Shown here: piece by piece, positions 1-44,016 of the stretch | How positions within the stretch are numbered: position 1 is the first letter of the stretch | Layout of the letters: every line of letters begins with the position of its first letter | Sequence record: PZ379180.1 | DNA length: 44,016 bases | From: a phage | Direction: 5' to 3' (one strand) | Notes under the pieces: generated by a model | The model's input: the letters and a program-made list of their open reading frames with translations, nothing else | Databases searched by the model: none | Told to the model about the DNA's origin: nothing | Made by a program: the position numbers and the translations under genes

Positions 1-87
1 TTAGAAAAGGCGTTATCTGTGGTACAGGAGCATCGTCGTGAATTGATTAACCGCTTCAACCTGAACAAAGGTGACACCAATGCCTAA
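1..87 (+). CDS. hypothetical protein, 3' end only (ORF enters from left edge)
   Basis: Open frame from base 1 to TAA 85-87; in frame with the ORF cut at the right edge if ends are joined. Confidence 0.3.
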   Translation, partial: LEKALSVVQEHRRELINRFNLNKGDTNA

Positions 88-364
88 AATCACAATCGCG
101 TCACTTGAGCGTCGTATTCTGGTCCTTGAGTCAGAGAAACAGACGTTAGGCGGGCAACTGTCAATTAACGGTGAGTTTCAACTGGAGGCGTTCCGTATAC
201 TCCTCGGCGTTATGAAGCAGGAACCCAGCGCATACGCGGGAGTGTTCCTTGACGAGGAAGGTTCGCAGACACTAAGTTACTACGCTACCGAAGAAGAATT
301 AGCGTTCGACGGCTCCCGCGGTATCTATCCCGCTGTTCGAAAACTGGATGGTGTACGACTATGA
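80..364 (+). CDS. hypothetical protein
   Basis: ORF track 71..364; ATG at 80 preceded by AAAGGTG. Confidence 0.5.
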   Translation: MPKITIASLERRILVLESEKQTLGGQLSINGEFQLEAFRILLGVMKQEPSAYAGVFLDEEGSQTLSYYATEEELAFDGSRGIYPAVRKLDGVRL

Positions 365-546
365 CTAAAGCGCCTGAACCAGTAGTTATCGATGGCGTCC
401 TGTGGAAGCCATACTCGGTTTACCACATCGACGCCGACGGGAAGAAGTTTAGCTTCTACATTTTTGCAATTAGCCGTGAGCACGCCGCTTGTGTGGTTGA
501 CGATATTCGAGAAACGGCGTGGCTTGGTGATGAGATAGCGGGGTGA
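361..546 (+). CDS. hypothetical protein
   Basis: 61 aa ORF, ATGA start-stop overlap with upstream gene. Confidence 0.45.
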   Translation: MTKAPEPVVIDGVLWKPYSVYHIDADGKKFSFYIFAISREHAACVVDDIRETAWLGDEIAG

Positions 547-633
547 GAGTATGAGTCTCGAGGTGGTTATCGGTCTGGTGGGTCTTAGTTACTTCATTGG
601 GCTGTTGGTTGGGTTTCTGTGGGGTAAATACTA

Positions 634-804
634 ATGTTCAGTGACATTAACGCGGCAATCGAAGAAGCAATCTGGCGTCGCTACAACGGCGAGCAACAAC
701 GGCATTTCTGCCTGGTGCAACGCGGTAACATGATTGCCGTAGTGCAGGACCGCGATAACAAATATCCGAATGCGATGTGGACAACGAGGAATTTTTTAGG
801 ATGA
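634..804 (+). CDS. hypothetical small protein (56 aa)
   Basis: ATG 634 to TGA 802-804, below ORF-track cutoff; coupled to next gene by ATGA overlap. Confidence 0.3.
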   Translation: MFSDINAAIEEAIWRRYNGEQQRHFCLVQRGNMIAVVQDRDNKYPNAMWTTRNFLG

Positions 805-1037
805 TTACCAGCATTCCGAACCTGATTAAAGAATTCGGCACGATGGCCGAGACATGCCGGCAAACCGGCATCAACGAAATGACGATTGCGAAGTACAGCA
901 AAGACGTTGATTGCGAGCGCCACGTAATTTATAACAATCGTCTGATGACACATGTTAAGACAAGCCCGGTGTTATTCACGCGCCGAGGTATCACTAAAAC
1001 TGAGCAACGCATTGCTAAAGGGGAGAGTGGGGAATGA
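801..1037 (+). CDS. small protein with HTH-like segment
   Basis: ATG 801 within track ORF 777..1037; segment AETCRQTGINEMTIAKYS resembles a helix-turn-helix. Confidence 0.4.
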   Translation: MITSIPNLIKEFGTMAETCRQTGINEMTIAKYSKDVDCERHVIYNNRLMTHVKTSPVLFTRRGITKTEQRIAKGESGE

Positions 1038-1216
1038 TTGAGATTTTGAGGGCTACGAATGTTGCTGGTGGCCTGGTGTTTTGGCTGGCCTTTCTCGGTG
1101 TGCTGATAAAACAACCGACTCTGTTTAACAGTCTCCCTCGTTACCTGTGGTGGCCTATGTTTTTAGGCATGGGTGTATCAGGCGTGGCAGGCATCCTTTT
1201 GTGGTTTTTCAAATGA
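1034..1216 (+). CDS. small membrane protein
   Basis: 60 aa, two hydrophobic helices (GGLVFWLAFLGVLI, MFLGMGVSGVAGILLWFF). Confidence 0.45.
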   Translation: MIEILRATNVAGGLVFWLAFLGVLIKQPTLFNSLPRYLWWPMFLGMGVSGVAGILLWFFK

Positions 1217-1318
1217 GACTACTAATCATCCCTAACGCCTGGGCCATTCCCGTAGCCAACGACCATTACGGCGGCGACGGTAAAAGAGCGCAACGACACT
1301 ACCTATACAACTGATACA

Positions 1319-1341
1319 AGCCCTCTACGGAGGGCTTTTCT
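1319..1341 (+). terminator. intrinsic terminator
   Basis: AGCCCTC-tacg-GAGGGCT stem-loop followed by TTTT. Confidence 0.6.
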
Positions 1342-1376
1342 GTACATCCCGCCCAATCCCCTTATATAATCTATTT

Positions 1377-1418
1377 AGACGCGTAGGGCGCGTCTGGTGC
1401 GCTCTGATGGTCAGACGC
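1377..1418. promoter_or_regulatory. nested inverted repeats upstream of terS
   Basis: AGACGCG 1377-1383, CGCGTCT 1389-1395, CAGACGC 1412-1418; TATAAT at 1365-1370. Confidence 0.4.
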
Positions 1419-1435
1419 ATATGCAAGGGGATTCT

Positions 1436-1945
1436 ATGAAGCTGAAACTTAAGCAGCCATCGCCAGAGGTGGTGCAAGCTGCACATGAAGAAGCTGTTAG
1501 CGCAAACCGTCGCCGTAAACAACCGCGCGGTAAACAGAGCCTTTATCAATCATCCCGTAATTCCGCTGCGCTGTGGGACCCGGACTATTGCGACGAATTG
1601 ATTCGTTTCTTTGACCGCACGTCGTGGGAGCTTGTGCCAACGTCTAAGGGTGATGAACGCCCACTGATTCAGGATAAGCCGCCGTCACTGGCCCGCTTCG
1701 CCTTACACATCGGCGTAACTATCCCGATAATTAAGCTGTGGCTGCGCGAGATTCCCGCATTTGCAGAAGCATACGAAACCGCCCAGGCTCTGGAAGAGGC
1801 ATACTTCACTGAGACAGGGGCTGCGGGCATCTCGGCTACGTTTGCTGCCGCGAAACTGGGCCTGAATAAAACAGTTGTCGCCGAAGAAGTACGCGACGAG
1901 CCAATCAGCGAAGTAACAATTAAGGTGGTGTCCGGTGAACGTTAA
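1436..1945 (+). CDS. terminase small subunit (putative)
   Basis: About 170 aa ORF directly upstream of and overlapping terL; ATG 1436 with AAGGGG RBS (track ORF starts 1397). Confidence 0.55.
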   Translation: MKLKLKQPSPEVVQAAHEEAVSANRRRKQPRGKQSLYQSSRNSAALWDPDYCDELIRFFDRTSWELVPTSKGDERPLIQDKPPSLARFALHIGVTIPIIKLWLREIPAFAEAYETAQALEEAYFTETGAAGISATFAAAKLGLNKTVVAEEVRDEPISEVTIKVVSGER

Positions 1946-3206
1946 TATCACGGCAACGGAGCCGCAAGGCGCGTTTCTCGGTATGCATTGCAAGTTTCCG
2001 GCATTCGTAGCTGGCTTCGGTACGGGTAAATCCGAAGTTATGTGCAACTCTGCACTACTCGACAGCATGGAAGGTGGTAGCGATTCTATCATCGCCATGT
2101 ATGAGCCGACCTATGACCTGGTGCGCCTCATCCTTGCACCGCGTATGGAAGAAAAGCTCACCGACTGGGGTATCCGGTACAAATACAACAAGTCTGACAA
2201 CATAATCTATACGTCTTCCGGACAATTTGGGGATTTTGTTCTGCGTACACTTGATAATCCAGCAAGAATCGTTGGCTACGAATCGTTTCGTGCGAAAATC
2301 GACGAGTTGGACACCCTTAACATGGAGCACGCCGAGCACGCGTGGAACAAAGTCATCGCCCGTAACCGCCAGTTGCCGCGGACATATAAACCTATTACAC
2401 CGAAACCTGCTAATACCGTTTCCGTGTTCACTACTCCGGAAGGATTCCGTTTCGTACATGACCGCTGGGTAGTCAAAAAGAATCCAGGCTACGAGATGAT
2501 TCAGGCGTCCACCCTGTCTAACCCGTTCCTGCCAGAAGATTATGTGCAGTCGTTACGCGACACATACCCAGGTCAGTTGATTGACGCCTACATCGACGGC
2601 AAGTTCGTAAACCTCACGTCCGGAACGGTATACTATGCTTACGACCGCAGGAAAAACAGCAGTCGCGAAACAATCAATCCTGGCGAGACTCTGTATATTG
2701 GGCAGGACTTTAACGTAGGTCACATGGCGAGCACGGTTTACGTGCAACGCGGTAAGGTCTGGCACGCTGTTGCCGAGTTGGTTGATATGTTCGATACGCC
2801 TGACGTAGTGCGGGCCATAACTGAGCGATGGAAAAGTAAGGGCCACTATATCGTTATGTACCCGGACGCCAGCGGCAAAAACCGTAAAAGCAACAACGCC
2901 AGCACATCTGATATCGCCCAGTTACAGCAGGCCGGCTTCGAAGTGCGCGCTAAATCGACAAACCCACCGGTTAAAGACCGCGTAGCGGCGATGAATAAGG
3001 CGCTTGAATCTGGTATGGTCATGATTAATGAACAGGCTTGCCCTGTTACCGCACGATGCCTGGAGCAACAGGCTTACGACAAGAACGGCGAACCGGATAA
3101 ATCAGGCGGTGTGGACCACCAGAATGATGGAACCACATACCCTATCGCGTATGAAATGCCGATTCGCAAACCAGTTATTAACGTCCCGGTGACTTTCGCA
3201 CTTTAA
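1935..3206 (+). CDS. terL: terminase large subunit
   Basis: Walker A GFGTGKS near N-terminus, C-terminal acidic nuclease-like residues (IGQDFN, YPDASG); GTG start with AAGGTGGTG RBS. Confidence 0.9.
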   Translation: MNVNITATEPQGAFLGMHCKFPAFVAGFGTGKSEVMCNSALLDSMEGGSDSIIAMYEPTYDLVRLILAPRMEEKLTDWGIRYKYNKSDNIIYTSSGQFGDFVLRTLDNPARIVGYESFRAKIDELDTLNMEHAEHAWNKVIARNRQLPRTYKPITPKPANTVSVFTTPEGFRFVHDRWVVKKNPGYEMIQASTLSNPFLPEDYVQSLRDTYPGQLIDAYIDGKFVNLTSGTVYYAYDRRKNSSRETINPGETLYIGQDFNVGHMASTVYVQRGKVWHAVAELVDMFDTPDVVRAITERWKSKGHYIVMYPDASGKNRKSNNASTSDIAQLQQAGFEVRAKSTNPPVKDRVAAMNKALESGMVMINEQACPVTARCLEQQAYDKNGEPDKSGGVDHQNDGTTYPIAYEMPIRKPVINVPVTFAL

Positions 3207-3218
3207 GAGGATTATTCA

Positions 3219-4046
3219 ATGTTAACTATGAACGGTCAGAATCAGGGTGTTAAGACAAAACACCGGGAATGGCTGCATCACTTCGATAAATGGCAGAAGG
3301 TACGCCACGCTCTTGAAGGCGACCTTATCCGCTATCTGCGTAACGTCGGGAAGAACGAGCCTGACCAGACCTACGCAGCACAGCGACAGGAAGAATACGA
3401 GAACGGCGCTATCTGCTACAATTTCACCAAACGCACGCTGGCGGGGATGACGGGGTCAGTGATGCGCAAAGACCCTGAGCAGATTATCCCGCCTGAACTT
3501 GAGTACCTGTTGCACAACGCGGACGGTTCAGGTGTCGGGCTGTGGCAGCACGCGCAGGATACGCTGATGGAGATTAACTCGATAGGCCGTGGCGGGTTGC
3601 TGGTGGACGCCCCGGAAACAGCCGCAGCAACGGCGGCAGAGCAGAACGCGGGATTATTAAACCCGGTAATCGCATTCTATACCGCGGAGAACATTATCAA
3701 CTGGAGACTCACCCGCATCGGTTCAGTGAACCGCGTGACGATGGTTGTATTGCGTGAGGCATGGGAATACTCGGAACCAGGCGCTGAGTTTGAAACAAAA
3801 TTCGGCGAGCAATACCGCGTCCTTGACCTGATTGACGGTCGCTACCGCCAGCGCATCTACCGCTTCGATGCCGAAGGTGGCGCACAGGATGAAGTAATCG
3901 AAATCTTCCCGGAACTCGGCGAACAGTTGCGCGGTAAAATCCCGTTCACGTTCATTGGCGCAAGCAACAACGACGCCACTATAGACGATGCGCCTTTACT
4001 GCCGTTAGCTGAGCTAAATATAGGACACTTCAGAAATTCGTACTGA
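3219..4046 (+). CDS. portal protein, N-terminal fragment (frame break near 4030-4046)
   Basis: Position after terL; 275 aa ORF ends at TGA 4044-4046 and the next frame continues from 4024. Confidence 0.7.
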   Translation: MLTMNGQNQGVKTKHREWLHHFDKWQKVRHALEGDLIRYLRNVGKNEPDQTYAAQRQEEYENGAICYNFTKRTLAGMTGSVMRKDPEQIIPPELEYLLHNADGSGVGLWQHAQDTLMEINSIGRGGLLVDAPETAAATAAEQNAGLLNPVIAFYTAENIINWRLTRIGSVNRVTMVVLREAWEYSEPGAEFETKFGEQYRVLDLIDGRYRQRIYRFDAEGGAQDEVIEIFPELGEQLRGKIPFTFIGASNNDATIDDAPLLPLAELNIGHFRNSY

Positions 4047-4047
4047 T

Positions 4048-4701
4048 GTGGAAGAGGCCAGCTTTATAGTAGGTCAACCGACACTGTTCATTGCCCCCGG
4101 CGAGAACATGAGCATGGAGCAGTGGAAAGAAGCCAACCCACACGGCATACGCATGGGGTCGCGTTCAGGCCACAACATCGGCTCCGGCGGAAATGCGTTT
4201 CTGGTTCAGGCGGCGGAAACTAACCTCGCCAAACAGAACATGCTGGATAAAGAGAATCAGGCCATCCAGATTGGCGCGCAGCTTATCACCCCGACGCAGC
4301 AAATCACCGCGGAATCGGCCCGCCTGCAACGCGGCGCCGACACGTCAGTCATGGCAACAATAGCACGTAATGTAAGCATGGCGTATACCGATGCGTTGCG
4401 CTGGGTTGCGGGTATGCTTGGGCTTAGTGAAGATACTGAGATTGAGTTCAAGCTGAATATGGAATTCTTCCTGCAACCGATGACCGCTCAGGACCGCGCT
4501 CAGTGGATGGCGGATATTAACGCTGGCCTGCTACCCGCCACCGCTTACTATGCTGCGTTGCGCAAGGCAGGTGTGACTGACTGGACAGATGAGGACATTC
4601 AGAACGCTATTGAAGACGCACCTCTGCCGTTGGGTTCTGTTGCTCAGGTAGCGGGAGAGATTCCGCAGTCGGCGCAGCAACAGGACACCACTCAGCAGTA
4701 A
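4048..4701 (+). CDS. portal protein, C-terminal fragment
   Basis: 217 aa ORF in +1 frame starting 1 nt after the upstream stop; frame open from 4024. Confidence 0.65.
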   Translation: MEEASFIVGQPTLFIAPGENMSMEQWKEANPHGIRMGSRSGHNIGSGGNAFLVQAAETNLAKQNMLDKENQAIQIGAQLITPTQQITAESARLQRGADTSVMATIARNVSMAYTDALRWVAGMLGLSEDTEIEFKLNMEFFLQPMTAQDRAQWMADINAGLLPATAYYAALRKAGVTDWTDEDIQNAIEDAPLPLGSVAQVAGEIPQSAQQQDTTQQ

Positions 4702-4711
4702 GTTCACCTAT

Positions 4712-4734
4712 AGCCCCGAAAGGGGCTTTCTTAT
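4712..4734 (+). terminator. possible intrinsic terminator
   Basis: AGCCCC-gaaa-GGGGCT hairpin followed by TTCTTAT. Confidence 0.4.
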
Positions 4735-4737
4735 AGT

Positions 4738-5814
4738 ATGCTATTAACTTTAGCGCCACAGGGTTTATCTATGAGCTTACTTACATCCCTAATCAGCCAT
4801 CAGATATGGCTGCAACGCACCGCATCCGGTGAAGTGAAAGACCTCACGCCGTTCATTCAGGAGATAAGGGATGAAATCAAACGGCAGGTGCTGTTATTCG
4901 GTGACGACGGTCGCAGCACTGCGCGACTGAATAAACTGTTACGCGACCTGGAAGAAGCACTAACCGGTATTACGGGTGACTGGCAAACAAAGCTAACAGA
5001 CGACCTTAAGGAACTGGCGGCGTACGAGGCTGAGTGGAACGTAAAGACACTGACCGCCAACGTAGACGCGGAATTTGTTACGCCTACCGCTGAGCAGGTA
5101 TGGGCCGCTGCCGAGTTTCAACCATTATCATTGAGCGACAAGCCCGTTGATTTCACCAAGCTGATGTCTGGATGGGGCGAAACGGAAGTAGCACGTCTTG
5201 TAACTGGAGTTAAGATGGGCTTTGTGCAAGGTCAAACCACACGGCAGATTGTTAAGAATGTTGTTGGCGCTGGTGGACTAGCCGACATCTCAGAACGTAA
5301 CGCGACTACGGTAATCCGCACCGCGCTGTCCCACGTATCCAACGAGGCCCGTAACGAGACGTACCGCCAGAACGACGACATCATCGAGAAATATGAGTGG
5401 GTGTCAACTTTGGACAGCCGTACCAGCACGATTTGCAGGGCCAGAGACGGAATGACGTGGGAAATCGGTAAAGGTCCGATGCCACCAGCCCATCCTAATT
5501 GCCGAAGTACCACTGCACCGGTAATCAGTTCAGAGTTCGACTTCCTTGATAAAGGCGCAAAACGCGCGGCTAAAGGCGCGGAAGGTGGCACTCAGGTAAG
5601 CGCAGACACCACTTACTACGAGTTCCTTAAACAACAACCGGCGTGGTTTCAGGACCAGGCGCTCGGCCCGGTGCGAGGTAAGATTTTCCGTAACAGCGGT
5701 ATATCGCCGGAAGAGTTTCGCGTAATATCTGTAGATGGTTTCGGGAATCCGCTCACGCTTAAGCAGATGGCGGAACTCGATAAACGTGTTGCTGATTATC
5801 TGAAAGGGGAATAA
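4738..5814 (+). CDS. head morphogenesis protein (Mu gpF / SPP1 gp7-like)
   Basis: 358 aa, position after portal, composition typical of minor head proteins. Confidence 0.65.
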   Translation: MLLTLAPQGLSMSLLTSLISHQIWLQRTASGEVKDLTPFIQEIRDEIKRQVLLFGDDGRSTARLNKLLRDLEEALTGITGDWQTKLTDDLKELAAYEAEWNVKTLTANVDAEFVTPTAEQVWAAAEFQPLSLSDKPVDFTKLMSGWGETEVARLVTGVKMGFVQGQTTRQIVKNVVGAGGLADISERNATTVIRTALSHVSNEARNETYRQNDDIIEKYEWVSTLDSRTSTICRARDGMTWEIGKGPMPPAHPNCRSTTAPVISSEFDFLDKGAKRAAKGAEGGTQVSADTTYYEFLKQQPAWFQDQALGPVRGKIFRNSGISPEEFRVISVDGFGNPLTLKQMAELDKRVADYLKGE

Positions 5815-6275
5815 TGATGGGCTTTTTCAAAGTAACTGACGTACCGTCTCGTCGCGTAGTCCAGTACGCCCGCGTGTCTGGCTCTGGCGAGAACGTGGTA
5901 TTTATTGGGGACGAAAGTGTACTCGGTACACCGGTAGATGATATGCCGTTTGCAGATAAAACCGGTATTGCGTTGCCCGCCGCCGGTATGCTTTATGAAA
6001 TTCCGTATCTGGCGGACGCTGGCGACGTGTATTTCTCTGCGCAACCGCAGGACGCTGAACTGGCGGGCGGCAGCGCAACCATCACTGTCGAGGTTAAGGC
6101 AGGCAAAGCGCCGTATTCTCTGACCTGGTACAAAGACGGTAAGGAAGTGGTGAATGCGCCTGAGGAGGCTCTGTCTCTGACGGTTAATGCGGTCGGCGAA
6201 TACTTCGTTAAAGTTACTGATGCCGATGGGGTAGAGGCGGTAAGCAAAGCGGCGAAGGTTACTAAGCCAGAATGA
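5814..6275 (+). CDS. Ig-like domain protein
   Basis: C-terminal segment APYSLTWYKDGKEV...GEYFVKVTDADG resembles Ig-like fold; motif shared with ORF 10544..10894. Confidence 0.5.
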   Translation: MMGFFKVTDVPSRRVVQYARVSGSGENVVFIGDESVLGTPVDDMPFADKTGIALPAAGMLYEIPYLADAGDVYFSAQPQDAELAGGSATITVEVKAGKAPYSLTWYKDGKEVVNAPEEALSLTVNAVGEYFVKVTDADGVEAVSKAAKVTKPE

Positions 6276-6278
6276 TAA

Positions 6279-6299
6279 AAGGCCCCGTTATGGGGCCTT
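6279..6299 (-). terminator. intrinsic terminator (minus-strand T-run)
   Basis: AAGGCCCC-gttat-GGGGCCTT hairpin; on the minus strand followed by TTTTATCATT. Confidence 0.55.
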
Positions 6300-6302
6300 A
6301 GC

Positions 6303-6596
6303 CTACTTTCCTGCCTCATGCGCAATTCGCGCCTCAGCGATAGAAAGATATTCCGAATCCATCTCAATTCCTATAAAGCGGAAACCTTCGCGCATGGCTG
6401 CTTTACCGGTGCTGCCACTCCCCATAAACGGGTCGAGAACCACTCCACCTGGTGGCGTCACAAGGCGGCAAAGGTACGCCATGAGGTCGGTTGGCTTGAC
6501 GGTGGGATGATTATTGGCCTCTCCTCTGTCCTTGCGGCTCGTTTTAGCGCAGTAGAAGAACCGGGCGGCGCTCTTGTCTGTCTCTACGCGCGGCAC
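6303..6596 (-). CDS. DNA N6-adenine methyltransferase, C-terminal fragment
   Basis: FFYCAK, HPTVKP and DPFMGSGST motifs; its frame is open upstream to about 6752 and reads VPANLIHDGSDEV. Confidence 0.8.
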   Translation of the reverse strand: MPRVETDKSAARFFYCAKTSRKDRGEANNHPTVKPTDLMAYLCRLVTPPGGVVLDPFMGSGSTGKAAMREGFRFIGIEMDSEYLSIAEARIAHEAGK

Positions 6597-7465
6597 ATAC
6601 TGCTTACCGTTGTCACTGGTGGCGCCGTAGCAGTTAGCCCGCGAGCGCTGGCTATCATCGCTTTTTCCCTGCTGACCTTTGGCTTCAGGGAAAGCGGTAA
6701 TAACCTCATCGCTTCCGTCATGAATAAGATTGGCTGGTACCAGCGTCCCAATTCATTGCCAGATTGAGGGCCACATGCGTAGGTTGATTCACTTTTTGCG
6801 GCGTGAAGCTGTCCGCCTTTGATGTTGTCTTTATAAGGTGTTCTTCTGGCCCAAACATCCCCCACCACCCGACACCCATCAATATTAATCGCACCTGTCC
6901 CCCACTCCAGCACGTTAGCCGCGACCGTACCTTTGAACGGCTTGCGGGCTACGGTGATTGGCTCAAGTGCTGGTTTGAGTGCGGTGCCCCAGCCGTTCCA
7001 CTGGCGGGCGGATTCGGTGGCGGGGGAGGCGATGTCAAGCCCTTTGCCGTACTCGCCATAGACGCCACCCGTCGTTGCGGTTGCCTCGCTGCGCCCCACC
7101 ACTTCACGCTCTGCGCCTGCCGCCTTGTCGATAGCCTTGCTCACATCCATACTTTTCGGAAAACCACTACCATATACCCATGCAATCATGTCACGAATCT
7201 CAAAACCAGCGTCCTCAATCCGCACAGCCATGCGGTGCTGGGTGCGAGTGCCTGCGAAGGCCAGTAGGTGACCACCTGGCTTCAGGACACGCAGGCATTC
7301 CTCCCAGATTGCCTGTTCTGGCACATCGTAATCCCACTTTTTACCCATAAACGACAGGCCATAAGGCGGGTCGGTGACTATGCTATCTACGGAATTGTCG
7401 GGAATACCCTTTAATACCTCAAGGCAATTCCCTAGATGAATATTGTATGGTTTAGTATAAGCCAT
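6584..7465 (-). CDS. DNA N6-adenine methyltransferase, N-terminal fragment
   Basis: DPPY motif near N-terminus, GTGAINIDGCRV, GRW; last 50 residues of the ORF are out-of-frame read-through; AGGAGG RBS. Confidence 0.85.
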   Translation of the reverse strand: MAYTKPYNIHLGNCLEVLKGIPDNSVDSIVTDPPYGLSFMGKKWDYDVPEQAIWEECLRVLKPGGHLLAFAGTRTQHRMAVRIEDAGFEIRDMIAWVYGSGFPKSMDVSKAIDKAAGAEREVVGRSEATATTGGVYGEYGKGLDIASPATESARQWNGWGTALKPALEPITVARKPFKGTVAANVLEWGTGAINIDGCRVVGDVWARRTPYKDNIKGGQLHAAKSESTYACGPQSGNELGRWYQPILFMTEAMRLLPLSLKPKVSREKAMIASARGLTATAPPVTTVSSMCRA

Positions 7466-7491
7466 TTTCAGCCTCCTGTTTAAGTTAACTG

Positions 7492-7505
7492 AATAGTACC
7501 CTATT
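7492..7505. promoter_or_regulatory. palindromic operator-like site AATAG-N4-CTATT
   Basis: GAATAGtaccCTATTATGTTGG; member of a 6-7 copy family. Confidence 0.5.
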
Positions 7506-7573
7506 ATGTTGGTGTCCGCAAACTATTTGTTCACGTATTCCAGTTATTCCGCTCAATTGTAAATGTCGGAATA

Positions 7574-7616
7574 AACTATTCGAATAGTTGACTTTTCACT
7601 GAAAATGTGCTAAGCT
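7574..7616 (+). promoter_or_regulatory. sigma70-like promoter with adjacent 16-bp perfect palindrome
   Basis: AACTATTCGAATAGTT 7574-7589 overlapping -35 TTGACT 7588-7593; 17-nt spacer; TGcTAAGCT extended -10 at 7608-7616. Confidence 0.5.
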
Positions 7617-7796
7617 CCACCTGAGCTTGTGAAGTATGAACAAGCGACCGCGGCGCGGGCAGGTAACGGAGCGGGACGTAAGTCCTGAGTGTAGTTACGC
7701 TGACGCGTTCGGAAGGGCCATACTCTATTGCTTGTGTAAAAAGTAACTGGTTTACTGAGATTACGCCGTTTCTATGTTTAAATGATAAGGACTAGC

Positions 7797-7820
7797 GCCC
7801 CGCTTTAAGGCGGGGCTTTA
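7797..7820 (+). terminator. intrinsic terminator upstream of late genes
   Basis: GCCCCGC-tttaag-GCGGGGC hairpin followed by TTTACTT. Confidence 0.5.
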
Positions 7821-7840
7821 CTTATCGAGAAAGGAGAAAC

Positions 7841-8227
7841 ATGAATCTTAAAGCAACCGTCGTAGCAGGAGCATGTTTCATCATCCTGGCTTACACACAC
7901 GGCATTTATCAGTACCGCAGCGGCTGGAGCGAAGGCCGGGCGAATCTCGTTTCGCAGCAACAGCAGAAAGCGCAGGCTGAGTTAGCGAAGAAAACACAAC
8001 GGCAGCAGCAGGACGAATCAAAGGCCGCCGCCGCCGACAACGAAGGCAAGACGAAATCAGAGGTGATTACCCGTGAAGTCGTTAAGTACATTAAAACGCC
8101 TGGTCGCAGCGGGTGCACTTTTGACCCTGAGCGCGTGCAGCTCAAGTCCCGCGCCGTCGCAAACGCTAATTCCATTACCGGATACGACGATGATGCAGCC
8201 TCCGTGCAAACTGGCAGCGCCAAGTAG
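7841..8227 (+). CDS. i-spanin (Rz-like)
   Basis: N-terminal TM helix, Q/A/K-rich coiled-coil region; AAGGAG RBS; overlapped by lipoprotein ORF in another frame. Confidence 0.6.
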   Translation: MNLKATVVAGACFIILAYTHGIYQYRSGWSEGRANLVSQQQQKAQAELAKKTQRQQQDESKAAAADNEGKTKSEVITREVVKYIKTPGRSGCTFDPERVQLKSRAVANANSITGYDDDAASVQTGSAK

Positions 8228-8336
8228 CGATGCTGACGAGGATTTGGCTATAGACGTTCAGAACGCCGAATGCGTGCGGCAACTGCGTCTGAAAGTATTC
8301 CAGTTGCAGGATTATGTGAGGAATATTCTGGAATAG
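8073..8336 (+). CDS. o-spanin (Rz1-like lipoprotein)
   Basis: Lipobox LTLSAC after signal peptide, Pro-rich mature part, starts inside i-spanin gene in another frame; GTG start with AGAGGTGA RBS. Confidence 0.6.
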   Translation: MKSLSTLKRLVAAGALLTLSACSSSPAPSQTLIPLPDTTMMQPPCKLAAPSSDADEDLAIDVQNAECVRQLRLKVFQLQDYVRNILE

Positions 8337-8418
8337 TTGCCTTGCATGTTGGAATAATTTATTCTTGACATGTAAATCCGGGTGGCCCGGGTTCCGACGT
8401 CCAGGGGACATACTGACT

Positions 8419-9120
8419 ATGAATCGTTTTTTACGTTATCCGTTCCAGGAAAAAGCTGGGGCAGAAGATAAAGCTGGTGGCGGTGACGCGCCGAAAATGT
8501 TCACCGCTGAAGAAGTTCAGGCGCTGATTGAGAAAGAAGTTGCCGGGCTTAAGGCTAATCAGGAAGCATTGTTGGCGGAGAAGAAAGAAGCCGCTCGCAA
8601 AGCAAAAGAGGCCGAAGAAGAACGGCAGCGCGCGCACCAGGAGGCGTTAAAAGCCGCTGGTAAGATGGATGAGTTCGAAAAGACGATTCGTAGCCAGTAT
8701 GACCCGGTGTTAGCCGAGAAAGACGGTCGCATCTCCAGAATGGCAGAGCGTATCCTCGGCAGCGAACGTAAAGCGGTGCTAGGCTCTTTCGCGGGTGACT
8801 TTATTACCCCAGAAGCAGTGGACATTCTTGCGCCGTTCGTTAAGACTGAGTTCGAAGGCGATGATGTGGTTACTAAGTTTGTTGGTGCAGACGGTAACGT
8901 AATCACGACTGACCCGGAACAGTTCCGCAAATACCTGCGCGAACACAAGGCGTTTTCGCATTTGATCAAAGCAAATGCAGCTTCCGGCGGCGGGGCTTCC
9001 GGTAGCAAAGGCGGCGGGGCCGCACCAGCGTTTAAAGACATGAGTGAAGCAGAGCGTTTAGCCCTGTATAAATCGAACCCTGCCGAATTTGAACGGCAAC
9101 TTAAAGCCCTGAGGAAATAA
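8419..9120 (+). CDS. scaffolding protein
   Basis: Coiled-coil rich (QEALLAEKKEAARKAKEAEEERQ), directly upstream of major capsid gene; ATG 8419 with AGGGGA RBS (track ORF starts 8365). Confidence 0.6.
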   Translation: MNRFLRYPFQEKAGAEDKAGGGDAPKMFTAEEVQALIEKEVAGLKANQEALLAEKKEAARKAKEAEEERQRAHQEALKAAGKMDEFEKTIRSQYDPVLAEKDGRISRMAERILGSERKAVLGSFAGDFITPEAVDILAPFVKTEFEGDDVVTKFVGADGNVITTDPEQFRKYLREHKAFSHLIKANAASGGGASGSKGGGAAPAFKDMSEAERLALYKSNPAEFERQLKALRK

Positions 9121-9122
9121 TA

Positions 9123-10172
9123 ATGGCAATTACCACTATCGGCGATATCGTAACTGGCAACATCCTGGTCCTGGCGTCTTATATGACCGAGGACCCGGTA
9201 GAAAAAACCGCGTTCTTCCAGTCTGGTATTCTGACCCCGACCCCGTACGCTGCCGAGATTGCCCGCGGCCCGTCCAACGTCGCTAATATTCCGTTCTGGA
9301 AAGCGATTGATACCTCTATCGAGCCTAACTACTCGAACGATGTATACCAGGACATCGCCACCCCGCGTAACGTGCAGACCGGTGAGATGATGGCCCGCGT
9401 TGCATACCTGAACGAAGGTTTCGGTCAGGCGGATTTGACTGTCGAACTGACCAGCCAGAACCCGCTGCAATCCGTAGCGTCCCGTCTGGATAACTTCTGG
9501 CAGCGCCAGGCACAACGCCGTCTGATTGCTACCGCGCTCGGTCTGTACAACGACAACGTAGCTGCTAACGATGCTTACCACGAGCAGAACGACATGGTTA
9601 TCGACGTGTCTGCTACTCTGGGCTTCGATGCGGGCGCGTTCATCGACGCTACCCAGACTATGGGTGATGCGCTGATGGGCAACGGCGGTGAAGTGCTGGG
9701 TGCTATCGCGATGCATAGCTTCGTTTATGCGCAGGCACGTAAGCAGCAGCTTATCGACTTCATCCGTGGCGCGGACAACAACACCATGTTCGCCACCTAC
9801 CAGGGCTACCGCGTGATTGTTGACGACAGCATGACCGTAGTCGGCACTGGCCCGACCCGTAAGTTCATCTCCATCATCTTCGGCAACGGCGCTATCGGTT
9901 ACGGTGAAGGTTCTCCGTCCAACCCGCTGGAATACGAGCGCGAAGCGTCCCGCGGCAACGGCGGCGGCGTTGAAACCCTGTGGACCCGTAAGACCTGGTT
10001 GCTACATCCGTTTGGTTACAGCTTCACCAGTGCAGTAATCACTGGCAACGGCACCGAGACTACCCCGCGCTCTGCTTCCTGGCAGGACCTGGCGAACGCC
10101 TCCAACTGGAACCGTGTGGTTGACCGTAAGCACGTACCGATTGCCTTCCTGGTAACTGGTGACGGTGCTTAA
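9123..10172 (+). CDS. major capsid protein
   Basis: 349 aa ORF after scaffold, strong RBS GAGGAAA, followed by strong terminator. Confidence 0.8.
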   Translation: MAITTIGDIVTGNILVLASYMTEDPVEKTAFFQSGILTPTPYAAEIARGPSNVANIPFWKAIDTSIEPNYSNDVYQDIATPRNVQTGEMMARVAYLNEGFGQADLTVELTSQNPLQSVASRLDNFWQRQAQRRLIATALGLYNDNVAANDAYHEQNDMVIDVSATLGFDAGAFIDATQTMGDALMGNGGEVLGAIAMHSFVYAQARKQQLIDFIRGADNNTMFATYQGYRVIVDDSMTVVGTGPTRKFISIIFGNGAIGYGEGSPSNPLEYEREASRGNGGGVETLWTRKTWLLHPFGYSFTSAVITGNGTETTPRSASWQDLANASNWNRVVDRKHVPIAFLVTGDGA

Positions 10173-10188
10173 GGTTAAGATATAATCG

Positions 10189-10212
10189 AGAGGGACTTCG
10201 GTCCCTCTTTTC
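10189..10212 (+). terminator. intrinsic terminator
   Basis: AGAGGGAC-ttcg-GTCCCTCT hairpin followed by TTTTC. Confidence 0.55.
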
Positions 10213-10231
10213 ATTTACTAAGAGGTAAATT

Positions 10232-10531
10232 ATGGCTAAGACCGGAAAAGGCTTGCCTCGCAGCCTTCAGAATGTCGACTTCGGCGACTTTGACATCCCA
10301 GTAACGCCGGCTACTACCAGCGTAGTTGGTGGGGTTAAAAAGTCAGCTACTGTAGCCGCCCCCGCGGCCATTACCGCTGCCGCCGGGTCGCAGTCCGCTG
10401 CGGACCCGACTAAGACCGAGTTCGATGCCCTTGTAGCCGAGTACAACAAACTTCGAACTGATGTAACCGCGCTGCGCACTACCGTAGCAAATCTGTTGAC
10501 TGCGCTTAAAAATGCAGGAACTGTAAGCTAA
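10232..10531 (+). CDS. hypothetical protein (possible head decoration)
   Basis: Ala/Thr-rich 99 aa ORF with AAGAGG RBS. Confidence 0.4.
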   Translation: MAKTGKGLPRSLQNVDFGDFDIPVTPATTSVVGGVKKSATVAAPAAITAAAGSQSAADPTKTEFDALVAEYNKLRTDVTALRTTVANLLTALKNAGTVS

Positions 10532-10543
10532 AGGAGCTTAAAA

Positions 10544-10894
10544 ATGGTTGATGTAATCAAACGTCGTATTACTGGTGTTTCTGATGATTCTCCTGCCGAT
10601 GGTCAGGTTGAAATCGATATGGCGAATATCTCGCCCGCATCTTTTTCTACCGCACTTGCCGCTACCACTACCAAGTCTACGGGGCAGACGATGACTCTTA
10701 CCGTAGCCGTAACTGGCGGTCTGGCCCCGTACACATACCAGTGGTACAAAGATAACAACGCTATCCCAGGCGCTACCGCCGCCACCTACGAGAAAACTTC
10801 GCTCGCTACTACCGATTCCGGTACGTATAAAGTGGTTGTCCACGATGTATATGGTAATATTATCTCCAGCAGCACCGTAGCAACTGTATCTTAA
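10544..10894 (+). CDS. Ig-like domain protein
   Basis: TLTVAVTGGLAPYTYQWYKDNNAI...GTYKVVVHDVYG Ig-like segment; AAGGAG RBS. Confidence 0.5.
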   Translation: MVDVIKRRITGVSDDSPADGQVEIDMANISPASFSTALAATTTKSTGQTMTLTVAVTGGLAPYTYQWYKDNNAIPGATAATYEKTSLATTDSGTYKVVVHDVYGNIISSSTVATVS

Positions 10895-10930
10895 TACCGC
10901 GGCCCTTCGGGGCCGTAATAAGGAAAGGTC

Positions 10931-11110
10931 ATGGCAGATAATTATGTAATCCGCGAAAAGTACACCCACGTTGATATTGTAGACGGTCAGGTGATGCCTG
11001 TTCGCGGTGTGGTAGAAGCGGATGAACTGGTTGCGACTCAACCGGACAACGAAGAAGCGCACAACAACGGCGGTGGTGCTAAGCGTCGTCGCCGTAAATC
11101 AGAGGAATAA
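10931..11110 (+). CDS. hypothetical protein (59 aa)
   Basis: ATG 10931 with AAGGAAAGG RBS, basic C-terminus; below track cutoff. Confidence 0.35.
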   Translation: MADNYVIREKYTHVDIVDGQVMPVRGVVEADELVATQPDNEEAHNNGGGAKRRRRKSEE

Positions 11111-11113
11111 TTT

Positions 11114-11626
11114 ATGCCGCTAATCGTGGAAGACGGGTCGATAGTACCTAACGCCGACAGTTACATTAGTCTGGCTGACGCCCGCGCGTTAGCGGCTAAT
11201 TACGGTCTTGAGTTACCCGCAGACGATACTGCCGCAGAGGTGGCACTGCGCAACGGTGCTACTTATGTCGGGCTTGCAGAACCTCAGATGTGTAGCTACC
11301 GCGTATCCGCCGAGCAGTCCCTGGCGTACCCACGTACGGGAACAACACTAAACGGCTTCACCGTAGCTGATAATGTTATCCCACCGCAGTTAATCCGGGC
11401 GCAGGTAATCGCCGCTGTTACGTATGGAGCGGGCACTGATGTTCGGGCTAACTCCGATGGACGTTCCGTGCAGACCGAGCGTGTAGAGGGTGCGGTAACA
11501 GTTACCTACTTCAACAACGGCAACAGCGGGGCCACAACCGCGATTACCGCCGCTGACGACGCCTTACGCCCGTTACTGTGTGGTGGTCTTAACAACGGCT
11601 TCTCATTTAATGTGTACCGGGGTTAA
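11114..11626 (+). CDS. hypothetical structural protein
   Basis: 170 aa ORF in head-tail joining region, RBS AGAGGAA. Confidence 0.4.
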   Translation: MPLIVEDGSIVPNADSYISLADARALAANYGLELPADDTAAEVALRNGATYVGLAEPQMCSYRVSAEQSLAYPRTGTTLNGFTVADNVIPPQLIRAQVIAAVTYGAGTDVRANSDGRSVQTERVEGAVTVTYFNNGNSGATTAITAADDALRPLLCGGLNNGFSFNVYRG

Positions 11627-11628
11627 AA

Positions 11629-12243
11629 ATGGCGAAGACTAAATCAGAGATATTCACGCTAATCGGTTCCGAGCTACCGGACAACACGACCGGACTTATT
11701 ACGCCTGCGAAGTTGCGCGGGGTATTAACCCAGATGGCTGACTCACCTATTTACGCCACTCCGGGTGTTAAAGAGGTTGAAGTTCTCCGTGCCGCGTCTA
11801 CGGTAACCCAAGCGCCTACCGCGGTAGATACGGCATTGCAGTTAACTTTCGGTGCAGCTCAGGGTAGTGCATCCGACCCGGTAATGATTAATGCTGCGGG
11901 GCTGGTTACATTCAACACCGCCGGTAACTACGCCGTTCGCATCAAGTTACAGGCAGGCCGCACAGGTGCCAGCGGAACGTCAATCCTGCTATCACGTATT
12001 TTAGTAAACGGCGCTCAGTACGGCTCACCTGCCGCCACGAAACTGGTAAGCGCGGACACCACAATCCCGATTGAATCTCGCGTTGTTATTAACCCAACAG
12101 CAGGCCAGACGTTTGCCGTTCAGATTATGCGGGATAGCGTCGGAACTAACTTCGGTGGTGTATACCCGCAAGCGGCTACCGTAACCGCATGGGGTACAGC
12201 CCCGTCCGCGTTGCTGGTTATTTCGAGACTGGAGGCCGCCTGA
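11629..12243 (+). CDS. hypothetical structural protein
   Basis: 204 aa ORF, tightly packed in structural operon. Confidence 0.4.
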   Translation: MAKTKSEIFTLIGSELPDNTTGLITPAKLRGVLTQMADSPIYATPGVKEVEVLRAASTVTQAPTAVDTALQLTFGAAQGSASDPVMINAAGLVTFNTAGNYAVRIKLQAGRTGASGTSILLSRILVNGAQYGSPAATKLVSADTTIPIESRVVINPTAGQTFAVQIMRDSVGTNFGGVYPQAATVTAWGTAPSALLVISRLEAA

Positions 12244-12470
12244 TGAGCACCGCTTTCAGTAAACGTATGCAAGGCGTGGGTACACGCCTGCTAACCAAAT
12301 TCGGCAGCACGGTATCTCTGGTTCGTGCTGGCTCGAAAGTGTGGGATGAAGTTCTCGGTGAGTACGTCTGGTCTGCGGATGAAGTGTTGCCGTTGAAAGC
12401 GGTTCCGGTTCCGGTTAATGCTGGACTGGTAAACGGTTCGACGATTCAGGCGTACCGACATGATTGTTAA
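12243..12470 (+). CDS. head-tail adaptor, N-terminal fragment
   Basis: ATG 12243 (ATGA overlap); frame breaks near 12440-12467. Confidence 0.45.
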   Translation: MSTAFSKRMQGVGTRLLTKFGSTVSLVRAGSKVWDEVLGEYVWSADEVLPLKAVPVPVNAGLVNGSTIQAYRHDC

Positions 12471-12603
12471 AGCCGATTACAGCGTCGTTCCGAAGATGGG
12501 AGACAAGGTTCAGTTTAGCGGCGCGCAATGGTCTATCGTAGCTATCGAGACGAAGATGGTTAACGATGATGTCGTGGCATATTTTATTCAGGTGAGAAAA
12601 TGA
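12460..12603 (+). CDS. head-tail adaptor, C-terminal fragment
   Basis: +1 frame ORF, KMGDKVQFSGAQWSIVAIE resembles the C-terminal motif of head-tail adaptors. Confidence 0.4.
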   Translation: MIVKADYSVVPKMGDKVQFSGAQWSIVAIETKMVNDDVVAYFIQVRK

Positions 12604-12995
12604 GTTTCGCGCTTGATGTCTCTAAGTTCGTGGAAAAGGCGAAGAAGAACCCTGAGAAGGTGATGCGTCAGGTGTCTATCAAGCTGTTTTCCGCTATTAT
12701 AAAGGCGAGTCCGGTAGATACTGGTCGGTTTCGCATGAACTGGATGGCATCTGGTGGTACTCCTGCTTCCGGGATTACGGATGCTACGGATAAATCAGGA
12801 AACACAGCAACCGGAAACGCTACAAGTTTCGTGCTGAAAGCCACCGACTGGCATGAGTTCACGCTGACAAATAACCTGCCGTATGCACAACGGCTGGAGT
12901 ATGGCTGGTCGCAACAGGCCCCGCAAGGATTCGTCAGGACTAACGTGTCCCGCTTCCAGCAACTCATTAACGAAGAAGCTAGCAAGGTGAGATGA
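12600..12995 (+). CDS. head-tail joining protein (HK97 gp10-like)
   Basis: 131 aa, VDTGRFRMNW motif region typical of gp10-like proteins. Confidence 0.5.
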   Translation: MSFALDVSKFVEKAKKNPEKVMRQVSIKLFSAIIKASPVDTGRFRMNWMASGGTPASGITDATDKSGNTATGNATSFVLKATDWHEFTLTNNLPYAQRLEYGWSQQAPQGFVRTNVSRFQQLINEEASKVR

Positions 12996-13408
12996 TGGGC
13001 TACTTTGAGGACTTAACAAAAGCGTTTGATGTGCCGCTGGTAGCCTTCGGAACCACCAACGGCATCAAGGTAGCGCTTGAAAACATCGACGCGCCGACGT
13101 CAACAGATACGCCGTATCTGGCAAGTTACATGTTGCTGGCGGATACCGAGCAGGCTGACTTATTCTTCACGGAACAACGCGCCGGTGTCTATCAGATAGA
13201 CATTAACTACGCATCGGTGAAAGGTAGCGCGCCAATCAATAAAATGGCAGACTTACTTAACACGGCGTTTAAATCAGGTAAGGCATTTTCGCGTAACGAC
13301 ATCTGCGCCGAGGTTCAATCGGTTAGCCTGGGGCCGCTGATTGTAGAAAACGGATGGGCCAAACGACCATTGTCAATTAACTTTATTGCATTCACCAAGA
13401 GGCTGTGA
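12992..13408 (+). CDS. tail completion/terminator protein (putative)
   Basis: 138 aa ORF between gp10-like and major tail genes. Confidence 0.4.
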   Translation: MMGYFEDLTKAFDVPLVAFGTTNGIKVALENIDAPTSTDTPYLASYMLLADTEQADLFFTEQRAGVYQIDINYASVKGSAPINKMADLLNTAFKSGKAFSRNDICAEVQSVSLGPLIVENGWAKRPLSINFIAFTKRL

Positions 13409-14577
13409 ATATGGCTACAACTCCTTTTAAGGGCGCGAATACCGCGCAATTCTATGTGGCGGAAACTACCCTGGGCGTAACACCGGCTAACCCTGTCTGG
13501 TCGCCGTTGCGTAACACTGGCGGTGTTCCTGCCGTAACCCGCGATGCGCTGACTTCCAACGAACTAGACGGCAGCCGTGAAACTACATCCATCCGAACCG
13601 GTAACAAACAGGTTAGCGGGGAGTACGCCATCGAACTTAGCTCTCGTAGCCAGGATGATTTCCTTGCGGGAGCGATGACTTCTACGTGGCAAGCTGGGGT
13701 AGAGATTACTGGCGCCGAAATTACGGTCGCCCCAGCAGGTAAAACATTCACCCGCGCTGCCGGTAGCTTCATTACTGACGGTGTAGAAGTTGGCGACCTT
13801 ATTGCGTTCACCGACTTAACCGGCGACAACGCAAAACCGTTTATCGTGACCGCGGTTTCCGCTCTGGTAGTTACGGGCGCAGGTATTCAGCACACGCTGA
13901 CAGCAGAGAAAGTAACCACTGACGCAAAAACTGGCGACAAGCTGGAAACCAGTAACGCGTGTAAGACGTTCTCCATCCTGACGTGGTTCAAGGGCCAGTG
14001 TGGTAACCCGGACGCGTACATGCTGACCAAAGGTGTGGAAATCTCTGGCTTTACCGTAGAGCAGGCGGTTAACGCCATGGTCACCGGCAGCTTCCCGTTC
14101 ATCGGCCTGAGTCAGGAGATTCTTACCGCGCCGCCGTCTGGCTCTGATTTCTCTCAGGTTACGTTCACCGATGAGCCGTTCTCGTCGGTAGATGTGTCGG
14201 TGTTCGATGGCTCCACGCCGTTGCGTTGCGATACTCTCACCATCACCAACGACAACGGAGCTTCCGCGCAGTTCGAACTCGGTAACAGTAGCGTGGCGTT
14301 CGTCGAACGTGGACGCGCAGCTAACACATTCTCTATCTCTGGCAAGCTGTACGACATGGCGATGATTCAGAAGTTTATCAACGAGCAGCAGGTAGAGATT
14401 AACTCTATTCTGGCAGGGGTAAACGGGGCTATGTCTTTCAGTTTGAAACGTGCAGAGCTTACGGCGGTTACACCTGAGATTGGTGGGCCTGAGTCAATCA
14501 CTCAGTCCATTGAAGGCCAGGCTACCGGCAATCAGTACCAGTCGTCTATCGTAATTCAACGTATCACCTACGCATAA
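13405..14577 (+). CDS. major tail protein
   Basis: 390 aa ORF preceding chaperone/tape-measure genes, followed by terminator. Confidence 0.65.
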   Translation: MNMATTPFKGANTAQFYVAETTLGVTPANPVWSPLRNTGGVPAVTRDALTSNELDGSRETTSIRTGNKQVSGEYAIELSSRSQDDFLAGAMTSTWQAGVEITGAEITVAPAGKTFTRAAGSFITDGVEVGDLIAFTDLTGDNAKPFIVTAVSALVVTGAGIQHTLTAEKVTTDAKTGDKLETSNACKTFSILTWFKGQCGNPDAYMLTKGVEISGFTVEQAVNAMVTGSFPFIGLSQEILTAPPSGSDFSQVTFTDEPFSSVDVSVFDGSTPLRCDTLTITNDNGASAQFELGNSSVAFVERGRAANTFSISGKLYDMAMIQKFINEQQVEINSILAGVNGAMSFSLKRAELTAVTPEIGGPESITQSIEGQATGNQYQSSIVIQRITYA

Positions 14578-14581
14578 AACT

Positions 14582-14605
14582 AAGGCCCCTTTCGGGGCCT
14601 TTTTC
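14582..14605. terminator. intrinsic terminator between convergent genes
   Basis: AAGGCCCC-tttc-GGGGCCTT hairpin followed by TTTTT. Confidence 0.6.
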
Positions 14606-15160
14606 TTACAAACCTAATTTTAAAGCAATGTCTATAACGTTCGATTTAACGTCACCCGGTATGATGTAGGTGTCGTAATCTTTTACACCACTAACATCGT
14701 ACAGATAGCCACGGCTATCGCAGATGAACGTATAGCCGTCACGATGGAGGCGGACGATTCGCACGTCATGCCCCGCGGCGACGATAGGGGCAACTTCACT
14801 GGCGAATCCACCATCGGACACTACAAAAACTTCGTCGCCGTCAGGCAAGTTTTCAGCAAGATACTTACCGAAATAATCATCGCCGAATACCGGTTTAATG
14901 AATTGCTCAGAAATGGCAATCATTAACCGGCGGCGGGACAACCCATTAAGAAAACCCTCGGGTTTTTCTTTCCGCGCCCGGTCGTCGTAGCCGTCGAGAA
15001 ATTCGTGGTAAGCATCCTGGCCTAACGCTGCCAAAGCAATATTGAACATTGGATTCTTGAAACTGGTAGTTCCTTTCGCAAAGCCCATTTCTACCAGCGC
15101 CATAGCAAGCGTGTCTTTCCCGCAACCCGCAGGGCCATTAAGAATAATTACCTTAGCCAT
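14606..15160 (-). CDS. deoxynucleoside monophosphate kinase (T4 gp1-like P-loop kinase)
   Basis: P-loop GPAGCGKDT and following PMFNIALAALG segment recalled as similar to T4 dNMP kinase. Confidence 0.55.
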   Translation of the reverse strand: MAKVIILNGPAGCGKDTLAMALVEMGFAKGTTSFKNPMFNIALAALGQDAYHEFLDGYDDRARKEKPEGFLNGLSRRRLMIAISEQFIKPVFGDDYFGKYLAENLPDGDEVFVVSDGGFASEVAPIVAAGHDVRIVRLHRDGYTFICDSRGYLYDVSGVKDYDTYIIPGDVKSNVIDIALKLGL

Positions 15161-15648
15161 TATTTATCGCTCCCGTGTGGTTTTAAGTGTGTAGAGTTCC
15201 CGTTACAGTCGTATTCGGTAACTGCGTGTGCGGTTATGCCGAGGTCACGGAAATGCTTTATTACCGCTGGAGAGTCGTCGAACGCACACAAGATTCTTTC
15301 CAGTCCGAAAGCACGCAACACCTCTTCTTTAATTACGATGTCTTTTCTGTTGTCGTGTTTGCTGCGCATGATTAGCGTGTCAAACCTAACGTTATTCTCT
15401 CGTAACCATTCGCGAGTCTCCTCCTCAGCGTCATCACTTCGCCCGGTAAGGATAATTATAGTAAGTCCGGAATGCCACAGTACGCTACACAAATGGATAT
15501 TGTCGTATATCGGAGCGTCATCTTTGCAGGCCATGTTAAATGGCTTCCACGCCCACGTTTCTCCGTAGTTATCTTTTGGTAACAGGTGTAAGCGATGGGT
15601 ACCGTCTACCAATGTCCCGTCTAAATCGAAAATTACAATATCTTTCAT
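15160..15648 (-). CDS. HAD-family phosphatase
   Basis: N-terminal FDLDGTLVD motif (DxDGT); start overlaps upstream gene stop. Confidence 0.6.
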   Translation of the reverse strand: MKDIVIFDLDGTLVDGTHRLHLLPKDNYGETWAWKPFNMACKDDAPIYDNIHLCSVLWHSGLTIIILTGRSDDAEEETREWLRENNVRFDTLIMRSKHDNRKDIVIKEEVLRAFGLERILCAFDDSPAVIKHFRDLGITAHAVTEYDCNGNSTHLKPHGSDK

Positions 15649-16775
15649 CCCAGCATCTCCGGTGAAATAGTTAAACGTGCGACCTCGCCATATTCGGCGC
15701 TATAAGTAATTACATTTGCACTGCGGCCCGACATCCATCCGCCGCGAGAGGCGTAGGCGTCTTTAGCCGCTAAGGTGCGGTGTTGCTCAACAATCATGTT
15801 ACGGCTTTCTACAATCTTCTGGTGGTGCAGATGGCCTACGTGGGCGTAGCTGTAAACACTCTCGCCGAACGCTTTACGGAACTTGGCAATCATAACCGGT
15901 TCGATAGCGTCGAATCGTGCTTTATGCCCGTGATGGAAGAACAGCGTCGTTTTGCCGTGTTGCACCATCTTGTAAACATCCGGCGACGTATCGACGAATA
16001 CACGAGGCTCGTTGTCGTACAGTGTGCTGAACATCTCCGCCAGCCAAATCATCCCGGATTCGTCGTGGTTCCCCTGAACTATAAGCAAGCGAACAGTTTT
16101 ATGCTTAACCAGAGCCATATCAACAACACGGCGGACCATGCGAATCATGTAGCGGACAAGTTTCTGGTAACGCGTGTCGGCGTCAAGGACATGACCACTC
16201 GCCGGTGTAACGGTGTCAAGACTATCGAAGTGAGCTAAGTCGCCAAGAAGATTAATAACCCCCGTACCTGCATCCGGTGCTTTCTGAAACGCAGCATCAA
16301 ACCAACGAGAGAATAAGTCCTCCGCGATTTTCATATCCCAGTCGTCGCCGCTCTCGTCAGCCCAGGCTAACATACCGAGATGGAAATCAGATACCGTGTA
16401 AAGATTGAGTAGTTTATCGTCACGTTTGGCTCGTGCCGGTTTAACAGGCGCAACGGGCGTAATCTCTGACTTCATGCCCTCTATTACGGCTTTCATCAAT
16501 TCAACCTGACGTTCGGCATCAGCGTCGGTCTTAACCCATTGCAACTTAGTGTTGCCGAACTCGTCCACCAGGGACGACGTTCCTTTAATCTTGTAACCGT
16601 CTGGTACAAGGTGACTAACGTCGCGCCCGTGGCCTACGCCTTTCTTAGCCAGCTTCGCTTTACGGATTCGGATAACGCGGTCTGAGATTCCGTATTTACG
16701 GGCGATATCGATATTCTTCATCCCGGCGTTCAATTCTTCCTGTAATTGCTCGTCGGTTATTTTCTTCTGGGCCAT
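15645..16775 (-). CDS. calcineurin-like metallophosphoesterase with N-terminal HTH
   Basis: Motifs DFHLG, LLGDLAHFD, QGNHDE, FFHHGH, GHLHH; N-terminal ARKYGISDRVIRIRKAKL; ATG at 16775 with GAGGAAG RBS (track ORF to 16880). Confidence 0.65.
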   Translation of the reverse strand: MAQKKITDEQLQEELNAGMKNIDIARKYGISDRVIRIRKAKLAKKGVGHGRDVSHLVPDGYKIKGTSSLVDEFGNTKLQWVKTDADAERQVELMKAVIEGMKSEITPVAPVKPARAKRDDKLLNLYTVSDFHLGMLAWADESGDDWDMKIAEDLFSRWFDAAFQKAPDAGTGVINLLGDLAHFDSLDTVTPASGHVLDADTRYQKLVRYMIRMVRRVVDMALVKHKTVRLLIVQGNHDESGMIWLAEMFSTLYDNEPRVFVDTSPDVYKMVQHGKTTLFFHHGHKARFDAIEPVMIAKFRKAFGESVYSYAHVGHLHHQKIVESRNMIVEQHRTLAAKDAYASRGGWMSGRSANVITYSAEYGEVARLTISPEMLG

Positions 16776-16813
16776 GCTTACTTCCTCGTGTTTAGGATTT
16801 GTCTTATAGTAGC

Positions 16814-17032
16814 CTACTTCTCTTTCACGTTCGAGTTGCAAGCCCAGATTAAAATGAATACCCACGGCAACAGAATCCACCCGAGAAATAAGTTAGCCAT
16901 GAATATCGCCAGCTTTGCTTTATGGTTACGCATATGTGCCACCAAAAACGGGATAAAATAAACGGCTACAAAAATAATTAAGAAGAACATAGTGATACCG
17001 GTCATAACATAACTCCTGATTTGAGATAACAT
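16814..17032 (-). CDS. superinfection immunity-like small membrane protein
   Basis: 72 aa, two TM helices, YFIPFLVAHMRNHKAKLAIFMANLFLGW recalled as resembling Imm-superinfection family. Confidence 0.45.
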   Translation of the reverse strand: MLSQIRSYVMTGITMFFLIIFVAVYFIPFLVAHMRNHKAKLAIFMANLFLGWILLPWVFILIWACNSNVKEK

Positions 17033-17034
17033 CG

Positions 17035-17063
17035 TTGGTGTAAGTGAATAGTACGCTATTATA
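17035..17063 (+). promoter_or_regulatory. promoter-like element with AATAG-N4-CTATT palindrome
   Basis: TTGGTG-16-TATTAT with palindrome 17047-17060 in spacer; minus strand reads TATAAT at 17058-17063. Confidence 0.45.
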
Positions 17064-17183
17064 TTGGGGAGTGCAAGTAGTGTGCTAGAATAATTTTGCG
17101 CCTAGTGTCGCACACGAAAAGCGGGTGGTTCCCGTCTGGCGCATTTCCTTTAACCAGTAACCTCTTAACCAAAGGATTAAAGA

Positions 17184-17600
17184 ATGAAACTTTCTGATTT
17201 TTATTACGAAGCGGAAGCCGAAAAGGGCGCACGTATGCCGATACCGCTAAAAGACGGTACTGATTCCGGGGAATGGCTTAATGTTGTTTCTCCTGAGGCG
17301 GACGTTGCCGTTAAGGCTATGCGCGCGTTCACCCTTGCATACCGGGCAGTATTAGGGAAATTAAAACCGCTTCGTGATAAGTGCGAAGAGATGAAAGATT
17401 TCTCTGAATACAACCTGAAGATGGAAGACGCGGCGACGGACCTTAACCGTCAGTTAGCGATTGAATTGGTTAACGGGTGGAGCCTTGACGACGAATTCAA
17501 TAAAGAGAATCTGAACACACTCCTGACGCAATATAAACGACTCGCGGAACTTGTTGTTGTGTTTCATAACGAACAACTGCACCAGCTACAGGAAAAGTAG
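17184..17600 (+). CDS. tail assembly chaperone (G-like)
   Basis: 138 aa acidic ORF immediately upstream of tape measure gene; -1 frame open 17570-17767. Confidence 0.5.
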   Translation: MKLSDFYYEAEAEKGARMPIPLKDGTDSGEWLNVVSPEADVAVKAMRAFTLAYRAVLGKLKPLRDKCEEMKDFSEYNLKMEDAATDLNRQLAIELVNGWSLDDEFNKENLNTLLTQYKRLAELVVVFHNEQLHQLQEK

Positions 17601-17748
17601 ACGCGTTGCTCCAGTTCGCCCGTTGGAACTTCATAACCCGCCACAAACGGCGGGAATTTGACAGTATCGCCGATGGGCATAAAGCCGCGCTAATTGCTAT
17701 GGGGGTTATGCAAGACGCGCCGGATGCAACGCAGGCCGCTGGGCCGGA

Positions 17749-17964
17749 ATGCCCCCTGAGCTACTAACCACATTTGAGAAGTACAGGGAAATTAAATTCA
17801 CCCGCCGAGTGGACGACGACGGCATCAAGATGTACCCGCGCGAGCAATTACGATGGTCAGATTTAGTGGCGTACAGCACCGTTTCAGGCCAGAATATAGG
17901 GATGTTCGAATCCGACATCATCATGAGCTTAGACGCTATTTTCGAGGGTAGAAACGATGGCTGA
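17749..17964 (+). CDS. hypothetical protein, possibly distal part of chaperone frameshift extension
   Basis: 71 aa ORF overlapping tape measure start; frame open from 17683. Confidence 0.3.
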   Translation: MPPELLTTFEKYREIKFTRRVDDDGIKMYPREQLRWSDLVAYSTVSGQNIGMFESDIIMSLDAIFEGRNDG

Positions 17965-19036
17965 TGTAGCTAGTTTAGTAGTAAAAGTAACAGAGCAAGG
18001 CGCGAAAGCCACATCAGACCGTCTTGACAACCTTTCAAAGTCCGCAAAAGTAGCGGGGGCCGCCGTAGCAGGCCTTGCTTCTATCGTAGCGGCTACCGCG
18101 TATAAAGCTGCCCAAGAACTGGTTGACTCACAGCGGCAACTGGACAAGATGTCCGCCAGTTTGAAGACCTTAACAGGAAGTACCCAAGGTGCTAAACAGG
18201 CGCTAAGTATCCTGCAAGATTTTGCCCGCGATACCCCATACGGACTGGAGCAGGCGGTGGAAGGCTTCCGTAAGCTGGTGGCCCTTGGCCTTACCCCATC
18301 CGAGGAGGCGTTGCGGTCCTACGGCAATACCGCATCGGCTATGGGCAAGGACCTTAATCAGATGATTGAGGCGGTAGCCGACGCCAGTACGTTTGAGTTC
18401 GAACGCCTAAAAGAATTCGGCATCAAAGCCAAGCAGAACAAAAACGACGTAGAGTTTACATTCCAGGGGACAACAACCGTAGTTAAGAAAAGCGCTGCCG
18501 ATATTGAGCAGTATTTACTTAATATTGGTAACGTAAATTTTGCCGGTGCCATGGCGGACCAGGCCAACACCCTTAATGGCGCTATCGCGAGCGCCAGTGA
18601 CTCATGGTCGCAGCTAAAAATGACGCTTGCCACCAGTCTTGATGTTGGCGCACTTGCGGAACCTATCAGGTATATCAATGACTTGATCCAGGAATTAAAT
18701 GCGTCTGTTGCTTCCGGTGAATTAGCCGCTGAAATGCAGATGTGGGGGAACATCGCGTCGGAAGTAGGAAGCGCTATCGAGATGTCATTCGACGCTGCGT
18801 TTGGCTTTGTTGGCGATGCCATCAACGGGCTTAATGAACTGTGGGATTTCAGCAGCAAGAGTATTACGGATAGCGGAGAACAAACGGCTACTACCATCGC
18901 TGAATCCACCGCCGATGCGCTTGACTTCATCGCGGAAGAGTTCACCGCGATGGAGAGATTCTTTGAAGATATGGTTAAAGGCGCGCAGGACGCGGGCCGT
19001 CTTGTACGAGCCGCTTTTACCCCAGGGAATCAGTAG
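17957..19036 (+). CDS. tape measure protein, fragment 1
   Basis: Ala/Gln-rich helical 359 aa ORF after chaperone; frame breaks between 18979 and 19036. Confidence 0.75.
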   Translation: MADVASLVVKVTEQGAKATSDRLDNLSKSAKVAGAAVAGLASIVAATAYKAAQELVDSQRQLDKMSASLKTLTGSTQGAKQALSILQDFARDTPYGLEQAVEGFRKLVALGLTPSEEALRSYGNTASAMGKDLNQMIEAVADASTFEFERLKEFGIKAKQNKNDVEFTFQGTTTVVKKSAADIEQYLLNIGNVNFAGAMADQANTLNGAIASASDSWSQLKMTLATSLDVGALAEPIRYINDLIQELNASVASGELAAEMQMWGNIASEVGSAIEMSFDAAFGFVGDAINGLNELWDFSSKSITDSGEQTATTIAESTADALDFIAEEFTAMERFFEDMVKGAQDAGRLVRAAFTPGNQ

Positions 19037-19074
19037 ACGTAGCTAAAAATATCAACTTCCAGCTTGGCCTGGCT

Positions 19075-19371
19075 TTGGATACCCAGCGCGATGTCGCCGA
19101 CGTTACGCGTAAAAGTTTCCGCGAACAGGTAGAAGCTCAACAGGATATTGTAGCGTTAAAACGCGCGGCGTATGACATCGATAAGGAGTCCGCAAAAGCT
19201 GAGGGGTTAAACAAATTTAAGGTAACCGGAACTGGCGGCGGTTCTGACGATGACGGGTCAGCCGCAAAAGCTGCTAAGAAAGCGGCGGACGCGTTCGAGC
19301 GCCAGAAAAAGCGGCGGAAGACTTCTACTATCAGTCAATCCATCTTAATGATGACGTATTTCAGAAAATAG
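19075..19371 (+). CDS. tape measure protein, fragment 2
   Basis: -1 frame open from 18979 to 19371; breaks at A5 run 19306-19310. Confidence 0.6.
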   Translation: MDTQRDVADVTRKSFREQVEAQQDIVALKRAAYDIDKESAKAEGLNKFKVTGTGGGSDDDGSAAKAAKKAADAFERQKKRRKTSTISQSILMMTYFRK

Positions 19372-19400
19372 AAGCTAACCAGGAAGAGCAACTGTCTAAG

Positions 19401-20294
19401 TTGCAGGATTTTTATAGCAATAAGCTTCTTAGCGACCAACAGTACGAAAACGCCAAGACGCAGATTATGCTCTCTGCCGAACAGGCCCGCCAGGAAGAAC
19501 TGGACAAGAAAAGGAAAGAAGCCCAGGAGAAGCAGCAGAAAGGTGATGATTTCATGGCTCAGATTATGGGCCAGAACGCCACCGAGCTTGAGCTTCTGGA
19601 TATTCAGGAACAGCAGAAACTGGCGGTAGCCGATAAGTACCAGGAACAAGGTCTGATTAGCGAGAAGCAGTATCAGGCCGCGCTTAACGCCATCAACGAG
19701 CAGTACGCAACCAAGCGTGCCGACGCAACGGCAACAGCTTTCGGTAACATGGCTTCAAACATCGGGTCTGCGTTGGGCGAGGCTTCTGGTGCGTACAAGG
19801 CATTCGCTATCGTACAGGCCACTATAGCCACGTACACCGCAGCTATCGAGGCGTACAAGTCAACGGCTGCTATCCCTGTAGTCGGTCCGTTCCTGGCCCC
19901 AGTAGCCGCTGCTGCTGCTGTTGGGGCCGGTATGGCGCAGATTTCCGCTATCAGGTCAGCACGTGAACAGGGTGGACAGTTATCCGCCGGGCAGGCTTCC
20001 ACCATCGCCGAACGCGGTAAACCTGAGGTAATTATGCCGGCGGGGGCGTCGCGAGTACGCACCGCGCAACAAATGAAAGAGATTATGGGCCAAAACGGGT
20101 CTTCTTCCGGCCCATCTAATGTTACTATCGTAAACAACACGAGTTCGCAAATCGGCAACGTATCCACCGAGCAGGATGATGAAGGCCGTCTGCGTATCAT
20201 CATAGAAGAGCAAGTTGCTGCATCTTTGCAGAACAGCAACAGTAAGATTAGCAAGGCCCGCAAGGCCACAAGAAACGCGCCGGGGTTTAAATAA
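19401..20294 (+). CDS. tape measure protein, fragment 3
   Basis: Frame open from 19278; Q/E-rich coiled coil and hydrophobic AAIPVVGPFLAPVAAAAAVGAG segment. Confidence 0.7.
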   Translation: MQDFYSNKLLSDQQYENAKTQIMLSAEQARQEELDKKRKEAQEKQQKGDDFMAQIMGQNATELELLDIQEQQKLAVADKYQEQGLISEKQYQAALNAINEQYATKRADATATAFGNMASNIGSALGEASGAYKAFAIVQATIATYTAAIEAYKSTAAIPVVGPFLAPVAAAAAVGAGMAQISAIRSAREQGGQLSAGQASTIAERGKPEVIMPAGASRVRTAQQMKEIMGQNGSSSGPSNVTIVNNTSSQIGNVSTEQDDEGRLRIIIEEQVAASLQNSNSKISKARKATRNAPGFK

Positions 20295-20794
20295 TGAGCG
20301 ACTTATACTTTCCACGTAGCCTTAAGCCGGTGGTATCAAAAGGCTACTCAATGACCAGACGTAACAACGTCTGGAGTGTAGATTTAGCGGGCGGCGGGGT
20401 GCGTCAGGGGCGCGACACGTATTACGACGTGTTCCCGATAAGCGTAACTCTGATTACATCGGCATTGGGGCGGCAGGCGTTTCTGTCGTTCCTAGAAAAA
20501 GTAGACGGCGGTGCGTCAAGTTTCTGGATGGCGCACGACTTCGGCATGGGTATTGAGGATTACCAGGTAACCATTACGTCCACTATCGCCGAGTCCACCG
20601 AAGACGGGATTAACTGGACGATTACTTTCACGGCAACCGCCGAGAAATCGCCGTTCCAGGACCTTGAGAACCAGTGCCTTGTTAACAATCTGCCGGATTT
20701 GTATGGTTGTTATGGTGACGGGTTGGGGTGTTTCCTTAAAGCCTACGGAACCGCACAATCAACGTTTCCACGAATTTGGGAACCGATGCAATGA
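20294..20794 (+). CDS. minor tail protein (M-like)
   Basis: 166 aa ORF directly after tape measure, ATGA overlap. Confidence 0.55.
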   Translation: MSDLYFPRSLKPVVSKGYSMTRRNNVWSVDLAGGGVRQGRDTYYDVFPISVTLITSALGRQAFLSFLEKVDGGASSFWMAHDFGMGIEDYQVTITSTIAESTEDGINWTITFTATAEKSPFQDLENQCLVNNLPDLYGCYGDGLGCFLKAYGTAQSTFPRIWEPMQ

Positions 20795-21306
20795 GCCAGG
20801 AATCAGTAGAAGCCGCCTATCGCCGTAAGCTGGCCTCCAACCCCGACGGCGAGATGGACTACATCACGTTGCAAATCAGCCACCCGTTGCTGTCAAAGAC
20901 GTACTATCTTGTGCGCGGGCTACAGGAACTTACGGCAACGCTGGAGACGGGAGAAACAATCACGTTCGAACCTACCCCGATGGAGGCGTCGGGGGCGGCT
21001 AACAACAGTGATATGGACCAGACGACAACATTCACTCTGCCGGATATTCTCAATCAACTGGATGATGAGATGGATAAAATCCCGATGAGTAATACCGAGT
21101 TACCGAAGTTCATATTCCGCCGTTACGTCAGCACTGACCTGTCTTACCCGGCTGACGGCCCTGTCGTGTACGAGTTACAGGCCATTAATCAGGAGAAGGG
21201 CGAGTTCTCCGCAGATGTCGGTACACCTATGCTGAACCAACGAAGCACTGGTATACTGATGACACCTAAAGAGATACCGTTATTACGCGGCCTGTTGACC
21301 ACATGA
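20791..21306 (+). CDS. minor tail protein (L-like, putative)
   Basis: ATG 20791 overlapping upstream stop; position in distal tail cluster. Confidence 0.45.
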   Translation: MSQESVEAAYRRKLASNPDGEMDYITLQISHPLLSKTYYLVRGLQELTATLETGETITFEPTPMEASGAANNSDMDQTTTFTLPDILNQLDDEMDKIPMSNTELPKFIFRRYVSTDLSYPADGPVVYELQAINQEKGEFSADVGTPMLNQRSTGILMTPKEIPLLRGLLTT

Positions 21307-21668
21307 ATATTAACGACTACACGGGAATACCTTACGACTTTCGCAAACGCAATTGCTGGCATCACGTTCGCATTGTACGGGCCGATGCCGGGTTAGAAAC
21401 CCCGGCGTTCGACGTTACAAGCCCAACGGCGATTAACGAAGCGTTCGACGAAGGCCATCGTGACACGAAGGGGCTTACGAAGATTGATAAGCCTGAAAAC
21501 TTCTGTGCGGTGCTTATGGGGTATCGCCGTGGCGGTCGTATCGTGTGGCACGCGGGAGTTTACTTCGACGGGATGGTGAGTCATTGCGAGCTTGCGTCCC
21601 GTCAGGTACGACTTGACCGGCTGGCGGACCTCAGAGACACGTACACGGAGATTGAATTTTGGCGATAA
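21303..21668 (+). CDS. tail assembly protein (K-like, putative)
   Basis: 121 aa with Cys/His residues (CWHHVRIV...H) in K-like position. Confidence 0.4.
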   Translation: MNINDYTGIPYDFRKRNCWHHVRIVRADAGLETPAFDVTSPTAINEAFDEGHRDTKGLTKIDKPENFCAVLMGYRRGGRIVWHAGVYFDGMVSHCELASRQVRLDRLADLRDTYTEIEFWR

Positions 21669-24226
21669 TCCTGCACTACACGCGAAATGCCGACGGGGCT
21701 TTCAACCGTACAAAACACGTCGGGATGCCGATGGAGTTTGTCGTTAACCGTATCCCGGACGGCGTTCCGGTACGCGTCTATCTTGGCGAGATTGGTGATG
21801 ATACTGATGTTACAGACGACTTCGACGCGCTCAAAGACGAGGACGCCGTGTACCACATTATTGAGGGCGCTGGCGGCGGCATTGGCGACGCCATCGGGAG
21901 TGTATTCAGTTTCATCCTTAAGCCAATCGCCAAATTGTTCGGGCTAAACACAGCGGCTAACGCTAATTATTCCGCTACCAACAATCAGGCTACGTCGCCT
22001 AACAACAGTCTCACCGACCGCTCAAACAAGCCACGACCTTATGAGCGTTCCTATGATATCTGCGGGACAGTGCAGACCATCCCCAATGACCTGATGCAAA
22101 CATATAAGGTGTTTAATGCCTCTGGGGTACTTATTGAATATGCGTACTATGACGCCGGTCGAGGGTATCTGCATATTGAGGAAGACGGTGTAACTGAGGC
22201 AGATACCCGAATCAGCGAGATAACTGGCTCGTCGGTGGCGGTGTATTCCCCTTACACTTCGCCGAATAACACCAACGCCCCACAATTGCATATTGGCGAC
22301 CCGATAGACCAGAAATTGTACGTTACATTTAAAAACGCCGATGTCGATGGCGCTGTTCTTCCCGCCCCTAATGATATCGCTATAGACGTGCAGGACTACA
22401 CTGTCCAGCGGCAGGGAACAACCGGCGTTGTAATAGGCGATGACGCTGGTTTCGATGAGTTTTTGGCTGTCGGAGACCTGGCATATTTCGATAACGTATA
22501 TGCGGACACAACTCCTGGGTCTTTAGGTAATGAGGTTAACTTAGACGGGAGGTACACTGTTCTTTCGGTTAGTGAAACCACCCTTATTGTGGACGTCAGT
22601 ACAAATCAATCAGTATGGAACCAGCTAGGGGCGTCTGTGTGGTTTATAGGTGAAGAGGGTAACCATCTTATAGGCCCGGCGGACACTTACGCGGCTTCTC
22701 TCTCTGAATGGGCGTACATCACCCGCGGTATTGTCGACCGTGTTGTAGCCAATGTCGCCGCCAGCAACGGCATGTATAAATACAACGGCGACTATAACCG
22801 CGCTTCAGTGACAGTGGAACTGCAATACCAGATGGTTGATGAGCTGAAACAGCCTGTAGGTGATATATTCACCGTGCAAGGCACTGTTACAGGGAGAAAC
22901 ACCGATTACACTGGTATTACCCTATACGGAAGCTTGCCTACCGCTTCCAGATTCCGCGCCCGTATGCGCCGTGTTTCCGATACTGATAAAGATTTTGAGG
23001 GTACTGTTAGCGACGAGGTTACTTTCACTAATATGTACGGGCAGTCACTGGATACAACCCCGCACTACGGCAACCGCACTACTGTACACTGCGCTCGTAA
23101 ACAAACCCCACGTGCCGCCGAGGTGTCAGAACCGGAACTGCGCATGATTGCTACCGAGATGTGCTACAAATACTTAGGTAACGGCGTATTCGATACGGTA
23201 ATGACACCGAACACTCAGGCCGTGCAGTCGCTAATCAGGCTGGCGCGTGACCCTGTGGTGGGTAATCTGGAACTGACAACGGCAAATATGGACAAGTTAC
23301 TTGCCGTGCAGGAAGAAATTGAGTCGTATTTTGGCAGTGAATTAGCCGGGCAGTTCTGCTACACGTTCGACGACTACGACACCACGATGCAGGACATCGT
23401 TCAGACCATCGCGGAAGCCGTTTTCTGTACTGCGTACCGTAAAGGTGCGGATATTATGCTGCGATTTGATCGTCCGGTTGCGGGGCCCGAAATGGTGTTC
23501 ACCCACCGCAGCAAAACTACTGGTACAGAGAAATGGACGCGCACGTTCAACGATTCGACAACCTATGATAGCCTGTCGTTCTCATACATCGACCCGGATA
23601 CTAACGTACAGGAAACGATTTATATCCCGGAAGAACTCGGCGCGAACACCGAGGAATATGAATCGAAGGGCGTACGTAACTATCAGCAGGCATATTGGCT
23701 GGCGTGGCGTCGCTACCAGCGCAACGCGTTAAGTAAAGTTGTCGTAGAGTTCGAAGCTACCGAAGAGGGTGCACTCGCTACACCGGGTGGTGTAATCAGC
23801 GTGGTTAAAGGTTCACGTATCGCGCCTCAGGATGGTTATGTTGTTGCCGTTAATGGGCTTACGCTGACACTGTCGCAACCTGTTACGTTTACCCCTGGCG
23901 ATGACCACTCCATCATCCTCAAGAAGCGCGATGGCTCCGTGCAGAGTATTTCTGTTATCAAAGGAAGCCACGACCGCGAGGTGATTATGCTCTCCGCGCC
24001 GGAGGAGGCAATCTACACGGGGAATAGCGCACTAAAAACTGAGTTTTCATTCGGCAACGAAGCAAGGCATAATGCTCAGAAGATAGTTGTTTCTTCAACC
24101 GACCCCGGCGACGACCGCACGGTCAAGATTACTGGTTACAACTATGACGACGGATTCTATAAATACGACGGCGTCGCGCCATACGGCAGCAGCTTCTCCG
24201 ACGGATTCAGCAATGGTTTTAATTAA
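21659..24226 (+). CDS. tail tip / host specificity protein (J-like)
   Basis: 855 aa ORF in J position; TTG start per ORF track, start uncertain. Confidence 0.6.
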   Translation: MAIILHYTRNADGAFNRTKHVGMPMEFVVNRIPDGVPVRVYLGEIGDDTDVTDDFDALKDEDAVYHIIEGAGGGIGDAIGSVFSFILKPIAKLFGLNTAANANYSATNNQATSPNNSLTDRSNKPRPYERSYDICGTVQTIPNDLMQTYKVFNASGVLIEYAYYDAGRGYLHIEEDGVTEADTRISEITGSSVAVYSPYTSPNNTNAPQLHIGDPIDQKLYVTFKNADVDGAVLPAPNDIAIDVQDYTVQRQGTTGVVIGDDAGFDEFLAVGDLAYFDNVYADTTPGSLGNEVNLDGRYTVLSVSETTLIVDVSTNQSVWNQLGASVWFIGEEGNHLIGPADTYAASLSEWAYITRGIVDRVVANVAASNGMYKYNGDYNRASVTVELQYQMVDELKQPVGDIFTVQGTVTGRNTDYTGITLYGSLPTASRFRARMRRVSDTDKDFEGTVSDEVTFTNMYGQSLDTTPHYGNRTTVHCARKQTPRAAEVSEPELRMIATEMCYKYLGNGVFDTVMTPNTQAVQSLIRLARDPVVGNLELTTANMDKLLAVQEEIESYFGSELAGQFCYTFDDYDTTMQDIVQTIAEAVFCTAYRKGADIMLRFDRPVAGPEMVFTHRSKTTGTEKWTRTFNDSTTYDSLSFSYIDPDTNVQETIYIPEELGANTEEYESKGVRNYQQAYWLAWRRYQRNALSKVVVEFEATEEGALATPGGVISVVKGSRIAPQDGYVVAVNGLTLTLSQPVTFTPGDDHSIILKKRDGSVQSISVIKGSHDREVIMLSAPEEAIYTGNSALKTEFSFGNEARHNAQKIVVSSTDPGDDRTVKITGYNYDDGFYKYDGVAPYGSSFSDGFSNGFN

Positions 24227-24238
24227 AGAGGACTCTAT

Positions 24239-26374
24239 ATGTCAAGCGGATGCGGTGACGTTTTAAGCCTGGCGGATTTACAGACCGCCAAGAAACATCA
24301 GATTTTCGAGGCCGAGGTTATCACTGGCAAATCCGGCGGTGTAGCTACGGGTGCAGACATTGATTACGCAACAAATCAGGTTACGGGACAGACCCAGAAG
24401 ACCATGCCTGCGATATTGAGAGATATTGGATTTGAACCCGCTTCTTTTGATTTTACCACAGGCGGTACCCTCACTTCTTCGGACCGAAATAAAGCCGTTT
24501 TGTGGCCTATGGCGGATGGTGGAGATGGGGATTGGTACTATTGGGAGGGCGCGCTGCCGAAGGTTATCCCGGCCGCATCAACTCCTTCGTCTACTGGTGG
24601 TGTCGCTGAGGGGGCCTGGCGTCCTGTCGGGGATATTCAACTACGCGCACAGCTTGCGTCTAGCGATGACGTGTTTGGCGACATGTTGGTTGCGGTTAAA
24701 CAGCCGTACTATGGTTCTGTACTCCAAACGCAACACAATAAAAACTCCCGAATCCTAGACCTTTACGATTTCAACGGCCTACCATCCAATGCCGATAACA
24801 CATCTGCATTGAATTCGGCCTTATCTGCCATTAACTCTATGGGCGGCGGCTTGCTGCGTATTAATATTCCTGGTGTTTATCTCATATCAGGGACGATAAC
24901 TGTTTACGCAAACACACATATAGTCATGGATGATGGTGTTGTTATTCGCCGAAACTACACAACAGGCGATAGTATGGTGAACCTTGCCCGCAATTCTGCT
25001 AGCAATGTCACTATCTCCGGCGGAGAGTTCGATGGCAACGCGCAAAACATGGGCGATACCGCCTTCAATATTATCTCCAGCACACTGAATACCGACCTCA
25101 AGTTTATAGGGGTTAAGTTCAGTAATGTTTGTGACTACCACTGCATCGACATCGCCGGATGGAAGCGCGTTGTCATTCGTGACTGCGTCTTTTCGGGATT
25201 CAAGTTAGTAGACCCATCACGAAACTATTCGGAAGCCATCCAGCTAGACCCAGGTGATATAAGCATCGGCACACCGACACAATGTAACGATTTGACAGTA
25301 GACAACTGCATCGTCATGCCAAACGCAAACTCTTCGCTCGGCAGTTTTGGCGCTTTGGTGGGAAATCACGCCACCTCATACGGCATACAGGATAACAATA
25401 TAAAAATAATCAATAACACCACAGAGGGGTGTCTTTTTGCCGGTGTTAGGGTTTTCAACTGGAGAAACTACCTTATTGCGGGTAATACATTCAGGGACTC
25501 TACCGGGCGCGGTGTGCACGTAACGCCGTATCCAAACTCAACTAAACCGCAGGGTTCGCGCCACGGTCGCATCGTAAACAATAATTTTATAAATGTACGC
25601 AACCCCGTGCTATTGGTCGCAGCTACCTGGCCCTTCACGGATGCCTCCGATGTTTGGCATGATTACATAGAGATAGTCAACAACTCCATGGAACTAAGTG
25701 AGACGCTCGCCTATGGGATAGATGCAAGATGGTGCCGTAATATCGTCGTATCTGGTAATACCGGTTCGGGCGGGTTGGGGCTTATGTCTATGAGGTTCCC
25801 TAATAAGTTCTCCGTGAAAAACAATACCTGGTCTAACGCTACGAATAATGGTATTTGGATTGCGGAGACCGATGCGACAACATTCATAGGAGCTGGGTTG
25901 ACGGCATTAGGCACTATAGAGGGGAATGTTTTCGAAAATATCGCCTACAATGGCATACATATTAACTGCAAGGCTAACGGCGTTACTATTCGCGGTAACA
26001 CCATGAGCGGTGTCTCTACGGCGGCAACATCCCGCTCCGGCATAACTATAGACTCTGGAGCGAGCAACGTCATAATATCAAACAATTGCATCATGGATAA
26101 TGGTGCGTCGATAAAACCGAACGTTGGTATCATTGCAACAGCTACATGCACAAATGTGCATATGGTGGATAACATCTCCTACGGAGGTGTTTCCCCTATA
26201 AATAACCAAGCCACAGGGAATAGCGTGCTCGTGCATACCGGACCAAATTCACCGATAACAGCAGGCATTGGTGCCCCGGTTGGGTCACAGTACCGTAGAG
26301 TAGATGGGTCCCCCTCAACTAGTTTTTACGTCAAAGAGTCAGGAACAAACTCTATTGGTTGGGTTGCTAAATAA
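24239..26374 (+). CDS. tailspike with right-handed beta-helix (pectate lyase-like) domain
   Basis: 711 aa, repeated N-x-G/T-rich coils (NNIKIINNT, VSGNTGSGG, IRGNTMSG, IISNNCIMDNG); AAAGAGGA RBS. Confidence 0.7.
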   Translation: MSSGCGDVLSLADLQTAKKHQIFEAEVITGKSGGVATGADIDYATNQVTGQTQKTMPAILRDIGFEPASFDFTTGGTLTSSDRNKAVLWPMADGGDGDWYYWEGALPKVIPAASTPSSTGGVAEGAWRPVGDIQLRAQLASSDDVFGDMLVAVKQPYYGSVLQTQHNKNSRILDLYDFNGLPSNADNTSALNSALSAINSMGGGLLRINIPGVYLISGTITVYANTHIVMDDGVVIRRNYTTGDSMVNLARNSASNVTISGGEFDGNAQNMGDTAFNIISSTLNTDLKFIGVKFSNVCDYHCIDIAGWKRVVIRDCVFSGFKLVDPSRNYSEAIQLDPGDISIGTPTQCNDLTVDNCIVMPNANSSLGSFGALVGNHATSYGIQDNNIKIINNTTEGCLFAGVRVFNWRNYLIAGNTFRDSTGRGVHVTPYPNSTKPQGSRHGRIVNNNFINVRNPVLLVAATWPFTDASDVWHDYIEIVNNSMELSETLAYGIDARWCRNIVVSGNTGSGGLGLMSMRFPNKFSVKNNTWSNATNNGIWIAETDATTFIGAGLTALGTIEGNVFENIAYNGIHINCKANGVTIRGNTMSGVSTAATSRSGITIDSGASNVIISNNCIMDNGASIKPNVGIIATATCTNVHMVDNISYGGVSPINNQATGNSVLVHTGPNSPITAGIGAPVGSQYRRVDGSPSTSFYVKESGTNSIGWVAK

Positions 26375-26378
26375 AACT

Positions 26379-26402
26379 AAGGCCCCGTTTGGGGCCTTTT
26401 CT
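26379..26402 (+). terminator. intrinsic terminator
   Basis: AAGGCCCC-gttt-GGGGCCTT hairpin followed by TTTTCTC. Confidence 0.6.
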
Positions 26403-26540
26403 CTACTCTTCTGATAACTTCTCCAGTACAAACGCCAGTTGCGCATTAGCGGCGTCTCTTTGCTGGCGTAATCGTAGAACCTCTTCTTCAAGTTCCTTGA
26501 TACGTTTTTGCAACGCCGGAATCGGGGCTGTGATGTTCAT
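26403..26540 (-). CDS. small coiled-coil protein (45 aa)
   Basis: ATG at 26540 overlapping upstream stop (ATGA); below track cutoff. Confidence 0.3.
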   Translation of the reverse strand: MNITAPIPALQKRIKELEEEVLRLRQQRDAANAQLAFVLEKLSEE

Positions 26541-27052
26541 TTGACAAATTTCCTCGCAAGATACGTTATTTCTTCTTCACAAAGTTCATCGAGGTCGTTA
26601 GATACAAATCCTCTGGTGAATGTTTTGCTGAACTTTAAGCCCGCTTTATCATTGTCACCGGCGCACGCCCAACCATACGGCAAAAGTGACATTTGCTGCC
26701 GTAAGTCAGCTGGTATGTTCGACCCCAATGCGCTAACTGCATTAAACCCACAATTCATCAAAGCAACAGCTTTAAATATGCTTTCGGTGACGAATACCAC
26801 CCCGCTACTTGGCAAATACTCAAGTCCCCATAAACACGGCCTTGTTGTTCGGGTAAAGTACCGCGCGTCTTTAGGGTTTTTACAGTTCTTTTCCGCATGT
26901 GGTTTGTAATGCTGGTACCCGCGTAGCTTACCGTCAAAGCCCCACAGGTAAAACGTAGCTACTCCAGGGCCTAAGACTACCTGGAGACGGTCTGCGTCAA
27001 AACCTCGTGACAGCAGATGCGCCTTAAGTAGTAACTCCTCGCCATCCATCAT
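26537..27052 (-). CDS. TOPRIM domain protein (primase-associated, putative)
   Basis: VFVTESIFKAVAL and CAGDNDKAG segments resemble TOPRIM acidic motifs. Confidence 0.45.
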   Translation of the reverse strand: MMDGEELLLKAHLLSRGFDADRLQVVLGPGVATFYLWGFDGKLRGYQHYKPHAEKNCKNPKDARYFTRTTRPCLWGLEYLPSSGVVFVTESIFKAVALMNCGFNAVSALGSNIPADLRQQMSLLPYGWACAGDNDKAGLKFSKTFTRGFVSNDLDELCEEEITYLARKFVK

Positions 27053-28473
27053 TTCTTACCTCGTCTCTTCATGTAATTAAGCAACTCTTCCTGTACCGAT
27101 TTCTTCTCGTCAGTACGTGTGGCAACAACCTCGTCCAGCGTGTCTTTAGCGACGATGTGATAGAGGAACACCGGTCGCTCGTGCCCCGCTTGTTTCTGGC
27201 GGACCGGGCCTATACGCTCAACAACCTGCAAATAGTGCTCAAGGTTCCAGCCTTGCGAGATGAACGCCAGATGATGACCCCCGTCCTGTAAATTCAAACC
27301 ATGCCCGGCTGACGCAGGATGCACGCATAAAATCTCGATTTCCCCACGGTTCCACGCTTCCATCTGCTTGTTACCCTTAGCCCCTTTGGCGAATGCCTGG
27401 GCCTGCGGGAATCGCTTAAGGATGCGCTCCAGTTCGTGCTTGAACTGATAAGCCACCAGCAACGGCGCGCCCTGTAACTCCTCGACAATAGACTCCAGCG
27501 CATCCAGTTTCGTGTCGTGCACTTTCTCCCATTCTTTGGTTGCTTCGCCGTCTTCGCCCGTCACATACACGGCACCGGATGCAATCTGCAAGCACTTTGA
27601 GGTCTTCGCCGCAGCGTTAGCCGCTTCAACTTCCCCGCTCTCCAGTTCTGCGAATAACTTCTCCTCCATATCTATGTACGCCTGACGTGCTTTCTTCGGC
27701 AGGTCGATTTCAACCGGCACGATAACAGGCGCTTCACAACCGAACCACTCGGCGGCGTCAATCGTCAGACTGATGTCCTTCATCTTCTGGTGAATCTCGT
27801 TATCTGCACCAGGGCGGGCGTGATATTCACGTGCCATCGCAGATTTTCCTTTCTGTACCGAATTAAACCAGCGGTCGGTGAATGCTGTATACGACGAACC
27901 TAGGCGCTCGCCAGCGTCGATAAACCAGTTCTGGCCCCACAAATCCTTGAGGCCGTTTGGTGACGGTGTACCAGTCAGGTTAATAAAACGCTTAACCCTT
28001 CCGAAAGCCACTTTACTAAGCGCCTTTGCACGCTTGCTACCACCTGAACGGCTGCGGAATGATTTAAGCTTCGTGCTTTCATCTGCAACGATAACCGTAA
28101 AAGGCCAGTCGTCTTTGCCGTAGTAGTCAATCAGCCACTCGATAACCTCATAGTTCGTGCAAACCACGTTAGCATCTGACTCCAGCGCCGCGATGCGGCG
28201 CTTCTCTGAACCAGTCGCATCTACAACACGCAGACATGGGAATTGCCATTTCTCTTGCTCTGCAGGCCACGTACCAGACGCAACCCGCAGCGGGGCGAGG
28301 ATTAACACGCGGTCGTCATCATTAAGTTGGTAGTTTCGGAACAGTCGGTTTAATGCCCACAGTACGCTGCCAGTCTTCCCAGCGCCCATGCTTGCCCATA
28401 TGTTGCAGCGATGGTGCCGCAGCATGAACGAAGTCATGAGCTTTTGGTACTCACGCCTTTGAAACTTACTCAT
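27049..28473 (-). CDS. SNF2-family DNA helicase
   Basis: Walker A GAGKTG, DEST box (VIVADESTKLKS), LTGTP, C-terminal helicase motifs. Confidence 0.85.
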   Translation of the reverse strand: MSKFQRREYQKLMTSFMLRHHRCNIWASMGAGKTGSVLWALNRLFRNYQLNDDDRVLILAPLRVASGTWPAEQEKWQFPCLRVVDATGSEKRRIAALESDANVVCTNYEVIEWLIDYYGKDDWPFTVIVADESTKLKSFRSRSGGSKRAKALSKVAFGRVKRFINLTGTPSPNGLKDLWGQNWFIDAGERLGSSYTAFTDRWFNSVQKGKSAMAREYHARPGADNEIHQKMKDISLTIDAAEWFGCEAPVIVPVEIDLPKKARQAYIDMEEKLFAELESGEVEAANAAAKTSKCLQIASGAVYVTGEDGEATKEWEKVHDTKLDALESIVEELQGAPLLVAYQFKHELERILKRFPQAQAFAKGAKGNKQMEAWNRGEIEILCVHPASAGHGLNLQDGGHHLAFISQGWNLEHYLQVVERIGPVRQKQAGHERPVFLYHIVAKDTLDEVVATRTDEKKSVQEELLNYMKRRGKK

Positions 28474-29395
28474 TTACCGCCCCCATGAATGCCTTTATAA
28501 ATTCAGCAGCTACTTGCGGGACGATGGCATTGCCGTAACCGCGCAATCGTCCCACTCTGGCGGGTATCCCATCAGCCAGCGGGAATGTGCCGGGTTCAAC
28601 TGGCCTGAATTTTCCATCCCGGCATCCGAGCCAGTCTGCCTCTGACCAGAAGCCGTGATGCGGATTGGTCGCGATATTTTCAGTCCCTGCTCCGTTGAGT
28701 AGTCCAGCCTGTCGAAAGTCCGGTCCTTTCCGTCCTTGCGAATCACTGTCTCTCCGCTCCCTCTGTAATCGTTCGCGGTCGGCGTCGCCCATGCCGTCAT
28801 CGCGGCGGCCCACCCCAGTTTGTTCGGTTTCGTCCTGCCGTCTGTGCTGCGCATGTTCACGTCGTTTGTTATCAGTGATACTGCTGGCGTGGGCCAATCT
28901 ATGCGCGCCGAAGAAAAGTCGGTCGCGTTTGTGCGGTGCGCCGACGCTACAAGCTGGGAGTACGGCAAACCCGACGGCGTAGTTTTCTCCTTCCAGGTGA
29001 GTTTGTAAATCGCACATCCACGATTTTGCAATTGCTGGCGCAACCTGCTCCCCAAAGAGGACTGGAGGGCGGCACTCGCTGATGAGGTCGAGGAACACAG
29101 GTGCGAGGTGTCTCGGGTCGAACTGTCCGAGTTGCTTTCCCGCTGCGCTAAACGGTTGGCAAGGCGGGCTTCCCGTCCAGAGAGGCGCATCTTCCGGAAC
29201 TCCCGCAAGTCTGAGCGCGAGAGGCCAGCCGCCGATACCAGCGAAAAAATGACACTGGGTGAATCCGTCGAGGTCTTCTGGCTTAACTTCAGTAATGCTT
29301 CTTTCATCTACAACTCCAAAAGGTATGTGACCCTGTTTTATTAATTCACGCAGCCACGCGGCTGCGCCTTTATCCCATTCGTTGTAATAGTTCAT
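28466..29395 (-). CDS. DNA C5-cytosine methyltransferase (central third apparently out of frame)
   Basis: Motif I FAGIGGW, motif IV GSPPCQPFSAAG, motif VIII APHKRDRLFFGA, motif X GNAIVPQV in this frame; TRD and motif IX lie in overlapping frame 28510..29307. Confidence 0.75.
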   Translation of the reverse strand: MNYYNEWDKGAAAWLRELIKQGHIPFGVVDERSITEVKPEDLDGFTQCHFFAGIGGWPLALRLAGVPEDAPLWTGSPPCQPFSAAGKQLGQFDPRHLAPVFLDLISECRPPVLFGEQVAPAIAKSWMCDLQTHLEGENYAVGFAVLPACSVGAPHKRDRLFFGAHRLAHASSITDNKRREHAQHRRQDETEQTGVGRRDDGMGDADRERLQRERRDSDSQGRKGPDFRQAGLLNGAGTENIATNPHHGFWSEADWLGCRDGKFRPVEPGTFPLADGIPARVGRLRGYGNAIVPQVAAEFIKAFMGAVNE

Positions 29396-29583
29396 TTTGC
29401 CACCAGAACTAACTCTTTACGCCCGAACGCCGTAACGTTACCGGTTACATCTTCGATAACCAGTTTACCGTTCGACTCGACGTACACCGTATCAACGGCA
29501 ACAGGCCGACGGGTCTTAACGTTGAAAATCATGTCGCCAGGTACGATGTCACGTGCTGGTTTGCGGTCATATTCGTGTTTCAT
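29392..29583 (-). CDS. hypothetical protein
   Basis: 63 aa ORF with AAGGAA RBS downstream of promoter-like element. Confidence 0.4.
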   Translation of the reverse strand: MKHEYDRKPARDIVPGDMIFNVKTRRPVAVDTVYVESNGKLVIEDVTGNVTAFGRKELVLVAK

Positions 29584-29613
29584 TTCTCAATTCCTTATAT
29601 TGTTGGTGTAGGA

Positions 29614-29937
29614 CTAACTATAATAGTTCGCTATTAGGGCGTCAACCTGTTTAAACGAACCAACGACAAAAACATTAGCACCACGCTTACGCATCCGCTC
29701 GTGCTCCCGTAACTGGTGTGGATCCGGCTTCGTGCTTTCGTCTTTCTTTATCTCGACGAACCAGATGACGCCGCCAGGGAGAATTACCAGCAGGTCAGGG
29801 GCGCCGGAACGTCCTTCGTAGGAAAGTTTACGAACGAGGCCACCAATGGCCTCGAATCGGTCTTTTGCGTATTTCTGTATTTTGCCCTCAGGCGTACTCA
29901 TCCACACACCCCTCACGTTTCGTATGCGCAATACCAC
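29614..29937 (-). CDS. VRR-NUC domain nuclease (putative)
   Basis: PDLLVILPGG...FVEIKK resembles PD-(D/E)xK core of VRR-NUC. Confidence 0.5.
   Translation of the reverse strand: MVLRIRNVRGVWMSTPEGKIQKYAKDRFEAIGGLVRKLSYEGRSGAPDLLVILPGGVIWFVEIKKDESTKPDPHQLREHERMRKRGANVFVVGSFKQVDALIANYYS
29617..29645 (-). promoter_or_regulatory. promoter-like element with AATAG-N4-CTATT palindrome
   Basis: Minus strand TTGACG-17-TATAGT, palindrome 29622-29635 in spacer. Confidence 0.45.
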
Positions 29938-29982
29938 AGCGCGGACAGATCCGGCGGTCTTCTTCGTAGAACCAGTAAATTT

Positions 29983-30114
29983 TCATTCCAGCACCCACAG
30001 ATAAATTGTTACTAACATACCTAATACGGCAACCATCATGCCGTATTGACCCTCGTGACAGTAGACACCGGCGGCGAATCCCGCCAGTACCGCAATAATC
30101 AGTTTACTTGGCAT
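29983..30114 (-). CDS. small membrane peptide (43 aa)
   Basis: Hydrophobic ORF MPSKLIIAVLAGFAAGVY..., below track cutoff. Confidence 0.25.
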   Translation of the reverse strand: MPSKLIIAVLAGFAAGVYCHEGQYGMMVAVLGMLVTIYLWVLE

Positions 30115-31492
30115 ATCGCTTCATCTCCGCACCTTCAGCTACAAGAGGGAACCCCTCCGCCCATTCCGGCAATTCGCACATCAACCGCTCAAGCTCTGCT
30201 ACATTGTATTCCGGTGAATCTGGTGTCTCGCAGATAATCTCATCGTGTACGTGAAGTACAATCGGGTAGCCGTTTGCTTCTACGTTCAGCAGGGCATTAG
30301 CCAGCAAATCACGGCACAATGCCTGAGTGCAGTTTTCCACCAGTTTACCCGAGTAGGTGTACTGGAACCCCCACTGACGGGTTAGCTGATTTTCGCCCTG
30401 GTACTTAATGCGCACGTTAGTAGACACCTTCCCGTCTCCATCTGTTTCTTTCGACACGCTCAACCCGACGCCCGGATAAGACATAACGCGACCCGACGGC
30501 AACGTCATGCGCAACCACCAACCAGCGACTTTGTTGCCGTTGTTGTCCGTTTCTACGTTACGCGAAAACTTAACACCCCGCGGTCCCGCAGTGAACTCTT
30601 TACCTGGATTGCGGATAGCCGCCATAGCCGCGTCTTCAATATCACGCCAGAAAGCTACTGTTTCCGGGTGTGACTCACGCCACATGCGCTTGATAGCGTC
30701 GCAGGTACGCCACACTTTCTTATCAAGAATATACGATGGTCGGTCATCCTTTTCACCTGGCCGCGGAGGTCGCTTGGCTTCCTGAATACGTGCCCATTCA
30801 TAGCCGCGTGCAGTAGCGGCCCATATATGGTTGGGGAATGTCCCGTCCATTGTTTTTGCCATATCAACCAGGTTTAAGCCGAGGTTCTTAGCAAACTGAA
30901 CGAAAGCACCGACACCACCAGCATAGCCAAGGCCCAATTCACATGCTTTACCTATCTGGCGTAGGTCACTACGGCTTTCGAGAATGTAATCAGGGTCCAT
31001 GCCGAACATCTTACCCGCGGTTACACAGTAAATATCCAATCCCGCACGGAAGGTATCGAGAGCGGTTTCTTCTCCCGCCAGCCATGCCAACCCGCGACCT
31101 TCAACGTTAGAGTAATCAGCTACGACAAACTTACGCCCGGCTTCCGGTATGATGCAGCTACGCACCGTCGATGCCGTTAGCTTGGCTACATCGAAACGGC
31201 GATGCGCGCGGCCTTTAAACAACAGGTCGATTCCGTAGGACAATGGGTGTGTTACCCTCCACCAGTCCTTCTCTGACATCCAGTCATAACGTACTTTCTT
31301 CTTTTTATTCTTCGGGTCGTCATGATAGTACCCGCGCGCCAGGTTCTGTGGCTGGAAGCCTTTACCCGCGAACCGTAACGTACGCTTTGCCCCACCGTAC
31401 TGGATACAACCGCGGCGTCGGTCGTCCGACGAGCGGCCTAACAGCAGCGGGTTATATTTCGTGGACGCTGTTGACGCGGCCCCGAGGCGCAT
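30104..31492 (-). CDS. DNA polymerase family A, polymerase-domain fragment
   Basis: Motif A VADYSNVEGRGLAWLAG, motif B RQIGKACELGLGYAGG, motif C LHVHDEIICE. Confidence 0.85.
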   Translation of the reverse strand: MRLGAASTASTKYNPLLLGRSSDDRRRGCIQYGGAKRTLRFAGKGFQPQNLARGYYHDDPKNKKKKVRYDWMSEKDWWRVTHPLSYGIDLLFKGRAHRRFDVAKLTASTVRSCIIPEAGRKFVVADYSNVEGRGLAWLAGEETALDTFRAGLDIYCVTAGKMFGMDPDYILESRSDLRQIGKACELGLGYAGGVGAFVQFAKNLGLNLVDMAKTMDGTFPNHIWAATARGYEWARIQEAKRPPRPGEKDDRPSYILDKKVWRTCDAIKRMWRESHPETVAFWRDIEDAAMAAIRNPGKEFTAGPRGVKFSRNVETDNNGNKVAGWWLRMTLPSGRVMSYPGVGLSVSKETDGDGKVSTNVRIKYQGENQLTRQWGFQYTYSGKLVENCTQALCRDLLANALLNVEANGYPIVLHVHDEIICETPDSPEYNVAELERLMCELPEWAEGFPLVAEGAEMKRYAK

Positions 31493-32370
31493 TTCGATAA
31501 TCGTGCGGGCGTCGTCAGGTAAATCATCATCGGTACCAGCAGGTCATTCAGCGTCGACTTCTGTGCGTTGTGTATGCGGTGTGCGGGGGCCAGTTCACGT
31601 AGAATAGGCAGAAAGTCCTTACCGGTAAGCGAGCCGCCGTATTTACGTTGAGCTTCTTCCTGTAACTGTGCCTTGTGCTTCTCTACGGCTTCAATCGCGG
31701 CTTCCGCCAGTGCGACGTCAACCTTAAATCCGCGGTCGTTGATTAACTGGTCAAGTTCCAGTACACGGTCTTCGAACTCGGAGTTACCCCAACGCGGCAG
31801 CTTATGGAAGACTTCACGCATCGCAGTGATGTCGCTCACGGCGTACCTGATGAACATCGCCCACTCGTCAGGGTGAGTTTCTGCGGTGTAGCGGCGGATT
31901 TTGTAGTTCTTCGGCGTCGGTTTAGAGAAACGCTTAATCAGAGCCTTGCCGCGTTTATCTTTCGCGTTGTCTGCAGACACGCCCAGCACTTCGCACAGCG
32001 CATCAAGAGAACCCGGCAGCGCGTGACGGAACGCCCAAATCATAGTATCAATGGTGTTACTTACCGGAATATCAAAGCCCCAGCAGTGTTTCATGATTAG
32101 GCGATCGAAAAGTCCACCGTTGTGCCATACCATCTTAATGCGACTGTTTGGCTTAACCAGACGGCGTAGAGCGCGGTGTAAATCCACGGGCATATCACTG
32201 CCGTCGGTGCAATCCCATACCTGTACAGGCTCGTCGTCAAAAGCGTAGGTACAGATAAGCACTTCGGTAGTTGGATGCTCGGCGTAAGCATAGGAGCCGA
32301 CTTTCTTCAAATCGGCTTCGGAGAATGTTTCAAAGTCTAAGTAAAGCAATGTGTTCATAGTCTGTACCAC
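31438..32370 (-). CDS. DNA polymerase family A, 3'-5' exonuclease-domain fragment
   Basis: Exo I motif LYLDFETFS; ORF overlaps the polymerase fragment by 55 nt in another frame. Confidence 0.8.
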   Translation of the reverse strand: MVQTMNTLLYLDFETFSEADLKKVGSYAYAEHPTTEVLICTYAFDDEPVQVWDCTDGSDMPVDLHRALRRLVKPNSRIKMVWHNGGLFDRLIMKHCWGFDIPVSNTIDTMIWAFRHALPGSLDALCEVLGVSADNAKDKRGKALIKRFSKPTPKNYKIRRYTAETHPDEWAMFIRYAVSDITAMREVFHKLPRWGNSEFEDRVLELDQLINDRGFKVDVALAEAAIEAVEKHKAQLQEEAQRKYGGSLTGKDFLPILRELAPAHRIHNAQKSTLNDLLVPMMIYLTTPARLSKCASGPRQQRPRNITRCC

Positions 32371-32633
32371 GTCTGATAGTCTGCTTCTGTGAGATGGTCG
32401 TCGCGATCTTGTTTCTTGTTTTTACCGCGTTCTATGATTTCTGCCCAAGTCCGGTCTGGGTCTGTGTCTTCTATTAAATGTTTATGCTCCTCGCATGCAT
32501 AGTGTTTATACCAGTCTCGTACACCGTAAGCTGGAGGGTATTTAGTCATCCAAATTGCTCTAACTTTTTTACCTTCTGCCTTACAAAATTTGCAGTATGT
32601 GATGCGTCTGTATCTCTTAAGTTCCGCTGCCAT
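32355..32633 (-). CDS. zinc-binding hypothetical protein
   Basis: CKFCK...C..EEHKH cysteine/histidine cluster. Confidence 0.4.
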   Translation of the reverse strand: MAAELKRYRRITYCKFCKAEGKKVRAIWMTKYPPAYGVRDWYKHYACEEHKHLIEDTDPDRTWAEIIERGKNKKQDRDDHLTEADYQTWYRL

Positions 32634-32651
32634 TATTTTCGACCCTTAGTA

Positions 32652-32674
32652 AAAAGGCCCAATGAAGGGCCTTA
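32652..32674 (-). terminator. intrinsic terminator
   Basis: AAGGCCC-aatgaa-GGGCCTT hairpin; minus strand followed by TTTTT. Confidence 0.5.
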
Positions 32675-32692
32675 GTTAAATTGATTCAGAAA

Positions 32693-33316
32693 TTAACGGC
32701 GGCGACGTTCGCGACGCGGTGCGTCTTCTTCGTCGTCTTCCAGGTCATCGACGCTTGCAGCTACTTTAGAACCACCGAACGCTTTACCTTCGCCTACGTA
32801 TTTAATCGCCAGCAGGTTAACGCCGAGGACTTTATATTTCTGGCTGAACCAGATTTCTACGCTTACGTTAGCAACGCAGCCGCTGTAAACCTGTTCACCT
32901 TCAATCTGTTCACCGTCTACATTGAAGTCCTGCTCTACCTGAGTCTCGCCTTTTTTAGAGGTTACAATCAGCGGTTGTTTCTGTGCCTTCGCTTTGAAGT
33001 AGAAGCCTTCCGGGAAGTCTTCAAACGGATTGTCGCGCTCGGCAATGTCTTTAATCGCGCATTTATCCATGTGCTTACCTTCACCGTAGTTGGACTTCAT
33101 CCATTTCTCGGCAGCGGCTGCGCCTAACGCTTCTTCAACTACAGCGTAAACGGTGTCGTAGAGTGCATCGATTTGAGCATGGTCAGACGGCAGGATGATA
33201 GTCGCGCTGTACTGGCCTTTAGTGATTGAGCCATCATCGTTTTCACGGTCTTTTTCACGTTCAAATACGTTAACCCATGCAGTGTTTACTTTACGCAGAT
33301 TCAGTTTAATACCCAT
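32693..33316 (-). CDS. ssDNA-binding protein (T7 gp2.5 / DUF2815-like, putative)
   Basis: 207 aa with acidic patch SVDDLEDDEED near C-terminus; position in replication operon. Confidence 0.45.
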   Translation of the reverse strand: MGIKLNLRKVNTAWVNVFEREKDRENDDGSITKGQYSATIILPSDHAQIDALYDTVYAVVEEALGAAAAEKWMKSNYGEGKHMDKCAIKDIAERDNPFEDFPEGFYFKAKAQKQPLIVTSKKGETQVEQDFNVDGEQIEGEQVYSGCVANVSVEIWFSQKYKVLGVNLLAIKYVGEGKAFGGSKVAASVDDLEDDEEDAPRRERRRR

Positions 33317-33384
33317 CGTGATTTCTCGCTTTTCAGTTTATATTTCAAAGTTTACTCCAGGAAGCTGCCCGGCCAGTGATTAGA

Positions 33385-33413
33385 ACTATAATAGCTAACT
33401 ATTCAGGTGTCAA
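33385..33413 (-). promoter_or_regulatory. promoter-like element with AATAG-N4-CTATT palindrome
   Basis: Minus strand TTGACA-17-TATAGT, palindrome 33390-33403 in spacer. Confidence 0.5.
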
Positions 33414-33447
33414 ATAAAATTTTGCAATAGGGATTATGTTCTCGAAA

Positions 33448-33603
33448 TTAAGCATATTGGTACGGTTCGAACTCATCCTCTACAGGGTAGTATCGCATCA
33501 TGGTACCGTTCAAGAACGTGAACGATTCCGAGTGTAGATACCCATCCCAGTGCCATACCATCAAAAAATCTTTATCAGTCGGCATTTCATTTACTTGAAT
33601 CAT
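33448..33603 (-). CDS. hypothetical protein
   Basis: ATG at 33603 with AGGAGG RBS (track ORF 33448..33633). Confidence 0.35.
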   Translation of the reverse strand: MIQVNEMPTDKDFLMVWHWDGYLHSESFTFLNGTMMRYYPVEDEFEPYQYA

Positions 33604-33920
33604 TCTAAATCCTCCTCTGTAACTTGATTCCACTCAGGACGTTTGTCATCCGCCGTTGCGACGCATGGCGCACCGGGCTTACGGGTAATGAAGTCTTTCA
33701 GTTCTTCTTCCGGTACAATTTTAACCGCTTCGGTCGGTGTCATAAGAACTACCTTTTGCAGCATAGTACCGTACTTCTCGAATACTGCATCGGTATCTTT
33801 CCACGCACGATTACCCGGGCGTCCTTCAACCAGTTTATACCCCGGCACTTTCTTACCGGAATGTAACGCAGCAGCCATAGCTTTCTCAACCTTGTCGATG
33901 TGCTGGCGCAACAACGGCAA
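33600..33920 (-). CDS. C-terminal part of Cas4-like nuclease (frame open up to about 34093)
   Basis: Same frame upstream encodes CQWCRFSEQC cysteine triad; C-terminus TEEDLE. Confidence 0.5.
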   Translation of the reverse strand: MPLLRQHIDKVEKAMAAALHSGKKVPGYKLVEGRPGNRAWKDTDAVFEKYGTMLQKVVLMTPTEAVKIVPEEELKDFITRKPGAPCVATADDKRPEWNQVTEEDLE

Positions 33921-34084
33921 CTTCTCATACTCAGCTACGAGTTGCTCTGGCGTAAGCTCAAGTGCAAAGTCGTCCTCCAGTTCTTCCGCCAGCCCCGCGT
34001 TAACGGTTTTTGTACGCGCTGCGCATTGTTCAGAGAACCGACACCACTGACAACCATCTACCGACGGCTTGAAGTCCGACGCTT

Positions 34085-34840
34085 TCAGGTTCTTTTACCC
34101 CGGAAATAGGCATCAAGAGCCAACAGCGCCCGTTTCTGTGCAAACTTAGCGAACAGTTCCAGACCTTCAACCGAGATGTCCCACTCCGATGCACCGCCAG
34201 CGTACGGCTGGAAGATGACCAGTCGAACGGTTGTTATGCTATAACGTCTCTTGAGTCGGCGATAAACGCCGAGAGCATAAAGCATAAGCTGCTTGTTTTC
34301 TTTCGCTTCGACACGATGCCGCCCGGTTTTCAGGTCGCAGATGATAAGCATGTGTTCGTCGGTGTTAGCCAGTTCCTGTATGGCAACAAGGTCAGCAGTT
34401 CCGAACGTCTCAACGCCTTCATACCCCGGATGCAATACCTCAGTAAGATTAACACGCATTTCCAGCTTGGCGTAAGTCGCTATATCGATAATCGCCTTGC
34501 AGTAGTCGGTGTACTTGCGCACCTGCTCAATCATGTCCGCCGTAATCAGTACCGCGCCTTTCATCGGGCTGATTAGTGCCTTAATCTGGCCTTTGCCTTC
34601 ATCCAGCACGTAAGCACCGACTTCACGCTCTAACGGCAGCGCAGTTCCGCGAATATAAGCGTTGAGATGGACCTCAGCTATGGTGTGCATTGCCGTGCCT
34701 AATACAGCGGCTTTACCTGACGTGTTAGGGGTATCTTTTTCACAGGCCAGTGATGCCGCGCAACTTAGCCACTTTTTAGCCCCTGACGGCGACAGTAAGG
34801 CATGTACATCGTTATTGCCGCCGCGTTCTTTAAGAATCAT
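34085..34840 (-). CDS. PD-(D/E)xK nuclease, Cas4/RecB-like (N-terminal part)
   Basis: ICDLKTG (D-x-K) and QLMLYALG (Q-x-x-x-Y) motifs; N-terminal Cys. Confidence 0.6.
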   Translation of the reverse strand: MILKERGGNNDVHALLSPSGAKKWLSCAASLACEKDTPNTSGKAAVLGTAMHTIAEVHLNAYIRGTALPLEREVGAYVLDEGKGQIKALISPMKGAVLITADMIEQVRKYTDYCKAIIDIATYAKLEMRVNLTEVLHPGYEGVETFGTADLVAIQELANTDEHMLIICDLKTGRHRVEAKENKQLMLYALGVYRRLKRRYSITTVRLVIFQPYAGGASEWDISVEGLELFAKFAQKRALLALDAYFRGKRT

Positions 34841-35199
34841 CGTAAACTCTCCAAATACAAGTTTAATGCCTGTAACTGTTCTTCTGTAGGAATGAAAGAA
34901 TCATCGCGATGTAAGTCGCTTAACTGTTGCAACATTCCTGCGAACTGACGTCTTGCGTCAACAGCGTCCATGTGATGCTTTTCACTTTTATATATTAATG
35001 TTTTCGGGTAATCCTCAAGCCTGCCAGACGATTTATTCACGCGGAGCGCACGAGCTTCATGCACAATGTGAATGTACTTTTTGCCGTTTTGTAACACAGT
35101 AGCTACGCCGCTGCTCTTTCTGCGGTCGCCGACTGTGTAAACCTTGTCGCCACTACGCAGATTAAGCCACCATTTATCGGTCATACCCTGTTCTCCCAC
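34837..35199 (-). CDS. hypothetical protein
   Basis: 120 aa ORF, stop-start overlap with neighbours. Confidence 0.4.
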   Translation of the reverse strand: MGEQGMTDKWWLNLRSGDKVYTVGDRRKSSGVATVLQNGKKYIHIVHEARALRVNKSSGRLEDYPKTLIYKSEKHHMDAVDARRQFAGMLQQLSDLHRDDSFIPTEEQLQALNLYLESLR

Positions 35200-35453
35200 T
35201 GGTCAATTAAATGTCGTGTCTGGTGCTGGCAGTGCATGGCCCAGCTATACATCGACTCGAAGACATAAAAGTCAGGCTTGGCAAAAGTCGTGCGCTTAAT
35301 CTGCGACACGTGACGGCCTATATCTTTGGGCCTGGGTACTTTGCCTAAGTACGCCATCTCTTCCATCTGGTGCGCACCGGAAGGAGCGCGCAATAGCCAT
35401 AGAGCCTCCGTGTTATCCCGTCGGTCAATACCTCGGTAGAGTTGGTAAATCAT
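35181..35453 (-). CDS. hypothetical protein
   Basis: 90 aa ORF in leftward operon. Confidence 0.4.
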   Translation of the reverse strand: MIYQLYRGIDRRDNTEALWLLRAPSGAHQMEEMAYLGKVPRPKDIGRHVSQIKRTTFAKPDFYVFESMYSWAMHCQHQTRHLIDQWENRV

Positions 35454-35495
35454 ATTACGACCCTCTGTTAAAGCGGTCAGAAGGCCGCGGGATAG

Positions 35496-35999
35496 TTATT
35501 CTTCTTCGAAATACTTGTTCTTAATCGCCGTCAGGCGTTTCAGGTATTCAGCCAGGTCTTCGTCTTTAATCGCGGCAATCTTCATTTTCTTACCGGTGAA
35601 CTCCTCCAGCAGTTCATCGGAATCGTCGCACGCAGCATCGCTAGGACCTTCGTTAATTGCATCGTCGATAGCCTGAATCTGGTCACGAAGAGACTGGTAA
35701 TCGACCTCTTCTTTCTCTTCTTCTGGTTCTGGAGTCGGCTCCTCTACTTTAGCTTTACGCGGCTTGCGTTTCGGCTTCTCTTCTTCTTCTGCTGGTTTAG
35801 CGTCAACGATGTCTTCACCTTCAACAGGGATTTCTTTTGTTGCTTCTTTTTCGCACTCAGCTACCGCTTCTTTGGTATACACTACCGTCTCTACTTCTAA
35901 CGGCGCTGCAACTTGTGCTGACTGTTTCGCACTGTTCGCAGCAATCAGTTCATGTGCAACTACGAAACGTTCCAGTAATTTTAAGAATTGTTCTAACAT
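35496..35999 (-). CDS. acidic hypothetical protein
   Basis: 167 aa, E/K-rich central low-complexity region. Confidence 0.4.
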   Translation of the reverse strand: MLEQFLKLLERFVVAHELIAANSAKQSAQVAAPLEVETVVYTKEAVAECEKEATKEIPVEGEDIVDAKPAEEEEKPKRKPRKAKVEEPTPEPEEEKEEVDYQSLRDQIQAIDDAINEGPSDAACDDSDELLEEFTGKKMKIAAIKDEDLAEYLKRLTAIKNKYFEEE

Positions 36000-36021
36000 T
36001 TGTTTCTCCTGTTTATTTAGG

Positions 36022-36249
36022 TTACTCGCCGTCGCCTTCTGTAAGGCTATCGTCTATTAATTCAAATTTACCGTTTGAGTGTTGGATAGCTTCTTGCCCG
36101 CAATGGTCGCAAACCACCAGTTTATCGAATCCGTCAAACTCGTCCCCGACTACGCAAGAAAGTACAAATTTATGTTTTGTACATACTTCTTGATGTTCAC
36201 CGAAAATTACCCGGAAACATTTAGTTATAGCTCCAGTGATTATGTTCAT
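36022..36249 (-). CDS. zinc-ribbon hypothetical protein
   Basis: CTKHK...CDHCGQ cysteine pairs; first gene downstream of leftward promoter; GAGGTG RBS. Confidence 0.4.
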   Translation of the reverse strand: MNIITGAITKCFRVIFGEHQEVCTKHKFVLSCVVGDEFDGFDKLVVCDHCGQEAIQHSNGKFELIDDSLTEGDGE

Positions 36250-36277
36250 ATCTTCACCTCTCGTTTGGTATGGGCTA

Positions 36278-36307
36278 ACTATAATAGCGAACTATTCATG
36301 ATGTCAA
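36278..36307 (-). promoter_or_regulatory. leftward promoter with AATAG-N4-CTATT palindrome
   Basis: Minus strand TTGACA-18-TATAGT, palindrome 36283-36296 in spacer. Confidence 0.5.
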
Positions 36308-36371
36308 TGGGCTTTTCTAAAATAATTAATATGGTACTATTCACACATCAACTGACTAAGGAGTAATTGAC

Positions 36372-36587
36372 ATGCAACCATCCGAACTAGGCATCCGTGT
36401 AGAGCAACGCCGTAAAGAACTCGGCATCTCCCAGCGCCGTCTGGCGGTCCTGACCGGCGTTTCCCAGGGCGCAATTAACCAGCTGGCTCTCGGTGTAACT
36501 CAGGACGTCCGCCCGGCAACGTTGTTTAAACTGGCGGAAGTGCTGGAAGTAGACGCTAAGTGGCTGGCGTTCGGTGAAGGGGCTTGA
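36372..36587 (+). CDS. XRE-family HTH regulator (Cro/CI-like)
   Basis: LGISQRRLAVLTGVSQGAINQL helix-turn-helix; AAGGAG RBS; divergent from leftward operon. Confidence 0.75.
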   Translation: MQPSELGIRVEQRRKELGISQRRLAVLTGVSQGAINQLALGVTQDVRPATLFKLAEVLEVDAKWLAFGEGA

Positions 36588-36603
36588 CGCCCCTTTCTTT
36601 TTA
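36577..36603 (+). terminator. intrinsic terminator
   Basis: AAGGGGC-ttgac-GCCCCTT hairpin followed by TCTTTTTA. Confidence 0.55.
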
Positions 36604-36798
36604 TTGCACCTTTATCGGGTATCTTTTGCGAAACTTACCTAACCCGCAGTACACGCTGTAAGCCTCTGTGTAACTGAACACAACATGATACCCGCGCCCA
36701 TAAGGAACTACGTTAAGAACTTCTACTACTTCGCCTCTGTGGTTGGTGTATTTATTACCTTTCAGTTCGTCGCTTACTTCTTTAAATTTACCGCTCAT
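36601..36798 (-). CDS. hypothetical protein
   Basis: 65 aa ORF coupled to primase gene (overlapping stop-start). Confidence 0.4.
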   Translation of the reverse strand: MSGKFKEVSDELKGNKYTNHRGEVVEVLNVVPYGRGYHVVFSYTEAYSVYCGLGKFRKRYPIKVQ

Positions 36799-39062
36799 TC
36801 CAAATCCTCCTCTGTCACTGTCAACATTTCATTCGGTTCGTATATTGTCTTTGGAATCTTGTTATCAGTTATTCTGGTGTTCAGCCTGTAACGACCTGGG
36901 ATTATCTGATTGTTTTCGTCAGTACCCGGAACAAGATACCCGGCCTCAACCATTTTCTTAATCTTCCCGCGTTCTATGGCTTCTTTGGAGTTAAACGCCT
37001 TTGCGTTTGGGTCTGACTGTGCGAGCTTATTCGCCGCGGCGACTGTGATGCCTTCGTTGCCGTTGTAGGTTCCTTCCGCCAGTTCAAACGCCGCGAGTAT
37101 CGTGGCCTCCGAACTGTTGACGGCGTTCTCTACGGTTTTACGTACATTTTCTTTACCTTCTTTCGTCAACCCTTCTTCCCGCTCTTTCTCCTCGTCAGTT
37201 TTGAACGGCTCGAAACCCCACGGCATCAACACAAGCGCCTTGTGTGGTTCAGGCAGGTCCAGGTTTACGATTGTGCCGTATTCCTCTGTGCTACCCAGGA
37301 ACTCAACCGCTCGGTATTCTTTAGGTGGCGGCGCTTCACGGAACTGTACCGACTCCAGCACCATGCCAACCGTCTTCTGCTGAGGCCCGTGCTTGAATTT
37401 CGAGTGATATACGTTTATCTGACGGTCGGTTGCACGTTCGATTGTCAGTTCCACATCAACACCCGCATACAGCGCCCCACTGCCGCGTGCTTTCTTTCCA
37501 CCCTTCGGCGTATGGTGGACAACGCCTACTGCGGCTTTAGTTGCATCGCGTACTTCTTTCAGAATGGCGATAACTTTACCCATGCCGATTGCTGTTGATG
37601 AACTGTTCTCGTCGAACTTATCAATCGTCAGTGCCAGGGTCTGGTTAAGGGTGTCGAACGCAACCATGCCAATTGGCTCGTCGCCAGCAGTTTCGCGCAT
37701 TAACTTAATCAGGCTTTTAAGTTTGCCGACTTCGCCCATATCGATGACATGTACATAATCTTTACCTTCCTCGCCGTATTTAGCCGCGAGCGCATCAATA
37801 CGTGTACGTGTGGCTGCCCCACCCTCGCCGTCGATATAGAAATGGTGACAACGCTGGGTGTCAGCCCCTGCAAACCGGTATCCGGCGGCGCTCAGGTACA
37901 TCATCCCCAGCGTATAGAATGATTTGTACGTGCCCGATTCTCCGACGATACCCCAGATACAATCCGACGGCATGTACCCCTCAACGACGAAATCAGCCTT
38001 TACCGGCTCCGGTAACTCGTCCTCCTCTGAGTCCTCGTCGTCTTCCAGGTCGTCGAGGCTGCATGAGACAGATTCACGCGCCCCCCAACCGATGGCCTCT
38101 GCGACTTCACTGAACGGCAGCCCGGTCGCATCGCACGCGTACTTCCACACCTCTTTCGGTGACAGGCCTTCTGTCGCCGTAATGTCTGTGTCGTGAATCA
38201 TGGTTACGTTTGGCGCTTCATACCCCTCGCGCGGGAAGCACAGCAGGAAGTCGTCCGGGCGCGGTGTCGGGTCGCTGTAGTTTTCGGCATGTTCCGGTGT
38301 GGCTGGCATCTTAAGGCCGCGCGGCGTCATGACGCCGCCGTACTCAAACGCCAGTGCTTCAAACGCGTCTGTAAACGCGGTGCGCAGTTCTTCCGGTATC
38401 TGGTAATCCGATGCGCTGCTAACGTCAACGGCTGGGATGCCTTCCAGTAACTCGTTCGGGTCGATCAGGTCGTTGCGGCGCGACCAGATAACGGTAGCGC
38501 CGACCGGCGGCAGGTACATCGGCTGCGACAGAGTGAACCCGCTGCGGTCCGCACCCATGCCTTTGAAGAAGTGCTCCAGCAACCCATGACGAACACGGAT
38601 GATATCACCACCCTCAACTGGGCGGGCCAGCGGCATGACGACGCGAAAGCGAGGCGACTCATCGGTATGTGATGCCGTGGTGTAGAGACACATCGCCCGG
38701 CGGCTGCGATTAACCAGGCGCACCGCTTCCTGGTACTCTTCCGGTGTTGCACTGTCGAAGTCCAGATACGCCAGCGACGATTTGCTCACAGACGCATCGC
38801 AGCGATAAAAGAAACCTTTACGCGCCTGCTTAAAGTCTCCAGTTTCCGGGTCTTTTACGGTGCTGTGCGTAGAGTCGCACGCGGCTGTGATGTAGCCAGG
38901 GGCTGTCTTCGGGTTAATCCCGTCACGAATGGCATCGAGCGGCTGAATTAACTCTTTCAGGTCGTCCAGTGTTGCCGTGTGTGTGGTTCTGACGTTTATA
39001 TCCTTTTTCTCTGCCCGCGCGTTGCGACGTGACCACGAGTAGGATAAAATTACATCGGACAT
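36795..39062 (-). CDS. DNA primase-polymerase / helicase (PrimPol-like N-domain plus RecA-like ATPase)
   Basis: LDFDS catalytic-like motif in N-domain, Walker A GESGTYKS, Walker B-like VAFDTL; 755 aa; C-terminus TEEDLE. Confidence 0.7.
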   Translation of the reverse strand: MSDVILSYSWSRRNARAEKKDINVRTTHTATLDDLKELIQPLDAIRDGINPKTAPGYITAACDSTHSTVKDPETGDFKQARKGFFYRCDASVSKSSLAYLDFDSATPEEYQEAVRLVNRSRRAMCLYTTASHTDESPRFRVVMPLARPVEGGDIIRVRHGLLEHFFKGMGADRSGFTLSQPMYLPPVGATVIWSRRNDLIDPNELLEGIPAVDVSSASDYQIPEELRTAFTDAFEALAFEYGGVMTPRGLKMPATPEHAENYSDPTPRPDDFLLCFPREGYEAPNVTMIHDTDITATEGLSPKEVWKYACDATGLPFSEVAEAIGWGARESVSCSLDDLEDDEDSEEDELPEPVKADFVVEGYMPSDCIWGIVGESGTYKSFYTLGMMYLSAAGYRFAGADTQRCHHFYIDGEGGAATRTRIDALAAKYGEEGKDYVHVIDMGEVGKLKSLIKLMRETAGDEPIGMVAFDTLNQTLALTIDKFDENSSSTAIGMGKVIAILKEVRDATKAAVGVVHHTPKGGKKARGSGALYAGVDVELTIERATDRQINVYHSKFKHGPQQKTVGMVLESVQFREAPPPKEYRAVEFLGSTEEYGTIVNLDLPEPHKALVLMPWGFEPFKTDEEKEREEGLTKEGKENVRKTVENAVNSSEATILAAFELAEGTYNGNEGITVAAANKLAQSDPNAKAFNSKEAIERGKIKKMVEAGYLVPGTDENNQIIPGRYRLNTRITDNKIPKTIYEPNEMLTVTEEDLE

Positions 39063-39119
39063 GTTGTATTTCCTTCAGCAAGTAATTTGGCCTCGGCGCT
39101 CTAACGTCGGGGCTTTCTT

Positions 39120-39353
39120 TTATTCCAGGTCTTCTAAAGTAGCGGTAATCCCGCGAACTTCAGCAAAGGCACTATATTTCCCGCCAACATTTTTCACGAC
39201 GCCAGATTTAACCAGCACTTTTAACGACCCTTCAATAATGACGGAACTATAGTACTTAAAATAACTACGGCGCAAGTCGATAACACTGCATGACCCTTTT
39301 TTACGTGTTAACGAAACGACCGCCGTAAATACGCGTGACTGGAACTCTGTCAT
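39120..39353 (-). CDS. hypothetical protein
   Basis: 77 aa ORF, C-terminus LEDLE. Confidence 0.4.
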   Translation of the reverse strand: MTEFQSRVFTAVVSLTRKKGSCSVIDLRRSYFKYYSSVIIEGSLKVLVKSGVVKNVGGKYSAFAEVRGITATLEDLE

Positions 39354-39553
39354 TTCACATTCTCCTTAATCCACGCTTCCACTTTCTCTGGGTCAAACGT
39401 ACCTGGCTGACGACGGCCCATAATGCGAATACAGCAATCAGGGAACTTCCCACTCTTTAGCCAGTTATTCAGCGTTCGACGAGTAACCCCAATACGCTCA
39501 GCTACCTCATTCTGCGTCATTCTCAAACCCTCATTATCAGTTAACGGAATCAA
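39350..39553 (-). CDS. HTH DNA-binding regulator (AlpA/Xis-like, putative)
   Basis: MTQNEVAERIGVTRRTLNNWLK helix-turn-helix; first gene of leftward operon. Confidence 0.55.
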   Translation of the reverse strand: MIPLTDNEGLRMTQNEVAERIGVTRRTLNNWLKSGKFPDCCIRIMGRRQPGTFDPEKVEAWIKENVK

Positions 39554-39769
39554 GTATACATTGCGAATAATGGGAAATCAAACATAATCGCACCTATTGA
39601 CATTATGAAAATATTCGTTTAAGGTGCTTCTATATCTTAGTTACTTTGATTCCTGTTCACCTTGTAATACCCGCTTGAAACGCAGCTGCGCCAAAGCGCA
39701 AGCGAAGTGTTAAGCGGCAGATTATTGAACATATGAATTATCGTAACTTTCCTTCCTTAGTATCTTAGG

Positions 39770-39782
39770 TTGCCGTGGGCAA
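39770..39782. repeat. 13-bp palindromic site TTGCCGTGGGCAA (copy 1)
   Basis: Inverted half-sites TTGCC/GGCAA; identical copy 71 bp downstream. Confidence 0.5.
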
Positions 39783-39840
39783 GCTCCATTCTCATCGGCA
39801 GCATATCTCTTAAATACCTGATAATTAAAAGTTTCTATAG

Positions 39841-39853
39841 TTGCCGTGGGCAA
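39841..39853. repeat. 13-bp palindromic site TTGCCGTGGGCAA (copy 2)
   Basis: Identical to copy 1, both preceded by TAG and followed by G; half-site TTGCCGTGG again at 40441-40449. Confidence 0.5.
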
Positions 39854-39877
39854 GGTAGAGAGTACTTCACTCCGCTG

Positions 39878-39897
39878 GGGTGGGCTAACGCCCACCC
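39878..39897. other. GC-rich hairpin
   Basis: GGGTGGGC-taac-GCCCACCC, no adjacent T-run. Confidence 0.35.
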
Positions 39898-39972
39898 ACT
39901 GCGTTGCGTACTCTTTTAAGAAACGAAAGAATCACAACGGCAACGTAACTATTCTCTTGCACACCCCAACAT

Positions 39973-39986
39973 AATAGGATACTATT
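39973..39986. promoter_or_regulatory. palindromic operator-like site AATAG-N4-CTATT
   Basis: Minus strand reads GAATAGtatcCTATTATGTTGGGG, near-identical to copy at 7491. Confidence 0.45.
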
Positions 39987-40020
39987 CACTTATCGAAACG
40001 AGACAGAGGAGTGAGGGTTA

Positions 40021-40196
40021 TGTTTAAGAAGGGTCAGTTGGTTAAAACTAAACGCGGAGGGCAATATGTATTAGTGTTGCAGGACGAGGATAATCTGGTT
40101 GACGTATGGGGTCTGGTAAGAAAGAAAACTGGGTTCGCCTCACGCGATAATTTAGAACTCATCGGCAACAATTTTAAATTCAAAGGGGCGAAGTGA
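40021..40196 (+). CDS. hypothetical protein
   Basis: ATG 40021 with GAGGAGTGAGGG RBS (track ORF starts 40011). Confidence 0.4.
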
Positions 40197-40413
40197 TGGA
40201 AGAATTAATTTGTATTGAATCCCGCCAGGATGTGCAGGATTGGTTTGTGAAAGGTAACAAATATTCGTCAGGAGTATATTACGACGGTACCGTCGATACG
40301 TTTTAGATGAAGACGGTGATGAATGGGATTTAGAGGACACTGCGGGCGAGACTTTAACCGTTAGTTTTCTTCAATGTTGTTTCCGCATCATTCACAACGG
40401 CATCGAATCATGA
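40196..40413 (+). pseudogene. hypothetical small gene with apparent frame break at T-run 40301-40304
   Basis: ATG 40196 frame stops at 40304-40306; -1 frame continues to TGA 40411-40413. Confidence 0.3.
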
Positions 40414-40495
40414 GGCTCGTGCCGACGACTCTGAGGGAGGTTGCCGTGGATAATATTTTAATTGTCAGCGCTGTTTATGTGGGGTGGAGGTTGAT

Positions 40496-40690
40496 ATGAG
40501 TCCATATAATGAATTCCGCTTACGCCGTCTTGTTGGTGGGCTGCGCGCCGCCGAGTTTGGCGTTGAATGTTGGGAAAAGGCGAAGTACACCCCATGGAAG
40601 TCGTGGAATTTGGCCCACGCTAAGGCGGTAGCGCAGTACCAGGAGTACAAGTTAAATAGTTTCCTAAAGCACCACGGGGTAGAGCTATGA
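40496..40690 (+). CDS. hypothetical protein
   Basis: ATG 40496 with GGAGG RBS. Confidence 0.4.
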   Translation: MSPYNEFRLRRLVGGLRAAEFGVECWEKAKYTPWKSWNLAHAKAVAQYQEYKLNSFLKHHGVEL

Positions 40691-40848
40691 GAGAAGCATT
40701 CGAACGGTGGGCCGTCGTCGAGGGTCTGCCGGTTAACAAGGGTTCAAAGAAAGAGTACCTGAACGTTAAGACGCGTCTCGCGTGGCGGGCGTGGAAAGCT
40801 GGTGCGAATGTAATGGCTGGCGCATTTGAGAAGAGAGGCGATTTATGA
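40687..40848 (+). CDS. hypothetical protein (53 aa)
   Basis: ATGA overlap with upstream gene; below track cutoff. Confidence 0.3.
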   Translation: MREAFERWAVVEGLPVNKGSKKEYLNVKTRLAWRAWKAGANVMAGAFEKRGDL

Positions 40849-41033
40849 GCAAGTGGATTAAGTGTAGTGAGCGGATGCCGGAGCCTTATGAATACGTTCT
40901 TGTAACTGATTGTTTTGTTGGCTGTGAGGTTATGCGTGTTAATTCAGATGGCTACTGGGGGCCTGCAAAGAGTTTATATCACGGTGATATAACGCACTGG
41001 ATGCCGTTACCTGAGCCGCCGGCGCCGGTGTAA
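40845..41033 (+). CDS. DUF551-like small protein
   Basis: C-terminal HWMPLPEPP motif recalled as typical of DUF551. Confidence 0.4.
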   Translation: MSKWIKCSERMPEPYEYVLVTDCFVGCEVMRVNSDGYWGPAKSLYHGDITHWMPLPEPPAPV

Positions 41034-41158
41034 CAGGTCAATAGTTTACTATTTGGCTTTGTGACTTACGCTGCTACACAGCAGCGTATCATTTTTCTCA
41101 TTTTTGTTCTATTTCACCAAACGCAACAATCGAAGCGACTATTGCAGGAGACGCAACA

Positions 41159-41386
41159 ATGAAAACGTTCACAGAGAAACTTATGGGGTTCGTTGCAAAG
41201 CGAGATGCTGCAGCCCGAAGTTACCGTAAATGCGCCAACTGCGGCAGCGAGCAGGTACAGTTAATCTCGTACTTAGGCGACCAGGTTGTGCACAAATGTA
41301 GAAAGTGCCGCCACGACTTTGAATACATATACCCTGAAAGCGGGGTGCACCGTCATTGTATTAAATGTGGATGGATAACCGAATGA
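41159..41386 (+). CDS. zinc-ribbon protein
   Basis: CANCGS...CRKCRH...CIKCG cysteine pairs; GCAGGAGA RBS. Confidence 0.45.
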   Translation: MKTFTEKLMGFVAKRDAAARSYRKCANCGSEQVQLISYLGDQVVHKCRKCRHDFEYIYPESGVHRHCIKCGWITE

Positions 41387-41586
41387 CCAGCATCTTATTT
41401 ATCTGGGTACTGTCCGCAGGCCAGATGCACCTGGCGGCATCAGAAACGTTTTACTCGATGGAGGCGTGCCAGTCAGCGGCACGCGCCGCTGAGAACGCGC
41501 ACTTTCTGTTTCAGGGTGACAAGCCCAACGATTCAGAGGTACGCGCTATCTGCTCACCTAAGAGACTTGGTAAACAGGAGAAATAA
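41383..41586 (+). CDS. small secreted/membrane protein (putative)
   Basis: ATG 41383 overlapping upstream stop; N-terminal hydrophobic signal-like segment. Confidence 0.35.
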   Translation: MTSILFIWVLSAGQMHLAASETFYSMEACQSAARAAENAHFLFQGDKPNDSEVRAICSPKRLGKQEK

Positions 41587-41587
41587 C

Positions 41588-41791
41588 ATGGTACAGAGAT
41601 ATTCTAAGTATGGGTCCGACAACCATTTCATTGACCGCCACGGGAAGTGGGTTAAGTTTGAGGACTACCAGAATCTTGACCTAAAGCTGTTGGAAGTTGA
41701 AGCCGAGTTACAGAAATACAAGGACCAGTTCCCGGATTACGTCGAGTGCGCGAACTGTGGGTCAGTTACACATGTGGGAGGGGTGGAGTGA
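41588..41791 (+). CDS. hypothetical protein (paralog A)
   Basis: ATG 41588 with GGAGA RBS; MVQRY...GKWVKFEDY similar to next gene. Confidence 0.45.
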   Translation: MVQRYSKYGSDNHFIDRHGKWVKFEDYQNLDLKLLEVEAELQKYKDQFPDYVECANCGSVTHVGGVE

Positions 41792-41970
41792 TGGTGCATA
41801 GATACGAAAACGACCACGGCGATATGTTTCAGGCCGCGGGAGGGCGCTGGGTCCTATACGAAGACTACGCGGAGCTGGCGCGTAAACTGCGCGAGCTTGC
41901 TAAGCAGGTAGTAAACAGTCCGTGCGACTGGAAGACGGATGAATTAGCGCGCGAGATTCTGGACCTATGA
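41791..41970 (+). CDS. hypothetical protein (paralog B)
   Basis: ATG 41791 overlapping upstream stop; MVHRY...GRWVLYEDY. Confidence 0.45.
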   Translation: MVHRYENDHGDMFQAAGGRWVLYEDYAELARKLRELAKQVVNSPCDWKTDELAREILDL

Positions 41971-42260
41971 GCCTTGCAACTGACATCCTGAAACGGAGCG
42001 GCCTTGCGCCGCTGTCGCCGAGAGCGAACACACGAATATACAAGCGCCGCCGTAATGCGCTGTACCCTGAGATTCAGGCCAGACGCAAAGCAGTCCGCGC
42101 CTGCGGATTCAAGAACGGGAAGGCTGTGAATCTCGGTGAGTTTAAAACAAAGGAACGTGCGGCTATCGCTAATCGGTTATTTAATTACTGGAAATCGCTG
42201 GGTTATGAAGATATTCCGACGAAACCACAGAGACGACAATACATCTGGCGTCATAAATAA
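41967..42260 (+). CDS. AP2-like DNA-binding domain protein (putative)
   Basis: GKAVNLGEFKTKERAAIA segment resembles AP2 domain. Confidence 0.35.
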   Translation: MSLATDILKRSGLAPLSPRANTRIYKRRRNALYPEIQARRKAVRACGFKNGKAVNLGEFKTKERAAIANRLFNYWKSLGYEDIPTKPQRRQYIWRHK

Positions 42261-42335
42261 ACCGTTATTGAGATAATTCCTAACCGTGCTATCCTCCAGT
42301 TACTGCATACTTAATACGCACCTGGAGGATTCATC

Positions 42336-42644
42336 TTGGATAAATTTACTGAAACAGTGACAGGCTGGCTTCTCGCTGCCGCGCTAGCCGGAGGGGTAAT
42401 CGGACTACGACAACATAAGTCCGTTATTTCTGGCCCCATCGACGGCTTCTGCTTTATTGCAACTGGCTTCACTTGCGCCGTATTCGGCGCACCTCTCGCG
42501 GCTCAATGGTTCGGTATTACCGGAGAGCGCGAGATAGCTGGCCTCGGATTCATCATCGCAATTCTCTGGATGCCCATCTATTCCCGTCTCTCCGGTATCG
42601 TCGCCGGAGAATACATCGCACGTCGAGGAGGCACAGATGAATGA
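42336..42644 (+). CDS. holin (putative, three TM segments)
   Basis: 102 aa, three hydrophobic helices, charged C-terminus; TTG start with GGAGGA RBS; upstream of endolysin. Confidence 0.55.
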   Translation: MDKFTETVTGWLLAAALAGGVIGLRQHKSVISGPIDGFCFIATGFTCAVFGAPLAAQWFGITGEREIAGLGFIIAILWMPIYSRLSGIVAGEYIARRGGTDE

Positions 42645-42909
42645 ATTATTCTGGTTCGGCGGTATGCTGGCAATCGGAGGCACATCGCTGTTTAATGTAT
42701 ATCACCCCAGCGTGGATGACGGATTATTTGGTAGTGTGCTTTATATCCTGACCGCTATTGTCTGCGCCGCAGGATGTATCCACCTGTTACAGGGCAGCAT
42801 GTCACCGACGCTGCCTGAGACATTAATCACATTAGTTGCGCTGCGTCAGATTCGTCAGGCGTGGCTGTCGTACGGAGGACATAAGCGTGTCTCGAAATAT
42901 TTCAGATAA
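42637..42909 (+). CDS. membrane protein (second holin/antiholin-like)
   Basis: 90 aa, two TM helices, GAGGAGG RBS, between holin and endolysin. Confidence 0.4.
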   Translation: MNELFWFGGMLAIGGTSLFNVYHPSVDDGLFGSVLYILTAIVCAAGCIHLLQGSMSPTLPETLITLVALRQIRQAWLSYGGHKRVSKYFR

Positions 42910-43375
42910 TGGGTTGCATTTCACTGCCGCGTTCGAGGGGTTCCGTGGCACTGCGTATCGCGCTACACCGAACGAGAAGTACCTTACGATTGGGTATGGT
43001 CACTACGGGCCGGACGTTAAGGCGGGGCAGACCATCACACCAGGACAAGGACTCCTGTTACTGAATCGTGATATGGCTAAGGCTGTAGCCGCAGTTGATG
43101 CGGCAGCACACCATTCGCTTACACAGGCACAGTTCGACGCAGTGTGCGACCTGGTGTATAACGCTGGTGCCGGTGTGATTGCGGCTACTACTGGCACAGG
43201 TAAGGCACTGCGTTCTGGTGACGTCACGACTCTGCGGGCTAAGCTGGCGCTGTTCATCAACCAGAACGGCAAACCGATACTTGGACTGCGTCGTCGTACC
43301 TCCGGTCGTCTGGCGCTGTTCGACGGTAAACCGTGGCAGGAGGCTGAGGCTATCGGGCGCGCGGTGAAAGGTTGA
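42887..43375 (+). CDS. endolysin (GH24 lysozyme-like)
   Basis: FTAAFEGFRGTAYRATPNEKYLTIGYGH catalytic region typical of T4/lambda-type lysozymes; GTG 42887 with GGAGGA RBS (track ORF starts 42836). Confidence 0.8.
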   Translation: MSRNISDNGLHFTAAFEGFRGTAYRATPNEKYLTIGYGHYGPDVKAGQTITPGQGLLLLNRDMAKAVAAVDAAAHHSLTQAQFDAVCDLVYNAGAGVIAATTGTGKALRSGDVTTLRAKLALFINQNGKPILGLRRRTSGRLALFDGKPWQEAEAIGRAVKG

Positions 43376-43439
43376 CACATAAGACTAATCCGACGATACT
43401 TAAACCACCTCCTGTTCCATCCCTCTGCTCTCCAGTTTT

Positions 43440-43471
43440 ATCCCAGCCCTGACCCAGCCGGGATTTTTTTA
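43440..43471 (+). terminator. possible intrinsic terminator
   Basis: Short hairpin ATCCC...GGGAT followed by TTTTTTT. Confidence 0.4.
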
Positions 43472-43492
43472 TCTATTTTCTGTAATGACTAG

Positions 43493-43521
43493 TTGACTAT
43501 TATCTACGGCCCTATTATATT
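43493..43521 (+). promoter_or_regulatory. sigma70-like promoter
   Basis: TTGACT-17-TATATT. Confidence 0.5.
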
Positions 43522-43554
43522 TACTTCATCGACAACGAGAACGGAGTAGAGAAG

Positions 43555-43632
43555 ATGAGTAACTTCCATAATGAACATGTGATGCAGTTCTATCGCAATA
43601 ATCTGAAAACTAAAGGGGTTTTTGGGAAATGA
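43555..43632 (+). CDS. hypothetical small protein (25 aa)
   Basis: ATG 43555 with GGAG RBS; first of four translationally coupled small ORFs. Confidence 0.3.
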
Positions 43633-43778
43633 AAATCACAGATATCGATGCATTCGAAGACGCGCAACTGATGGCACGCATCGCCGTTGGTAACCTTAGC
43701 GGTAATATCCCGGCAGACGCGTTCTGGGCCGCCGCGATGCAGGCACTGAAAGCAGCTTATGCAGGAGAGAAGAAATGA
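43629..43778 (+). CDS. hypothetical small protein (49 aa)
   Basis: ATGA overlap with upstream ORF. Confidence 0.3.
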
Positions 43779-43933
43779 GCGAACAAGGCCCAGTAAGCCA
43801 ACCACTACGGGTAGGCCGTAAAGTCAGCCACACCCCGTTCCCGACACGCGAGGAACTGATGAAACGTAACAGTTTCCCTGGGCCGGACAAGAACAAGTAT
43901 CTCAATCGCATGTGGGGAGAGCGTAAAGTATGA
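43775..43933 (+). CDS. hypothetical small protein (52 aa)
   Basis: ATGA overlap with upstream ORF. Confidence 0.3.
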   Translation: MSEQGPVSQPLRVGRKVSHTPFPTREELMKRNSFPGPDKNKYLNRMWGERKV

Positions 43934-44016
43934 CTGACCGCGAATACGAGAAGGCATGCGTAGAGTCGGCGCTAGGTATGTACGCTATTGAAGAGTGCGA
44001 CAAGACGATTGCCGAA
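43930..44016 (+). CDS. hypothetical protein, 5' end only (runs off right edge)
   Basis: ATG 43930 overlapping upstream stop; 29 complete codons to the window end. Confidence 0.3.
   Translation, partial: MTDREYEKACVESALGMYAIEECDKTIAE

Follow-up and report, generated by a model that had tools for sequence, protein, structure and literature searches.

Frame breaks in a Kagunavirus genome record are probably sequencing errors concentrated at YGGCCR; one further gene is a conserved two-frame methyltransferase gene

The window examined here is the whole 44,016-nucleotide phage record PZ379180.1, and the frame breaks that interrupt ten of its genes are almost certainly artefacts of the record rather than biology. 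The reading we favour, at a probability of roughly 0.7, is that the record holds about 11 frame-breaking and at least five length-neutral errors in two classes, which would have come from base modification and from undercalled homopolymers. The sequence is that of a complete E. coli phage genome, a Kagunavirus of the K1G/Golestan group. Nucleotide identity to the Kagunavirus (Guernseyvirinae) phages Golestan (NC_042084), BEU33/BEU35, SHAK7858 and K1G is 94-98% over most of the genome and the gene order is the same, but the ORFs of these relatives are intact at 11/11 of the sites where those of the window are broken. The window also differs from them in having another helicase-primase allele, another tailspike, an extra N6 methyltransferase (MTase) and, for the gene that follows the tape measure, the short allele.

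To confirm and place the lesions (Table 1), intact Golestan proteins were searched against the window by tblastn, the window was aligned base by base to four relatives, and a BUCT618 homologue was compared. The original prediction was that at least ten conserved genes are interrupted, and eight of those it named are indeed broken; the hyp73-like and hyp42-like ORFs are new, and the C5 MTase that it also listed is intact. Alignment to relatives placed a lesion at each break proposed for the portal, N6 MTase, head-tail adaptor (the Neck1 / tail-completion gene), tape-measure (two), Cas4-like nuclease and chaperone-extension genes. The DNA polymerase and a small ORF were rightly called broken but at the wrong place, as 31438-31492 is merely an overlap of ORFs in the former and the T-run at 40301-40304 in the latter is identical in relatives. 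Deleting the extra TA from the small ORF gives back a 72-aa ORF. In the chaperone T frame, the one relative of 17 without C6 reads TCCCCC, which is equal in length, leaving 17/17 relatives one base longer than the window; the same is true of 49/49 relatives at the exonuclease run.

Table 1. Positions of the lesions and of the related features in the window.
Feature	Position	Strand	Description
hyp73-like ORF (71-364), lesion	314	+	extra T; relatives GGCCCC, window GGCTCCC; outside the range of the original prediction
Portal, lesion	4040-4044	+	+1; CGGCCG in closest relative, CGTACTG in window (GTACT for GGCC)
N6-adenine MTase, gene	7465 to 6306	-	
N6-adenine MTase, lesion	6738-6739	-	+2; extra TA splits TGG/CCA (Trp-Pro)
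Neck1 / tail-completion, lesion	12452-12456	+	+1; Golestan CGGCCG, window CGTACCG (GTACC for GGCC)
Candidate programmed -1 slip site	17592-17597	+	GAAAAG, end of chaperone G
Tail-assembly-chaperone T frame, lesion	17752-17756	+	-1; C5 in window, C6 in 16/17 relatives
Tape measure (TMP), lesion 1	19019-19027 (19024)	+	-1; window CCCCAGGG, closest relatives CCCCCGGGG
Tape measure (TMP), lesion 2	19306-19311	+	-1; A5/G junction one base short, at 19311
DNA polymerase, lesion	31534-31535	-	extra TA; closest relatives CGGCCA, window CGGTACCA; two bases absent in 52/52 relatives
hyp42-like ORF, lesion	33461-33462	-	+1; TA for C; relatives TGGCCG, window TGGTACG
Exonuclease (PD-(D/E)XK), lesion	34093-34096	-	-1; T4 in window, T5 in closest relatives
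Small ORF, lesion	40288-40289	+	extra TA; relatives CGGCCG, window CGGTACCG
Intergenic, length-neutral lesion	1300-1301	.	GGCC to TACC, between genes
PNK, length-neutral lesion	15607-15608	-	CGGCCA to CTACCA, Ala13 to Val
Helicase, length-neutral lesion	28331-28332	-	TGGCCG to TGGTAG, Gly47 to Tyr
Terminator, length-neutral lesion	43445	+	G to A within CGGCCC; CCCGGC/GCCGGG stem disrupted
C5 MTase frame A (alpha-like)	28466-29395	-	309 aa, intact
C5 MTase nested frame B (beta-like)	28510-29307	-	265 codons from first ATG

On either side of each break the proteins remain 90-100% identical, with alignments continuing across the frames as had been anticipated, and downstream of the breaks in the four largest broken genes identity is 93.3% (portal), 97.0% (exonuclease), 99.4% (TMP) and 99.8% (polymerase). 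No lesion recurs in any independent relative, with up to 52 compared per site (52 for the polymerase, 49 for the exonuclease, 51 for the helicase and 17-20 for the chaperone T frame and TMP), and the polymerase string bearing the lesion had no match in viral, metagenome or genome contigs. Furthermore, 11 small edits make all ten genes single-frame and full-length in alignment, reaching 779/779 for TMP, 750/750 for the polymerase and 492/493 for the portal. Since the lesions are private, similarity is undiminished in the new frame and repair restores the genes, we conclude that they are errors in the record, and the original preference for indel errors over pseudogenes holds up. Its caution about gene lengths and starts was also well placed and extends to amino acid errors that leave length unchanged, in the helicase and PNK; helicase residue 47 is Gly in 51/51 relatives. 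After the disrupted terminator stem, the T-run is 1-2 bases shorter than in relatives.

The errors are not spread evenly over sequence contexts. Breaks were expected mostly at short homopolymers, but just four of the 11 lie in short runs while seven are at GGCC sites, six of these being YGGCCR; the probability of at least seven of 11 lesions falling in GGCC is 4e-11. At the seven sites the window reads GGTACC, GTACC, GGTAC, GTACT or GGCTCC. Counting only sites with flanks at least 98% identical, 7/9 YGGCCR sites are changed versus 6/103 other GGCC sites (Fisher p = 1.5e-6), and the top changed 5-mer is CGGCC (p = 2e-8). The window has five YGGCCR sites versus 14-17 in Golestan, BEU33 and BEU35; three ancestral sites are correct and two further ones are present. 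Two TA-type lesions are at CGGCCY, outside strict YGGCCR. No excess change was seen at Dcm sites (CCWGG). In CR01, another error-laden Kagunavirus record and one without the C5 MTase, TA-type lesions at YGGCCR were not found, and the clearest of its private indels are single bases lost from runs.

The C5 MTase gene is the exception among the interrupted genes originally listed. Its frame A is 100% identical to Golestan gp34, and the two-frame signal seen near 28900 and 28545 is real, its source being a conserved nested ORF and not a break. Frame A runs in the order motifs I, IV, VI and VIII, low-complexity filler and motif X, carries FAGIGG, PPCQPFS, GEQV, HKRDRLFF and GNAIVPQVA, and matches Pfam PF00145 and TIGR00675 over motifs IV-VIII. 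Frame B, which spans 177 codons if read from a TTG with an upstream Shine-Dalgarno-like sequence, contains WPTP modules and an invariant block, QLNPAHSRWLMGYPPEW, that resembles motif IX by inspection; Pfam and PDB profile searches did not detect motif IX in this frame, and the AlphaFold model, at a pLDDT of 45, was unusable. All 12 phage homologues, and a prophage copy from E. coli, keep the nested +1 frame open over 220-318 codons, and the layout is conserved among those 12 at 62-82% identity and in the prophage copy at 42%/33%. About 2,400 homologues of the frame-B protein were found. Across the central third of the gene, conservation lies with frame B, at 57% identity, and not with frame A, at 29%. 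We think it very probable that the nested gene is real, and the two-frame enzyme may well methylate YGGCCR. PGAP annotates one prophage copy as two incomplete pieces.

The lesions fall into two classes of error. Class (a) holds short runs called one base too short (C6, T5, A5G2, C5G4), and class (b) the lesions at YGGCCR, with the two at CGGCCY, where the GGCC centre is read as, or gains, 'TA' to give GGTACC, GTACC, GGTAC, GTACT, TACC or GGTA. For class (b) we suggest that YGGCCR carries 5-methylcytosine at its inner C on both strands, and that a signal-based base-caller, presumably working from native-DNA nanopore signal, would take the methylated C as T on each strand. The miscalled strands would then supply GGT... 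from one and ...ACC from the other, and consensus or polishing may fuse the two at variable length. The likely writer of the mark would be the phage's own C5 methyltransferase. On balance we lean towards modification at YGGCCR as the cause of these lesions, and the overall error profile is most likely that of a native-DNA nanopore assembly.

It is also possible, although we consider it unlikely, that the errors are real but owe their motif to something other than the phage enzyme. The propagation strain may have carried an EcoHK31I/EaeI-type R-M system whose methyltransferase wrote the mark, or there may be a chemistry- or polisher-specific weakness at CGGCC-type k-mers that involves no modification. 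The density of YGGCCR would agree with this, as it showed no association with MTase presence across 67 related loci (p = 0.12, in the wrong direction). YGGCCR is depleted in E. coli kagunaviruses, with observed/expected of about 0.4-0.6, and not in more distant relatives, which suggests that the hosts restrict and methylate the motif. The two lesions at CGGCCY and the YGGCCR sites that are correct also fit. Against it, where flanks are identical 97/103 of the GGCC sites other than YGGCCR are read correctly, so the fault does not lie with GGCC k-mers in general, and among the phage's own genes is a C5 MTase whose nested layout is rare and is the one described for M.EcoHK31I, which is specific for YGGCCR.

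That the breaks are genuine mutations, in a defective, decaying phage or a prophage remnant with many pseudogenes, is very improbable. In the sequence as given the portal, tape-measure, polymerase and nuclease genes are indeed split, but the broken genes have no nonsense substitutions or larger deletions, and their only premature stops come from the shifts. The lesions are restricted to one motif and short runs, unlike decay, and the identity kept downstream of every break, the privacy of each lesion among up to 52 relatives and the repair of everything by eleven edits all speak against pseudogenes. We give almost no credence to the idea that ribosomes decode the breaks through a programmed frameshift or another form of recoding. 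The chaperone G/T junction does have a plausible genuine -1 site, but recoding sites are kept in relatives, whereas these lesions are unique to the window, the relatives' ORFs are uninterrupted at all 11 sites, and the shifts are +1, +2 and -1 without a common slippery sequence.

If the record is annotated as it stands, it will show split portal, tape-measure, polymerase, nuclease and methyltransferase genes and a few wrong residues, none of them biological; with the 11 repairs listed in Table 1 the sequence becomes usable. Since the errors are non-random and point to a motif, mapping them by comparison with close relatives can expose a probable modification of the DNA even without reads. Among the 'frameshifted' genes, only the conserved dual-frame gene of the M.EcoHK31I type does not result from an error; it occurs widely in phages and prophages of enterobacteria and is poorly handled by annotation pipelines. 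We would put it at even odds that kagunaviruses with this gene mark YGGCCR in their own genomes by methylation, using a two-frame enzyme of the M.EcoHK31I type, that the 'TA' lesions are the footprint of this and that the family is large and routinely mis-annotated. If so, the nested-gene family would comprise thousands of phage and prophage copies, which annotation turns either into one 309-aa protein whose middle third means nothing or into fragments of a broken pseudogene. A specificity for YGGCCR would furthermore offer a testable anti-restriction function and a reason for the damage at YGGCCR in this record.

Three known systems can be compared with the window. As in the tail assembly chaperones of lambda-like siphophages, where G/GT is made by a programmed -1 frameshift, the T frame of the window is shifted by -1 against that of G and stays open from the candidate GAAAAG site onward; the lesion in this gene differs from such a slip, being an error inside T and separate from that site. 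In consensus sequences from native-DNA nanopore reads, errors at methylation motifs dominate and homopolymer errors come next (Wick et al. 2019, PMC6591954), and modifications on which the caller was not trained give recurrent errors within conserved motifs (Chiou et al. 2023, PMC10687267). The errors of the window are similar in combining a short conserved motif with undercalled runs, in outlasting consensus and polishing, in breaking ORFs and in being correctable from close relatives. What has been published consists mainly of substitutions at Dcm (CCWGG), GCWGC or GCTGG, whereas in the window, for which we infer the platform, the motif is YGGCCR and the lesion a 'TA' replacement or insertion of variable length; we found no example in the literature of a 'TA' insertion as a specific miscall at methylated GGCC. 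The closest parallel for the methyltransferase gene is M.EcoHK31I from E. coli, a heterodimeric C5 methyltransferase whose target is the inner C of YGGCCR and whose beta chain (motif IX) is coded wholly within alpha (motifs I-VIII and X) in another frame (PMC2836561). The C5 MTase of the window is an orphan phage gene with no adjoining restriction enzyme, unlike M.EcoHK31I, and its TRD-like WPTP modules lie in nested frame B, whereas the TRD of M.EcoHK31I is in alpha (PMC2836561). Likened by its published layout, M.EcoHK31I resembles the gene of the window in having a large ORF with the catalytic motifs and motif X and a fully nested second frame, it shares the E. coli context, and its target YGGCCR is the very motif to which the errors of the window point.

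Megablast placed the window in Kagunavirus (Guernseyvirinae); over the greater part of the sequence it is 94–98% identical to Escherichia phages BEU33, BEU35, SHAK7858, Golestan, and phiEc4. Since the Golestan gene order is covered end to end, the window is a whole, circularly permuted genome. Its helicase-primase (36795–39062, 755 aa) is intact, about 33% identical to that of Golestan and a match to those of BEU33 and BEU35, which looks like a mosaic swap of the replication module. The gene after the tape measure (20294–20794) encodes 166 aa as opposed to 465–472 aa in Golestan and SHAK7858, and the same ~930 nt of extra DNA is found in BEU33 and BEU35, whose records are both flagged UNVERIFIED and carry no annotation. 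We do not regard this ~930-nt "deletion" as an error, as it is a common, natural short allele with its junction spanned by 68 records, including K1G. A small early gene shows a 15-nt in-frame difference from three relatives at 40083. GATC is nearly missing from the window (8 sites for ~156 expected) and CTAG is scarce (22 for ~70 expected), as in all four relatives examined.

The original prediction was that at least ten conserved genes are interrupted by single-base frame changes. Using translated intact Golestan genes as tblastn queries against the window, we found this to be largely correct: the alignment of a single protein was spread over two or three frames, at 90–100% identity in the continuing frame, for portal, Neck1/tail-completion gp15, chaperone T, DNA polymerase, the PD-(D/E)XK exonuclease, and the hyp42-like and hyp73-like proteins, while the tape measure aligned across three frames. 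The N6-adenine methyltransferase (beta-class, DPPY) is an extra gene between the head-decoration and spanin genes that is absent from Golestan and also from SHAK7858. A homologue in BUCT618, 620 aa long and with a large insertion inside it, shows that the window's gene runs from 7465 to 6306 (minus strand) and changes frame between 6740 and 6737, after GRW and before PANLIHDG.

Base-level alignment against four relatives positioned 11 frame-breaking lesions, listed below with the length-neutral ones. For the N6 methyltransferase the ancestral reading was inferred from Trp-Pro codons; BUCT618, the only DNA relative aligned there, reads GGGCCA. Nine of the 11 lie inside or adjoining the intervals first proposed; those in the hyp73-like and hyp42-like ORFs are additional. 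Two lesions are not at the positions first given, the polymerase lesion being 42 nt beyond its interval, and the small-ORF lesion having been assigned to a T-run that is unchanged in relatives. Small indels at 39102, 26514, and 36299 were discarded as lesions, being common to some relatives or private to BEU33, whose record is in error by one missing base at the position matching 26514.

Lesions in the record relative to related kagunaviruses
Gene or site	Position	Strand	Relatives	Window	Effect
hyp73-like	314		GGCCCC	GGCTCCC	+1
Portal	4040-4044		CGGCCG	CGTACTG	+1
N6 methyltransferase	6738-6739	(-)	TGGCCA (inferred)	TGGTACCA	+2
Neck1	12452-12456		CGGCCG	CGTACCG	+1
Chaperone T	17752		C6	C5	-1
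Tape measure, lesion 1	19024		CCCCCGGGG	CCCCAGGG	-1
Tape measure, lesion 2	19311		one more base at A5/G junction	GAAAAAGCG	-1
DNA polymerase	31534-31535		CGGCCA	CGGTACCA	+2
hyp42-like	33461-33462		TGGCCG	TGGTACG	+1
Exonuclease	34093		T5	T4	-1
Small ORF	40288-40289		CGGCCG	CGGTACCG	+2
	1300		GGCC	TACC	length-neutral
PNK	15607		CGGCCA	CTACCA	length-neutral; A13V
Helicase	28331		TGGCCG	TGGTAG	length-neutral; G47Y (Gly in 51/51 relatives)
	43445		G	A	length-neutral; terminator stem broken

Gene decay and recoding were weighed against the proposal that these are indel errors, using a further comparison set of 73 related loci from IMG/VR. The window's reading was found at none of the lesions in up to 52 independent genomes, and the lesion-bearing polymerase string had no match in viral, metagenome, or genome contig collections. 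Exact look-up of the window's proteins in a collection of 15 billion proteins likewise gave no match. Editing the 11 sites to the relatives' reading gave single-frame, full-length alignments in all ten genes (repaired lengths: portal 492/493, tape measure 779/779, polymerase 750/750, and exonuclease 413/413), and tblastn revealed no nonsense substitutions in the broken genes and similarity undiminished past the breaks. Because the lesions are private, repair restores the genes, and neither nonsense changes nor loss of similarity accompany them, decay and recoding are excluded for practical purposes, the proposal of errors in the record holds, and the frameshifts themselves are no biological feature. 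The final codons of chaperone G include GAAAAG (17592–17597), beyond which the T frame is open at −1; this sequence is a candidate for a true programmed G/GT frameshift and is distinct from the C-run error at 17752.

Seven of the 11 lesions occur where relatives read GGCC (chance of at least seven, 4e-11); six of these are YGGCCR and one, at 314, is CGGCCC. YGGCCR occurs 5 times in the window and 14–17 times in Golestan, BEU33, and BEU35, and of the relatives' 21 sites the window keeps only 3. Some of these differences are unremarkable silent changes where the flanks have diverged (18885, 33869, 8724, and 38882), but where flanks are at least 98% identical YGGCCR was changed at 7/9 sites versus 6/103 for other GGCC (Fisher p = 1.5e-6). 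Every GGCC-type lesion has T and/or A at the GGCC centre. GTAC was rejected as the error motif, as 154 of the relatives' 176 GTAC sites are kept and the ancestral lesion sequence is GGCC; GTAC is the product of the lesions and not their target. The substitution at 43445 falls in an intrinsic-terminator-like hairpin (43436–43470, CCCGGC...GCCGGG then a T-run), whose T-run is 1–2 bases below the relatives' length. Among loci L007–L079, E. coli kagunaviruses have fewer YGGCCR sites than expected (observed/expected ~0.4–0.6) and more distant Salmonella-type relatives have about the expected number, with or without the C5 methyltransferase.

Dcm sites (CCWGG) change at background level only. CCWGG numbers 95 in the window versus 72–80 in relatives and CCSGG 76 versus 87–100, and we considered CCSGG-to-CCWGG (~15 sites, e.g., 2679, 9164, 19640, 29774, and 40639) as a second error class. 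These changes are mostly synonymous, Pro to Pro, and were therefore taken as real, directional divergence, possibly reflecting restriction avoidance; the only one belonging to a lesion is at 19024.

In native-DNA nanopore assemblies, consensus errors fall first at methylation motifs and second at homopolymers (PMC6591954), and modifications outside base-caller training lead to recurrent errors inside conserved motifs (PMC10687267). We infer that the motif-specific errors and run-length undercalls of this record match that profile. The inner C of YGGCCR would carry a 5-methyl group in each strand and the base-caller would call it T, so that forward reads would give GGT... and reverse reads ...ACC, and merging the strand readings would produce GGTACC and shortened forms. 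As for what writes the mark, presence of the C5 methyltransferase showed no association with YGGCCR density across 67 loci, so a host-encoded methylase stays a live alternative to the phage enzyme. CR01 and M01 (L080 and L082), two more Kagunavirus records rich in errors, have many split genes and both lack the C5 methyltransferase; in CR01 no TA-type lesions were found at YGGCCR and the clearest private indels are losses of one base in runs. These observations agree with the methylation model but are weak evidence for it. False-positive flows in flow-order sequencing (454/Ion Torrent, TACG) were rejected as the source of "TA": they cannot turn GGCC into TACC or GGTA by replacement, and they would not account for the motif specificity.

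The C5 methyltransferase was also thought to be interrupted, but it is 100% identical in Golestan (309/309 residues, in one frame only by tblastn) and its nested frame is conserved. Frame A (28466–29395, minus strand, 309 aa) has FAGIGG, PPCQPFS, GEQV, and HKRDRLFF, ~85 low-complexity filler residues, and GNAIVPQVA. Frame B (28510–29307), inside frame A, has WPTP modules, WATPTANDYRGSG, and QLNPAHSRWLMGYPPEW, and the A-to-B and B-to-A switch points (~28900 and ~28545) are the two supposed frame changes. The nested frame is open for 220–318 codons in 12/12 phage homologues (62–82% identity) compared to only 46–94 for the third frame, and the middle third of the gene is 57% conserved in frame B versus 29%, not conserved, in frame A. 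The frame-B product has ~2,400 homologues with invariant blocks, and a TTG with GGGGAG upstream, coinciding with the annotated start in phage ST20, would give a 177-aa nested product. An E. coli lambdoid prophage copy (L081, 4878–6047; 42%/33% identity) keeps the two-frame layout and is annotated by PGAP as two "incomplete" pseudogene pieces. Homologue names and PDB homologues were uninformative on sequence specificity, a Pfam scan of an A-B-A chimera gave no gain over frame A alone, and for frame B a PDB profile search of its family had no hits, Pfam gave nothing usable on motif IX, and the AlphaFold model (pLDDT 45) was not usable; motif IX is assigned to frame B by inspection only.

What is worth keeping is the exact repair list for the record, the single motif, YGGCCR, that most errors mark, and the recognition that the "frameshifted" C5 methyltransferase gene is conserved, codes in two nested frames after the pattern of M.EcoHK31I, and probably writes the YGGCCR mark. 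M.EcoHK31I of E. coli methylates the inner cytosine of YGGCCR, and its alpha gene (motifs I–VIII and X) wholly contains the beta chain (motif IX) in another reading frame (PMC2836561). The window's gene has this nested layout, but the TRD of M.EcoHK31I sits in alpha (PMC2836561), whereas the TRD-like modules of the window's gene sit in frame B.

Follow-up and report, generated by a model that had tools for sequence, protein, structure and literature searches.

The adenine-type DNA methylase gene of this phage, which is recorded in two reading frames, was most probably broken by a sequencing or assembly error of a motif-specific class, and the gene is most likely intact in the real phage; we put the probability of this reading, which is built on comparisons with related genomes, at about 0.82. 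The window (the whole stretch of DNA that was analysed, 44,016 bp) is the genome of a Kagunavirus-like (Guernseyvirinae) E. coli siphophage, whose closest records, fEg-Eco06, SHAK7858, BEU33/35 and K-01, are about 94–96% identical to it over the structural half. The spurious dinucleotide TA that interrupts the methylase gene, in the middle of a presumed TGGCCA, would be one instance of a GGCC (mostly within YGGCCR) misread as GGTA, GGTAC or GGTACC.

One methylase gene in two reading frames

The whole gene, as delimited by its match to PF01555 and by its homologues, occupies 6303..7465 on the minus strand (ATG at 7465-7463, TAG at 6305-6303), and is 1163 nt long as recorded, or 1161 nt (386 aa plus stop) without the TA at 6738-6739 that interrupts the frame in the recorded sequence. 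Codons 1–242 (M...GRW; 6740..7465, minus strand), established by translation and by alignment of 10 intact homologues, make up the upstream frame, which reads MAYTKPY...VTDPPYGL...GNELGRW and then, out of frame, meets a stop at 6584 (ORF 6584..7465, 293 aa). Translation and homologues likewise place codons 243–386 and the stop (PANLIHDGSD...HEAGK-stop) at 6303..6737 on the same strand, in a frame offset by 2 nt that reads PANLIHDGSDEV...FFYCAK...HPTVKP...DPFMGSGST...HEAGK-stop. The first-pass annotation had called this a DPPY-type methylase with its frame broken near 6740, and both points are borne out: DPPY is present in a protein that matches the beta-class family PF01555, and GRW is followed by PANLIHDGSD... 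only in the offset frame.

In the repaired protein, the catalytic motif IV, DPPY, falls at residues 32–35 (7361-7372), motif X, HPTVKP, at residues 319–324 (6492-6509) and the SAM-binding motif I, DPFMGSGST, at residues 344–352 (6408-6434). The order DPPY, HPTVKP, DPFMGSGST, with the catalytic motif N-terminal and FxGxG C-terminal, is that of the beta class, and a variable target-recognition region would lie in mid-protein, between DPPY and the C-terminal SAM-binding motifs. Against PF01555 (N6_N4_Mtase), the repaired 386-aa protein gives E = 2e-34 and 119.8 bits (cutoff 26.7) over model positions 1-220 of 221, a coverage for which both halves are needed; it also matches phrog_67. Intact, one-piece homologues show 78–83% identity to it (78–86% for the gene's comparison sequences). 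Judged in this way, this is a single gene rather than two, predicted to encode a 386-aa orphan beta-class amino-methyltransferase.

Which base might such an enzyme modify? DPPY, rather than SPPY/F, in motif IV is taken as a sign of N6-adenine as against N4-cytosine specificity. The best solved relatives of the methylase are adenine enzymes (N4-cytosine enzymes match too), and together with DPPY they point to adenine as the probable target base. From what is general in the family, the enzyme would flip the base out of the helix and methylate its exocyclic amino group with SAM as donor.

The two extra bases at 6738-6739

Along the coding strand, the W codon (6742-6740) is followed by the extra TA (6739-6738) and then by the P codon (6737-6735). 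In DNA alignments, three intact homologues (BUCT618 and the P0001 and P0009 contigs) have CGCTGG--CCC where the window has CGCTGGTACCA. The insertion (6738..6739) thus stands at the centre of a probable TGG^CCA, a YGGCCR site, and the change at 6738 would be from TGG^CCA to TGGTACCA; the ancestral TGGCCA is only inferred, since the homologues (78–86% identical) read TGGCCC. The two bases give rise to a GGTACC (6736-6741) and displace the frame inside a block, GRWPANLIHDGS, that is invariant in 11 homologues and nearly invariant in 28. Their deletion restores both the full-length PF01555 match and this block.

No second lesion was found in the methylase gene, and all of its invariant residues are kept. 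In the repaired frame both halves show purifying selection (pN/pS 0.08–0.15), the value being 0.11 for the upstream half (against P0001 and BUCT618) and 0.075 for the downstream half, read in the shifted frame against the nearest relatives. Within 20 nt downstream of the break there are four differences from the homologues, all of them synonymous in the shifted frame.

Might both frames be put to use, either as two assembling subunits or through a ribosomal frameshift at the junction? Two-subunit C5 methylases, M.AquI and M.EcoHK31I, do exist (PMC3404938), and PHROGs has separate families for the N-terminal and C-terminal halves of methylases like this one (phrog_6025 and phrog_3008). Those half-families, however, meet near residue 170, whereas the present break is inside the invariant block, through which (as GRWPANLIHDG) all 28 of the 28 aligned homologues are single-chain and in a single frame. 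The first downstream start codon, a GTG at 6596, would drop PANLIHD from a second subunit. As for recoding, the junction, CGC UGG UAC CAG CCA, has no slippery heptamer of the form X XXY YYZ (none is present at CGCUGGUACCAGCC), and the -1/+2 shift would be needed at a type of site that is plainly erroneous in other genes of the record. With no slippery site, no early internal start, an unbroken invariant block in the homologues and single-chain homologues throughout, a programmed frameshift or a two-subunit enzyme was rejected, and we regard it as scarcely credible.

Lesions of the same kind elsewhere in the record

Lesions were scored against close Kagunavirus relatives by counting uncompensated frame-breaking indels, and the window has at least 11 of them. 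In four, a short run has lost a single base; the other seven, that in the methylase included, coincide with a GGCC in the relative, which belongs to a YGGCCR in six cases, and show the signature GGCC to GGTA, GGTAC or GGTACC. The view taken in the first-pass annotation, that the split is a feature of the methylase itself, does not survive this comparison: GG[TA]CC is found also at 31534 and 40288, and related lesions occur elsewhere.

The lesion at 31534..31535 is a TA insertion in the DNA polymerase I gene, at CGG^CCAG. Here, CGG^CCA has become CGGTACCA, and fEg-Eco06 and BEU35 are identical to the window over 60 nt on either side except for the 2-nt gap. The polymerase, a single 727-aa protein in the relatives, is cut into ORFs 30104..31492 and 31438..32370, with Pfam matches on both pieces. 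This case is decisive, because the same two bases have entered the same motif, in an otherwise identical context, in an indispensable gene. The third TA insertion (40288..40289, by comparison with relatives) changes CGG^CCG to CGGTACCG and shortens a small ORF (40193..40306, plus strand). Of the seven KpnI sites in the record, three (6736, 31532 and 40286) would be products of these insertions.

Other lesions with this signature add a net single base. The portal gene, which relatives have as a single 493-aa ORF, is split into 3219..4046 and 4048..4701 by a change at 4040..4043, where SHAK7858 has CG-GCCG and the window CGTACTG (that is, CGGCCG to CGTACTG, net +1); a tail-completion (Neck1) gene is broken at 12452..12455 (CGG-CCG to CGTACCG, net +1) and a small minus-strand gene at 33460..33463 (TGGC-CGG to TGGTACGG, or TGGCCG to TGGTACG, net +1). 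In a small gene at 314, GGC^CC has become GGCTCC. The deletions in runs comprise C6 to C5 (in the tail chaperone gene, at 17751), C5 to C4 or G4 to G3, GG to G, and T5 to T4 (in a PD-(D/E)XK nuclease gene, at 34093). The tape-measure gene (17957-20294, plus strand) has lost one nucleotide from each of two short runs, near 19020 and at 19311 (19020..19311), and is thereby left in three frames when set beside the relatives. Changes with the same signature as the GGCC lesions that preserve the frame but alter amino acids were also seen: TGGCCG to TGGTAG at 28331 and 42732, CGGCCA to CTACCA at 15606, CGGCCG to TAGCTA at 11293 and GGCC to GACT at 5303. In addition, the window has miscalls of the C to T or G to A type (GGCC to GGTC, GGCT or AGCT).

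This class of error and the homopolymer deletions would together break essential genes as well as the methylase. A genome with these lesions as recorded could not be viable, and would yield no virions. Because lesions of the same type are found in essential genes, an artefact of sequencing or assembly is the best reading of the methylase split.

There are points on the other side. A 2-nt insertion outside a homopolymer is unlike classic random error; five YGGCCR sites in the window look normal, so the error process would have to be incomplete; and the methylase is dispensable, so that a real frameshift would be tolerable there, unlike in the portal gene. The gene could accordingly be a genuine pseudogene, in which case a real 2-bp insertion would have knocked out a cargo methylase that this lineage can do without. 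The frame break is, after all, present in the sequence, and the gene is an accessory one (relatives hold other genes in its place). Truncation ahead of HPTVKP and DPFMGSGST would abolish activity, for the 293-aa product, deprived of motif X and motifs I–III, would not bind SAM. But the identical lesion is present in DNA polymerase I, and related ones affect the genes for the portal, neck and tape-measure proteins, in which real lesions are impossible, and the same rare change would have to be real in the methylase yet an error in the polymerase. Moreover, the lesion is single, and the 145 downstream codons are stop-free with the low pN/pS given above for the shifted frame. We therefore consider a genuine pseudogene improbable.

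YGGCCR and the possible cause of the errors

YGGCCR is the site of EaeI and CfrI. BEU35 has 14 such sites, of which 12 are unchanged in fEg-Eco06 and three in the window, and YGGCCR is changed more than other GGCC classes (Fisher p = 9e-6 and 1e-5). With seven of the 11 frame-breaking indels on GGCC, the binomial p is about 2e-10, for a motif that was spotted post hoc. No indels at these YGGCCR sites were found when relatives were set against one another. The window has five YGGCCR sites and the five relatives with the same C5 methylase have 15–20, which fits some 11 corrupted sites.

Several other ways of describing the errors were considered. Clustering of the frameshifts at GTAC was rejected, as the tape-measure breaks are homopolymer deletions and GTAC occurs 184 times against 172 expected: GTAC is a product of the error, not its target. 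A genome-wide loss of GGCC was rejected too, there being 155 sites in the window and a similar density in relatives; GGCC is absent from the most-changed 4-mers, and only the YGGCCR subclass is affected. A screen for motifs among differences private to the window was too noisy, from real divergence at third codon positions, and a screen of clustered differences was likewise noisy, yet yielded three further GGCC events.

What might single out YGGCCR? The first-pass annotation had proposed that the genome holds a second methylase of different chemistry, and this was confirmed: a predicted C5-cytosine DNA methylase of 309 aa, matching PF00145 (62.6 bits against a cutoff of 22), is encoded at 28466..29395 on the minus strand, adjoining a helicase gene. 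It falls in the TIGR00675 dcm superfamily and in phrog_363, and its best PDB match is M.HhaI. The frame is intact, the length is that of the fEg-Eco06 protein, and the protein is 99–100% identical to those of fEg-Eco06, BEU35 and BEU33. The gene is absent from SHAK7858, the lone relative without it, which has seven YGGCCR sites; those missing there, compared with fEg-Eco06 and BEU35, are absent through single substitutions. The association between the presence of the C5 methylase and the YGGCCR count is suggestive, with one negative genome only.

For nanopore assemblies, consensus errors that DNA modification produces at particular motifs have been described (PMC11610573, PMC11610603). The window resembles those cases in the single short motif, the homopolymer deletions and the encoded methylase, and differs in that its signature includes TA insertions, not just changes of C to T or G to A. 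Modification is suspected here because homopolymer deletions with errors at one motif resemble modification-affected nanopore consensus, and because a C5 methylase is encoded. There is a precedent for the specificity in E. coli, in the restriction-modification system EcoHK31I, which recognizes YGGCCR (PMC3404938). It is thus a tentative suggestion, to which we would give rather less than an even chance, that the errors are the footprint of virion DNA modified at YGGCCR, most probably by the phage's own C5 enzyme, the consensus having been miscalled at about 11 of about 16 YGGCCR sites.

The artefact might also be real but independent of DNA modification, arising at some other step that depends on motif, such as library construction, a polishing tool or the assembly of restriction fragments. 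That GGCC overall is undepleted (155 sites), and that five YGGCCR sites are intact, would be in keeping with such an origin, but homopolymer deletions alongside the other errors are what one typically meets in nanopore consensus, a C5 methylase is encoded by the phage, miscalls of the C to T or G to A type are present, and we found no cloning scheme that gives a TA insertion at GG^CC. An origin of this sort seems unlikely to us. Whatever the cause of the errors, modification or other, the verdict on the methylase split is unchanged.

The methylase as cargo in a variable slot

The slot that holds the methylase gene has sharp edges. On the left is a GC-rich hairpin terminator (6279..6299, from a terminator scan), between the methylase and a convergent gene for a Hoc-like decoration protein (5814-6275, plus strand); fEg-Eco06, fEg-Eco19 and EM1 have this hairpin conserved, and directly after it similarity stops. 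On the right is a ribosome-binding site, AGGAGG (7472..7477, minus strand), 6 nt upstream of the ATG, at which backbone similarity to fEg-Eco06 resumes, the site itself being shared, so that the methylase ORF fills the slot exactly. Other phages fill the same slot differently: a 67-aa ORF stands there in fEg-Eco06, SHAK7858, Bas70 and K-01, one of 114 aa in several metagenomic contigs, an annotated DNA polymerase III beta subunit gene in fEg-Eco19 and a Dam-type methylase in EM1. Contigs with an identical Hoc-like protein have other cargo.

The methylase gene itself has moved among locations. On the 45-kb Kagunavirus-like contig that encodes its nearest orthologue, P0001, the slot is another one, flanked by the genes for the portal and MuF; further orthologues come from the unrelated E. 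coli phage BUCT618 and from beside a terminase gene on an unrelated contig. Moreover, the window gene is a mosaic, with its N-terminal half closest to P0001 and BUCT618 and its C-terminal half, in DNA as in protein sequence, to P0009, the junction being near the conserved GRWPANLIHD block. No cognate endonuclease gene adjoins the methylase, whose neighbours are the Hoc-like gene and terminator on one side and a conserved intergenic region and spanin genes on the other; the methylase is therefore taken to be an orphan and not part of a type II restriction-modification system. The C5 methylase, too, has no partner endonuclease alongside. These genomic comparisons show the adenine-type methylase to be a mobile orphan cargo gene.

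Close to the start of the gene there is a palindrome, AATAG-TACC-CTATT (7492..7505), 26 nt from the start codon. An AATAG-N4-CTATT site near the methylase start had been remarked on in the first-pass annotation, and it is indeed there, but the implied tie to the methylase falls away, as the element belongs to the backbone. The window has seven exact copies of AATAG-N4-CTATT, and 11 with at most one mismatch against 1.13 expected. The copies at 29622, 33390 and 36283 fill the 17–18-nt spacer of a leftward promoter, TTGAC(A/G)...TATAGT, and those at 7492, 17047 and 39973 share a longer form, TGAATAGTAnnCTATTAT(G/A)TTGG. At 7492, the better -10-like hexamer, TATGTT, faces rightward, away from the methylase, and the copy sits in DNA that is conserved in fEg-Eco06 regardless of the cargo gene. 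The palindrome is uninformative on the methylase, because there are seven copies in the genome and because this one is conserved in a relative with a different gene in the slot; it is a regulatory or promoter-associated element of the backbone, and provides no evidence on the methylase.

Relationship to known methylases

Among named homologues, UOK17941.1 of Escherichia phage BUCT618, a site-specific DNA-methyltransferase, comes closest; the closest of all is P0001. The window enzyme shares with these phage-borne orphan PF01555 enzymes the order DPPY...TRD...HPTVKP...FxGxG, 78–83% identity and the lack of an endonuclease. It differs from the BUCT618 enzyme, in which an insertion adds about 235 aa behind GFPKS, and from both in that the window copy alone bears the TA as recorded. 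A structure prediction for the P0001 protein (from a 28-sequence alignment) had a mean pLDDT of 37.6, too low for use.

Among characterized enzymes, CcrM (the GANTC N6-adenine methylase, PDB 6pbd) aligns over the catalytic DPPY and the C-terminal SAM-binding half (E = 2e-21), the downstream half of the window protein corresponding to CcrM residues 194-260; this C-terminal half also matches DpnA, M.RsrI and M.MboIIA. Against the CcrM equivalog model NCBIfam NF050803 the window methylase scores 85.1 bits, where the cutoff is 830, and it does not reach the YhdJ equivalog threshold. The specificity of CcrM is not transferable to it, because the central recognition region is unrelated.

M.EcoGII and M.EcoGI are non-specific adenine methylases of E. 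coli prophages, for which action in the lytic stage has been proposed, and a methylase of phage 1720a-02 is named as very similar to M.EcoGII (PMC5778455). These enzymes and the window methylase are alike in being beta-class, phage-borne and without a partner endonuclease. Membership of the M.EcoGII family was rejected, since the identity to the 1720a-02 methylase is 26%. In 5,426 complete E. coli genomes, no close DNA match to the methylase, chromosomal or in a prophage, was found.

Implications

Both predicted methylases are real and ordinary. During infection the orphan enzyme would methylate the N6 of adenine in phage DNA, and a set of phage sites may in this way be shielded from host restriction, alongside whatever is protected by the separate C5-cytosine methylase. 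Phages commonly carry orphan methylases, often two or more in a genome, as anti-restriction cargo, and self-methylation as an anti-restriction strategy, put forward at the outset from the presence of the two genes, is plausible here too. The biology is little changed by the frame break, as the adenine-type methylase has intact relatives with 78–83% identity. The lesson for annotation is a different one: in a record with at least 11 frame-breaking errors, no call of a broken or split gene, or of a frameshift, in the window should be trusted before the sequence has been verified. The clustering of errors at YGGCCR, for its part, is a testable lead to the specificity of the C5 methylase. If it is correct, a specificity could be assigned to a methylase cassette that is present in several Kagunaviruses, and the phage would be protected by at least two methylases of its own with different chemistry, of which the adenine one would only seem to be broken.

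Frame breaks and record quality

The split reading frame of the adenine methylase is far from isolated: comparison of the window with close relatives reveals at least 10 further uncompensated indels that break genes (at 314, 4040, 12454, 17751, 19020, 19311, 31534, 33462, 34093 and 40288), two of them in the tape measure and one each in the portal gene, a Neck1 gene, a tail chaperone, DNA polymerase I, a PD-(D/E)XK nuclease and three small ORFs. This is a draft-quality record, which makes every frameshift call within the window suspect. The major head protein of phage K-01 (L023 37900-39026) is annotated as two overlapping CDS, so it appears that other deposited Kagunavirus records are also affected by frameshift-type problems. 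PHROGs provides a distinct family for each half of the methylase (phrog_6025 for the N-terminal part, residues 5-166 of the repaired protein, and phrog_3008 for the C-terminal part, residues 172-382), from which it follows that methylase halves annotated as distinct genes recur in phage records, where they may be real splits, inteins or sequencing errors. An insertion of about 235 aa between GFPKS and KAIDKAAGAE lengthens the orthologue in phage BUCT618 (L001 13-1875) to 620 aa, and several mycobacteriophage and cyanophage homologues also align in two or more pieces.

YGGCCR sites and the second methylase

The window shows specific corruption of sites that read YGGCCR in relatives, GGCC being replaced by GGTA, GGTAC or GGTACC (or AGCT or GACT); to the indel sites can be added in-frame corrupted sites at 1300, 5303, 11293, 15606, 28331 and 42732. 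Only 5 YGGCCR sites are left in the window, compared with 15-20 in relatives that have the same C5-cytosine methylase. Cytosine modification of YGGCCR may have left this corruption as its footprint. The cassette adjacent to the helicase gene, in which this second methylase lies (window 28466-29395; L023 18366-19310; also 25833-26618 and 4298-4301 in the comparison sequences L025 and L022, respectively), differs between phages: the 309-aa C5 enzyme of fEg-Eco06, BEU33 and BEU35 shows 99-100% identity to that of the window, K-01 has a variant of about 72% identity and Bas70 a 261-aa deletion variant. SHAK7858 has no methylase in this cassette, and is the relative with the lowest YGGCCR count (7).

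Cargo hot spots

One hot spot for cargo separates the Hoc-like decoration gene from the spanin region and is bounded by a common terminator and a common RBS (window 6302-7465; fEg-Eco06, L002, 11161-11367; L011 685-1377; L012 654-1175; L013-L020 about 3560-3935). Depending on the phage, it holds the present methylase, a 67-aa ORF, a 114-aa ORF, an annotated DNA polymerase III beta subunit or a Dam-type methylase. The portal and MuF head-morphogenesis genes flank a second hot spot (L003 6001-7170; L013, L014 and L018 1162-1815; L008 4707-5096). One Kagunavirus-like contig carries here the closest orthologue of the window methylase; elsewhere the position is taken by unrelated ORFs (217 or 129 aa), and in the window it is empty (36 bp). 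The neighbouring gene for the MuF-type minor head protein is annotated in fEg-Eco06 (L002 8736-10673; 1938 bp) with an inserted intein, which the 1077-bp window gene (4738-5814) lacks.

Repeated and avoided palindromes

The palindrome AATAG-N4-CTATT recurs throughout the window, with 11 matches at no more than one mismatch against 1.1 expected (exact at 7492, 17047, 29622, 33390, 36283, 39973 and 41040; one mismatch at 4732, 7583, 36328 and 43488). Three copies form the spacer of leftward consensus sigma-70 promoters (TTGACA-N17/18-TATAGT); three others have a poor -35 and share the longer form TGAATAGTAnnCTATTATRTTGG, a combination consistent with a regulated class of promoter. The element is probably an operator for a phage regulator. 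A perfect 16-bp palindrome at 7574-7589, AACTATTCGAATAGTT, lies upstream of the spanin genes, in the conserved intergenic region; it is built from the same half-sites (CTATT/AATAG), and a TTGACT hexamer directly overlaps it.

GATC is nearly missing (8 sites in the whole window, against 110-280 for other 4-bp palindromes), CTAG is also scarce (22 sites), and four relatives have only 4-10 GATC sites. GATC avoidance is a group-wide trait, either of passive anti-restriction or directed against Dam/MutH.

Follow-up and report, generated by a model that had tools for sequence, protein, structure and literature searches.

The 14-bp palindrome AATAG-N4-CTATT is embedded in almost every early promoter of a Kagunavirus (a K1G-like virulent siphovirus, an E. 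coli phage), and it is probably the operator of a 71-aa protein resembling the Cro of phage 434, which would repress host sigma-70 promoters of early and middle genes. From the sequence comparisons described below, we infer that the Cro-like protein binds the element as a dimer and represses transcription by doing so.

Occurrence of the palindrome in the genome

In PZ379180.1 (44,016 nt; the whole stretch of DNA analysed, hereafter the window), the exact palindrome was found seven times against 0.03 expected, and none of 100 shuffled sequences reached seven copies. When every 5-nt inverted repeat with a spacer of 0–10 was scanned without bias, AATAG-N4-CTATT ranked first in over-representation. 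Allowing one mismatch gave 11 sites in the whole window (1.13 expected), and the four sites thus added (4732, 7583, 36328, and 43488) are all intergenic. Six of the seven exact sites are also fully intergenic, in a genome whose coding share is about 91%; the exception, at 29622, touches just the final codons of a VRR-NUC gene. With its flanks (T/G-AATAG-N4-CTATT-A), the element extends to 16 bp. The sequence-only reading had listed six copies and a degenerate one: the exact palindrome was confirmed at all six of these positions, and the copy at 36328 carries one mismatch. A seventh exact copy (41040-41053) had been overlooked, as had the weaker sites that overlap -35 elements.

The sites are as follows; positions of orthologous sites are given for the Jerseyvirus Ent1 and for phage TS6.

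29622..29635, putative operator A1: in the spacer of the minus-strand promoter TTGACG (29645-29640)-17-TATAGT (29622-29617), which drives 29392..29583 and the cytosine methyltransferase, helicase, and toprim genes; Ent1 27946
33390..33403, putative operator A2: in the spacer of the minus-strand promoter TTGACA (33413-33408)-17-TATAGT (33390-33385), which drives the DUF2815 (32693..33316) and DNA polymerase genes; Ent1 32156
36283..36296, putative operator A3: in the spacer of the minus-strand promoter TTGACA (36307-36302)-18-TATAGT (36283-36278), which drives 36022..36249 and the genes downstream of it, divergently from cro
7492..7505, putative operator B1: over the -10 of the minus-strand promoter TTGCGG (7521-7516)-17-TACTAT (7498-7493), which drives the N6/N4 DNA methyltransferase gene 6584..7465
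17047..17060, putative operator B2: over the -10 of the minus-strand promoter TTGCAC (17076-17071)-17-TACTAT (17053-17048), which drives the superinfection-immunity-like, DNA repair exonuclease, PNK, and dNMP kinase genes; Ent1 15735
39973..39986, putative operator B3: over the -10 of the plus-strand promoter TTGCAC (39957-39962)-17-TACTAT (39980-39985), which drives the rightward block of small early genes, with an ATG about 34 nt downstream; Ent1 37906, TS6 872
41040..41053, orphan exact copy: at the 3′ end of the gene 40845..41033, with no recognisable -35; kept in Kagunaviruses, with a terminator hairpin (41067-41088) starting 13 nt past it
36328..36341, plus strand, degenerate copy AATATGGTACTATT: over the extended -10 TGgTACTAT (36332-36340) of the cro promoter
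7583..7596, plus strand, one-mismatch copy AATAGTTGACTTTT: over the -35 of TTGACT (7588-7593)-17-TGcTAAGCT (7608-7616), pointing toward the spanin, scaffold, and capsid genes; it abuts the inverse palindrome AACTATTCGAATAGTT (7574-7589), and its TS6 ortholog is AATACTTGACTAAT
43488..43501, plus strand, one-mismatch copy ACTAGTTGACTATT: over the -35 of TTGACT (43493-43498)-17-TATATT (43516-43521); Jersey phages keep its frame, as AATAGTTGACTAGT
4732..4745, plus strand, one-mismatch copy TATAGTATGCTATT: directly past the portal-gene terminator; its membership is uncertain

The copy at 36328 is possibly a weak autoregulatory site of cro. Its counterpart in Jersey phages retains the -10-overlapping half alone (ATTACTGTACTATT), so that an operator function of this copy is uncertain.

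Positions of the palindromes relative to the promoters

All of the promoter-associated palindromes lie between -40 and -6 of sigma-70-like promoters, and an SD sequence and an ATG follow within 27–68 nt for six of the seven exact sites. Two main arrangements were found. In class A (29622, 33390, and 36283), the palindrome is in the spacer beside the -10, centered at about -18.5. In class B (7492, 17047, and 39973), it covers the -10 itself, centered at about -12.5. The three TTGAC(A/G)-17/18-TATAGT promoters described earlier were confirmed, ranking among the four best promoter-like matches in the 26-44 kb region. The single layout described earlier is incomplete: the palindrome occurs in at least three to four registers relative to the -10 and -35 elements, and at Ent1 15735 one palindrome is common to two overlapping promoters. 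The proposal that the orientation of the element follows the downstream genes also breaks down at the class B sites, where the conserved -35 (TTGCGG or TTGCAC) and the nearest SD sequence and start codon, 27–42 nt away, are on the opposite side from that assumed. What the earlier consensus showed as an "ATRKTT" tail is, at these sites, the complementary strand of the promoter spacer.

Conservation among related phages

The palindrome is the top inverted repeat not just of the window but also of fEg-Eco06, which has 8 copies, and of Ent1, which has 4. It was also top or joint-top in Kaguna and Jersey loci chosen by protein, not by motif, and none of the exact sites in the annotated genomes lies deep within a gene. 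At A3, 34 distinct Kagunavirus sequences were aligned, in the selection of which the motif played no part: both half-sites are invariant, while the central 4 bp occur in six forms. This is the pattern expected of a dimer touching two half-sites.

The TS6-like phages carry no AATAG-type site. Instead, their orthologous promoters have ATTAG-N4-STAWT, with the frame unchanged (5 sites in TS6 against 0.14 expected, and also in the loci L048-L051), and the 918 kb of sequence from Kaguna and Jersey loci contain no ATTAG-type site. The pattern ATTAG-N4-STAWT was defined post hoc, and the switch in the TS6-like phages is effectively a single evolutionary event.

Thus, the central idea of the earlier reading, a regulon under a dimeric regulator with a palindromic operator, is well supported by comparison, because the half-sites are invariant around a free N4, the element is conserved across genera, a variant of it occupies orthologous promoters in the TS6-like phages, and the sites lie on core promoter elements; its orientation rule fails at three sites, and its single layout is incomplete.

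Promoter elements as an alternative

The same repeat has been given another meaning in the literature. In the Kagunaviruses fBC-Eco01 and Golestan, the identical sequence element was listed among the PHIRE "phage promoters", with the consensus tgAATAGTa-ccTATTat-T and seven copies per genome; the copy at 4732 corresponds to one of those listed for Golestan, and the fBC-Eco01 paper attributed the element to a phage-encoded RNA polymerase (PMC9825357, PMC7203180). In contrast to these papers, the palindrome is read here as an operator within sigma-70-type promoters. No RNA polymerase gene is annotated among the 76 CDS of fEg-Eco06 or the 58 CDS of Ent1, and none of the ten largest ORFs of the window holds an RNA polymerase domain (they encode tail proteins, terminase, DNA polymerase, helicase, or primase, or have no Pfam domain). 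Promoters specific for a phage RNA polymerase were rejected for this reason, and also because the register of the palindrome varies and one copy has no promoter. In the literature, we found no experimental study of the transcription programme of Kagunaviruses or Jerseyviruses.

An alternative is that the element has no dedicated binder, being a conserved promoter module (the phage-specific promoter of these papers) or a duplicated promoter/5′UTR cassette spread by recombination, with its symmetry a by-product of AT-rich hexamers resembling the -10. The half-sites are indeed -10-like (TACTAT and TATTAT), for class B, either strand can be read as a promoter (hexamer matches 7/12 and 8/12), and the 20-mers of the two PHIRE papers are the same as those found here. 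In addition, the first genes after the A3 and B1 promoters differ between phages, which points to cassettes at mosaic junctions, and this was compared with the T4-type PeSL cassettes, in which shuffled genes are flanked by an early promoter and a stable stem-loop; as RNA, however, the hairpin of the palindrome would have just 5-6 bp and a negligible -0.9 to -2.5 kcal/mol. The absence of a detected RNA polymerase gene is a further point against this alternative. Moreover, the spacer is not read by sigma-70, yet the distal half-site of class A is invariant while the neighbouring bases vary; the palindrome is found in four registers, and at 41040 without a promoter; and in the TS6-like phages the half-site has changed while the symmetric frame is retained. 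We therefore regard this alternative as unlikely.

Candidate binding proteins

The sequence-only reading had named two candidate regulators, encoded by the following genes.

36372..36587, plus strand: Cro-like regulator (71 aa, Xre/HTH_3), the proposed operator-binding protein, with the SD sequence AAGGAG 8 nt before the ATG
39350..39553, minus strand: HTH_17 (AlpA/Xis-like) protein, the rival candidate; the true start is probably the ATG at 39520

The Cro-like protein matched the Pfam domain HTH_3 (PF01381) over residues 11-65 with 47.2 bits (cut-off 23). In a phmmer search of the PDB, its best match was the 71-aa Cro of phage 434 (1zug/2cro/3cro; E 2.1e-6), residues 6-68 being aligned to 434 Cro 4-64, followed by the 434 repressor and P22 C2. 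It was found in every Kaguna (94-100% identity), Jersey (49-51%), and TS6-like (41-43%) locus, and is the only one of the two candidates to occur in all three lineages. In each lineage, its gene adjoins a palindrome-bearing divergent promoter; in the window, the gene divergent from cro encodes a 75-aa protein without an assigned function. For these reasons (434 Cro homology, presence in every lineage, and synteny with the operator-bearing promoter), the Cro-like protein is favoured. Its recognition helices read SQGAINQ in Kaguna, SQSLITH in Jersey, and TQSAISH in TS6: since they differ although Kaguna and Jersey have the same motif, a clean covariation between residues and bases is not visible. 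Distant homologs were also found beside palindromes of the 5-N4-5 form, namely TAAAG-N4-CTTTA (four copies, L053/L054), which surround a CI-type repressor, and TGTAG-N4-CTACA (three copies, L067).

A genuine operator might be bound by something else: HTH_17, a NinH-like DNA-binding protein (777..1037), some other small protein of the phage, or a host transcription factor that E. coli and Salmonella have in common. We give this a minor but real weight, judging it improbable on balance. Kaguna and Jersey, which both have the exact motif, also share HTH_17 at 81-85% identity, above that of the Cro-like protein; HTH_17 is missing from all TS6-like phages and loci, the group that also lost the AATAG form. 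The promoter of the HTH_17 operon (TTGATT at 39581-39576, 17 bp, TATACT at 39558-39553) is free of the palindrome, as would suit an upstream regulator. On the other hand, HTH_17 and its neighbour gene are missing from two Kagunaviruses, L033 and L006, which nevertheless retain Cro and six and three exact palindromes, respectively, and the TS6-like phages still keep the same-frame element at orthologous promoters. HTH_17 is accordingly disfavoured, because of its absence from these site-keeping phages and from the whole TS6-like group. Small proteins of the HTH_17 type that lack a dimerisation helix generally bind direct repeats rather than palindromes, and no informative structural relative of HTH_17 was found. 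The NinH-like protein occurs in all three lineages, but the operator variant is not mirrored in its identity (57% in Ent1, 67% in TS6).

HTH_17 could also act in another way, loading at the palindrome as a promoter-bound antiterminator of the Q (lambda) or AlpA type, and would then allow read-through of the intrinsic terminators in the early operons. Some Q binding elements sit between -35 and -10, and HTH_17 belongs to the AlpA/Xis-like group. Terminator-like hairpins do occur inside the operons, for example in the gap between the DUF2815 and DNA polymerase genes (inverted repeat 32654; the Ent1 record has a terminator annotated at the equivalent position) and just past 41040. The registers relative to the -10, of which there are at least four, are incompatible with a fixed loading geometry, and, with one copy lacking a promoter and HTH_17 missing in phages that keep the sites, antitermination is highly improbable.

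Comparison with known systems

The 434 Cro is a dimer that binds the 14-bp operators ACAA-N6-TTGT. The present system resembles it in several respects: both proteins are 71-aa single-domain HTH_3 proteins, aligned over nearly the whole length; both operators are 14-bp pseudo-palindromes in which the outer half-sites are conserved, with A-G/C-T on the inside, and the four central bases vary and would not be contacted; and both genes are divergent from a regulated promoter. As in 434, the sites overlap core promoter elements, and binding should therefore repress. In the Xre/Cro-CI family, binding sites are pseudo-palindromes of roughly 14-18 bp with a variable centre that overlap promoter elements, and the element described here fits this form. 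The differences are also clear. The half-site is AATAG here and ACAA(G/T) in 434, and little sequence identity is shared with 434 Cro (E 2e-6). Unlike in 434, no CI partner and no tripartite OR1-3 cluster were found in this phage, and single operators are spread over at least 6-10 promoters of a 44-kb virulent genome. A lambdoid bistable switch (CI, Cro, and a tripartite OR) was thus rejected, there being neither an annotated CI nor three adjacent operators: the records of fEg-Eco06 and Ent1 have no annotated CI or S24-peptidase repressor, and the intergenic region of cro holds one perfect and one degenerate site, nothing more. The CI-type repressors of L053/L054, examples from temperate phages, have a homologous HTH (45% identity), with the TAAAG-N4-CTTTA repeats directly upstream of the repressor gene; those proteins are parts of lysogeny modules and have a LexA-like S24 peptidase domain at the C terminus, whereas here the HTH stands bare in a phage without an integrase or CI.

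Proposed mechanism and implications

The phage, in which no RNA polymerase gene was found, would use host sigma-70 promoters, each early or middle one with one operator within its core (the spacer or the -10). Two rightward promoters (7583 and 43488) have a weaker, one-mismatch copy at the -35, and another such copy covers the cro promoter (36328). Wherever it sat among these positions, a dimer would keep RNA polymerase off, so that Cro, accumulating from its small monocistronic gene, would turn down the operons for replication, nucleotide metabolism, and host takeover; the perfect operators would be occupied first and the imperfect ones later. The predicted repressor/operator pair is most likely an ordinary kind of switch.

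In a broader and more speculative version, which we consider quite improbable, the Cro-like protein would govern the whole genome, with operators on nearly every promoter, the helicase-primase operon excepted. Divergent regions such as 17047 and Ent1 15735 would be repressed in one direction and permitted or stimulated in the other, and in a carrier or pseudolysogenic state the entire genome would be silenced.

Among the coliphages and Salmonella phages that have been put forward for therapy and food biocontrol, Kagunaviruses and Jerseyviruses are some of the most commonly isolated. The analysis maps some ten sigma-70-type promoters, together with a single operator sequence and a single candidate repressor, and it corrects the published annotations attributing the repeat to a phage RNA polymerase, the gene of which was not found. 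If the main reading is true, the operator and the Cro-like protein would account for the early-to-late timing in the subfamily, and would make a compact, orthogonal pair of repressor and operator, of which the TS6-like phages offer a natural specificity variant (ATTAG). Whether a global repressor could permit transient silent carriage is a further question; if such genome-wide control were true, it would concern phages that are classed as strictly virulent and used in therapy and biocontrol.

Genome organization

The window is a near-complete, 44 kb Kagunavirus genome, that of a K1G-like virulent siphovirus of the subfamily Guernseyvirinae. Its replication region is 98.7% identical to those of Escherichia phages BEU33 and BEU35, and its structural region is 94% identical to that of fEg-Eco06. 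The gene map was borrowed from this annotated relative, and the relevant window proteins were checked directly. The plus strand carries the structural and lysis genes, the minus strand carries three blocks of replication and nucleotide-metabolism genes, and a rightward block of small genes extends from about 40,020 across the window end into the window start. Relative to fEg-Eco06, small indels divide the portal, tape-measure, DNA polymerase, and PD-(D/E)XK nuclease genes into two to three ORFs each (3219-4701, 17957-20294, 30104-32370, and 33600-34840); these are probably sequencing or assembly errors rather than biology.

Occurrence of the palindrome

The sequence-only reading had listed six copies of AATAG-N4-CTATT and proposed a motif search of the whole genome. 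All six positions are correct and exact, and the search found seven exact copies against 0.03 expected, the overlooked one lying at 41040. When one mismatch was allowed, 11 sites were found against 1.13 expected; the added sites are 4732, 7583, 36328 (previously described as a degenerate copy), and 43488. When every 5-nt inverted repeat with a spacer of 0-10 was enumerated in the window, this palindrome ranked first. With about 91% of the genome coding, six of the seven exact sites are wholly intergenic, and the other overlaps the VRR-NUC gene by its last codons only. In the annotated relatives, no exact site was found deep within a gene.

Positions relative to promoter elements

The palindrome lies within or against sigma-70-type promoter elements, and its register differs between sites, as listed below.

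Palindrome sites and the promoter elements that they accompany
29622, 33390, 36283 (minus strand): class A; the palindrome fills the spacer of TTGAC(A/G)-17/18-TATAGT
7492, 17047 (minus strand), 39973 (plus strand): class B; TTGCAC/TTGCGG-17-TACTAT
7583, 43488 (plus strand): class C; one-mismatch copies on the -35 hexamer TTGACT, centered at about -33.5
36328: one-mismatch copy overlapping the extended -10 (TGgTACTAT) of the cro promoter
41040: orphan exact copy without a -35, directly ahead of a terminator hairpin
39581-39553: promoter of the HTH_17/helicase-primase operon, TTGATT-17-TATACT; the palindrome-free exception

The class A layout agrees with what had been described for three minus-strand copies, and all three promoters rank within the top four promoter-like matches of the right-hand 18 kb. 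Their palindromes are centered at about -18.5, since the -10 begins with the final T of the palindrome, while the class B palindromes are centered at about -12.5, since the -10 hexamer itself is the promoter-proximal half-site. A Shine-Dalgarno (SD) sequence and an ATG follow every class A and class B promoter, 27-68 nt past the -10.

The earlier statement that the element is oriented in the direction of the downstream genes does not hold for class B, where the conserved -35 and the adjacent gene lie on the opposite side; the "ATRKTT" tail of the earlier consensus is here the complementary-strand reading of the promoter spacer. Automated strand assignment is ambiguous for class B, the hexamers scoring 7/12 in our orientation and 8/12 in the reverse, and the strand was settled by the conservation of TTGCAC and the nearness of the SD and ATG: TTGCAC is the conserved element, and a start codon is found within 45 nt only in our orientation. 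Bidirectional use of these sites is possible, and in the Jerseyvirus Ent1 the orthologous class B site is common to two overlapping divergent promoters.

Several other sequences were seen around these promoters. A perfect 16-bp palindrome, AACTATTCGAATAGTT (7574-7589), has the half-sites in inverse order (CTATT-CG-AATAG) and overlaps both the 7583 site and the -35 of a rightward promoter. ACACCAAC is found within 20 nt of three operators, at 7508, 17034, and 29602 (minus strand). AACGAGA(G)G lies directly upstream of the SD in several early-gene leaders, including those of the 36283, 39973, and 43488 promoters, and also in TS6. The first gene after the 7492 site is an N6/N4 DNA methyltransferase gene (6584-7465) in the window and a small hypothetical gene in fEg-Eco06, and the 36283 site is followed by at least five different genes among Kagunaviruses (36022-36249 in the window). 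Since the first genes after conserved promoters differ in this way, the promoter/5′-UTR cassettes mark mosaic junctions.

Conservation across lineages

The comparative sample comprised 75 IMG/VR loci, which were selected on similarity to the Cro-like protein (36372..36587) and not on the motif. Among the palindromes of its Kagunavirus and Jerseyvirus loci, AATAG-N4-CTATT ranks first or joint first. When the region upstream of cro was aligned, with sequences likewise not chosen by the motif, the two half-sites of the 36283 operator proved invariant among 34 distinct Kagunavirus sequences, while the central four bases take six forms. Ent1 has perfect copies at four orthologous promoters despite diverged flanks. 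The 43488 site keeps its 14-bp frame over the -35, and the imperfect half lies on opposite sides in the two genera (ACTAG...CTATT in Kagunavirus and AATAG...CTAGT in Jerseyvirus).

No AATAG-type sites were found in the TS6-like lineage. Its orthologous promoters carry ATTAG-N4-STAWT in the same frame (five copies in TS6 against 0.14 expected), a pattern with no occurrence in 918 kb of Kagunavirus and Jerseyvirus sequence. The TS6 sites had been read as TATTA-N6-TAATA, a mirror-symmetric base swap of the Kagunavirus operator, and this was discarded because the weaker TS6 copies do not fit; the 5-N4-5 re-framing was borne out in four further TS6-like loci, which are independent of the pattern definition.

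These comparative patterns fit recognition by a symmetric dimer, and neither sigma-70 contacts nor RNA structure can explain them. As RNA, the palindromes form negligible hairpins, and a hairpin role, in RNA or DNA, was rejected because the stems are too weak.

Candidate binding proteins

Both proteins nominated earlier as regulators are real HTH proteins: that of 36372..36587 belongs to HTH_3 (Xre/Cro) and that of 39350..39553 to HTH_17 (AlpA/Xis-like). The fold of the 71-aa Cro-like protein is not in doubt. Its closest solved relative is phage 434 Cro, which is of equal length and aligns nearly end to end. 434 Cro is a dimer, and the 14-bp operators that it binds have conserved outer bases and a center that it does not contact; this frame is the frame of the window palindrome. 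The Cro-like protein occurs in every Kagunavirus, Jerseyvirus, and TS6-like locus, and in all three lineages its gene is divergent from an operator-bearing promoter. Distant homologs of its HTH adjoin repeated 5-N4-5 palindromes of their own: TAAAG-N4-CTTTA beside a CI-type repressor with an S24 peptidase domain (loci L053/L054; 1878-1937, 3942-4010) and TGTAG-N4-CTACA beside a 133-aa protein (L067; 9878-10322). It is a weak point that no clean rule linking residues to bases emerged when the recognition helices of the lineages were compared.

HTH_17 could bind the palindrome instead. It is better conserved than the Cro-like protein between Kagunavirus and Jerseyvirus, and its absence from the TS6-like group briefly made it the stronger candidate by phylogenetic profile. 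However, TS6-like phages maintain the same-frame element without it, and in two Kagunaviruses (L033 and L006) it is replaced by unrelated genes, while Cro and, respectively, six and three perfect palindromes are retained. HTH_17 was downgraded because these two keep the sites, with the caveat that the loss may be a recent gene swap. In L033 (12559-13144), the HTH_17 gene and its neighbor, upstream of the helicase-primase gene, are replaced by genes for a 149-aa protein and a 47-aa Cys-rich (zinc-ribbon-like) protein. Further weak points of assigning the palindrome to the Cro-like protein are two other possible binders: the DNA-binding NinH-like protein (777..1037), which is universal too, and a host factor.

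Earlier literature and the phage RNA polymerase label

The repeat as such was already known from Kagunavirus papers. The fBC-Eco01 paper gives seven "phage RNAP promoters" with the consensus tgAATAGTa-ccTATTat-T (PMC9825357), and the Golestan paper reports the same 20-mers from PHIRE (PMC7203180). No RNA polymerase gene is annotated in the fEg-Eco06 or Ent1 records, and no RNAP domain occurs among the ten largest ORFs of the window. This leaves the "phage RNA polymerase" label without support, and we rejected the palindrome as a phage-RNAP promoter. Our literature search found no paper that treats the element as an operator or tests it, and nothing relevant on transcriptomics or on a precedent in virulent phages. 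The fEg-Eco06 homolog of 361-546 carries the annotation "RNA polymerase inhibitor similar to 2LMC_A" (T7 Gp2). At the sequence level, this finds support neither from phmmer against PDB nor from Pfam; the PHROG family is of unknown function, and an inhibitor of the Gp2 type would be odd for a phage dependent on host RNA polymerase.

Other repeats and leaders

The 8-mer ACGGCAAC/GTTGCCGT occurs 22 times in the window against 1.67 expected, on both strands, mostly within genes and with variable flanks (e.g., 1950, 9093, 11517, 19728, 29495, 33914, 39769, 39840, and 39937). It is also enriched in fEg-Eco06 (23), Ent1 (15), and TS6 (14), and could act as a signal for replication, primase, or recombination. 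A non-coding region of about 450 nt (39554-40010) separates the HTH_17/helicase-primase operon from the rightward early promoter and holds two copies of the inverted-repeat unit TTGCCGTGGGCAAG (39770-39783 and 39841-39854) and a third ACGGCAAC at 39937; this region is a candidate replication origin with iterons. The 5′-UTR of the DUF2815 gene (33317-33384, minus strand), downstream of the 33390 promoter, contains the hairpin CCGGGCAGCTTCCTGG (whole-leader MFE, -6.5 kcal/mol). The surrounding atcactggccgggcag is conserved in Kagunavirus, Jerseyvirus, and TS6, and the hairpin may serve as an operator controlling translation of the SSB-like DUF2815 protein.

Proposed regulation

We lean slightly toward the palindromes and the Cro-like protein forming a Cro-type repressor regulon; its binding, dimerization, repression, and timing are all inferred. 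A bound dimer would cover the -35, the spacer, or the -10 in every register, so that binding should occlude RNA polymerase, and the lack of a fixed register speaks against an activator or an antiterminator loaded at the promoter. The cro gene is small and monocistronic; it has an extended -10 promoter of its own, and its bidirectional terminator lies at 36576-36597. The Cro-like protein would silence the strong early and middle promoters step by step, the perfect operators being affected first and the imperfect ones perhaps later.

The distant homologs with their own palindromes are useful natural specificity variants of this HTH subfamily. The element is a real, well-conserved regulatory one, and the system is of an ordinary kind, an HTH repressor with palindromic operators in promoters. 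It is mildly unusual in that it would operate in a virulent phage with no CI partner, through single operators placed in several registers over about ten promoters.

Follow-up and report, generated by a model that had tools for sequence, protein, structure and literature searches.

A covariation-supported RNA fold fills positions 7623-7730 at the head of the late genes of a Kagunavirus, and is the main feature that an earlier sequence-only reading of this DNA had overlooked. The RNA domain is about 108 nt long, begins at about the first transcribed base, and consists of a 5' hairpin (P1), one long irregular hairpin (P2-P3-P4) and a purine-rich tail. It is part of a conserved non-coding leader of about 200 bases that probably governs the entry of host RNA polymerase, or of the message, into the late genes. 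Virulent phages that lack an RNA polymerase of their own have to direct the host enzyme along a timed programme. To our knowledge, nothing is known of how the Guernseyvirinae steer the host polymerase, and no paper on the transcription or non-coding RNAs of these phages was found in the literature searched.

A non-coding unit opens the late block

The window, i.e. the whole stretch of 44,016 nucleotides that was analysed (PZ379180.1), is the genome of a Kagunavirus (Guernseyvirinae), a phage of E. coli. Its head, neck and tail-tube genes form a late block on the plus strand (7841-14577), with the spanin, scaffold and capsid genes in the front part. The first gene encodes the i-spanin; its Shine-Dalgarno sequence AAGGAG and its start codon (7831-7843, plus strand, with the ATG at 7841) open the block. 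The leader's upstream neighbour in Kagunaviruses is an accessory gene on the minus strand. The late transcription unit, which carries the head, neck and tail-tube genes, starts with the region 7588-7840, and this region is non-coding for protein. Sequence and annotation bear out its earlier description as a promoter-to-hairpin non-coding unit directly 5' of the spanin, scaffold and capsid genes, and the coordinates given there for the promoter, the hairpin and a 36-codon ORF are correct on the sequence.

In a promoter scan of the window, no other promoter candidate was found for the late block (7841-14577). The block sits between two bidirectional terminators, one closing the upstream plus-strand operon (6279-6299) and one closing the late block itself (14582-14601), and a further terminator lies inside it, 3' of the capsid gene (10188-10209). 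Because of this arrangement, and because only 14 nt, with no room for a promoter, separate the stem of the last leader hairpin (P5, see below) from the spanin ATG, polymerase must pass P5 to reach the late genes, and read-through is obligatory.

The 36-codon ORF (7636-7746, plus strand) is not a gene, in line with the previous statement that the unit contains no convincing ORF: its start codon, frame and ribosome-binding site are all unconserved or absent. It has no Shine-Dalgarno sequence, and its ATG, held in the loop of P1, falls in an 11-nt segment that is missing from Jerseyviruses; the ATG is also absent from the 76-type second copies described below. Indels in the middle of the ORF break the reading frame and have their counterparts on the opposite sides of helices. 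Two mini-ORFs, UUG-CUU-GUG-UAA after the tail and AUG-UUU-AAA-UGA in the linker, were rejected, having no Shine-Dalgarno sequence and not being conserved. Several records annotate the 36-codon ORF as a hypothetical protein. Annotations that assign part of the leader in this way should be corrected.

The late promoter and its upstream block

The predicted promoter, P_L (7588-7616, plus strand), is of the sigma-70 extended -10 type, with TTGACT at 7588-7593, a 17-nt spacer ending in TGC (T7608 and G7609), and TAAGCT at 7611-7616. It had been called a good promoter, which is correct with regard to its conservation and not with regard to its -10 hexamer. The hexamer is poor, matching the consensus at only three of six positions, and for this reason P_L is missing from a generic promoter scan. 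However, the form T[TA]GACT, exactly 17 nt, TGn and TA[AC]GCT is kept in 41 different family sequence contexts, among which the base following TG varies, and three more family sequences differ by a single base change in the -35 hexamer. The pattern TTGAC[AT]-N17-TAAGNT occurs at exactly two sites in the 44-kb window, and both head a long conserved non-coding leader. Support for P_L is therefore far above chance despite the poor -10. The promoter spacing alone predicts a transcription start at about G7623.

A conserved block (7536-7589, not assigned to a strand) abuts the promoter. It contains TATTCC at 7536-7541 and again at 7545-7550, the inverted form GGAATA at 7568-7573, and a perfect 16-bp palindrome, AACTATTCGAATAGTT, found by self-BLAST at 7574-7589 and centred near -41.5 (taking 7623 as +1). 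The block is common to Kagunavirus, Jerseyvirus and Cornellvirus-type leaders, is absent from the second copies, and is probably an operator or activator region.

The core RNA fold

P1 (7625-7645, plus strand, as are all elements of the fold) pairs GCUUGU at 7625-7630 with ACAAGC at 7640-7645. It is 99% paired across the alignment, with four of its six pairs changed on both sides, and the corresponding place in Jerseyvirus is taken by a hairpin whose sequence differs (ACGCU UUC AGCGU). The core domain (7648-7712) is one long irregular hairpin. In P2, 7648-7650 and 7652-7656 pair with 7705-7712, leaving C7651 bulged and placing a tandem G.U where G7652 and G7653 face U7709 and U7708. A single pair, G7658-C7704, lies between P2 and P3; P3 (7660-7667 with 7694-7702) comes next, a conserved AG.GUA lies in an internal loop, and the hairpin closes with P4 (7673-7677 with 7682-7686). 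The near-invariant tail that follows, AAGGGCC-N6-UAUUG (7713-7730), is predicted to be single-stranded.

The fold was derived by hand and built into a model (R1), with which 58 matches were aligned and 31 distinct sequences scored. Among these 31 sequences, 97% of pair cells hold a pair, compared to 29-39% when the partners are slid, and 16 of 28 pairs show changes on both sides. None of 500 shuffles equalled the observed values on four of five covariation measures. Pair 7654:7707, for example, occurs as C-G, U-A or A-U. A minimum-energy fold of the single window sequence also recovers P2-P4. Since the G.U pairs are invariant, the plus-strand RNA is the molecule that folds.

P2 and the tail are almost invariant, while the other helices covary. 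UUCGGAAGGGCC and UAUUG are invariant or nearly so across the Kagunavirus, Jerseyvirus and second-copy classes, and CGGAAGGG is retained even in the rearranged Cornellvirus-type leader. A pseudoknot joining the P1 loop (AGUAUG) to the tail (CAUACU), favoured by the minimum-energy fold, was rejected on two grounds: the paired C is replaced by G, U or A with no compensating change, and a loop of this kind is lacking in Jerseyvirus.

As judged by database searches, the fold corresponds to no described RNA family. Rfam 15 gave no match at gathering score in 7400-7950, where the best E-value was at least 1 and the hit unrelated, and ARAGORN found no tRNA or tmRNA gene in the window. There was no match to the core in 5,426 E. 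coli genomes, so no host homologue or prophage copy was found, nor did the phage genome hold a complementary target for the leader RNA.

Downstream of the core, the 5' strand of P1 is repeated. The direct repeat GCUUGUG (first copy 7625-7631, second copy 7730-7736, plus strand) reads GCUUGUG at both places in Kagunavirus and GCUUUCAG at both places in Jerseyvirus; the downstream one is missing from second copies. The AU-rich linker (7731-7783, plus strand) is very conserved in Kagunavirus and can be aligned to Jerseyvirus only in part. Its nucleotide diversity among 30 Kagunavirus sequences is 0.022. For the leader as a whole the range is 0.022-0.027. In the spanin and scaffold genes, the same comparison gives 0.05-0.10 for codon positions 1 and 2 and 0.15-0.23 for position 3. 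Constraint on the Kagunavirus leader is thus very strong, the leader being less variable than nearby first and second codon positions.

Second copies and relatives

Some relatives carry a second copy of the promoter and core between the HTH gene and the early operon, where it replaces another conserved promoter-plus-leader at the operon head. Downstream of these second copies lies a long hairpin that carries a U-run, and beyond that hairpin the early locus has a further promoter, TTGCAC-17-TACTAT. In every copy found, the core begins a few bases after the -10. Sequence comparison indicates that promoter and core travel together as a module at operon heads. It should also be noted that in some lineages of the Guernseyvirinae the leader at this position is rearranged or unrelated.

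A phage-group-specific, nut-like site common to the early and late leaders was considered and rejected, as in ULINTec2 and PK1 a late linker of Kagunavirus type occurs together with an early 3' part of Jerseyvirus type. The likeness between the early and late 3' parts in the window therefore reflects recombination history and not co-variation. Trans pairing of GGAAGG with CCUUCC of the early leader was likewise discarded, since it amounts to 6-7 bp only and is within chance. Scans of genome and metagenome contigs with a loose pattern gave mostly chance matches in GC-rich organisms; the real matches were Kagunavirus-like only, including one mis-binned as a Bacillota MAG.

The hairpin ahead of the spanin gene

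The hairpin GCCCCGCT/GGCGGGGC at 7797-7816, followed by TTTACTTATC, is listed as terminator-like in the window scan and had been described as a strong terminator. The hairpin at 7797-7820 is real and terminator-like; its strength is not borne out. It forms the upper part (GCCCCGCU/GGCGGGGC, 7797-7816) of a 43-nt stem-loop, P5 (7784-7826, plus strand), with a middle stem UAG/UUA and a lower stem GAUAAG/CUUAUC. The tail UUUACUUAUC pairs with the upstream GAUAAG..UAG and extends the stem, so the U-run is itself paired. P5 was folded in 32 variants; its z-score is -3.4 in the window sequence and -4.3 in a Jerseyvirus. It is 99% paired, with three pairs changed on both sides, and the folds show one more compensatory change (A-U to C-G), in the lower stem, which is out of register in the alignment.

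In the tract 3' of the hairpin, Kagunavirus has UUUACUUAU, Jerseyvirus UUAGCGUAU and Cornellvirus UGUUACGAG. The Jerseyvirus hairpin ends in UUAGCGUAUA, and the version in Jerseyvirus S104 is not listed by the terminator scan; the Cornellvirus version has no U-run. By these comparisons, P5 appears to be a weak terminator that is not conserved as a terminator across the subfamily. Because it is a poor terminator in Jerseyvirus and Cornellvirus, and because its U-run is paired in a conserved stem, P5 may exist for another purpose, and active antitermination at P5 may be unnecessary.

Possible roles of the leader

We tentatively propose, at well under an even chance, that the leader is a cis-acting element promoting read-through without a known protein, by analogy to (and not homology with) put of phage HK022. 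The put RNA, a nascent two-stem structure just after the promoter, is by itself able to make E. coli RNA polymerase termination-resistant (PMC9378689). The HK022 putL and putR sites likewise are structured nascent RNAs just 3' of a sigma-70 promoter heading a long phage operon; put and the leader can both be present in two copies per genome and would both need no dedicated protein, and the long stems of put and of the core are irregular, with non-Watson-Crick G.U or G.A pairs beside a bulged base (PMC9378689). The put architecture, a stem-loop RNA after a sigma-70 promoter in an operon with terminators, is present here, and the resemblance is architectural only. The core measures about 108 nt compared to about 70 nt for put, and its phages are virulent Guernseyvirinae whereas put is lambdoid. 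Terminator suppression by put is cis-acting and works by way of the zinc-binding domain of the polymerase beta' subunit; rpoC mutations in that domain abolish it. Homology was rejected: with filters off, model R1 scored no higher than 5.6 bits (E = 2.5) on the HK022 PL/PR immunity region, and a local alignment of putL with the core scored 18, a value equalled by 96 of 500 shuffles.

In the proposed mechanism, the nascent core would fold while host RNA polymerase leaves P_L, and the P2 helix, with its bulged C and tandem G.U, and the GGAAGGGCC tail would engage the elongation complex or a host elongation factor. Polymerase would then pass the P5 hairpin and U-run and, later, the terminator 3' of the capsid gene. 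Where polymerase fails to do so, a transcript of about 200 nt with its 3' end at P5 would be left. Control of timing would be separate and would lie with the operator-like repeats 5' of the -35.

Cis read-through is consistent with the covariation-supported fold, P2-P4 of which appears in the single-sequence fold, with the coupling of promoter form and spacing to the core in 41 contexts, and with the modular occurrence of the two at the head of operons, as in the second copies that precede the early operon. Read-through is required at P5, since no promoter fits between it and the ATG, and the block also has an internal terminator. The leader, at a diversity of 0.022-0.027, varies less than codon positions 1 and 2; no recognised protein antiterminator is present among ten early proteins or in the annotation of the relative Bas73; and put provides a precedent for a protein-free RNA (PMC9378689). 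Against it, similarity to put is absent by both model R1 and alignment, and the hairpin to be bypassed has a paired U-run and is a poor terminator in Jerseyvirus and Cornellvirus. The Kagunavirus linker is as conserved as the core, which a core directed purely at polymerase does not explain, and the rearranged or unrelated leaders of some Guernseyvirinae lineages also count against it. A more specific claim, which we consider unlikely, is that nascent RNAs which alone give E. coli and Salmonella RNA polymerase resistance to termination evolved a second time, independently, and that the core is this second class. It would be unrelated to put, with P2 (including the tandem G.U) and the GGAAGGGCC tail binding polymerase, and would form a portable promoter-plus-RNA cassette of virulent siphoviruses that can be copied to any operon head.

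At the early locus, the promoter downstream of the hairpin makes promoter, core and hairpin look like a self-contained gene, a further point against cis read-through and one expected if the unit encoded a free, abundant small RNA of about 200 nt acting in trans from its own promoter, with its 3' end at P5. The core would then be a protein-binding or decoy module, and late expression would be leakage past P5. The promoter together with hairpins at the 5' end and, with UUU, at the 3' end does make a gene-like unit, conservation exceeds that of coding positions over the entire length, unpaired linker included, and the invariance of P2 and the tail amid covarying helices is as expected of a recognition site. 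However, the linker and the 3' hairpin differ between the first copy and the second copies, so the active part common to both would be the core alone. A U-tract that could define a 3' end is missing in Jerseyvirus and Cornellvirus, and neither a complementary phage target nor a match in the E. coli genomes was found. Since the capsid operon has no other promoter candidate, the unit cannot be a small-RNA gene alone, and we regard a small RNA acting in trans as improbable.

An element controlling the fate of the mRNA receives a similarly low weighting. Long irregular hairpins with internal loops are RNase III sites of T7, in leaders and between highly expressed genes, and 5'-terminal hairpins are known stabilisers. 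In the same way, P2-P4 and P5 could be RNase III sites, 5' stabilisers or sites for a translational regulator, and would determine how stable and how well translated the very highly expressed scaffold and capsid message is. P5 suits such a role: its stem of about 17 bp has internal loops and a covarying lower part, and ends 2 nt before the spanin ribosome-binding region, and the early-leader and Cornellvirus hairpins are also long stems in which the U-rich side is paired. The resemblance to the T7 sites is one of shape only, and leaves the near-invariance of P2 and the tail and the strict coupling of core to promoter unaccounted for. In addition, the core is also found as a module before unrelated early genes.

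The sequence-only reading had likened the unit to lambda PR'-tR', and in such a model a Q-, AlpA- or N-type phage protein would load at the promoter or leader and permit passage of the terminator late in infection. Lambda PR'-6S RNA-tR', like the systems of 82Q, 21Q and Pseudomonas AlpA, does share with this region a promoter that looks constitutive, then about 200 nt of leader, a hairpin with a U-run, and late structural and lysis genes, with a short RNA as an expected by-product. Operator-like repeats and the 16-bp palindrome adjoin the -35, many early proteins have no known function, and a small HTH protein is encoded beside the early promoters. The analogy is not supported at several points. 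No Q, N or AlpA-type family was found by Pfam and PHROGs scans of ten early proteins or in the full annotation of the relative Bas73. The only HTH protein (HTH_17) has 66 residues. AlpA and 21Q use an N-terminal ring-forming part (PMC9371919), and the HTH protein was rejected as an antiterminator of this type, being too small and without that part. On inspection, the first 25 bases of the transcript contain no -10-like pause element that is conserved across sequence classes; a candidate, AAGUAU at +10 to +15, is confined to the Kagunavirus class and absent from Jerseyvirus and the 76-type second copies. The terminator, as described above, is not conserved. Lambda 6S RNA also has no counterpart to the conserved structured domain of about 108 nt, which points to an RNA-based function. 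We therefore consider a lambda-like mechanism quite unlikely.

Lambda nut/N and rrn boxA/boxB are also leader RNA signals found at more than one operon head. A nut site consists of a short boxA and a 15-nt hairpin, unlike the leader, and no N-like protein was found. A boxA (GCUCUUUA) was rejected, since the leader word ACUCUAUUG reads ACUCU, AGUCU, AAUCU, GCUAU or GCCCU in aligned tails and so varies at critical positions, and an ops element was rejected on inspection of the same tails, its critical positions also varying. The Rfam int-alpA RNA motif (RF02996) is present in the window at 17095-17159, in an analogous position, after a promoter-like motif and before a plus-strand late block (tail genes from 17184). 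It is a structured leader ending in a stem and then a U-run; its sequence and fold are unrelated to those of the leader described here.

A riboswitch-like role, in which a metabolite or a signal from the host would bind the core as its aptamer and so alter folding of the linker and P5 to tune late-gene entry, is very unlikely: the structured 5' leader, invariant junction nucleotides, variable downstream part and possible alternative pairings (linker CGCCG with the P2 5' strand, the second repeat with the P1 3' strand) would suit it, but there is no Rfam riboswitch match at E-values up to 10, the alternative pairings are short, lack covariation support and are absent from second copies, and P5 neither overlaps a ribosome-binding site nor is conserved as a terminator.

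Significance

The Guernseyvirinae are common and include phage-therapy candidates and the BASEL phages Bas70-76. Their leader offers a portable module of promoter plus RNA, with a defined fold, natural variants and invariant nucleotides that invite mutation. Should the module act on polymerase, protein-free RNA antiterminators would number just two classes, put being the first, and synthetic biology would gain a compact part. If it is instead a small RNA or a processing signal, it would still be a new RNA family, one in control of the genes that this widespread group of phages expresses most highly.

A structured RNA in the late leader

When Kagunavirus sequences are aligned with the syntenic intergenic region of Salmonella Jerseyviruses, blocks of identity lie between segments that are divergent yet complementary. 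Two invariant words, used as a pattern against IMG/VR, retrieved 47 loci carrying three classes of one RNA domain, here called the core: the Kagunavirus copy in the late leader (copy 1), the Jerseyvirus copy, and a second copy in the same contigs as copy 1. In all three classes the core starts a few bases after the −10. We derived its structure by hand, built a covariance model and searched the collected loci. The model found a single copy in the window, at 7617-7730 with 138.6 bits; scores were 81-131 bits for second copies and 41-49 bits for those of Jerseyvirus.

The fold, on the plus strand, opens with a 5'-end hairpin, P1 (7625-7630 with 7640-7645). One long irregular hairpin follows, consisting of P2 (7648-7650 and 7652-7656 with 7705-7712, with one C bulged out and two invariant G.U pairs side by side), P3 (7660-7667 with 7694-7702) and P4 (7673-7677 with 7682-7686), with a conserved AG.GUA in its internal loop; a nearly invariant tail, AAGGGCC-N6-UAUUG, occupies 7713-7730. 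Read from the opposite strand, these invariant G.U pairs would become A.C mismatches, and the folded molecule is therefore the plus-strand RNA. Among 58 matches (31 distinct sequences), standard pairs fill 97.0% of pair cells, compared with 29-39% after the 3' partners are slid by 1-3 columns, and 16 of the 28 core pairs show changes on both sides. None of 500 shuffles reached the observed values on four of five measures. This alignment was fitted to the structure and is biased in its favour; even so, given the slid controls and the effect size, a chance origin of the pairing is unlikely. With a plain MAFFT alignment as input, RNAalifold arrived independently at the outer helix with its covarying pair (C-G, U-A or A-U), and the minimum-energy fold of the window sequence alone recovered P2, P3 and P4. 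Sequence is free to change in P3 and P4 and not in P2 and the tail, a pattern suggesting that the latter two are recognised by a partner.

The core had no match in Rfam 15, even at E-values up to 10, ARAGORN found nothing, and nothing similar was found in 5,426 E. coli genomes; neither Rfam 15 nor the literature searched describes this RNA family. The sequence-only reading, a promoter followed by a terminator, had picked out a real feature of the genome but left its most important component, the structured RNA, unseen. The core is bracketed by a direct repeat of 7-8 nt. Both Kagunavirus copies of the repeat read GCUUGUG (7625-7631 and 7730-7736), and both Jerseyvirus copies, at the corresponding positions, read GCUUUCAG; in second copies of the core the downstream repeat is missing. 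The repeat may offer the 3' strand of P1 another pairing partner, provide a single factor with two sites, or be left over from earlier in the history of the element.

Promoter, 3' stem and sequence constraint

The promoter, the hairpin and the 36-codon ORF of that earlier reading were all found again, at the positions it gave. The late promoter (TTGACT, 17 nt ending in TGC, TAAGCT; 7588-7616, plus strand) is absent from a generic consensus scan of the window because its −10 matches consensus at only 3 of 6 positions. That it is a good promoter is not evident from the window sequence alone, but its form and spacing are kept in 41 different family contexts, with a −35 of T[TA]GACT, a spacer of constantly 17 nt, a constant TG whose next base varies, and a −10 of TA[AC]GCT. 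Three more family sequences have one base change in the −35 hexamer. The pattern TTGAC[AT]-N17-TAAGNT occurs at exactly two sites in the 44-kb window, 7588-7616 and, ahead of the early operon, 39597-39625. Upstream of the −35, Kagunavirus, Jerseyvirus and Cornellvirus leaders have in common two TATTCC repeats, an inverted GGAATA and a palindrome adjoining the −35. Second copies lack this operator-like block, and initiation at the late copy is probably regulated by some DNA-binding protein.

A near-palindromic motif, TGAATAGTNCNCTATTAT(G)TTGG, is also repeated in the window (7490-7512 and 17045-17067, plus strand; 39966-39988, 36327-36343 and 36281-36298, minus strand). In reverse sense, three copies read as TTGC(A/G)N-17-TACTAT promoters; the methyltransferase cassette on the minus strand is probably driven by the copy at 7490-7512, and the early genes from 40011 onwards by the copy at 39966-39988. 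The half-site GAATAG, with 9 of its 17 window occurrences intergenic, also builds the palindrome at 7574-7589.

A terminator scan does flag the hairpin at 7797-7816 as terminator-like. However, it is part of a longer stem, and the strong terminator proposed from sequence does not hold in that form. When the 57 bases immediately preceding the ribosome-binding region were folded in 32 variants, every one adopted the same extended structure. In Kagunavirus, GAUAAG/CUUAUC and UAG/UUA pairs lie beneath a GC-rich upper stem, so the presumed U-tract forms one side of a helix. Jerseyviruses build the same architecture from UAUACG/CGUAUA and UUAA/UUAG, with compensatory changes in both lower and upper stems; after the upper stem they have UUAGCGUAUA, which the same scan leaves unflagged. 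Cornellvirus-type relatives have an equivalent long hairpin followed by UGUUACGAG. Across these groups the conserved feature appears to be an RNA stem, P5 (7784-7826), ending 2 nt before the ribosome-binding region, and not a terminator, although P5 may stop part of the transcripts in the window. Elsewhere, Salmonella phage templet has an annotated putative tRNA-Ser (L003 2433-2510, minus strand) that overlaps the end of the decoration gene, at the position of a terminator hairpin 3' of that gene in Jerseyvirus relatives.

The 36-codon ORF is present in the window but lacks conservation as a gene. Its ATG lies inside an 11-nt stretch missing from Jerseyviruses, one second-copy class likewise has no such ATG, and the frame-shifting indels are the same ones by which RNA helices are adjusted on both sides. 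The core has a nucleotide diversity of 0.027 over 30 distinct Kagunavirus sequences, the linker (7731-7783) 0.022 and P5 0.023; in the spanin and scaffold genes the values are 0.05-0.10 at first and second codon positions and 0.15-0.23 at third positions. Taken whole, the leader shows the strongest conservation in the region.

Genome setting of the late leader

The 375 bases around the late leader match 181 phage records at 90-99% identity, nearly all of them E. coli Kagunaviruses and related Salmonella phages (subfamily Guernseyvirinae). In annotated relatives the leader is flanked on one side by a minus-strand accessory gene, which varies, and on the other by the genes for i-spanin, o-spanin, scaffold and major capsid protein. 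In the window this accessory gene is a DNA methyltransferase; phage Schulenburg has a sliding-clamp-like gene in its place, and Bas73 a small hypothetical one. The methyltransferase (6303-7465, minus strand) is in two overlapping ORFs, 6584-7465 with a DPPY motif and 6303-6596 with an FMGSGST motif, which suggests a frameshift (pseudogene, sequencing error or recoding).

The full Bas73 map is a single long rightward series of early small genes, lysis genes, terminase, portal, head and tail genes, broken by short minus-strand cassettes, with replication genes on the opposite strand. In the window, three near-identical bidirectional terminators, AAGGCCCC-loop-GGGGCCTT (6279-6299, 14582-14601 and 26379-26398), mark all junctions of plus-strand blocks with minus-strand cassettes. 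Since two of these sit at 6279-6299 and 14582-14601, they enclose the late block of spanin, scaffold, capsid, connector and tail-tube genes (7841-14577, plus strand), which contains an internal terminator directly 3' of the capsid gene (10188-10209). No promoter candidate other than that of the late leader was found for this block, and the interval from P5 to the spanin ATG is too short to hold one. The late genes are expressed only if the late leader is transcribed through.

Two further loci were noted. The o-spanin/scaffold intergenic stretch (8320-8439, plus strand; diversity 0.022) is as conserved as the late leader, includes a GAATAG half-site at 8331-8336, and may be a regulatory site for scaffold and capsid expression. 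A gene at the far end of the early operon, directly ahead of the holin genes (41967-42260, plus strand), encodes a very basic 97-residue protein (phrog_9632, no Pfam match) that is kept in relatives and is a candidate nucleic-acid-binding regulator.

Second copies and other leaders

About 12 Kagunavirus contigs have a second promoter-plus-core between a small HTH gene and the early operon. The window has no second copy; from 39597 to about 39822 it has another promoter (TTGACA-17-TAAGGT, with an unusual −10 of the same type as the late promoter) and a different leader of about 250 nt, within an early-operon leader region spanning 39597-39910 (plus strand). Second copies occupy this place, so the core travels with its promoter as a cassette able to replace another leader at an operon head. 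Both versions then continue with a long hairpin with a paired U-rich side and a promoter, TTGCAC-17-TACTAT. The early leader is about 72% identical across genera (Jerseyviruses), with compensatory changes in its hairpins. A long-range helix of AGUUACUU with AAGUAUCU encloses several hairpins, of which one shows compensatory changes, and is followed by a long GC-rich hairpin whose U-run is paired; this looks like another undescribed structured RNA. One second-copy element is on a 6.2-kb contig binned into a "Bacillota bacterium" MAG (L191, JAEWLW010000073.1), a Kagunavirus early region and a binning artefact.

At 17095-17159 (plus strand) the window matches the Rfam int-alpA RNA motif (36.6 bits; gathering score 35.8), directly after the promoter-like motif at 17045-17067 and directly before the tail-assembly genes at 17184. 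It holds the same leader position as the late leader, for the next late block.

Loci collected through the capsid protein include Guernseyvirinae lineages without a match to the core model. Cornellvirus-type leaders (FSL SP-031, phiEap-2, pink; L424 1535-1850, L468 150-472 and L469 150-472, before the spanin gene) retain both the upstream block and the long hairpin at the 3' end, together with a promoter reading TGGACT-17-TGA-TAACCT, and their 5' part is a different long hairpin. There the P2 and tail words appear rearranged as GCAUUCGG-GAGA-CCGCG-CGGAAGGG(U/C)C; on one reading, a GNRA loop would close the outer end of P2, with the P3-P4 arm lost. The words ACCGCG and CGGAAGGG are common to Kagunavirus, Jerseyvirus, second copies and the Cornellvirus type. 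A second group (Shemara, L436) retains only ..UCGGGGAUAGUCUAUUC.. and the 3' part, and in a third (L417 1195-1510, L422, L425) the leader found at this position is unrelated and contains five TTGCGAG repeats. By these comparisons, the leader region is mosaic across the subfamily.

Possible roles of the late leader

The single most likely mechanism, which we put forward tentatively, is action in cis on transcription elongation: by engaging the elongation complex, the nascent core would let polymerase pass P5 and later terminators. The model is the HK022 put RNA, which makes the elongation complex pass terminators (PMC9378689). The comparison is by analogy; our covariance model did not find HK022 put, and the best local alignment of the core with putL, recovered from the HK022 genome with a published primer, was not significant. 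Counting against the elongation model, P5 in relatives would terminate weakly at best, a downstream promoter of its own is present at the early locus, and the strong linker conservation is left unaccounted for.

Almost as probable is a free small RNA of about 200 nt, which is compatible with a leader role. A processing or stability element, for example one with RNase III sites, is about as likely as the small RNA, and the long stems make it plausible. The suggested analogy to lambda PR'-tR' describes the layout correctly but its mechanism is unproven: no Q, N or AlpA-type protein was found among the ten early proteins scanned or in the full Bas73 annotation, and a lambda-type protein antiterminator is unlikely. 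An AlpA/21Q mechanism (PMC9371919) was rejected, the sole HTH protein being too small. A riboswitch is quite unlikely.

Our data establish that the late leader is a non-coding, structured and strongly constrained RNA, tied to its promoter and located at operon heads. Each rightward block in these phages appears to open with a promoter and a structured leader.

Follow-up and report, generated by a model that had tools for sequence, protein, structure and literature searches.

The window, a stretch of 44,016 nucleotides (PZ379180.1), carries on its minus strand a small gene, imm, at the head of a four-gene antisense cassette composed of imm, a metallophosphoesterase gene, a gene for a HAD/PNKP phosphatase and a hypothetical gene. 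On one side the cassette is flanked by the major tail gene and on the other by the tail-chaperone/tape-measure genes, and it lies antisense to both. The second gene (15645..16775, minus strand), which begins 38 nt past the imm stop in the same orientation, encodes a 376-aa metallophosphoesterase, or 'DNA repair exonuclease', named on a weak Pfam Metallophos_2 match and on its GenBank annotation. It is overlapped by 4 nt by the third gene (15160..15648, minus strand), whose product is a HAD-type polynucleotide kinase/phosphatase-domain protein (PF25109 HAD_PNKP, E 1.7e-19). The last gene (14606..15160, minus strand), taken from the ORF listing, encodes a protein of 184 aa which is hypothetical in GenBank and found no match in Pfam. 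When both strands were scanned for terminators, a bidirectional terminator-like hairpin, AAGGCCCC-loop-GGGGCCTT, was noticed at 14582..14601, which forms the end of the cassette and also of the tail-gene operon upstream, and the same scan found no terminator between imm and the next gene. TAC1, imm and the phosphoesterase gene were present in 36 of 36 IMG/VR loci, and the order TMP-TAC2-TAC1 and then imm-phosphoesterase was observed wherever the locus extended far enough.

On its sequence, the window is the genome of a Kagunavirus, a virulent coliphage. It is collinear with the whole genome of VB_EcoS-Golestan save for circular permutation, and the 4-kb segment around imm shares 99.5% identity with Escherichia phage vB_EcoS-phiEc4 and about 98% with Golestan, both of which belong to the Guernseyvirinae, genus Kagunavirus. 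The imm gene and its annotation are already known, as identical or near-identical proteins are so named in GenBank and RefSeq: an identical 63-aa protein occurs on 82 contigs in public databases, e.g. ATS93246.1 of Golestan, which was deposited as "superinfection immunity protein" and has the RefSeq name 'immunity to superinfection'. The imm of a Jerseyvirus has likewise been annotated in print (PMC9409062). A literature search found no experiment on any Guernseyvirinae Imm. Published Kagunavirus genome notes call imm 'involved in cell lysis', 'likely involved in gene regulation' or 'a characteristic of prophages'; these lysis, gene-regulation and lysogeny readings were given without data, are at odds with the known biology of the family and found no support here.

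Compared with phiEc4 and Golestan, the window showed isolated indels of 1-2 nt at about 17751, about 19019-19024 and about 19310, several of them in homopolymer runs, and further indels e.g. at 314, 7681, 31534 and 34094. Going by the ORF coordinates, the portal gene and the DNA polymerase gene are probably likewise broken up by indels. They look like errors of assembly or sequencing and not like biology, and imm is free of them.

Reading frame, start codon and selection

The sequence-only reading had placed a two-helix protein of 72 aa at this locus. The minus-strand ORF 16814..17032 is indeed present and translates to 72 aa, with the peptide quoted for it, YFIPFLVAHMRNHKAKLAIFMANLFLGW, at residues 25-52. 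The open frame stood, but its start did not, as a conserved ATG at 17005 gives a protein of 63 aa. This ATG (17005..17003) was kept as the start in 36 of 36 IMG/VR loci, the 63-aa form is the one annotated in the GenBank records of phiEc4 and Golestan, and nine of the 12 homologues from a protein search were 63 aa long; gene models of 58, 72 and 109 aa were also found in public records. The ATG at 17032 was missing in many relatives among the 36 IMG/VR loci, or a stop was found four codons before the shared Met, and on inspection of the sequence no purine-rich ribosome-binding site preceded it. We therefore rejected the 72-aa start, since the upstream ATG is unconserved and without a ribosome-binding site, and took 16814..17005 (minus strand, stop included; MTGITMFF...NVKEK) as the most likely form of the coding sequence, which is supported by the conserved start, the GenBank annotation, the PF14373 match and the core pN/pS. 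The nine in-frame upstream codons (MLSQIRSYV; 17006..17032, minus strand), which gave rise to the 72-aa ORF, are probably a 5' untranslated leader. A Shine-Dalgarno motif, AGGAG, can be read at 17013..17017 (minus strand), 7 nt upstream of the ATG at 17005, and every allele group has a purine-rich motif some 5-10 nt ahead of the common ATG. Over imm the GC content is down to 0.41 from roughly 0.45-0.55 in the neighbourhood, a dip which may simply reflect its Phe/Ile/Leu-rich codons.

Across 31 distinct alleles, with a pS of about 0.55, we obtained a pN/pS of 0.28 overall, 0.19 for the core (codons 24-63) and 0.45 for the N-terminal helix. Thus imm is under purifying selection; it is a real, translated gene, of which the conserved core is the constrained part. 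Furthermore, a family HMM which had been built without Guernseyvirinae rows scored the real protein at 88.9 bits, against maxima of 8.6 bits among 2000 full shuffles and 29.3 bits among 2000 shuffles preserving the hydrophobic segments, and therefore the match is not an effect of composition. Chance alone often yields ORFs of about 70 codons (the six frames of the window hold 92 ORFs of at least 90 aa), and yet the idea that imm is such a chance ORF, or that the real gene is a 71-aa ORF on the opposite strand (16746..16961, plus strand), is refuted to near certainty by the Pfam score (E-value 1.8e-13), the shuffle control, a minus-strand frame whose pN/pS is well below 1, the conserved ribosome-binding site and start, and a frame which is open in 57 of 57 loci. 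The 71-aa ORF overlaps imm antisense, the substitution pattern suits the minus-strand frame, and this antisense ORF is most likely spurious.

Membership of the T4 Imm family

A profile HMM search matched the protein to Pfam PF14373 Imm_superinfect at 50.6 bits (E-value 1.8e-13), against a curated gathering threshold of 27.9 bits, the profile being covered in full (positions 1-42 of 42) by residues 24-65 of the 72-aa ORF. PHROG 1039, 'immunity to superinfection', was matched at 86.9 bits (E 3.1e-24). Imm of phage T4 (NP_049660, 83 aa; gene taken from NC_000866) scored 58.2 bits on PF14373 and so falls in the same Pfam family, and it shares PHROG 1039 as well. When the two proteins were compared by BLASTP, they aligned without gaps over 54 aa, the whole core, with 28% identity and 54% positives (pairwise E 7e-11), and R26 and W43 (63-aa numbering) aligned with R33 and W50 of T4 Imm. 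Among 23 diverse family members the positions P19, R26, I34, W43, W48 and W54 were invariant, and all of them are present here. The likeness to the Imm superinfection-immunity family which had been noted from the letters is thus borne out by the Pfam, PHROG and T4 alignments and by the invariant residues, and we regard membership in the PF14373/T4 Imm family as almost certain. The protein departs from the family consensus in having LLPW in place of xLGW. PADLOC-DB gave 0 families at E <= 1 and an NCBIfam scan nothing meaningful; a match to DUF3302 (PF11742), at 26.5 bits below its cutoff of 32, was rejected and treated as similarity between hydrophobic helices.

The two-helix architecture was also confirmed. 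In the 63-aa form, hydropathy peaked at residues 1-23 and 30-55, and an AlphaFold2 model made with 12 homologues showed helices at residues 2-25 and 29-62 with a mean pLDDT of 79.5. A short basic loop, HMRNHKAK, joins the two hydrophobic stretches; by the positive-inside rule this loop would be cytoplasmic and both ends periplasmic, insertion into the inner membrane and topology being predictions. By sequence neither this Imm nor that of T4 found a relative in the PDB, and a Foldseek search of BFVD with the 63-aa model returned no matches, a two-helix hairpin being too small to inform.

Superinfection exclusion as the proposed function

In T4, Imm is an inner-membrane protein which prevents the translocation of superinfecting DNA. 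According to a 2026 preprint, T4 Imm co-purifies with the tape measure protein (TMP) gp29 and was imaged by cryo-EM bound to it, and the substitutions R33A and W50A lower T4 exclusion (bioRxiv 10.64898/2026.03.06.709160). The same authors liken the mechanism to that of HK97 gp15, and AlphaFold3 failed on their Imm complex (bioRxiv 10.64898/2026.03.06.709160). We propose, with a probability of roughly 60%, that the Imm described here excludes superinfecting phages. Imm made in the infected cell would stop the genome of a later related phage from crossing the inner membrane; its conserved core, with R26 and W43, would bind the membrane-inserting part of the incoming TMP and block channel formation, and the superinfecting DNA would then be left in the periplasm. 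The choice of the TMP as the target is a tentative one, made by analogy with T4 and given somewhat less than an even chance. A fuller version has about the same chance in our view: that a T4-type Imm jams the membrane-inserting C-terminal domain of the TMP in a siphovirus, that the Imm core and this TMP domain are the conserved parts of mosaic modules, that one Imm may cross-exclude Kagunavirus and Jerseyvirus, and that the fixed position of imm is the convergent counterpart of the HK97 gp15 moron.

Beyond the shared family, both Imm proteins have two hydrophobic helices and a basic connecting loop, and both come from virulent coliphages in which the gene lies beside DNA-metabolism genes. On the other hand, the protein here has 63 aa against 83 in T4, its N-terminus being shorter and its C-terminal tail nearly absent; the phage is a siphovirus, and its TMP is unrelated in sequence to gp29 (no detectable similarity, best BLASTP E 0.24); and imm adjoins the tape-measure operon here but not in T4.

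The TMP gene, the candidate target, occupies 17957..20294 (plus strand) and is split into three ORFs in the assembly, with single-base deletions at about 19019 and 19310; its intact homologue in phiEc4 and Golestan has 779 aa. On PF20155 TMP_3 the protein scored 36.3 bits, below the cutoff of 41. Hydrophobic segments of the Kagunavirus TMP were located at residues 30-48 and 616-665. In a comparison of seven TMP types the C-terminal part of about 230 residues, including hydrophobic segments, was the most conserved, and the first 500 residues or so were mosaic, with 11-56% identity between phages whose C-termini agree at 94-100%. The T4-like model, which predicts cross-exclusion across the subfamily, is compatible with such a pairing of a conserved Imm core and a conserved membrane domain of the TMP. 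A search for covariation between Imm and TMP found none, as an identical Imm core occurred beside TMP C-terminal domains which were 59%-100% identical to the reference, and the Imm N-helix types A, B and C did not follow the TMP types (recombinants L011, L016 and L033). L027, in which the core substitution M36T accompanies a divergent TMP C-terminus, was considered as a case of covariation and was not borne out, and in one of L050 and L051 a TMP C-terminus of 59% identity lies beside a core which was also found beside a 95% one.

The mosaic holds for the Guernseyvirinae TMPs (L004-L039), in which the C-terminal part of about 230 residues is 72-100% identical and the N-terminal part of about 500 is of very different types. 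The chaperones and the N-terminal part of the TMP seem to move together when they are exchanged (L016, L011, L033), apparently with one breakpoint in the conserved imm-chaperone intergenic region.

Two other functions were weighed against superinfection exclusion. The one which survives better, and which we nevertheless consider unlikely, is that imm encodes a generic small PF14373 membrane protein unrelated to phage-phage exclusion, e.g. one which modulates the host inner membrane, and that it carries its T4-derived name by homology only. An exhaustive profile search matched PF14373 to 13,053 representative clusters at E <= 0.001, in a cluster library which has no names or genomic context and from which the bacterial chromosomal share is not readable. 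That is far more than the known exclusion proteins, and since PF14373 is so large, the family name by itself is no guarantee of the T4 function. The lack of covariation between Imm and TMP speaks for the same reading, and a near-invariant core across differing tail modules would also suit a conserved host target. Against it, all related loci which were examined have imm in the same place, purifying selection acts on it in phages which are strictly virulent, and both T4 exclusion residues are retained. Furthermore, tblastn homologues were found in 808 phage records from several host genera, with Salmonella, Escherichia, Klebsiella, Acinetobacter, Mycobacterium and others as hosts, which again argues against a generic role.

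Still less probable, in our judgement, is that the protein is a true PF14373 member which serves envelope protection or the timing of lysis and not a block to DNA entry: it may, for example, limit the membrane damage caused by secondary adsorptions (lysis from without), or act in the manner of a holin or antiholin. A small size and two membrane helices are typical holin features, according to one review T4 Imm 'reportedly molecularly resembles a holin', and the paper on phage K1B4 puts the homologue with the late genes and calls it lysis-related (PMC12645636). However, this last statement carries no experiment (PMC12645636), and no holin family appeared in the Pfam (E <= 1) or PHROG output. 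The role in lysis is already filled, because the close relative Golestan has genes for two holins, an endolysin and spanins at other places, those of the holins and endolysin being about 27 kb from imm in that collinear genome, and imm shares its cassette with DNA-end-processing enzymes and not with lysis genes.

The proposed superinfection exclusion by Imm also has parallels outside its family. Gene 15 of HK97 is a moron located between the chaperone and tape-measure genes, and it confers tail-dependent phage exclusion, for which gp15 was proposed to stop tape-measure-dependent channel formation (PMC3594210). Like imm, it encodes a small inner-membrane protein and is an independently transcribed insert in the tail cluster beside the chaperone/tape-measure genes. 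The two are not homologous, as gp15 is YebO-like and no YebO was found among the Pfam matches here up to E = 1, and HK97 is temperate and expresses gp15 from the prophage, whereas here the phage is virulent and imm heads a four-gene cassette. The resemblance is positional and functional only, and the positional parallel is striking. P22 SieA, T5 Llp, T1/phi80 Cor and T4 Spackle are likewise phage-encoded and act at the cell envelope to keep out a second infection, but they belong to unrelated families: Llp and Cor work by inactivating receptors in the outer membrane, Spackle is a periplasmic inhibitor of the gp5 lysozyme, and SieA is a larger inner-membrane protein. None of the four was matched in the Pfam, PHROG or PADLOC scans.

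If Imm is active, it would limit coinfection and recombination between Kagunaviruses, and the members of a cocktail could exclude one another, Kagunaviruses being used in therapy and synthetic biology. The phage is also a small siphovirus convenient for testing whether the putative T4 Imm-tape measure mechanism generalises.

Promoter-like elements and the intergenic region

The cassette is antisense to both of its flanks and therefore needs a promoter in the 178-nt intergenic region (17006..17183), in which no sigma-70 promoter was found at the scan threshold. On the minus strand the region holds a promoter-like element (17048..17076) composed of TTGCAC (17076..17071), a spacer of 17 nt and TACTAT (17053..17048), which agrees with the consensus at 7 of 12 positions and falls below the scan threshold. 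Its position is conserved in Kagunavirus and Jersey-like loci, the Jersey-like form being TTGCAT-17-TATTAT. The promoter-like element which had been credited to imm as its own survives in this conserved, sub-threshold form, but not as a promoter for imm alone: any promoter here serves the four-gene operon because no terminator separates imm from the next gene, and this element would drive the whole cassette. A strong promoter of its own was rejected, as the scan found none and just the conserved 7/12 element was noticed. It is from this weak, conserved sigma-70-like element in the divergent intergenic region that the cassette is probably transcribed. A perfect TATAAT at 17063..17058 was also set aside, having a poor -35 and being unconserved in Jersey-like loci. 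In T4, imm is an early gene. In the transcriptome of Kagunavirus vB_Eco_K1B4, a coarse data set, the imm homologue was among the late-peaking genes (PMC12645636).

The tail operon has a divergent promoter-like element at 17064..17091 (plus strand), TTGGGG-16-TAGAAT, with a TG that extends the -10, and this too falls below the scan threshold; its TGn motif is retained in Jersey-like loci (TGTTATTCT), and a transcript from this element would start about at an int-alpA-like element. The latter is a match to Rfam RF02996, int-alpA RNA, at 17095..17159 (plus strand), which scored 36.6 bits against a gathering score of 35.8. The match falls within the leader of the tail-chaperone/tape-measure operon, on the strand opposite to imm and some 90 nt away from the start of that gene. 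Nothing else in the intergenic region is as well conserved across two genera, and in Jersey-like phages one stem of the element shows a compensatory change from GUG..CAC to CGG..CCG; the gathering score was reached in just one of the 12 related loci scanned. The int-alpA RNA family takes its name from the int and alpA genes with which it is associated, and we know of no role for it in a virulent siphovirus. A 67-aa excisionase-like HTH protein is encoded at 39350..39553 (minus strand) of this virulent phage, and its homologue in Golestan matches PF12728 HTH_17 and bears the annotation 'excisionase and transcriptional regulator'; this HTH protein may be worth considering jointly with the int-alpA-like RNA.

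Follow-up and report, generated by a model that had tools for sequence, protein, structure and literature searches.

Layout of the tail chaperone region

The window, the whole stretch of 44,016 nucleotides analysed here (PZ379180.1), is a Kagunavirus (Guernseyvirinae) genome that is ~98% identical to phages fEg-Eco06 and Golestan. Using positions 17000-20400 as a megablast query, we found 307 matching phage records, the best of which were Escherichia phages fEg-Eco06, phiEc3, and Golestan (~98%); the best-matching relatives all belong to Kagunavirus, subfamily Guernseyvirinae. In these relatives, the tape measure gene of the region is intact (779 aa), and it is preceded by a 'tail assembly chaperone' of 138 aa and an ORF of 119 aa whose label varies between second chaperone and hypothetical.

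The features described here are on the + strand. Gene G, the tail assembly chaperone gene (17184-17600, 138 aa, frame 0), was identified from the ORF list, Pfam, and PHROG, and we confirmed that it ends CAG GAA AAG TAG (17589-17600), as the earlier note had read it. G of the window is 100% identical to G of fEg-Eco06 and matches Pfam family PF08748 (Phage_TAC_4) with 32.5 bits versus a cut-off of 21.1. The domain that follows, T, is in two pieces. Its N-terminal part (17597-17767) is in the -1 frame, which is open from 17570 to 17767 after a TAA at 17567-17569 and is closed by a premature TAA (17765-17767) that results from a deletion. Its C-terminal part (17752-17964), recognized by tblastn and by Pfam as Phage_TAC_18, is in the third frame, which is open from 17683 to 17964 after a TAA at 17680-17682. 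Hence, both open frames are where they had been placed before. The TGA that closes T (17962-17964) is 8 nt past the ATG of the tape measure gene at 17957, and the two genes overlap at ATGGCTGA. The tape measure gene itself spans 17957-20294 and is present as three ORFs (17957-19036, 19075-19371, and 19401-20294).

The intact T of a relative matches PF23812 (Phage_TAC_18) with 67.2 bits versus a cut-off of 27. Within phrog_15027 ('tail assembly chaperone', 259 positions), G corresponds to positions 1-138 and T to positions 143-259, so this profile was evidently built on fused proteins. Searches of the chaperone proteins against NCBIfam gave no matches, and a PDB sequence search gave no relatives of them. 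G and T are directly upstream of the tape measure gene, as a lambda-type chaperone pair requires. Between the tail tube gene (13405-14577) and G are 2.6 kb of reverse-strand genes (14606-17032), and the relatives are arranged alike.

To locate the second frame change, the window was aligned base by base with two close relatives, fEg-Eco06 and Golestan. We found that a run of five C at 17752-17756 is a run of six C in the relatives, i.e. a 1-nt deletion splits T. As written, T of the window is interrupted after 56 codons, and a fusion would end at 17767. The earlier note had expected this second frame change to be an indel, and this holds: one C is missing from the run, and residues 50-119 of T align by tblastn with window positions 17752-17961 in frame 1 at 100% identity. 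Two further single-base deletions in the aligned stretch, near 19020 and near 19310, split the tape measure gene into its three ORFs (three tblastn frames), and over the 3.4-kb stretch each of the 12 closest relatives has 3 more bases. With the fEg-Eco06 proteins as tblastn queries, seven frame breaks were found in essential genes of the window (portal, tail completion, T, tape measure twice, DNA polymerase, and PD-(D/E)XK nuclease); the four outside the aligned stretch are near 4040, 12453, 31532, and 34092. Both sides of each break retain 90-100% protein identity, with no decay in the displaced segments.

Since a phage with all seven breaks would be inviable and since the displaced segments are undecayed, we read the breaks as sequence errors, and we attribute the deletion at 17752-17756, which is unique to the window, to such an error rather than to biology. 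Were it real, the phage would make a truncated G-T protein of 194 aa or no functional T, and the downstream part would be a remnant or would be reached by a second recoding event. The sequence as given does have five C, and a C-run could in principle allow a +1 or -1 correction; however, the displaced T segment is identical in protein to that of the relatives, the same window has six further breaks that are incompatible with a viable phage, and T is intact, with P188-E189-C190-P191 invariant, in every complete family sequence. We therefore consider a real deletion very unlikely.

Frame relation and initiation of T

Relatives of the module were collected from 69 IMG/VR loci, three distant G homologs (Logan assemblies), and annotated GenBank records, which yielded 71 distinct G..T sequences with 45-100% aa identity; 46 metagenome loci were added as a further comparison. 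A protein homology search with the G-T fusion gave five matches, three of which led to distant loci, and a genome contig search recovered a single locus.

We found T in the -1 frame relative to G in 71 of the 71 distinct sequences, and the metagenome loci that span the junction have the same relation. T extends 359-365 nt beyond the stop of G, and the +1 frame is soon closed. The downstream frame, whose loss from relatives would have counted against a fusion, is conserved: T is one uninterrupted -1 ORF in each of the complete family members. Residues V139 to P188-E189-C190 of T are conserved family-wide, and T is conserved at the protein level while its synonymous codons vary freely.

An alternative to frameshifting is that T is a separate gene, started at TTG 17606, for which AGGA (17590-17593) would serve as the ribosome binding site. 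Most database records of the window's own clade present it so, with an annotated 119-aa ORF; the TTG is 6 nt past the stop of G and the AGGA 12 nt upstream of it in the window, Golestan, fEg-Eco06, SETP7, wksl3, XY1, and Shashou. A 12-nt spacing is long for E. coli. Across the family, the codon annotated as the start (Leu142) is CTG in 48 of 70 distinct relatives and TTG in the other 22, and in 27 of the 70, the T frame has no ATG, GTG, or TTG until 81-99 nt downstream, which is at least 27 codons into conserved T. Similarly, an SD-like tetramer upstream of T is absent in 32 of the 70 (counted over the 14 nt ending at the stop of G). The stretch of T ahead of these potential starts (FDSIADGH...ALIAMG) is invariant as protein with variable codons; since it is kept without a start codon, it should be translated only by ribosomes coming from G in these 27 of 70 lineages. 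A ribosome binding site and start codon would also not account for the absence of AAA in place of AAG and of GAG in place of GAA, for a stop that abuts AAG, or for the lack of TGA among the stops. On the start-codon and SD counts, we rejected independent initiation of T for the family, and as an account of the window, in place of a frameshift, it is improbable, even with the statement of the Shashou paper that a canonical slippery sequence is lacking. Some initiation at the TTG could occur in the window's clade alongside frameshifting.

The lack of a start codon is clear for the family and ambiguous for the window taken alone, which has the TTG.

Conserved elements at the junction

The candidate shift site is G_GAA_AAG (17591-17597), whose core, A_AAG (17594-17597), is conserved among 71 relatives. 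After a 1-nt backward slip, the ribosome would read AAA and then GTA GAC GCG in the -1 frame. In all relatives of the window's clade, GGAAAAG extends over the final two sense codons of G, and this position and its conservation exceed chance. As a bare heptamer, it is present at chance in the window (six copies versus 5.66 expected).

To define what is conserved, we compared the junctions of the 71 distinct sequences. G_GAA_AAG_TAG is the most frequent (42), followed by G_GAA_AAG_TAA (11), C_GCA_AAG_TAR (9), A_GCA_AAG_TAA (3), and G_GTA_AAG_TAG (3), with single occurrences of G_GCA_AAG_TAG, G_GGA_AAG_TAG, and GCA_AAG_TTA_TAG, the last (L060) having one sense codon before the stop. AAG is thus kept in 71 of 71 sequences, and A_AAG is followed directly by the stop in 70 of 71 distinct relatives. 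The codon 5' of AAG is always GNA (GAA, GGA, GCA, or GTA), and re-pairing in the -1 frame is possible only for GGA. The exact lambda heptamer, G_GGA_AAG, is present at the homologous position in two loci (L041 and L113). In two others (L057 and L062), no more than 10 nt separate the opening of the -1 frame from the end of the G stop (taa CGC AAA GTA), which pins the shift to this spot in these sequences. In a distant homolog with 30% identity (L129), the opening of the -1 frame coincides exactly with a canonical T_TTT_TTT. The particular signal is thus younger than the need for a shift.

GGAAAAG does not fit the canonical X_XXY_YYZ heptamer, as tRNA-Glu would face GGA after the shift, so we rejected it as a canonical site; the canonical form is confined to L041, L113, and L129. 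This weakens only the description of the site as a canonical lambda-type signal and would leave a G/GT-like working of the module unaffected. Of the earlier proposal of a slip on GGAAAAG, the position and the conservation therefore stand and the canonical form does not; the element found family-wide is A_AAG with the adjoining stop.

A codon alignment of the 71 fusions corroborates the position of the element. Of the 202 columns informative for synonymous change, only seven are monomorphic; five of these are at the junction (Q136 CAG, E137 GAA, K138 AAG, D140 GAC, and A141 GCG), and the other two (D259 and G260) are at the overlap of T with the tape measure gene. V139 is GTA in 70 of 71 sequences, and nearby codons for Leu, Ala, Phe, and Tyr are free to vary. 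Double coding cannot explain the junction block since G is untranslated past its stop and T is untranslated before the slip. Hence, the block, ~18 nt long, points to a functional RNA or DNA element.

The stop of G (TAG, 17598-17600) directly follows the slip codon and is conserved in this position in 70 relatives. We found TAG in 50 of them, TAA in 20, and TGA in none, and the base after the stop is A in 64 and C in six, never T or G. In comparison, the 76 genes of fEg-Eco06, used as a control, end with TAA (36), TGA (33), or TAG (7), followed by T in 32 genes and by G in 14. The absence of TGA is not due to protein coding, since with TGA the T frame would read GTG and still encode Val. The stop also adjoins the slip codon in all junction-spanning metagenome loci except the distant homolog L129. 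A or C after a stop codon is a weak termination context. These results suggest that the stop of G is likely a pausing element, a 'shifty stop'.

A block conserved at the nucleotide level among the 71 relatives, GCGTTG in the window (17603-17608) and GCGYTG in the family, is 3' of the slip site. Ala141 is GCG in 71 of 71 sequences and Leu142 is only CTG (49) or TTG (22), whereas the other Ala and Leu codons of the family use four to six synonyms. Columns 13-15, 17, and 18 of the nucleotide alignment (A2), which cover this block, are invariant. The exception among the metagenome loci is L120, which has TCG.

We also searched for stimulators of the shift. RNAalifold, run on 52 distinct sequences from the slip site to +112, gave no conserved RNA structure beyond a 3-bp stem at -0.34 kcal/mol. 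A long-range stem joining GCGYUG, 5 nt after the slip, to Ala-Ala-Leu codons ~85 nt downstream (columns 13-18 with 95-100) is 85.6% paired; it was rejected, having no compensatory change and being broken in several clades. Its apparent enrichment (0.34 versus 0.06) arises because both arms encode Ala-Leu as self-complementary GCGC, and the pairing probability of GCGYUG equals that of shuffled controls (0.80 versus 0.72). For the window itself, the 110 nt fold unusually stably (-40.1 kcal/mol, z = -3.3), with z from +1.6 to -2.8 in other clades; hence, a clade-specific RNA structure at the window's junction is possible. The sequence upstream of the slip site differs between lineages, and scanning around the junction for promoters and terminators gave no relevant hit on the + strand.

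Proposed expression of G and G-T, and comparison with known systems

Taken together, the comparative data make it highly probable that G and T are expressed as a lambda-like G/GT pair through a -1 slip on A_AAG. The earlier note had proposed that a -1 slip next to the stop of G yields a G-T fusion, and family profiles, the frame relation, the missing start codons, and the codon conservation at the junction all support it. Most ribosomes would stop at TAG 17598-17600 and release G (138 aa), and a minority would slip back 1 nt on A_AAG (17594-17597) and go on in the -1 frame. The product would be a G-T fusion, joined as ...LQEK|VDALLQFAR... and 260 aa long in intact relatives. If it works as in lambda, its G part would bind the tape measure protein and the T part would recruit the tail tube protein.

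The slip would be a one-tRNA event, in which tRNA-Lys moves from AAG to AAA, because the tRNA on GAA could not properly re-pair with GGA. Slow decoding of a stop codon favours slippage of the peptidyl-tRNA. At this junction, the adjacent stop in the A site, slow and poorly terminating, would give peptidyl-tRNA-Lys time to slip. Alternatively, slippage may take place during translocation across GAA-AAG; sequence alone cannot separate the two timings. The ratio of G to GT in lambda is 30:1 (PMC5009743), and a ratio like this one requires that slippage be inefficient.

Slippage of RNA polymerase, rather than of the ribosome, could also be considered as the source of a fusion. There is a run of four A at 17593-17596, but productive transcriptional slippage needs much longer homopolymers, roughly 7-9 or more (reviewed in PMC5009743), and the arrangement is kept in the GCA_AAG and GTA_AAG lineages, which have only three A. 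We rejected this origin for the shortness of the A-run and regard its probability as negligible.

A wider reading is that the Guernseyvirinae use a minimal -1 signal as their standard device, consisting of A_AAG with a single slippery tRNA-Lys, a directly adjoining UAG or UAA (never UGA) stop in a weak context (A or C next), and GCGYUG 5 nt downstream. We offer this generalization tentatively, and we think it rather less probable than not. If true, it would define a '-1 shifty stop' class of recoding that has neither a canonical heptamer nor a conserved RNA structure, and GCGYUG would act in an undescribed way, e.g. through contact with the ribosome or with rRNA. To our knowledge, no phage chaperone family has been tested for a -1 shifty stop as its standard signal.

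The feature is already known and annotated in a sister lineage, and its mechanism is an established one; its annotation is inconsistent. In K1ind2 (GU196280), the same region carries a two-piece joined CDS, ORF21B, next to ORF21A (ADA82418.1). The 260-aa fusion deposited for this phage (ADA82419.1 / YP_009597354.1, 'tail assembly chaperone'), which is a UniRef100 entry with seven Kagunavirus members, is exactly the 260-aa product deduced here and thus backs the claim of a G-T protein. K1ind2 is of the same genus as the window and has an orthologous module with an identical junction (CAG GAA AAG TAG ACG CG), although its G-T has ~55% aa identity to that of the window and, with CTG at Leu142, its T is without a start codon. 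For the window's clade, the 138-aa and 119-aa proteins are deposited separately, and its 260-aa fusion is absent from the protein collection. Shashou, whose junction is identical to that of the window, is recorded with AGGA as the ribosome binding site and TTG as the start of T, and its genome paper reports no canonical slippery sequence. Our literature search found no experimental test of a frameshift or fusion for the Guernseyvirinae (Kagunavirus, Jerseyvirus).

Most records of the group, including RefSeq entries and the Shashou paper, list a separate T started at TTG, some of them stating that a slippery sequence is lacking, and the comparative data argue for a joined CDS instead, like that of K1ind2. 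For prediction tools, the junction offers a clean natural case of a non-canonical one-tRNA A_AAG site beside a stop. The gains are modest: a correction of annotation for the subfamily, a definition of the signal as A_AAG + UAR + GCGYUG, and the recognition of seven error-like indels.

Among known recoding sites, A_AAG (Z_ZZN) is a minimal -1 site in bacteria, and the single tRNA-Lys of E. coli reads both AAA and AAG (PMC5009743). Natural one-tRNA sites are G_CGA_AAG of IS1222 and A_CGA_AAG of B. subtilis cdd, where the 5' codon sets the efficiency (PMC5009743). As in these, tRNA-Lys alone would slip from AAG to AAA at low efficiency, and GAA AAG is in phase with G in the window (17592-17597), with AAA in the -1 frame; unlike them, the window's family has GNA rather than CGA as the 5' codon and a stop adjacent to the slip codon, and we found no conserved downstream structure. 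Counting against the proposed slip, G_GAA_AAG is said to be unfavourable for slippage, only one tRNA being able to re-pair, and Peng et al. used AUG GAA AAG as a 'less slippery' control, in which tRNA-Glu would face GGA (PMC6924986). The 'shifty stop', as PMC5009743 cites it from Weiss, Dunn, Atkins & Gesteland 1987, is similar in that a stop codon comes directly after a slippery run, although its best-known natural cases are +1 (prfB, antizyme).

The closest parallel in arrangement is lambda g-t, for which PMC5009743 describes low-level -1 frameshifting at G_GGA_AAG (citing Levin, Hendrix & Casjens 1993) and cites Xu, Hendrix & Duda 2004 and 2013 on the G/GT chaperones; the comparison is one of arrangement, and the Pfam families assigned in the window are Phage_TAC_4 and Phage_TAC_18. 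Unlike lambda, the window has GAA as the P-site codon, so the second tRNA cannot re-pair; its slip codon abuts the stop, and its tube gene is split from G by a reverse-strand block. As in lambda, a pair of chaperone ORFs immediately precedes the tape measure gene, and the second ORF is in the -1 frame and overlaps the 3' end of its partner; a single tRNA-Lys reads AAG, the slip codon in the A site, and the fusion would be expected at a low level.

Frame breaks along the window

We found seven single-frame breaks in the window, all of them within conserved essential genes. These fall in the portal gene (~4040), the tail completion gene (~12453), the second chaperone part T (17752-17756), the tape measure gene (two breaks, ~19020 and ~19310), the DNA polymerase gene (~31532) and the PD-(D/E)XK nuclease gene (~34092-34106). 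Protein identity to the close Kagunavirus relative fEg-Eco06 is 90-100% on either side of each break, and several of the breaks lie at homopolymer runs. All seven look like assembly or sequencing indels.

The chaperone locus and its homologs

Five nucleotides 3' of the A_AAG slip site proposed for the -1 frameshift (17594-17597), the block GCGYTG (17603-17608; columns 13-18 of the nucleotide alignment of this region) has invariant synonymous positions. Among the 71 distinct G..T sequences, the codon for Ala141 of the G-T fusion is GCG in 71/71, and Leu142 is encoded only by CTG or TTG; the sole exception to the block comes from the metagenome loci, where L120 has TCG.

Two other homologous loci are unusual. 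In L012 (IMGVR_UViG_638275545_000001), the reading frame of the G homolog is interrupted by a TGA once 100 codons have been read; its database entry, too, probably carries an indel. A Jerseyvirus-like G-T module of 93% identity was found in the Bacteroidota genome assembly of Taishania pollutisoli (L083; NZ_JACVEL010000023.1), carried on a 13-kb scaffold; the assembly looks contaminated by an enterobacterial phage.

The usual order of tail tube, G, T and tape measure genes is interrupted in the window, where a block of reverse-strand genes (14606-17032) separates the tail tube gene from the chaperone gene. The block encodes a dNMP kinase, a polynucleotide kinase, a DNA repair exonuclease or phosphatase, and a superinfection immunity protein; relatives share this layout.

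Head and tail genes compared with fEg-Eco06

The minor head protein (4738-5814) lacks the intein that interrupts its fEg-Eco06 homolog: fEg-Eco06 residues ~223-519 are missing, and ~895 nt are absent from the window. The gene 3' of the tape measure (20294-20794) encodes 166 aa, compared with 465 aa for the fEg-Eco06 'tail tip protein M', and the match between them is limited to the first 163 residues of the latter. The match of the tailspike (24239-26374) to fEg-Eco06 is confined to the first 143 residues (65% identity), and its receptor-binding part is unlike that of fEg-Eco06. Such divergence of the receptor-binding part is usual for host-range modules.

Follow-up and report, generated by a model that had tools for sequence, protein, structure and literature searches.

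The split tape measure protein (TMP) gene of PZ379180.1, the genome of a Kagunavirus (Guernseyvirinae) E. coli phage whose 44,016 nucleotides are called the window here, is very probably an ordinary single gene of 779 codons broken by two one-nucleotide deletions, most likely base-calling, consensus or assembly errors. We infer errors rather than real mutations from comparison with relatives, the TMP region being about 98% identical to fEg-Eco06, phiEc3 and Golestan. An earlier sequence-only reading had considered a one-base homopolymer deletion the more parsimonious cause while also pointing to a dnaX-like slippage site at the second junction. The former suggestion is supported by our comparison, in which each junction has a net loss of one nucleotide against every relative and the 779-codon gene can be restored.

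That TMP-like sequence runs through three overlapping open frames was confirmed, with the same coordinates (Table 1), by the ORF list and by tblastn. The intact TMP of Golestan aligned to the window in three collinear HSPs in three frames, each with E = 0, which pair residues 1-357 with 17957-19027, residues 354-452 with 19015-19311 and residues 451-779 with 19305-20291. Both junctions are -1 shifts, and the frame of fragment 2, as written, continues to a TAG at 19369-19371. The PHROG 1538 profile is covered from position 1 to 811 of 811 by an intact TMP homologue (E = 3e-206); fragment 2 corresponds to its positions 370-451 and fragment 3 to positions 484-811 of 811 (E = 6.5e-97), the two pieces lying collinear on the profile. 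Matches to Pfam TMP_3 were found at E = 6e-9 to 9e-10, scoring 36-39 bits and hence below the 41-bit cutoff; that of fragment 1 (E = 9e-10) is slightly below the curated cutoff. Judged from these alignments, the coding in three frames is a matter of homology and not of chance.

Table 1. Features of the tape measure region of the window, and genes truncated elsewhere in it.
Feature	Position	Strand	Description
Tail assembly chaperone G	17184-17600	+	Intact; 100% identical to Golestan gp23; Pfam Phage_TAC_4
G-GAA-AAG slippery site followed by TAG stop of G	17591-17600	+	Conserved
C5 run	17752-17756	+	Third 1-nt deletion; C6 in nearly all close relatives, TC5 in one
TMP ORF 1	17957-19036	+	Frame 2, 359 aa (ORF list)
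TMP open frame 2	18979-19371	+	Frame 1
TMP open frame 3	19278-20294	+	Frame 0
TMP fragment 1	17957-19036	+	Codons 1-357 of 779, then 2 out-of-frame codons and TAG at 19034-19036; 98.9% identity (tblastn)
TMP fragment 2	19015-19311	+	Codons ~354-452, -1 frame relative to fragment 1; 97% identity (tblastn)
TMP fragment 3	19305-20294	+	Codons 451-779, further -1 frame, TAA at 20292-20294; 99.4% identity (tblastn)
Junction 1	19020-19027	+	CCCC-A-GGG (CCCCAGGG in the window); net 1-nt deletion
Junction 2	19303-19314	+	CAG-AAA-AAG-CGG; net 1-nt deletion
Truncated portal			275/493 aa
Truncated neck protein			75/119 aa
Truncated chaperone T			53/119 aa
Truncated DNA polymerase			306/750 aa
Truncated exonuclease			251/413 aa

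The gene is split in the window only. A single TMP CDS of 2340 nt is present in all three annotated GenBank relatives, and one tblastn HSP in one frame was obtained at each of the 44 related loci examined. The TMP protein cluster (90% identity, 95 members) has listed lengths of 778-780 aa, and TMP ORFs across the subfamily measure 756-779 aa. A TMP is expected to be of tightly conserved length because it sets the length of the tail. A window query of 2451 nt aligned to 2453 nt in the best records, and the two missing bases mapped to the junctions, each of which lies in a homopolymer context. As written, the gene is not one continuous ORF, and it becomes one only when a base is added at each of the two sites, giving a TMP ORF of 2340 nt and 779 codons that is 99% identical to relatives. 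Like the TMP genes of other Kagunavirus members (Golestan gp25, YP_009620105; fEg-Eco06, XDT02100; PHROG 1538), the window gene lies between the G/T pair of tail assembly chaperone ORFs, which it follows directly, and the tail tip genes, and in its repaired form it matches them in codon number, in 99% protein identity and in its end-to-end alignment to the PHROG profile. It differs from them in missing one base at two homopolymer sites and being read in three frames, which no other member does.

Differences downstream of both breaks are overwhelmingly synonymous, with synonymous to nonsynonymous ratios of 28:2 against fEg-Eco06 and 64:4 against the relative L020. Such an excess shows that purifying selection has acted on the restored TMP frame until the present day. 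We also considered an old TMP pseudogene, which we rejected in view of the same ratios and the lack of secondary stops.

At junction 1, the alignment of 33 relatives shows CCCCCGGGG in close relatives or CACCAGGGG in the next closest, encoding T-P-G-E; the window reads C4-A-G3 where relatives read C5G4 or CCAG4. GenBank matches to a query flanking this junction, aligned over 80-81 nt, are without exception one base longer than the query. The exact 30-mer of the junction is absent from IMG/VR, and no sequence in GenBank phages or IMG/VR shares the deletion.

The CAG-AAA-AAG noted earlier at 19303-19311 is indeed present at junction 2, in the frame of the middle piece. Relatives align there with CAG-AAA-AAG-GCG, CAG-AAA-AAA-GCG or CAG-AAG-AAA-GCx, and where the window has A5G (19306-19311) the closest GenBank relatives have A5GG and three IMG/VR relatives have A6G. 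As the sequences align, the A-run is not necessarily the run that was shortened; diagnostic is the total length of the A/G run, which is 7 nt in relatives and 6 in the window. The earlier proposal that reads confirming A5 would serve as a refutation was mis-specified because intact relatives also carry A5. Again, all GenBank matches to the flanking query (75-81 nt aligned) are one base longer than the query. The 30-mer bearing the deletion is absent from IMG/VR, GTDB genomes and JGI metagenomes, its intact form is present in 10 fetched loci, and the deletion is shared by no GenBank phage sequence.

One alternative is that the phage truly carries both deletions and that compensatory or programmed -1 ribosomal frameshifting rebuilds the full-length TMP, with E. 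coli ribosomes slipping at A_AAG (19308-19311) and near CCA_GGG (19022-19027) often enough to supply tails. TMP would then be a doubly "translationally corrected" structural gene, which we consider very unlikely. In E. coli, A_AAG is a minimal site that is intrinsically prone to -1 shifts, and indels can be offset by frameshifting at a low level (Atkins et al. 2016, PMC5009743). A -1 step after AAG does give the contiguous reading that had been predicted, ERQKKAAEDFYY, exactly as in intact homologues, and a -1 step at junction 1 reads the conserved TPGESVD. However, regenerating the exact conserved protein by a -1 slip at either junction is a property of any 1-nt deletion by construction. On G_AAA_AAG (19305-19311) the A-site codon could re-pair from AAG to AAA, but the P-site codon would be mismatched in moving from AAA to GAA, and only the minimal A_AAG tetranucleotide is present. 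The heptamer GAAAAAG is a common one, occurring 11 times in the window where 6.7 +/- 2.5 copies are expected. No stem-loop was found 3' of junction 2 (19312-19380, MFE -8.2 kcal/mol against a shuffle mean of -9.0, z = +0.33), and no SD-like stimulator 5' of it, 19285-19302 being GCGGACGCGTTCGAGCGC and devoid of GGAG, GAGG and AGGA. Nor is the site conserved: its codons in relatives vary synonymously (AAA-AAG, AAA-AAA or AAG-AAA) or are unrelated, and all relatives read in one frame. Two serial unstimulated slips would probably leave TMP, a structural protein needed in stoichiometric amounts, in far too short supply, and a similar rescue would be required in six other genes, some of them with 1- or 2-nt insertions. 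The dnaX-like reading is unsupported also because junction 1 is without any slippery heptamer, no zero-frame X_XXY_YYZ occurring in the overlap at 18979-19036.

Junction 2 shares with the E. coli dnaX frameshift, where A_AAA_AAG stands between a 5' SD-like element and a 3' stem-loop, its -1 direction and the A-site tetranucleotide A_AAG, which in both cases is decoded by the single E. coli tRNA-Lys. In contrast to dnaX, the first base of the heptamer is G instead of A, making tandem re-pairing impossible, and both stimulatory elements are missing (PMC5009743); no conserved two-frame ORF layout is present in relatives, and the shift, which makes a second product in dnaX, would make the only functional product of the TMP gene. 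As with "savior" indels such as that in the G-run of HSV thymidine kinase, a homopolymer indel might in principle be rescued by low-level slippage (PMC5009743). Trace enzyme activity suffices for the kinase, whereas TMP is stoichiometric and would require two serial slips, and nothing indicates that the window indels are real.

Transcriptional slippage appears still less probable, to the point of being barely worth entertaining. RNA polymerase on the A5 run (19306-19310) would add an A to a fraction of the mRNAs, which would then be back in frame at junction 2 and code for K-K-A-A, just as the A6 relatives do. However, bacterial RNA polymerase slips productively only on runs of about 8-9 or more A/T, so that a run of five is far too short, and junction 1 (G3/C4) and the other breaks would be left unexplained.

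A probable recoding signal of a known kind lies upstream of TMP, in the tail assembly chaperone module. The G-GAA-AAG-TAG at the end of chaperone G is probably where this module has its genuine programmed -1 shift (G/GT), as judged from its conservation and from the layout of the ORFs. Across 34 relatives with diverged flanks, the block CAGGAAAAGTAGACGCG (17589-17605) does not vary, and the slippery sequence takes the form CAGG[A/G]AAAGTAGACGCG; one relative (L033) has a lambda-type GGGAAAG at the junction of G and T. With G in frame 0, T follows in frame 2 (-1), from 17597/17606 to 17964 when the C-run error is allowed for, and Pfam assigns TAC_4 to G and TAC_18 to T. The deletion in the C-run splits the T ORF into 17606-17767 and 17749-17964. 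The resemblance of this predicted shift to the G/GT frameshift of lambda (G_GGA_AAG) is found at 17591-17597 and not in TMP: the shift site stands at the extreme end of G, and T, directly upstream of TMP, is read in the -1 frame. Unlike in lambda, the heptamer here is G_GAA_AAG, allowing only A-site re-pairing, and the zero-frame stop follows immediately. A-site-only re-pairing is also the case in IS1222, at G_CGA_AAG (PMC5009743).

Frame breaks are not confined to the tail module. The window has at least ten uncompensated indels, spread over nine genes of which at least six are other than TMP; two small ORFs are broken in addition to the truncated genes in Table 1. Besides those in T and TMP, break sites lie at about 314, 4040, 12453, 31532, 33461 and 34093. 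In the control pair Golestan and fEg-Eco06, no true frame break was found in 65 genes. A propagating lytic phage cannot carry frame breaks in portal, neck, chaperone T, DNA polymerase and exonuclease together. The 166-aa gene after TMP was considered as a further truncation and rejected, forms of 164-166 aa and of 458-472 aa both being common in relatives. Exact matches in a collection of 15 billion proteins were found neither for the three TMP fragments and one chaperone T fragment nor for the intact tail fibre, helicase-primase and J-like protein.

Another possibility is that the deletions are real and non-functional: the sequence would come from a defective genome, or from a minority or consensus variant of the sequenced population, whose TMP is truly truncated, without any recoding. 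Both deletions do stand in the record, and homopolymer runs are natural mutational hot spots. Such a genome could not propagate, so that all ten events, which affect nine genes (portal, DNA polymerase and TMP among them) amid a genome otherwise 95-99% conserved, would have to be essentially simultaneous, and the displaced frames show neither secondary stops nor an excess of nonsynonymous changes. We therefore regard real but non-functional deletions as unlikely, although less so than slippage of either kind. Portal and DNA polymerase are among the six or more other genes with uncompensated breaks, which makes an explanation by sequence quality far more economical.

Not all of the breaks are homopolymer contractions. 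Four are insertions inside GGCC, so a simple undercall of homopolymers does not describe the error process. We also considered whether the breaks are a systematic artefact at a methylated motif: besides the four insertions inside GGCC, three create GTAC, but about 155 GGCC sites are unaffected. The phage C5-methyltransferase has a weak resemblance to M.HhaI (E = 5e-7).

Under the preferred reading, that of sequence errors, a low-accuracy genome sequence would have lost one base at 19020-19027 (G4 to G3 or C5 to C4) and another at 19306-19311 (A6 to A5 or GG to G). In the real phage, full-length TMP (about 80 kDa, as estimated from 779 aa) would come from ordinary translation of a gene that holds no recoding signal. 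The main value of these findings is in quality control, as PZ379180.1 would be an error-containing Kagunavirus genome. Its split ORFs (TMP, portal, neck, chaperone T, DNA polymerase and exonuclease) should not be taken for recoding, pseudogenes or novel small genes, and other findings from this genome that are based on frame changes should be discounted likewise. The one biologically meaningful recoding signal nearby is probably the G-GAA-AAG-TAG of the chaperone G/GT pair.

The tail length tape measure protein (TMP) gene is spread over three separate plus-strand frames, with start coordinates of 2, 1 and 0 modulo 3, and the frame therefore changes by -1 at each junction. The coordinates and three-frame description of the sequence-only reading agree with the ORF table, the open frames and the position of CAG-AAA-AAG (19303-19311), which is in frame with the middle piece. 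Megablast of 17900-20350 matched 245 GenBank phage records, the best being the Kagunavirus (Guernseyvirinae) coliphages fEg-Eco06, phiEc3/4, K-01/02 and Golestan at 97-98% identity, and each full-length match paired 2453 nt of the record with the 2451-nt query. This region is annotated in fEg-Eco06, Golestan and phiEc3 as a single CDS of 2340 nt ("tail length tape measure protein") that comes after two "tail assembly chaperone" ORFs and before tail tip genes. PHROG 1538 (tail length tape measure protein) is covered over its full length by the intact homologue (E = 3e-206), and pieces 2 and 3 of the window fall on profile positions 370-451 and 484-811. The N-terminal part also hits Pfam TMP_3 at E ~1e-9, a little under that family's curated cutoff.

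Pieces of the TMP gene, single-base deletions and frame breaks in the window (products at breaks read from normal start codons, sequence as written)
Feature	Position	Strand	Window	Relatives or homologue	Source
TMP piece 1	17957-19036	+	359 aa		ORF table
TMP piece 2	19075-19371 (frame open from 18979)	+	98 aa		ORF table
TMP piece 3	19401-20294 (frame open from 19278)	+	297 aa		ORF table
Single-base deletion	~17752		C5	C6	blastn
Single-base deletion	~19025		ACCCCA-GGGAAT	ACCCCCGGGGAAT	blastn
Single-base deletion	~19311		CAGAAAAA-GCGG	CAGAAAAAGGCGG	blastn
Small ORF, break	~314				tblastn
Portal, break	~4040		275 aa	493 aa	tblastn
Neck protein, break	~12453		75 aa	119 aa	tblastn
Chaperone T, break	~17752		53 aa	119 aa	tblastn
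TMP, two breaks			359 aa	779 aa	tblastn
DNA polymerase, 2-nt insertion	~31532-31535		306 aa	750 aa	tblastn
Small ORF, break	~33461				tblastn
Exonuclease, break (T5 to T4)	~34093		251 aa	413 aa	tblastn

The single-base deletions were placed by whole-window blastn against two complete relatives, and the junction positions were refined by aligning, with MAFFT, the TMP genes of 33 relatives, every one of which keeps a single frame across both junctions. At junction 1 (19020-19027) the sequence is ACC-CCC-GGG-GAA in the closest relatives and ACA-CCA-GGG-GAA in the next group; ACC-CCA-GGG-AAT in the window would most simply reflect loss of one G from G4, or C5G4 minus one base plus one substitution. 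Codons at junction 2 (19303-19314) are CAG-AAA-AAG-GCG in four relatives, CAG-AAA-AAA-GCG in three, CAG-AAG-AAA-GCx in 15 and unrelated in 11 distant ones. The window's CAGAAAAAGCGG is therefore a 7-nt A/G run minus one base, which may be an A or a G.

A tblastn survey with Golestan TMP gave one HSP in one frame in all 44 related loci (three from GenBank and 41 from IMG/VR, identity down to 52%), and three HSPs in three frames only in the window. At 90% identity, Golestan TMP belongs to a cluster of 95 proteins listed as 778-780 aa long, TMP ORFs of the subfamily span 756-779 aa, and the window fragments were found as predicted proteins nowhere in the collection that holds this cluster. Junction-centred queries of 81 nt matched 14-17 GenBank records, none at 100% identity, and the record's aligned stretch was one base longer than the query's in every match. 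The 30-mer with the junction 1 deletion was not found in IMG/VR, nor that of junction 2 in IMG/VR, GTDB genomes or JGI metagenomes; the intact 31-mer is present in ten fetched loci.

With one G added after each of 19027 and 19311, the gene becomes a 2340-nt ORF of 779 codons whose sole stop is terminal. The repaired protein shares 99% identity with relatives and contains ...AAFTPGESVDVAKN... and ...AFERQKKAAEDFYYQS.... Codon differences 3' of both breaks are 28:2 synonymous to nonsynonymous against fEg-Eco06 and 64:4 against the related locus L020. These ratios show that purifying selection has acted on the restored frame for as long as these phages have been diverging; the TMP breaks are therefore very recent or not real. 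That they are real but non-functional mutations seems improbable.

Compensatory or programmed slippage at the junctions is less probable still. Productive transcriptional slippage would need a longer run than A5, and the junction 1 overlap (18979-19036) contains no zero-frame X_XXY_YYZ. A_AAG does act in E. coli as a minimal site for -1 shifting (Atkins et al. 2016, PMC5009743), but the dnaX site is A_AAA_AAG (same source), and the G_AAA_AAG of junction 2 cannot re-pair in the P site. No SD-like motif is present in the 18 nt upstream, the 69 nt downstream are no more stable than shuffles (-8.2 vs -9.0 kcal/mol, z = +0.33), and the MAFFT alignment shows no conservation of the site; the dnaX-like recoding proposed from sequence thus finds no support here. 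Also against a dedicated signal, the heptamer GAAAAAG has 11 copies in the window, where 6.7 +/- 2.5 are expected. A -1 step at both junctions does restore the conserved protein, because any 1-nt deletion automatically gives this result.

A tblastn comparison of the window with 72 Golestan proteins located the frame breaks in the table, all of them uncompensated, and identity on either side of every break is 96-100%. In a control search of the fEg-Eco06 genome with the proteins of Golestan, none of 65 genes had a true frame break. Chaperone T has C5 at 17752-17756 against C6 in nearly all close relatives (TC5 in one), and this 1-nt deletion splits its ORF into 17606-17767 and 17749-17964. Four breaks are homopolymer contractions (17752, 19025, 19311 and 34093). 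Four frame-breaking insertions lie inside GGCC of the relatives (311-316, 12450-12457, 31532-31537 and 33459-33464), changing it to GGCTCC, GTACC, GGTACC or GGTAC and creating GTAC in three of four. Indels affect ~3.4% of GGCC sites compared with 0.5% over all 4-mers, yet ~155 GGCC sites are intact; faulty base-calling at modified sites may be the cause. Overall, the window resembles a low-accuracy assembly. Error-prone sequencing or assembly would account for the breaks in TMP and elsewhere, and is the economical explanation, since no virulent phage could have been grown with every one of these lesions. We are highly confident that the three-frame TMP is an ordinary gene with two indel errors.

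The gene 3' of TMP (20294-20794) encodes 166 aa against 465-472 aa in the closest relatives, with a ~900-nt difference at 20740-20791. Another truncation was considered here and rejected, since short (164-166 aa) and long (458-472 aa) forms are both widespread in the subfamily; the length difference is a natural module polymorphism. The tail fibre/tailspike (24239-26374, 711 aa) matches that of Golestan only in its N-terminal ~143 aa (64% identity) and the helicase-primase (36795-39062, minus strand, 755 aa) has only ~33% identity; relative to the nearest genomes, both appear to be mosaic replacements. A phage C5-cytosine methyltransferase (28469-29395, minus strand) is 100% identical to Golestan gp34 but only weakly similar to M.HhaI in PDB (E = 5e-7, residues 67-162). 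GATC sites are markedly scarce, with 8 in the 44-kb window and 9-10 in two relatives, whereas most other palindromic 4-mers number ~70-240 in the parts of the two relatives that were aligned; CTAG, with 15-19 sites in those parts, is scarce as well.

Upstream of TMP, the chaperone G ORF (17184-17600) ends in ...CAG-GAA-AAG-TAG, with T in the -1 frame. The 17-nt block CAGGAAAAGTAGACGCG (17589-17605; CAG-GAA-AAG-TAG-ACGCG) is invariant in 34 relatives despite extensively diverged flanks, and where the window has G_GAA_AAG, one relative (L033) carries the lambda heptamer GGGAAAG. A hairpin at 17637-17654, 40 nt downstream, is not significant (z = -0.84) and lacks conservation in the distant group. 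GenBank relatives have G and T annotated as separate ORFs without a join. The G/GT frameshift is conserved in long-tailed phages (PMC5009743, Figure 4 legend), and the 17-nt block with its -1 T frame matches this arrangement. G_GAA_AAG directly 5' of the G stop is thus probably a canonical G/GT -1 frameshift site, and the true recoding signal of the tail module would lie at this upstream G/T site and not in TMP.
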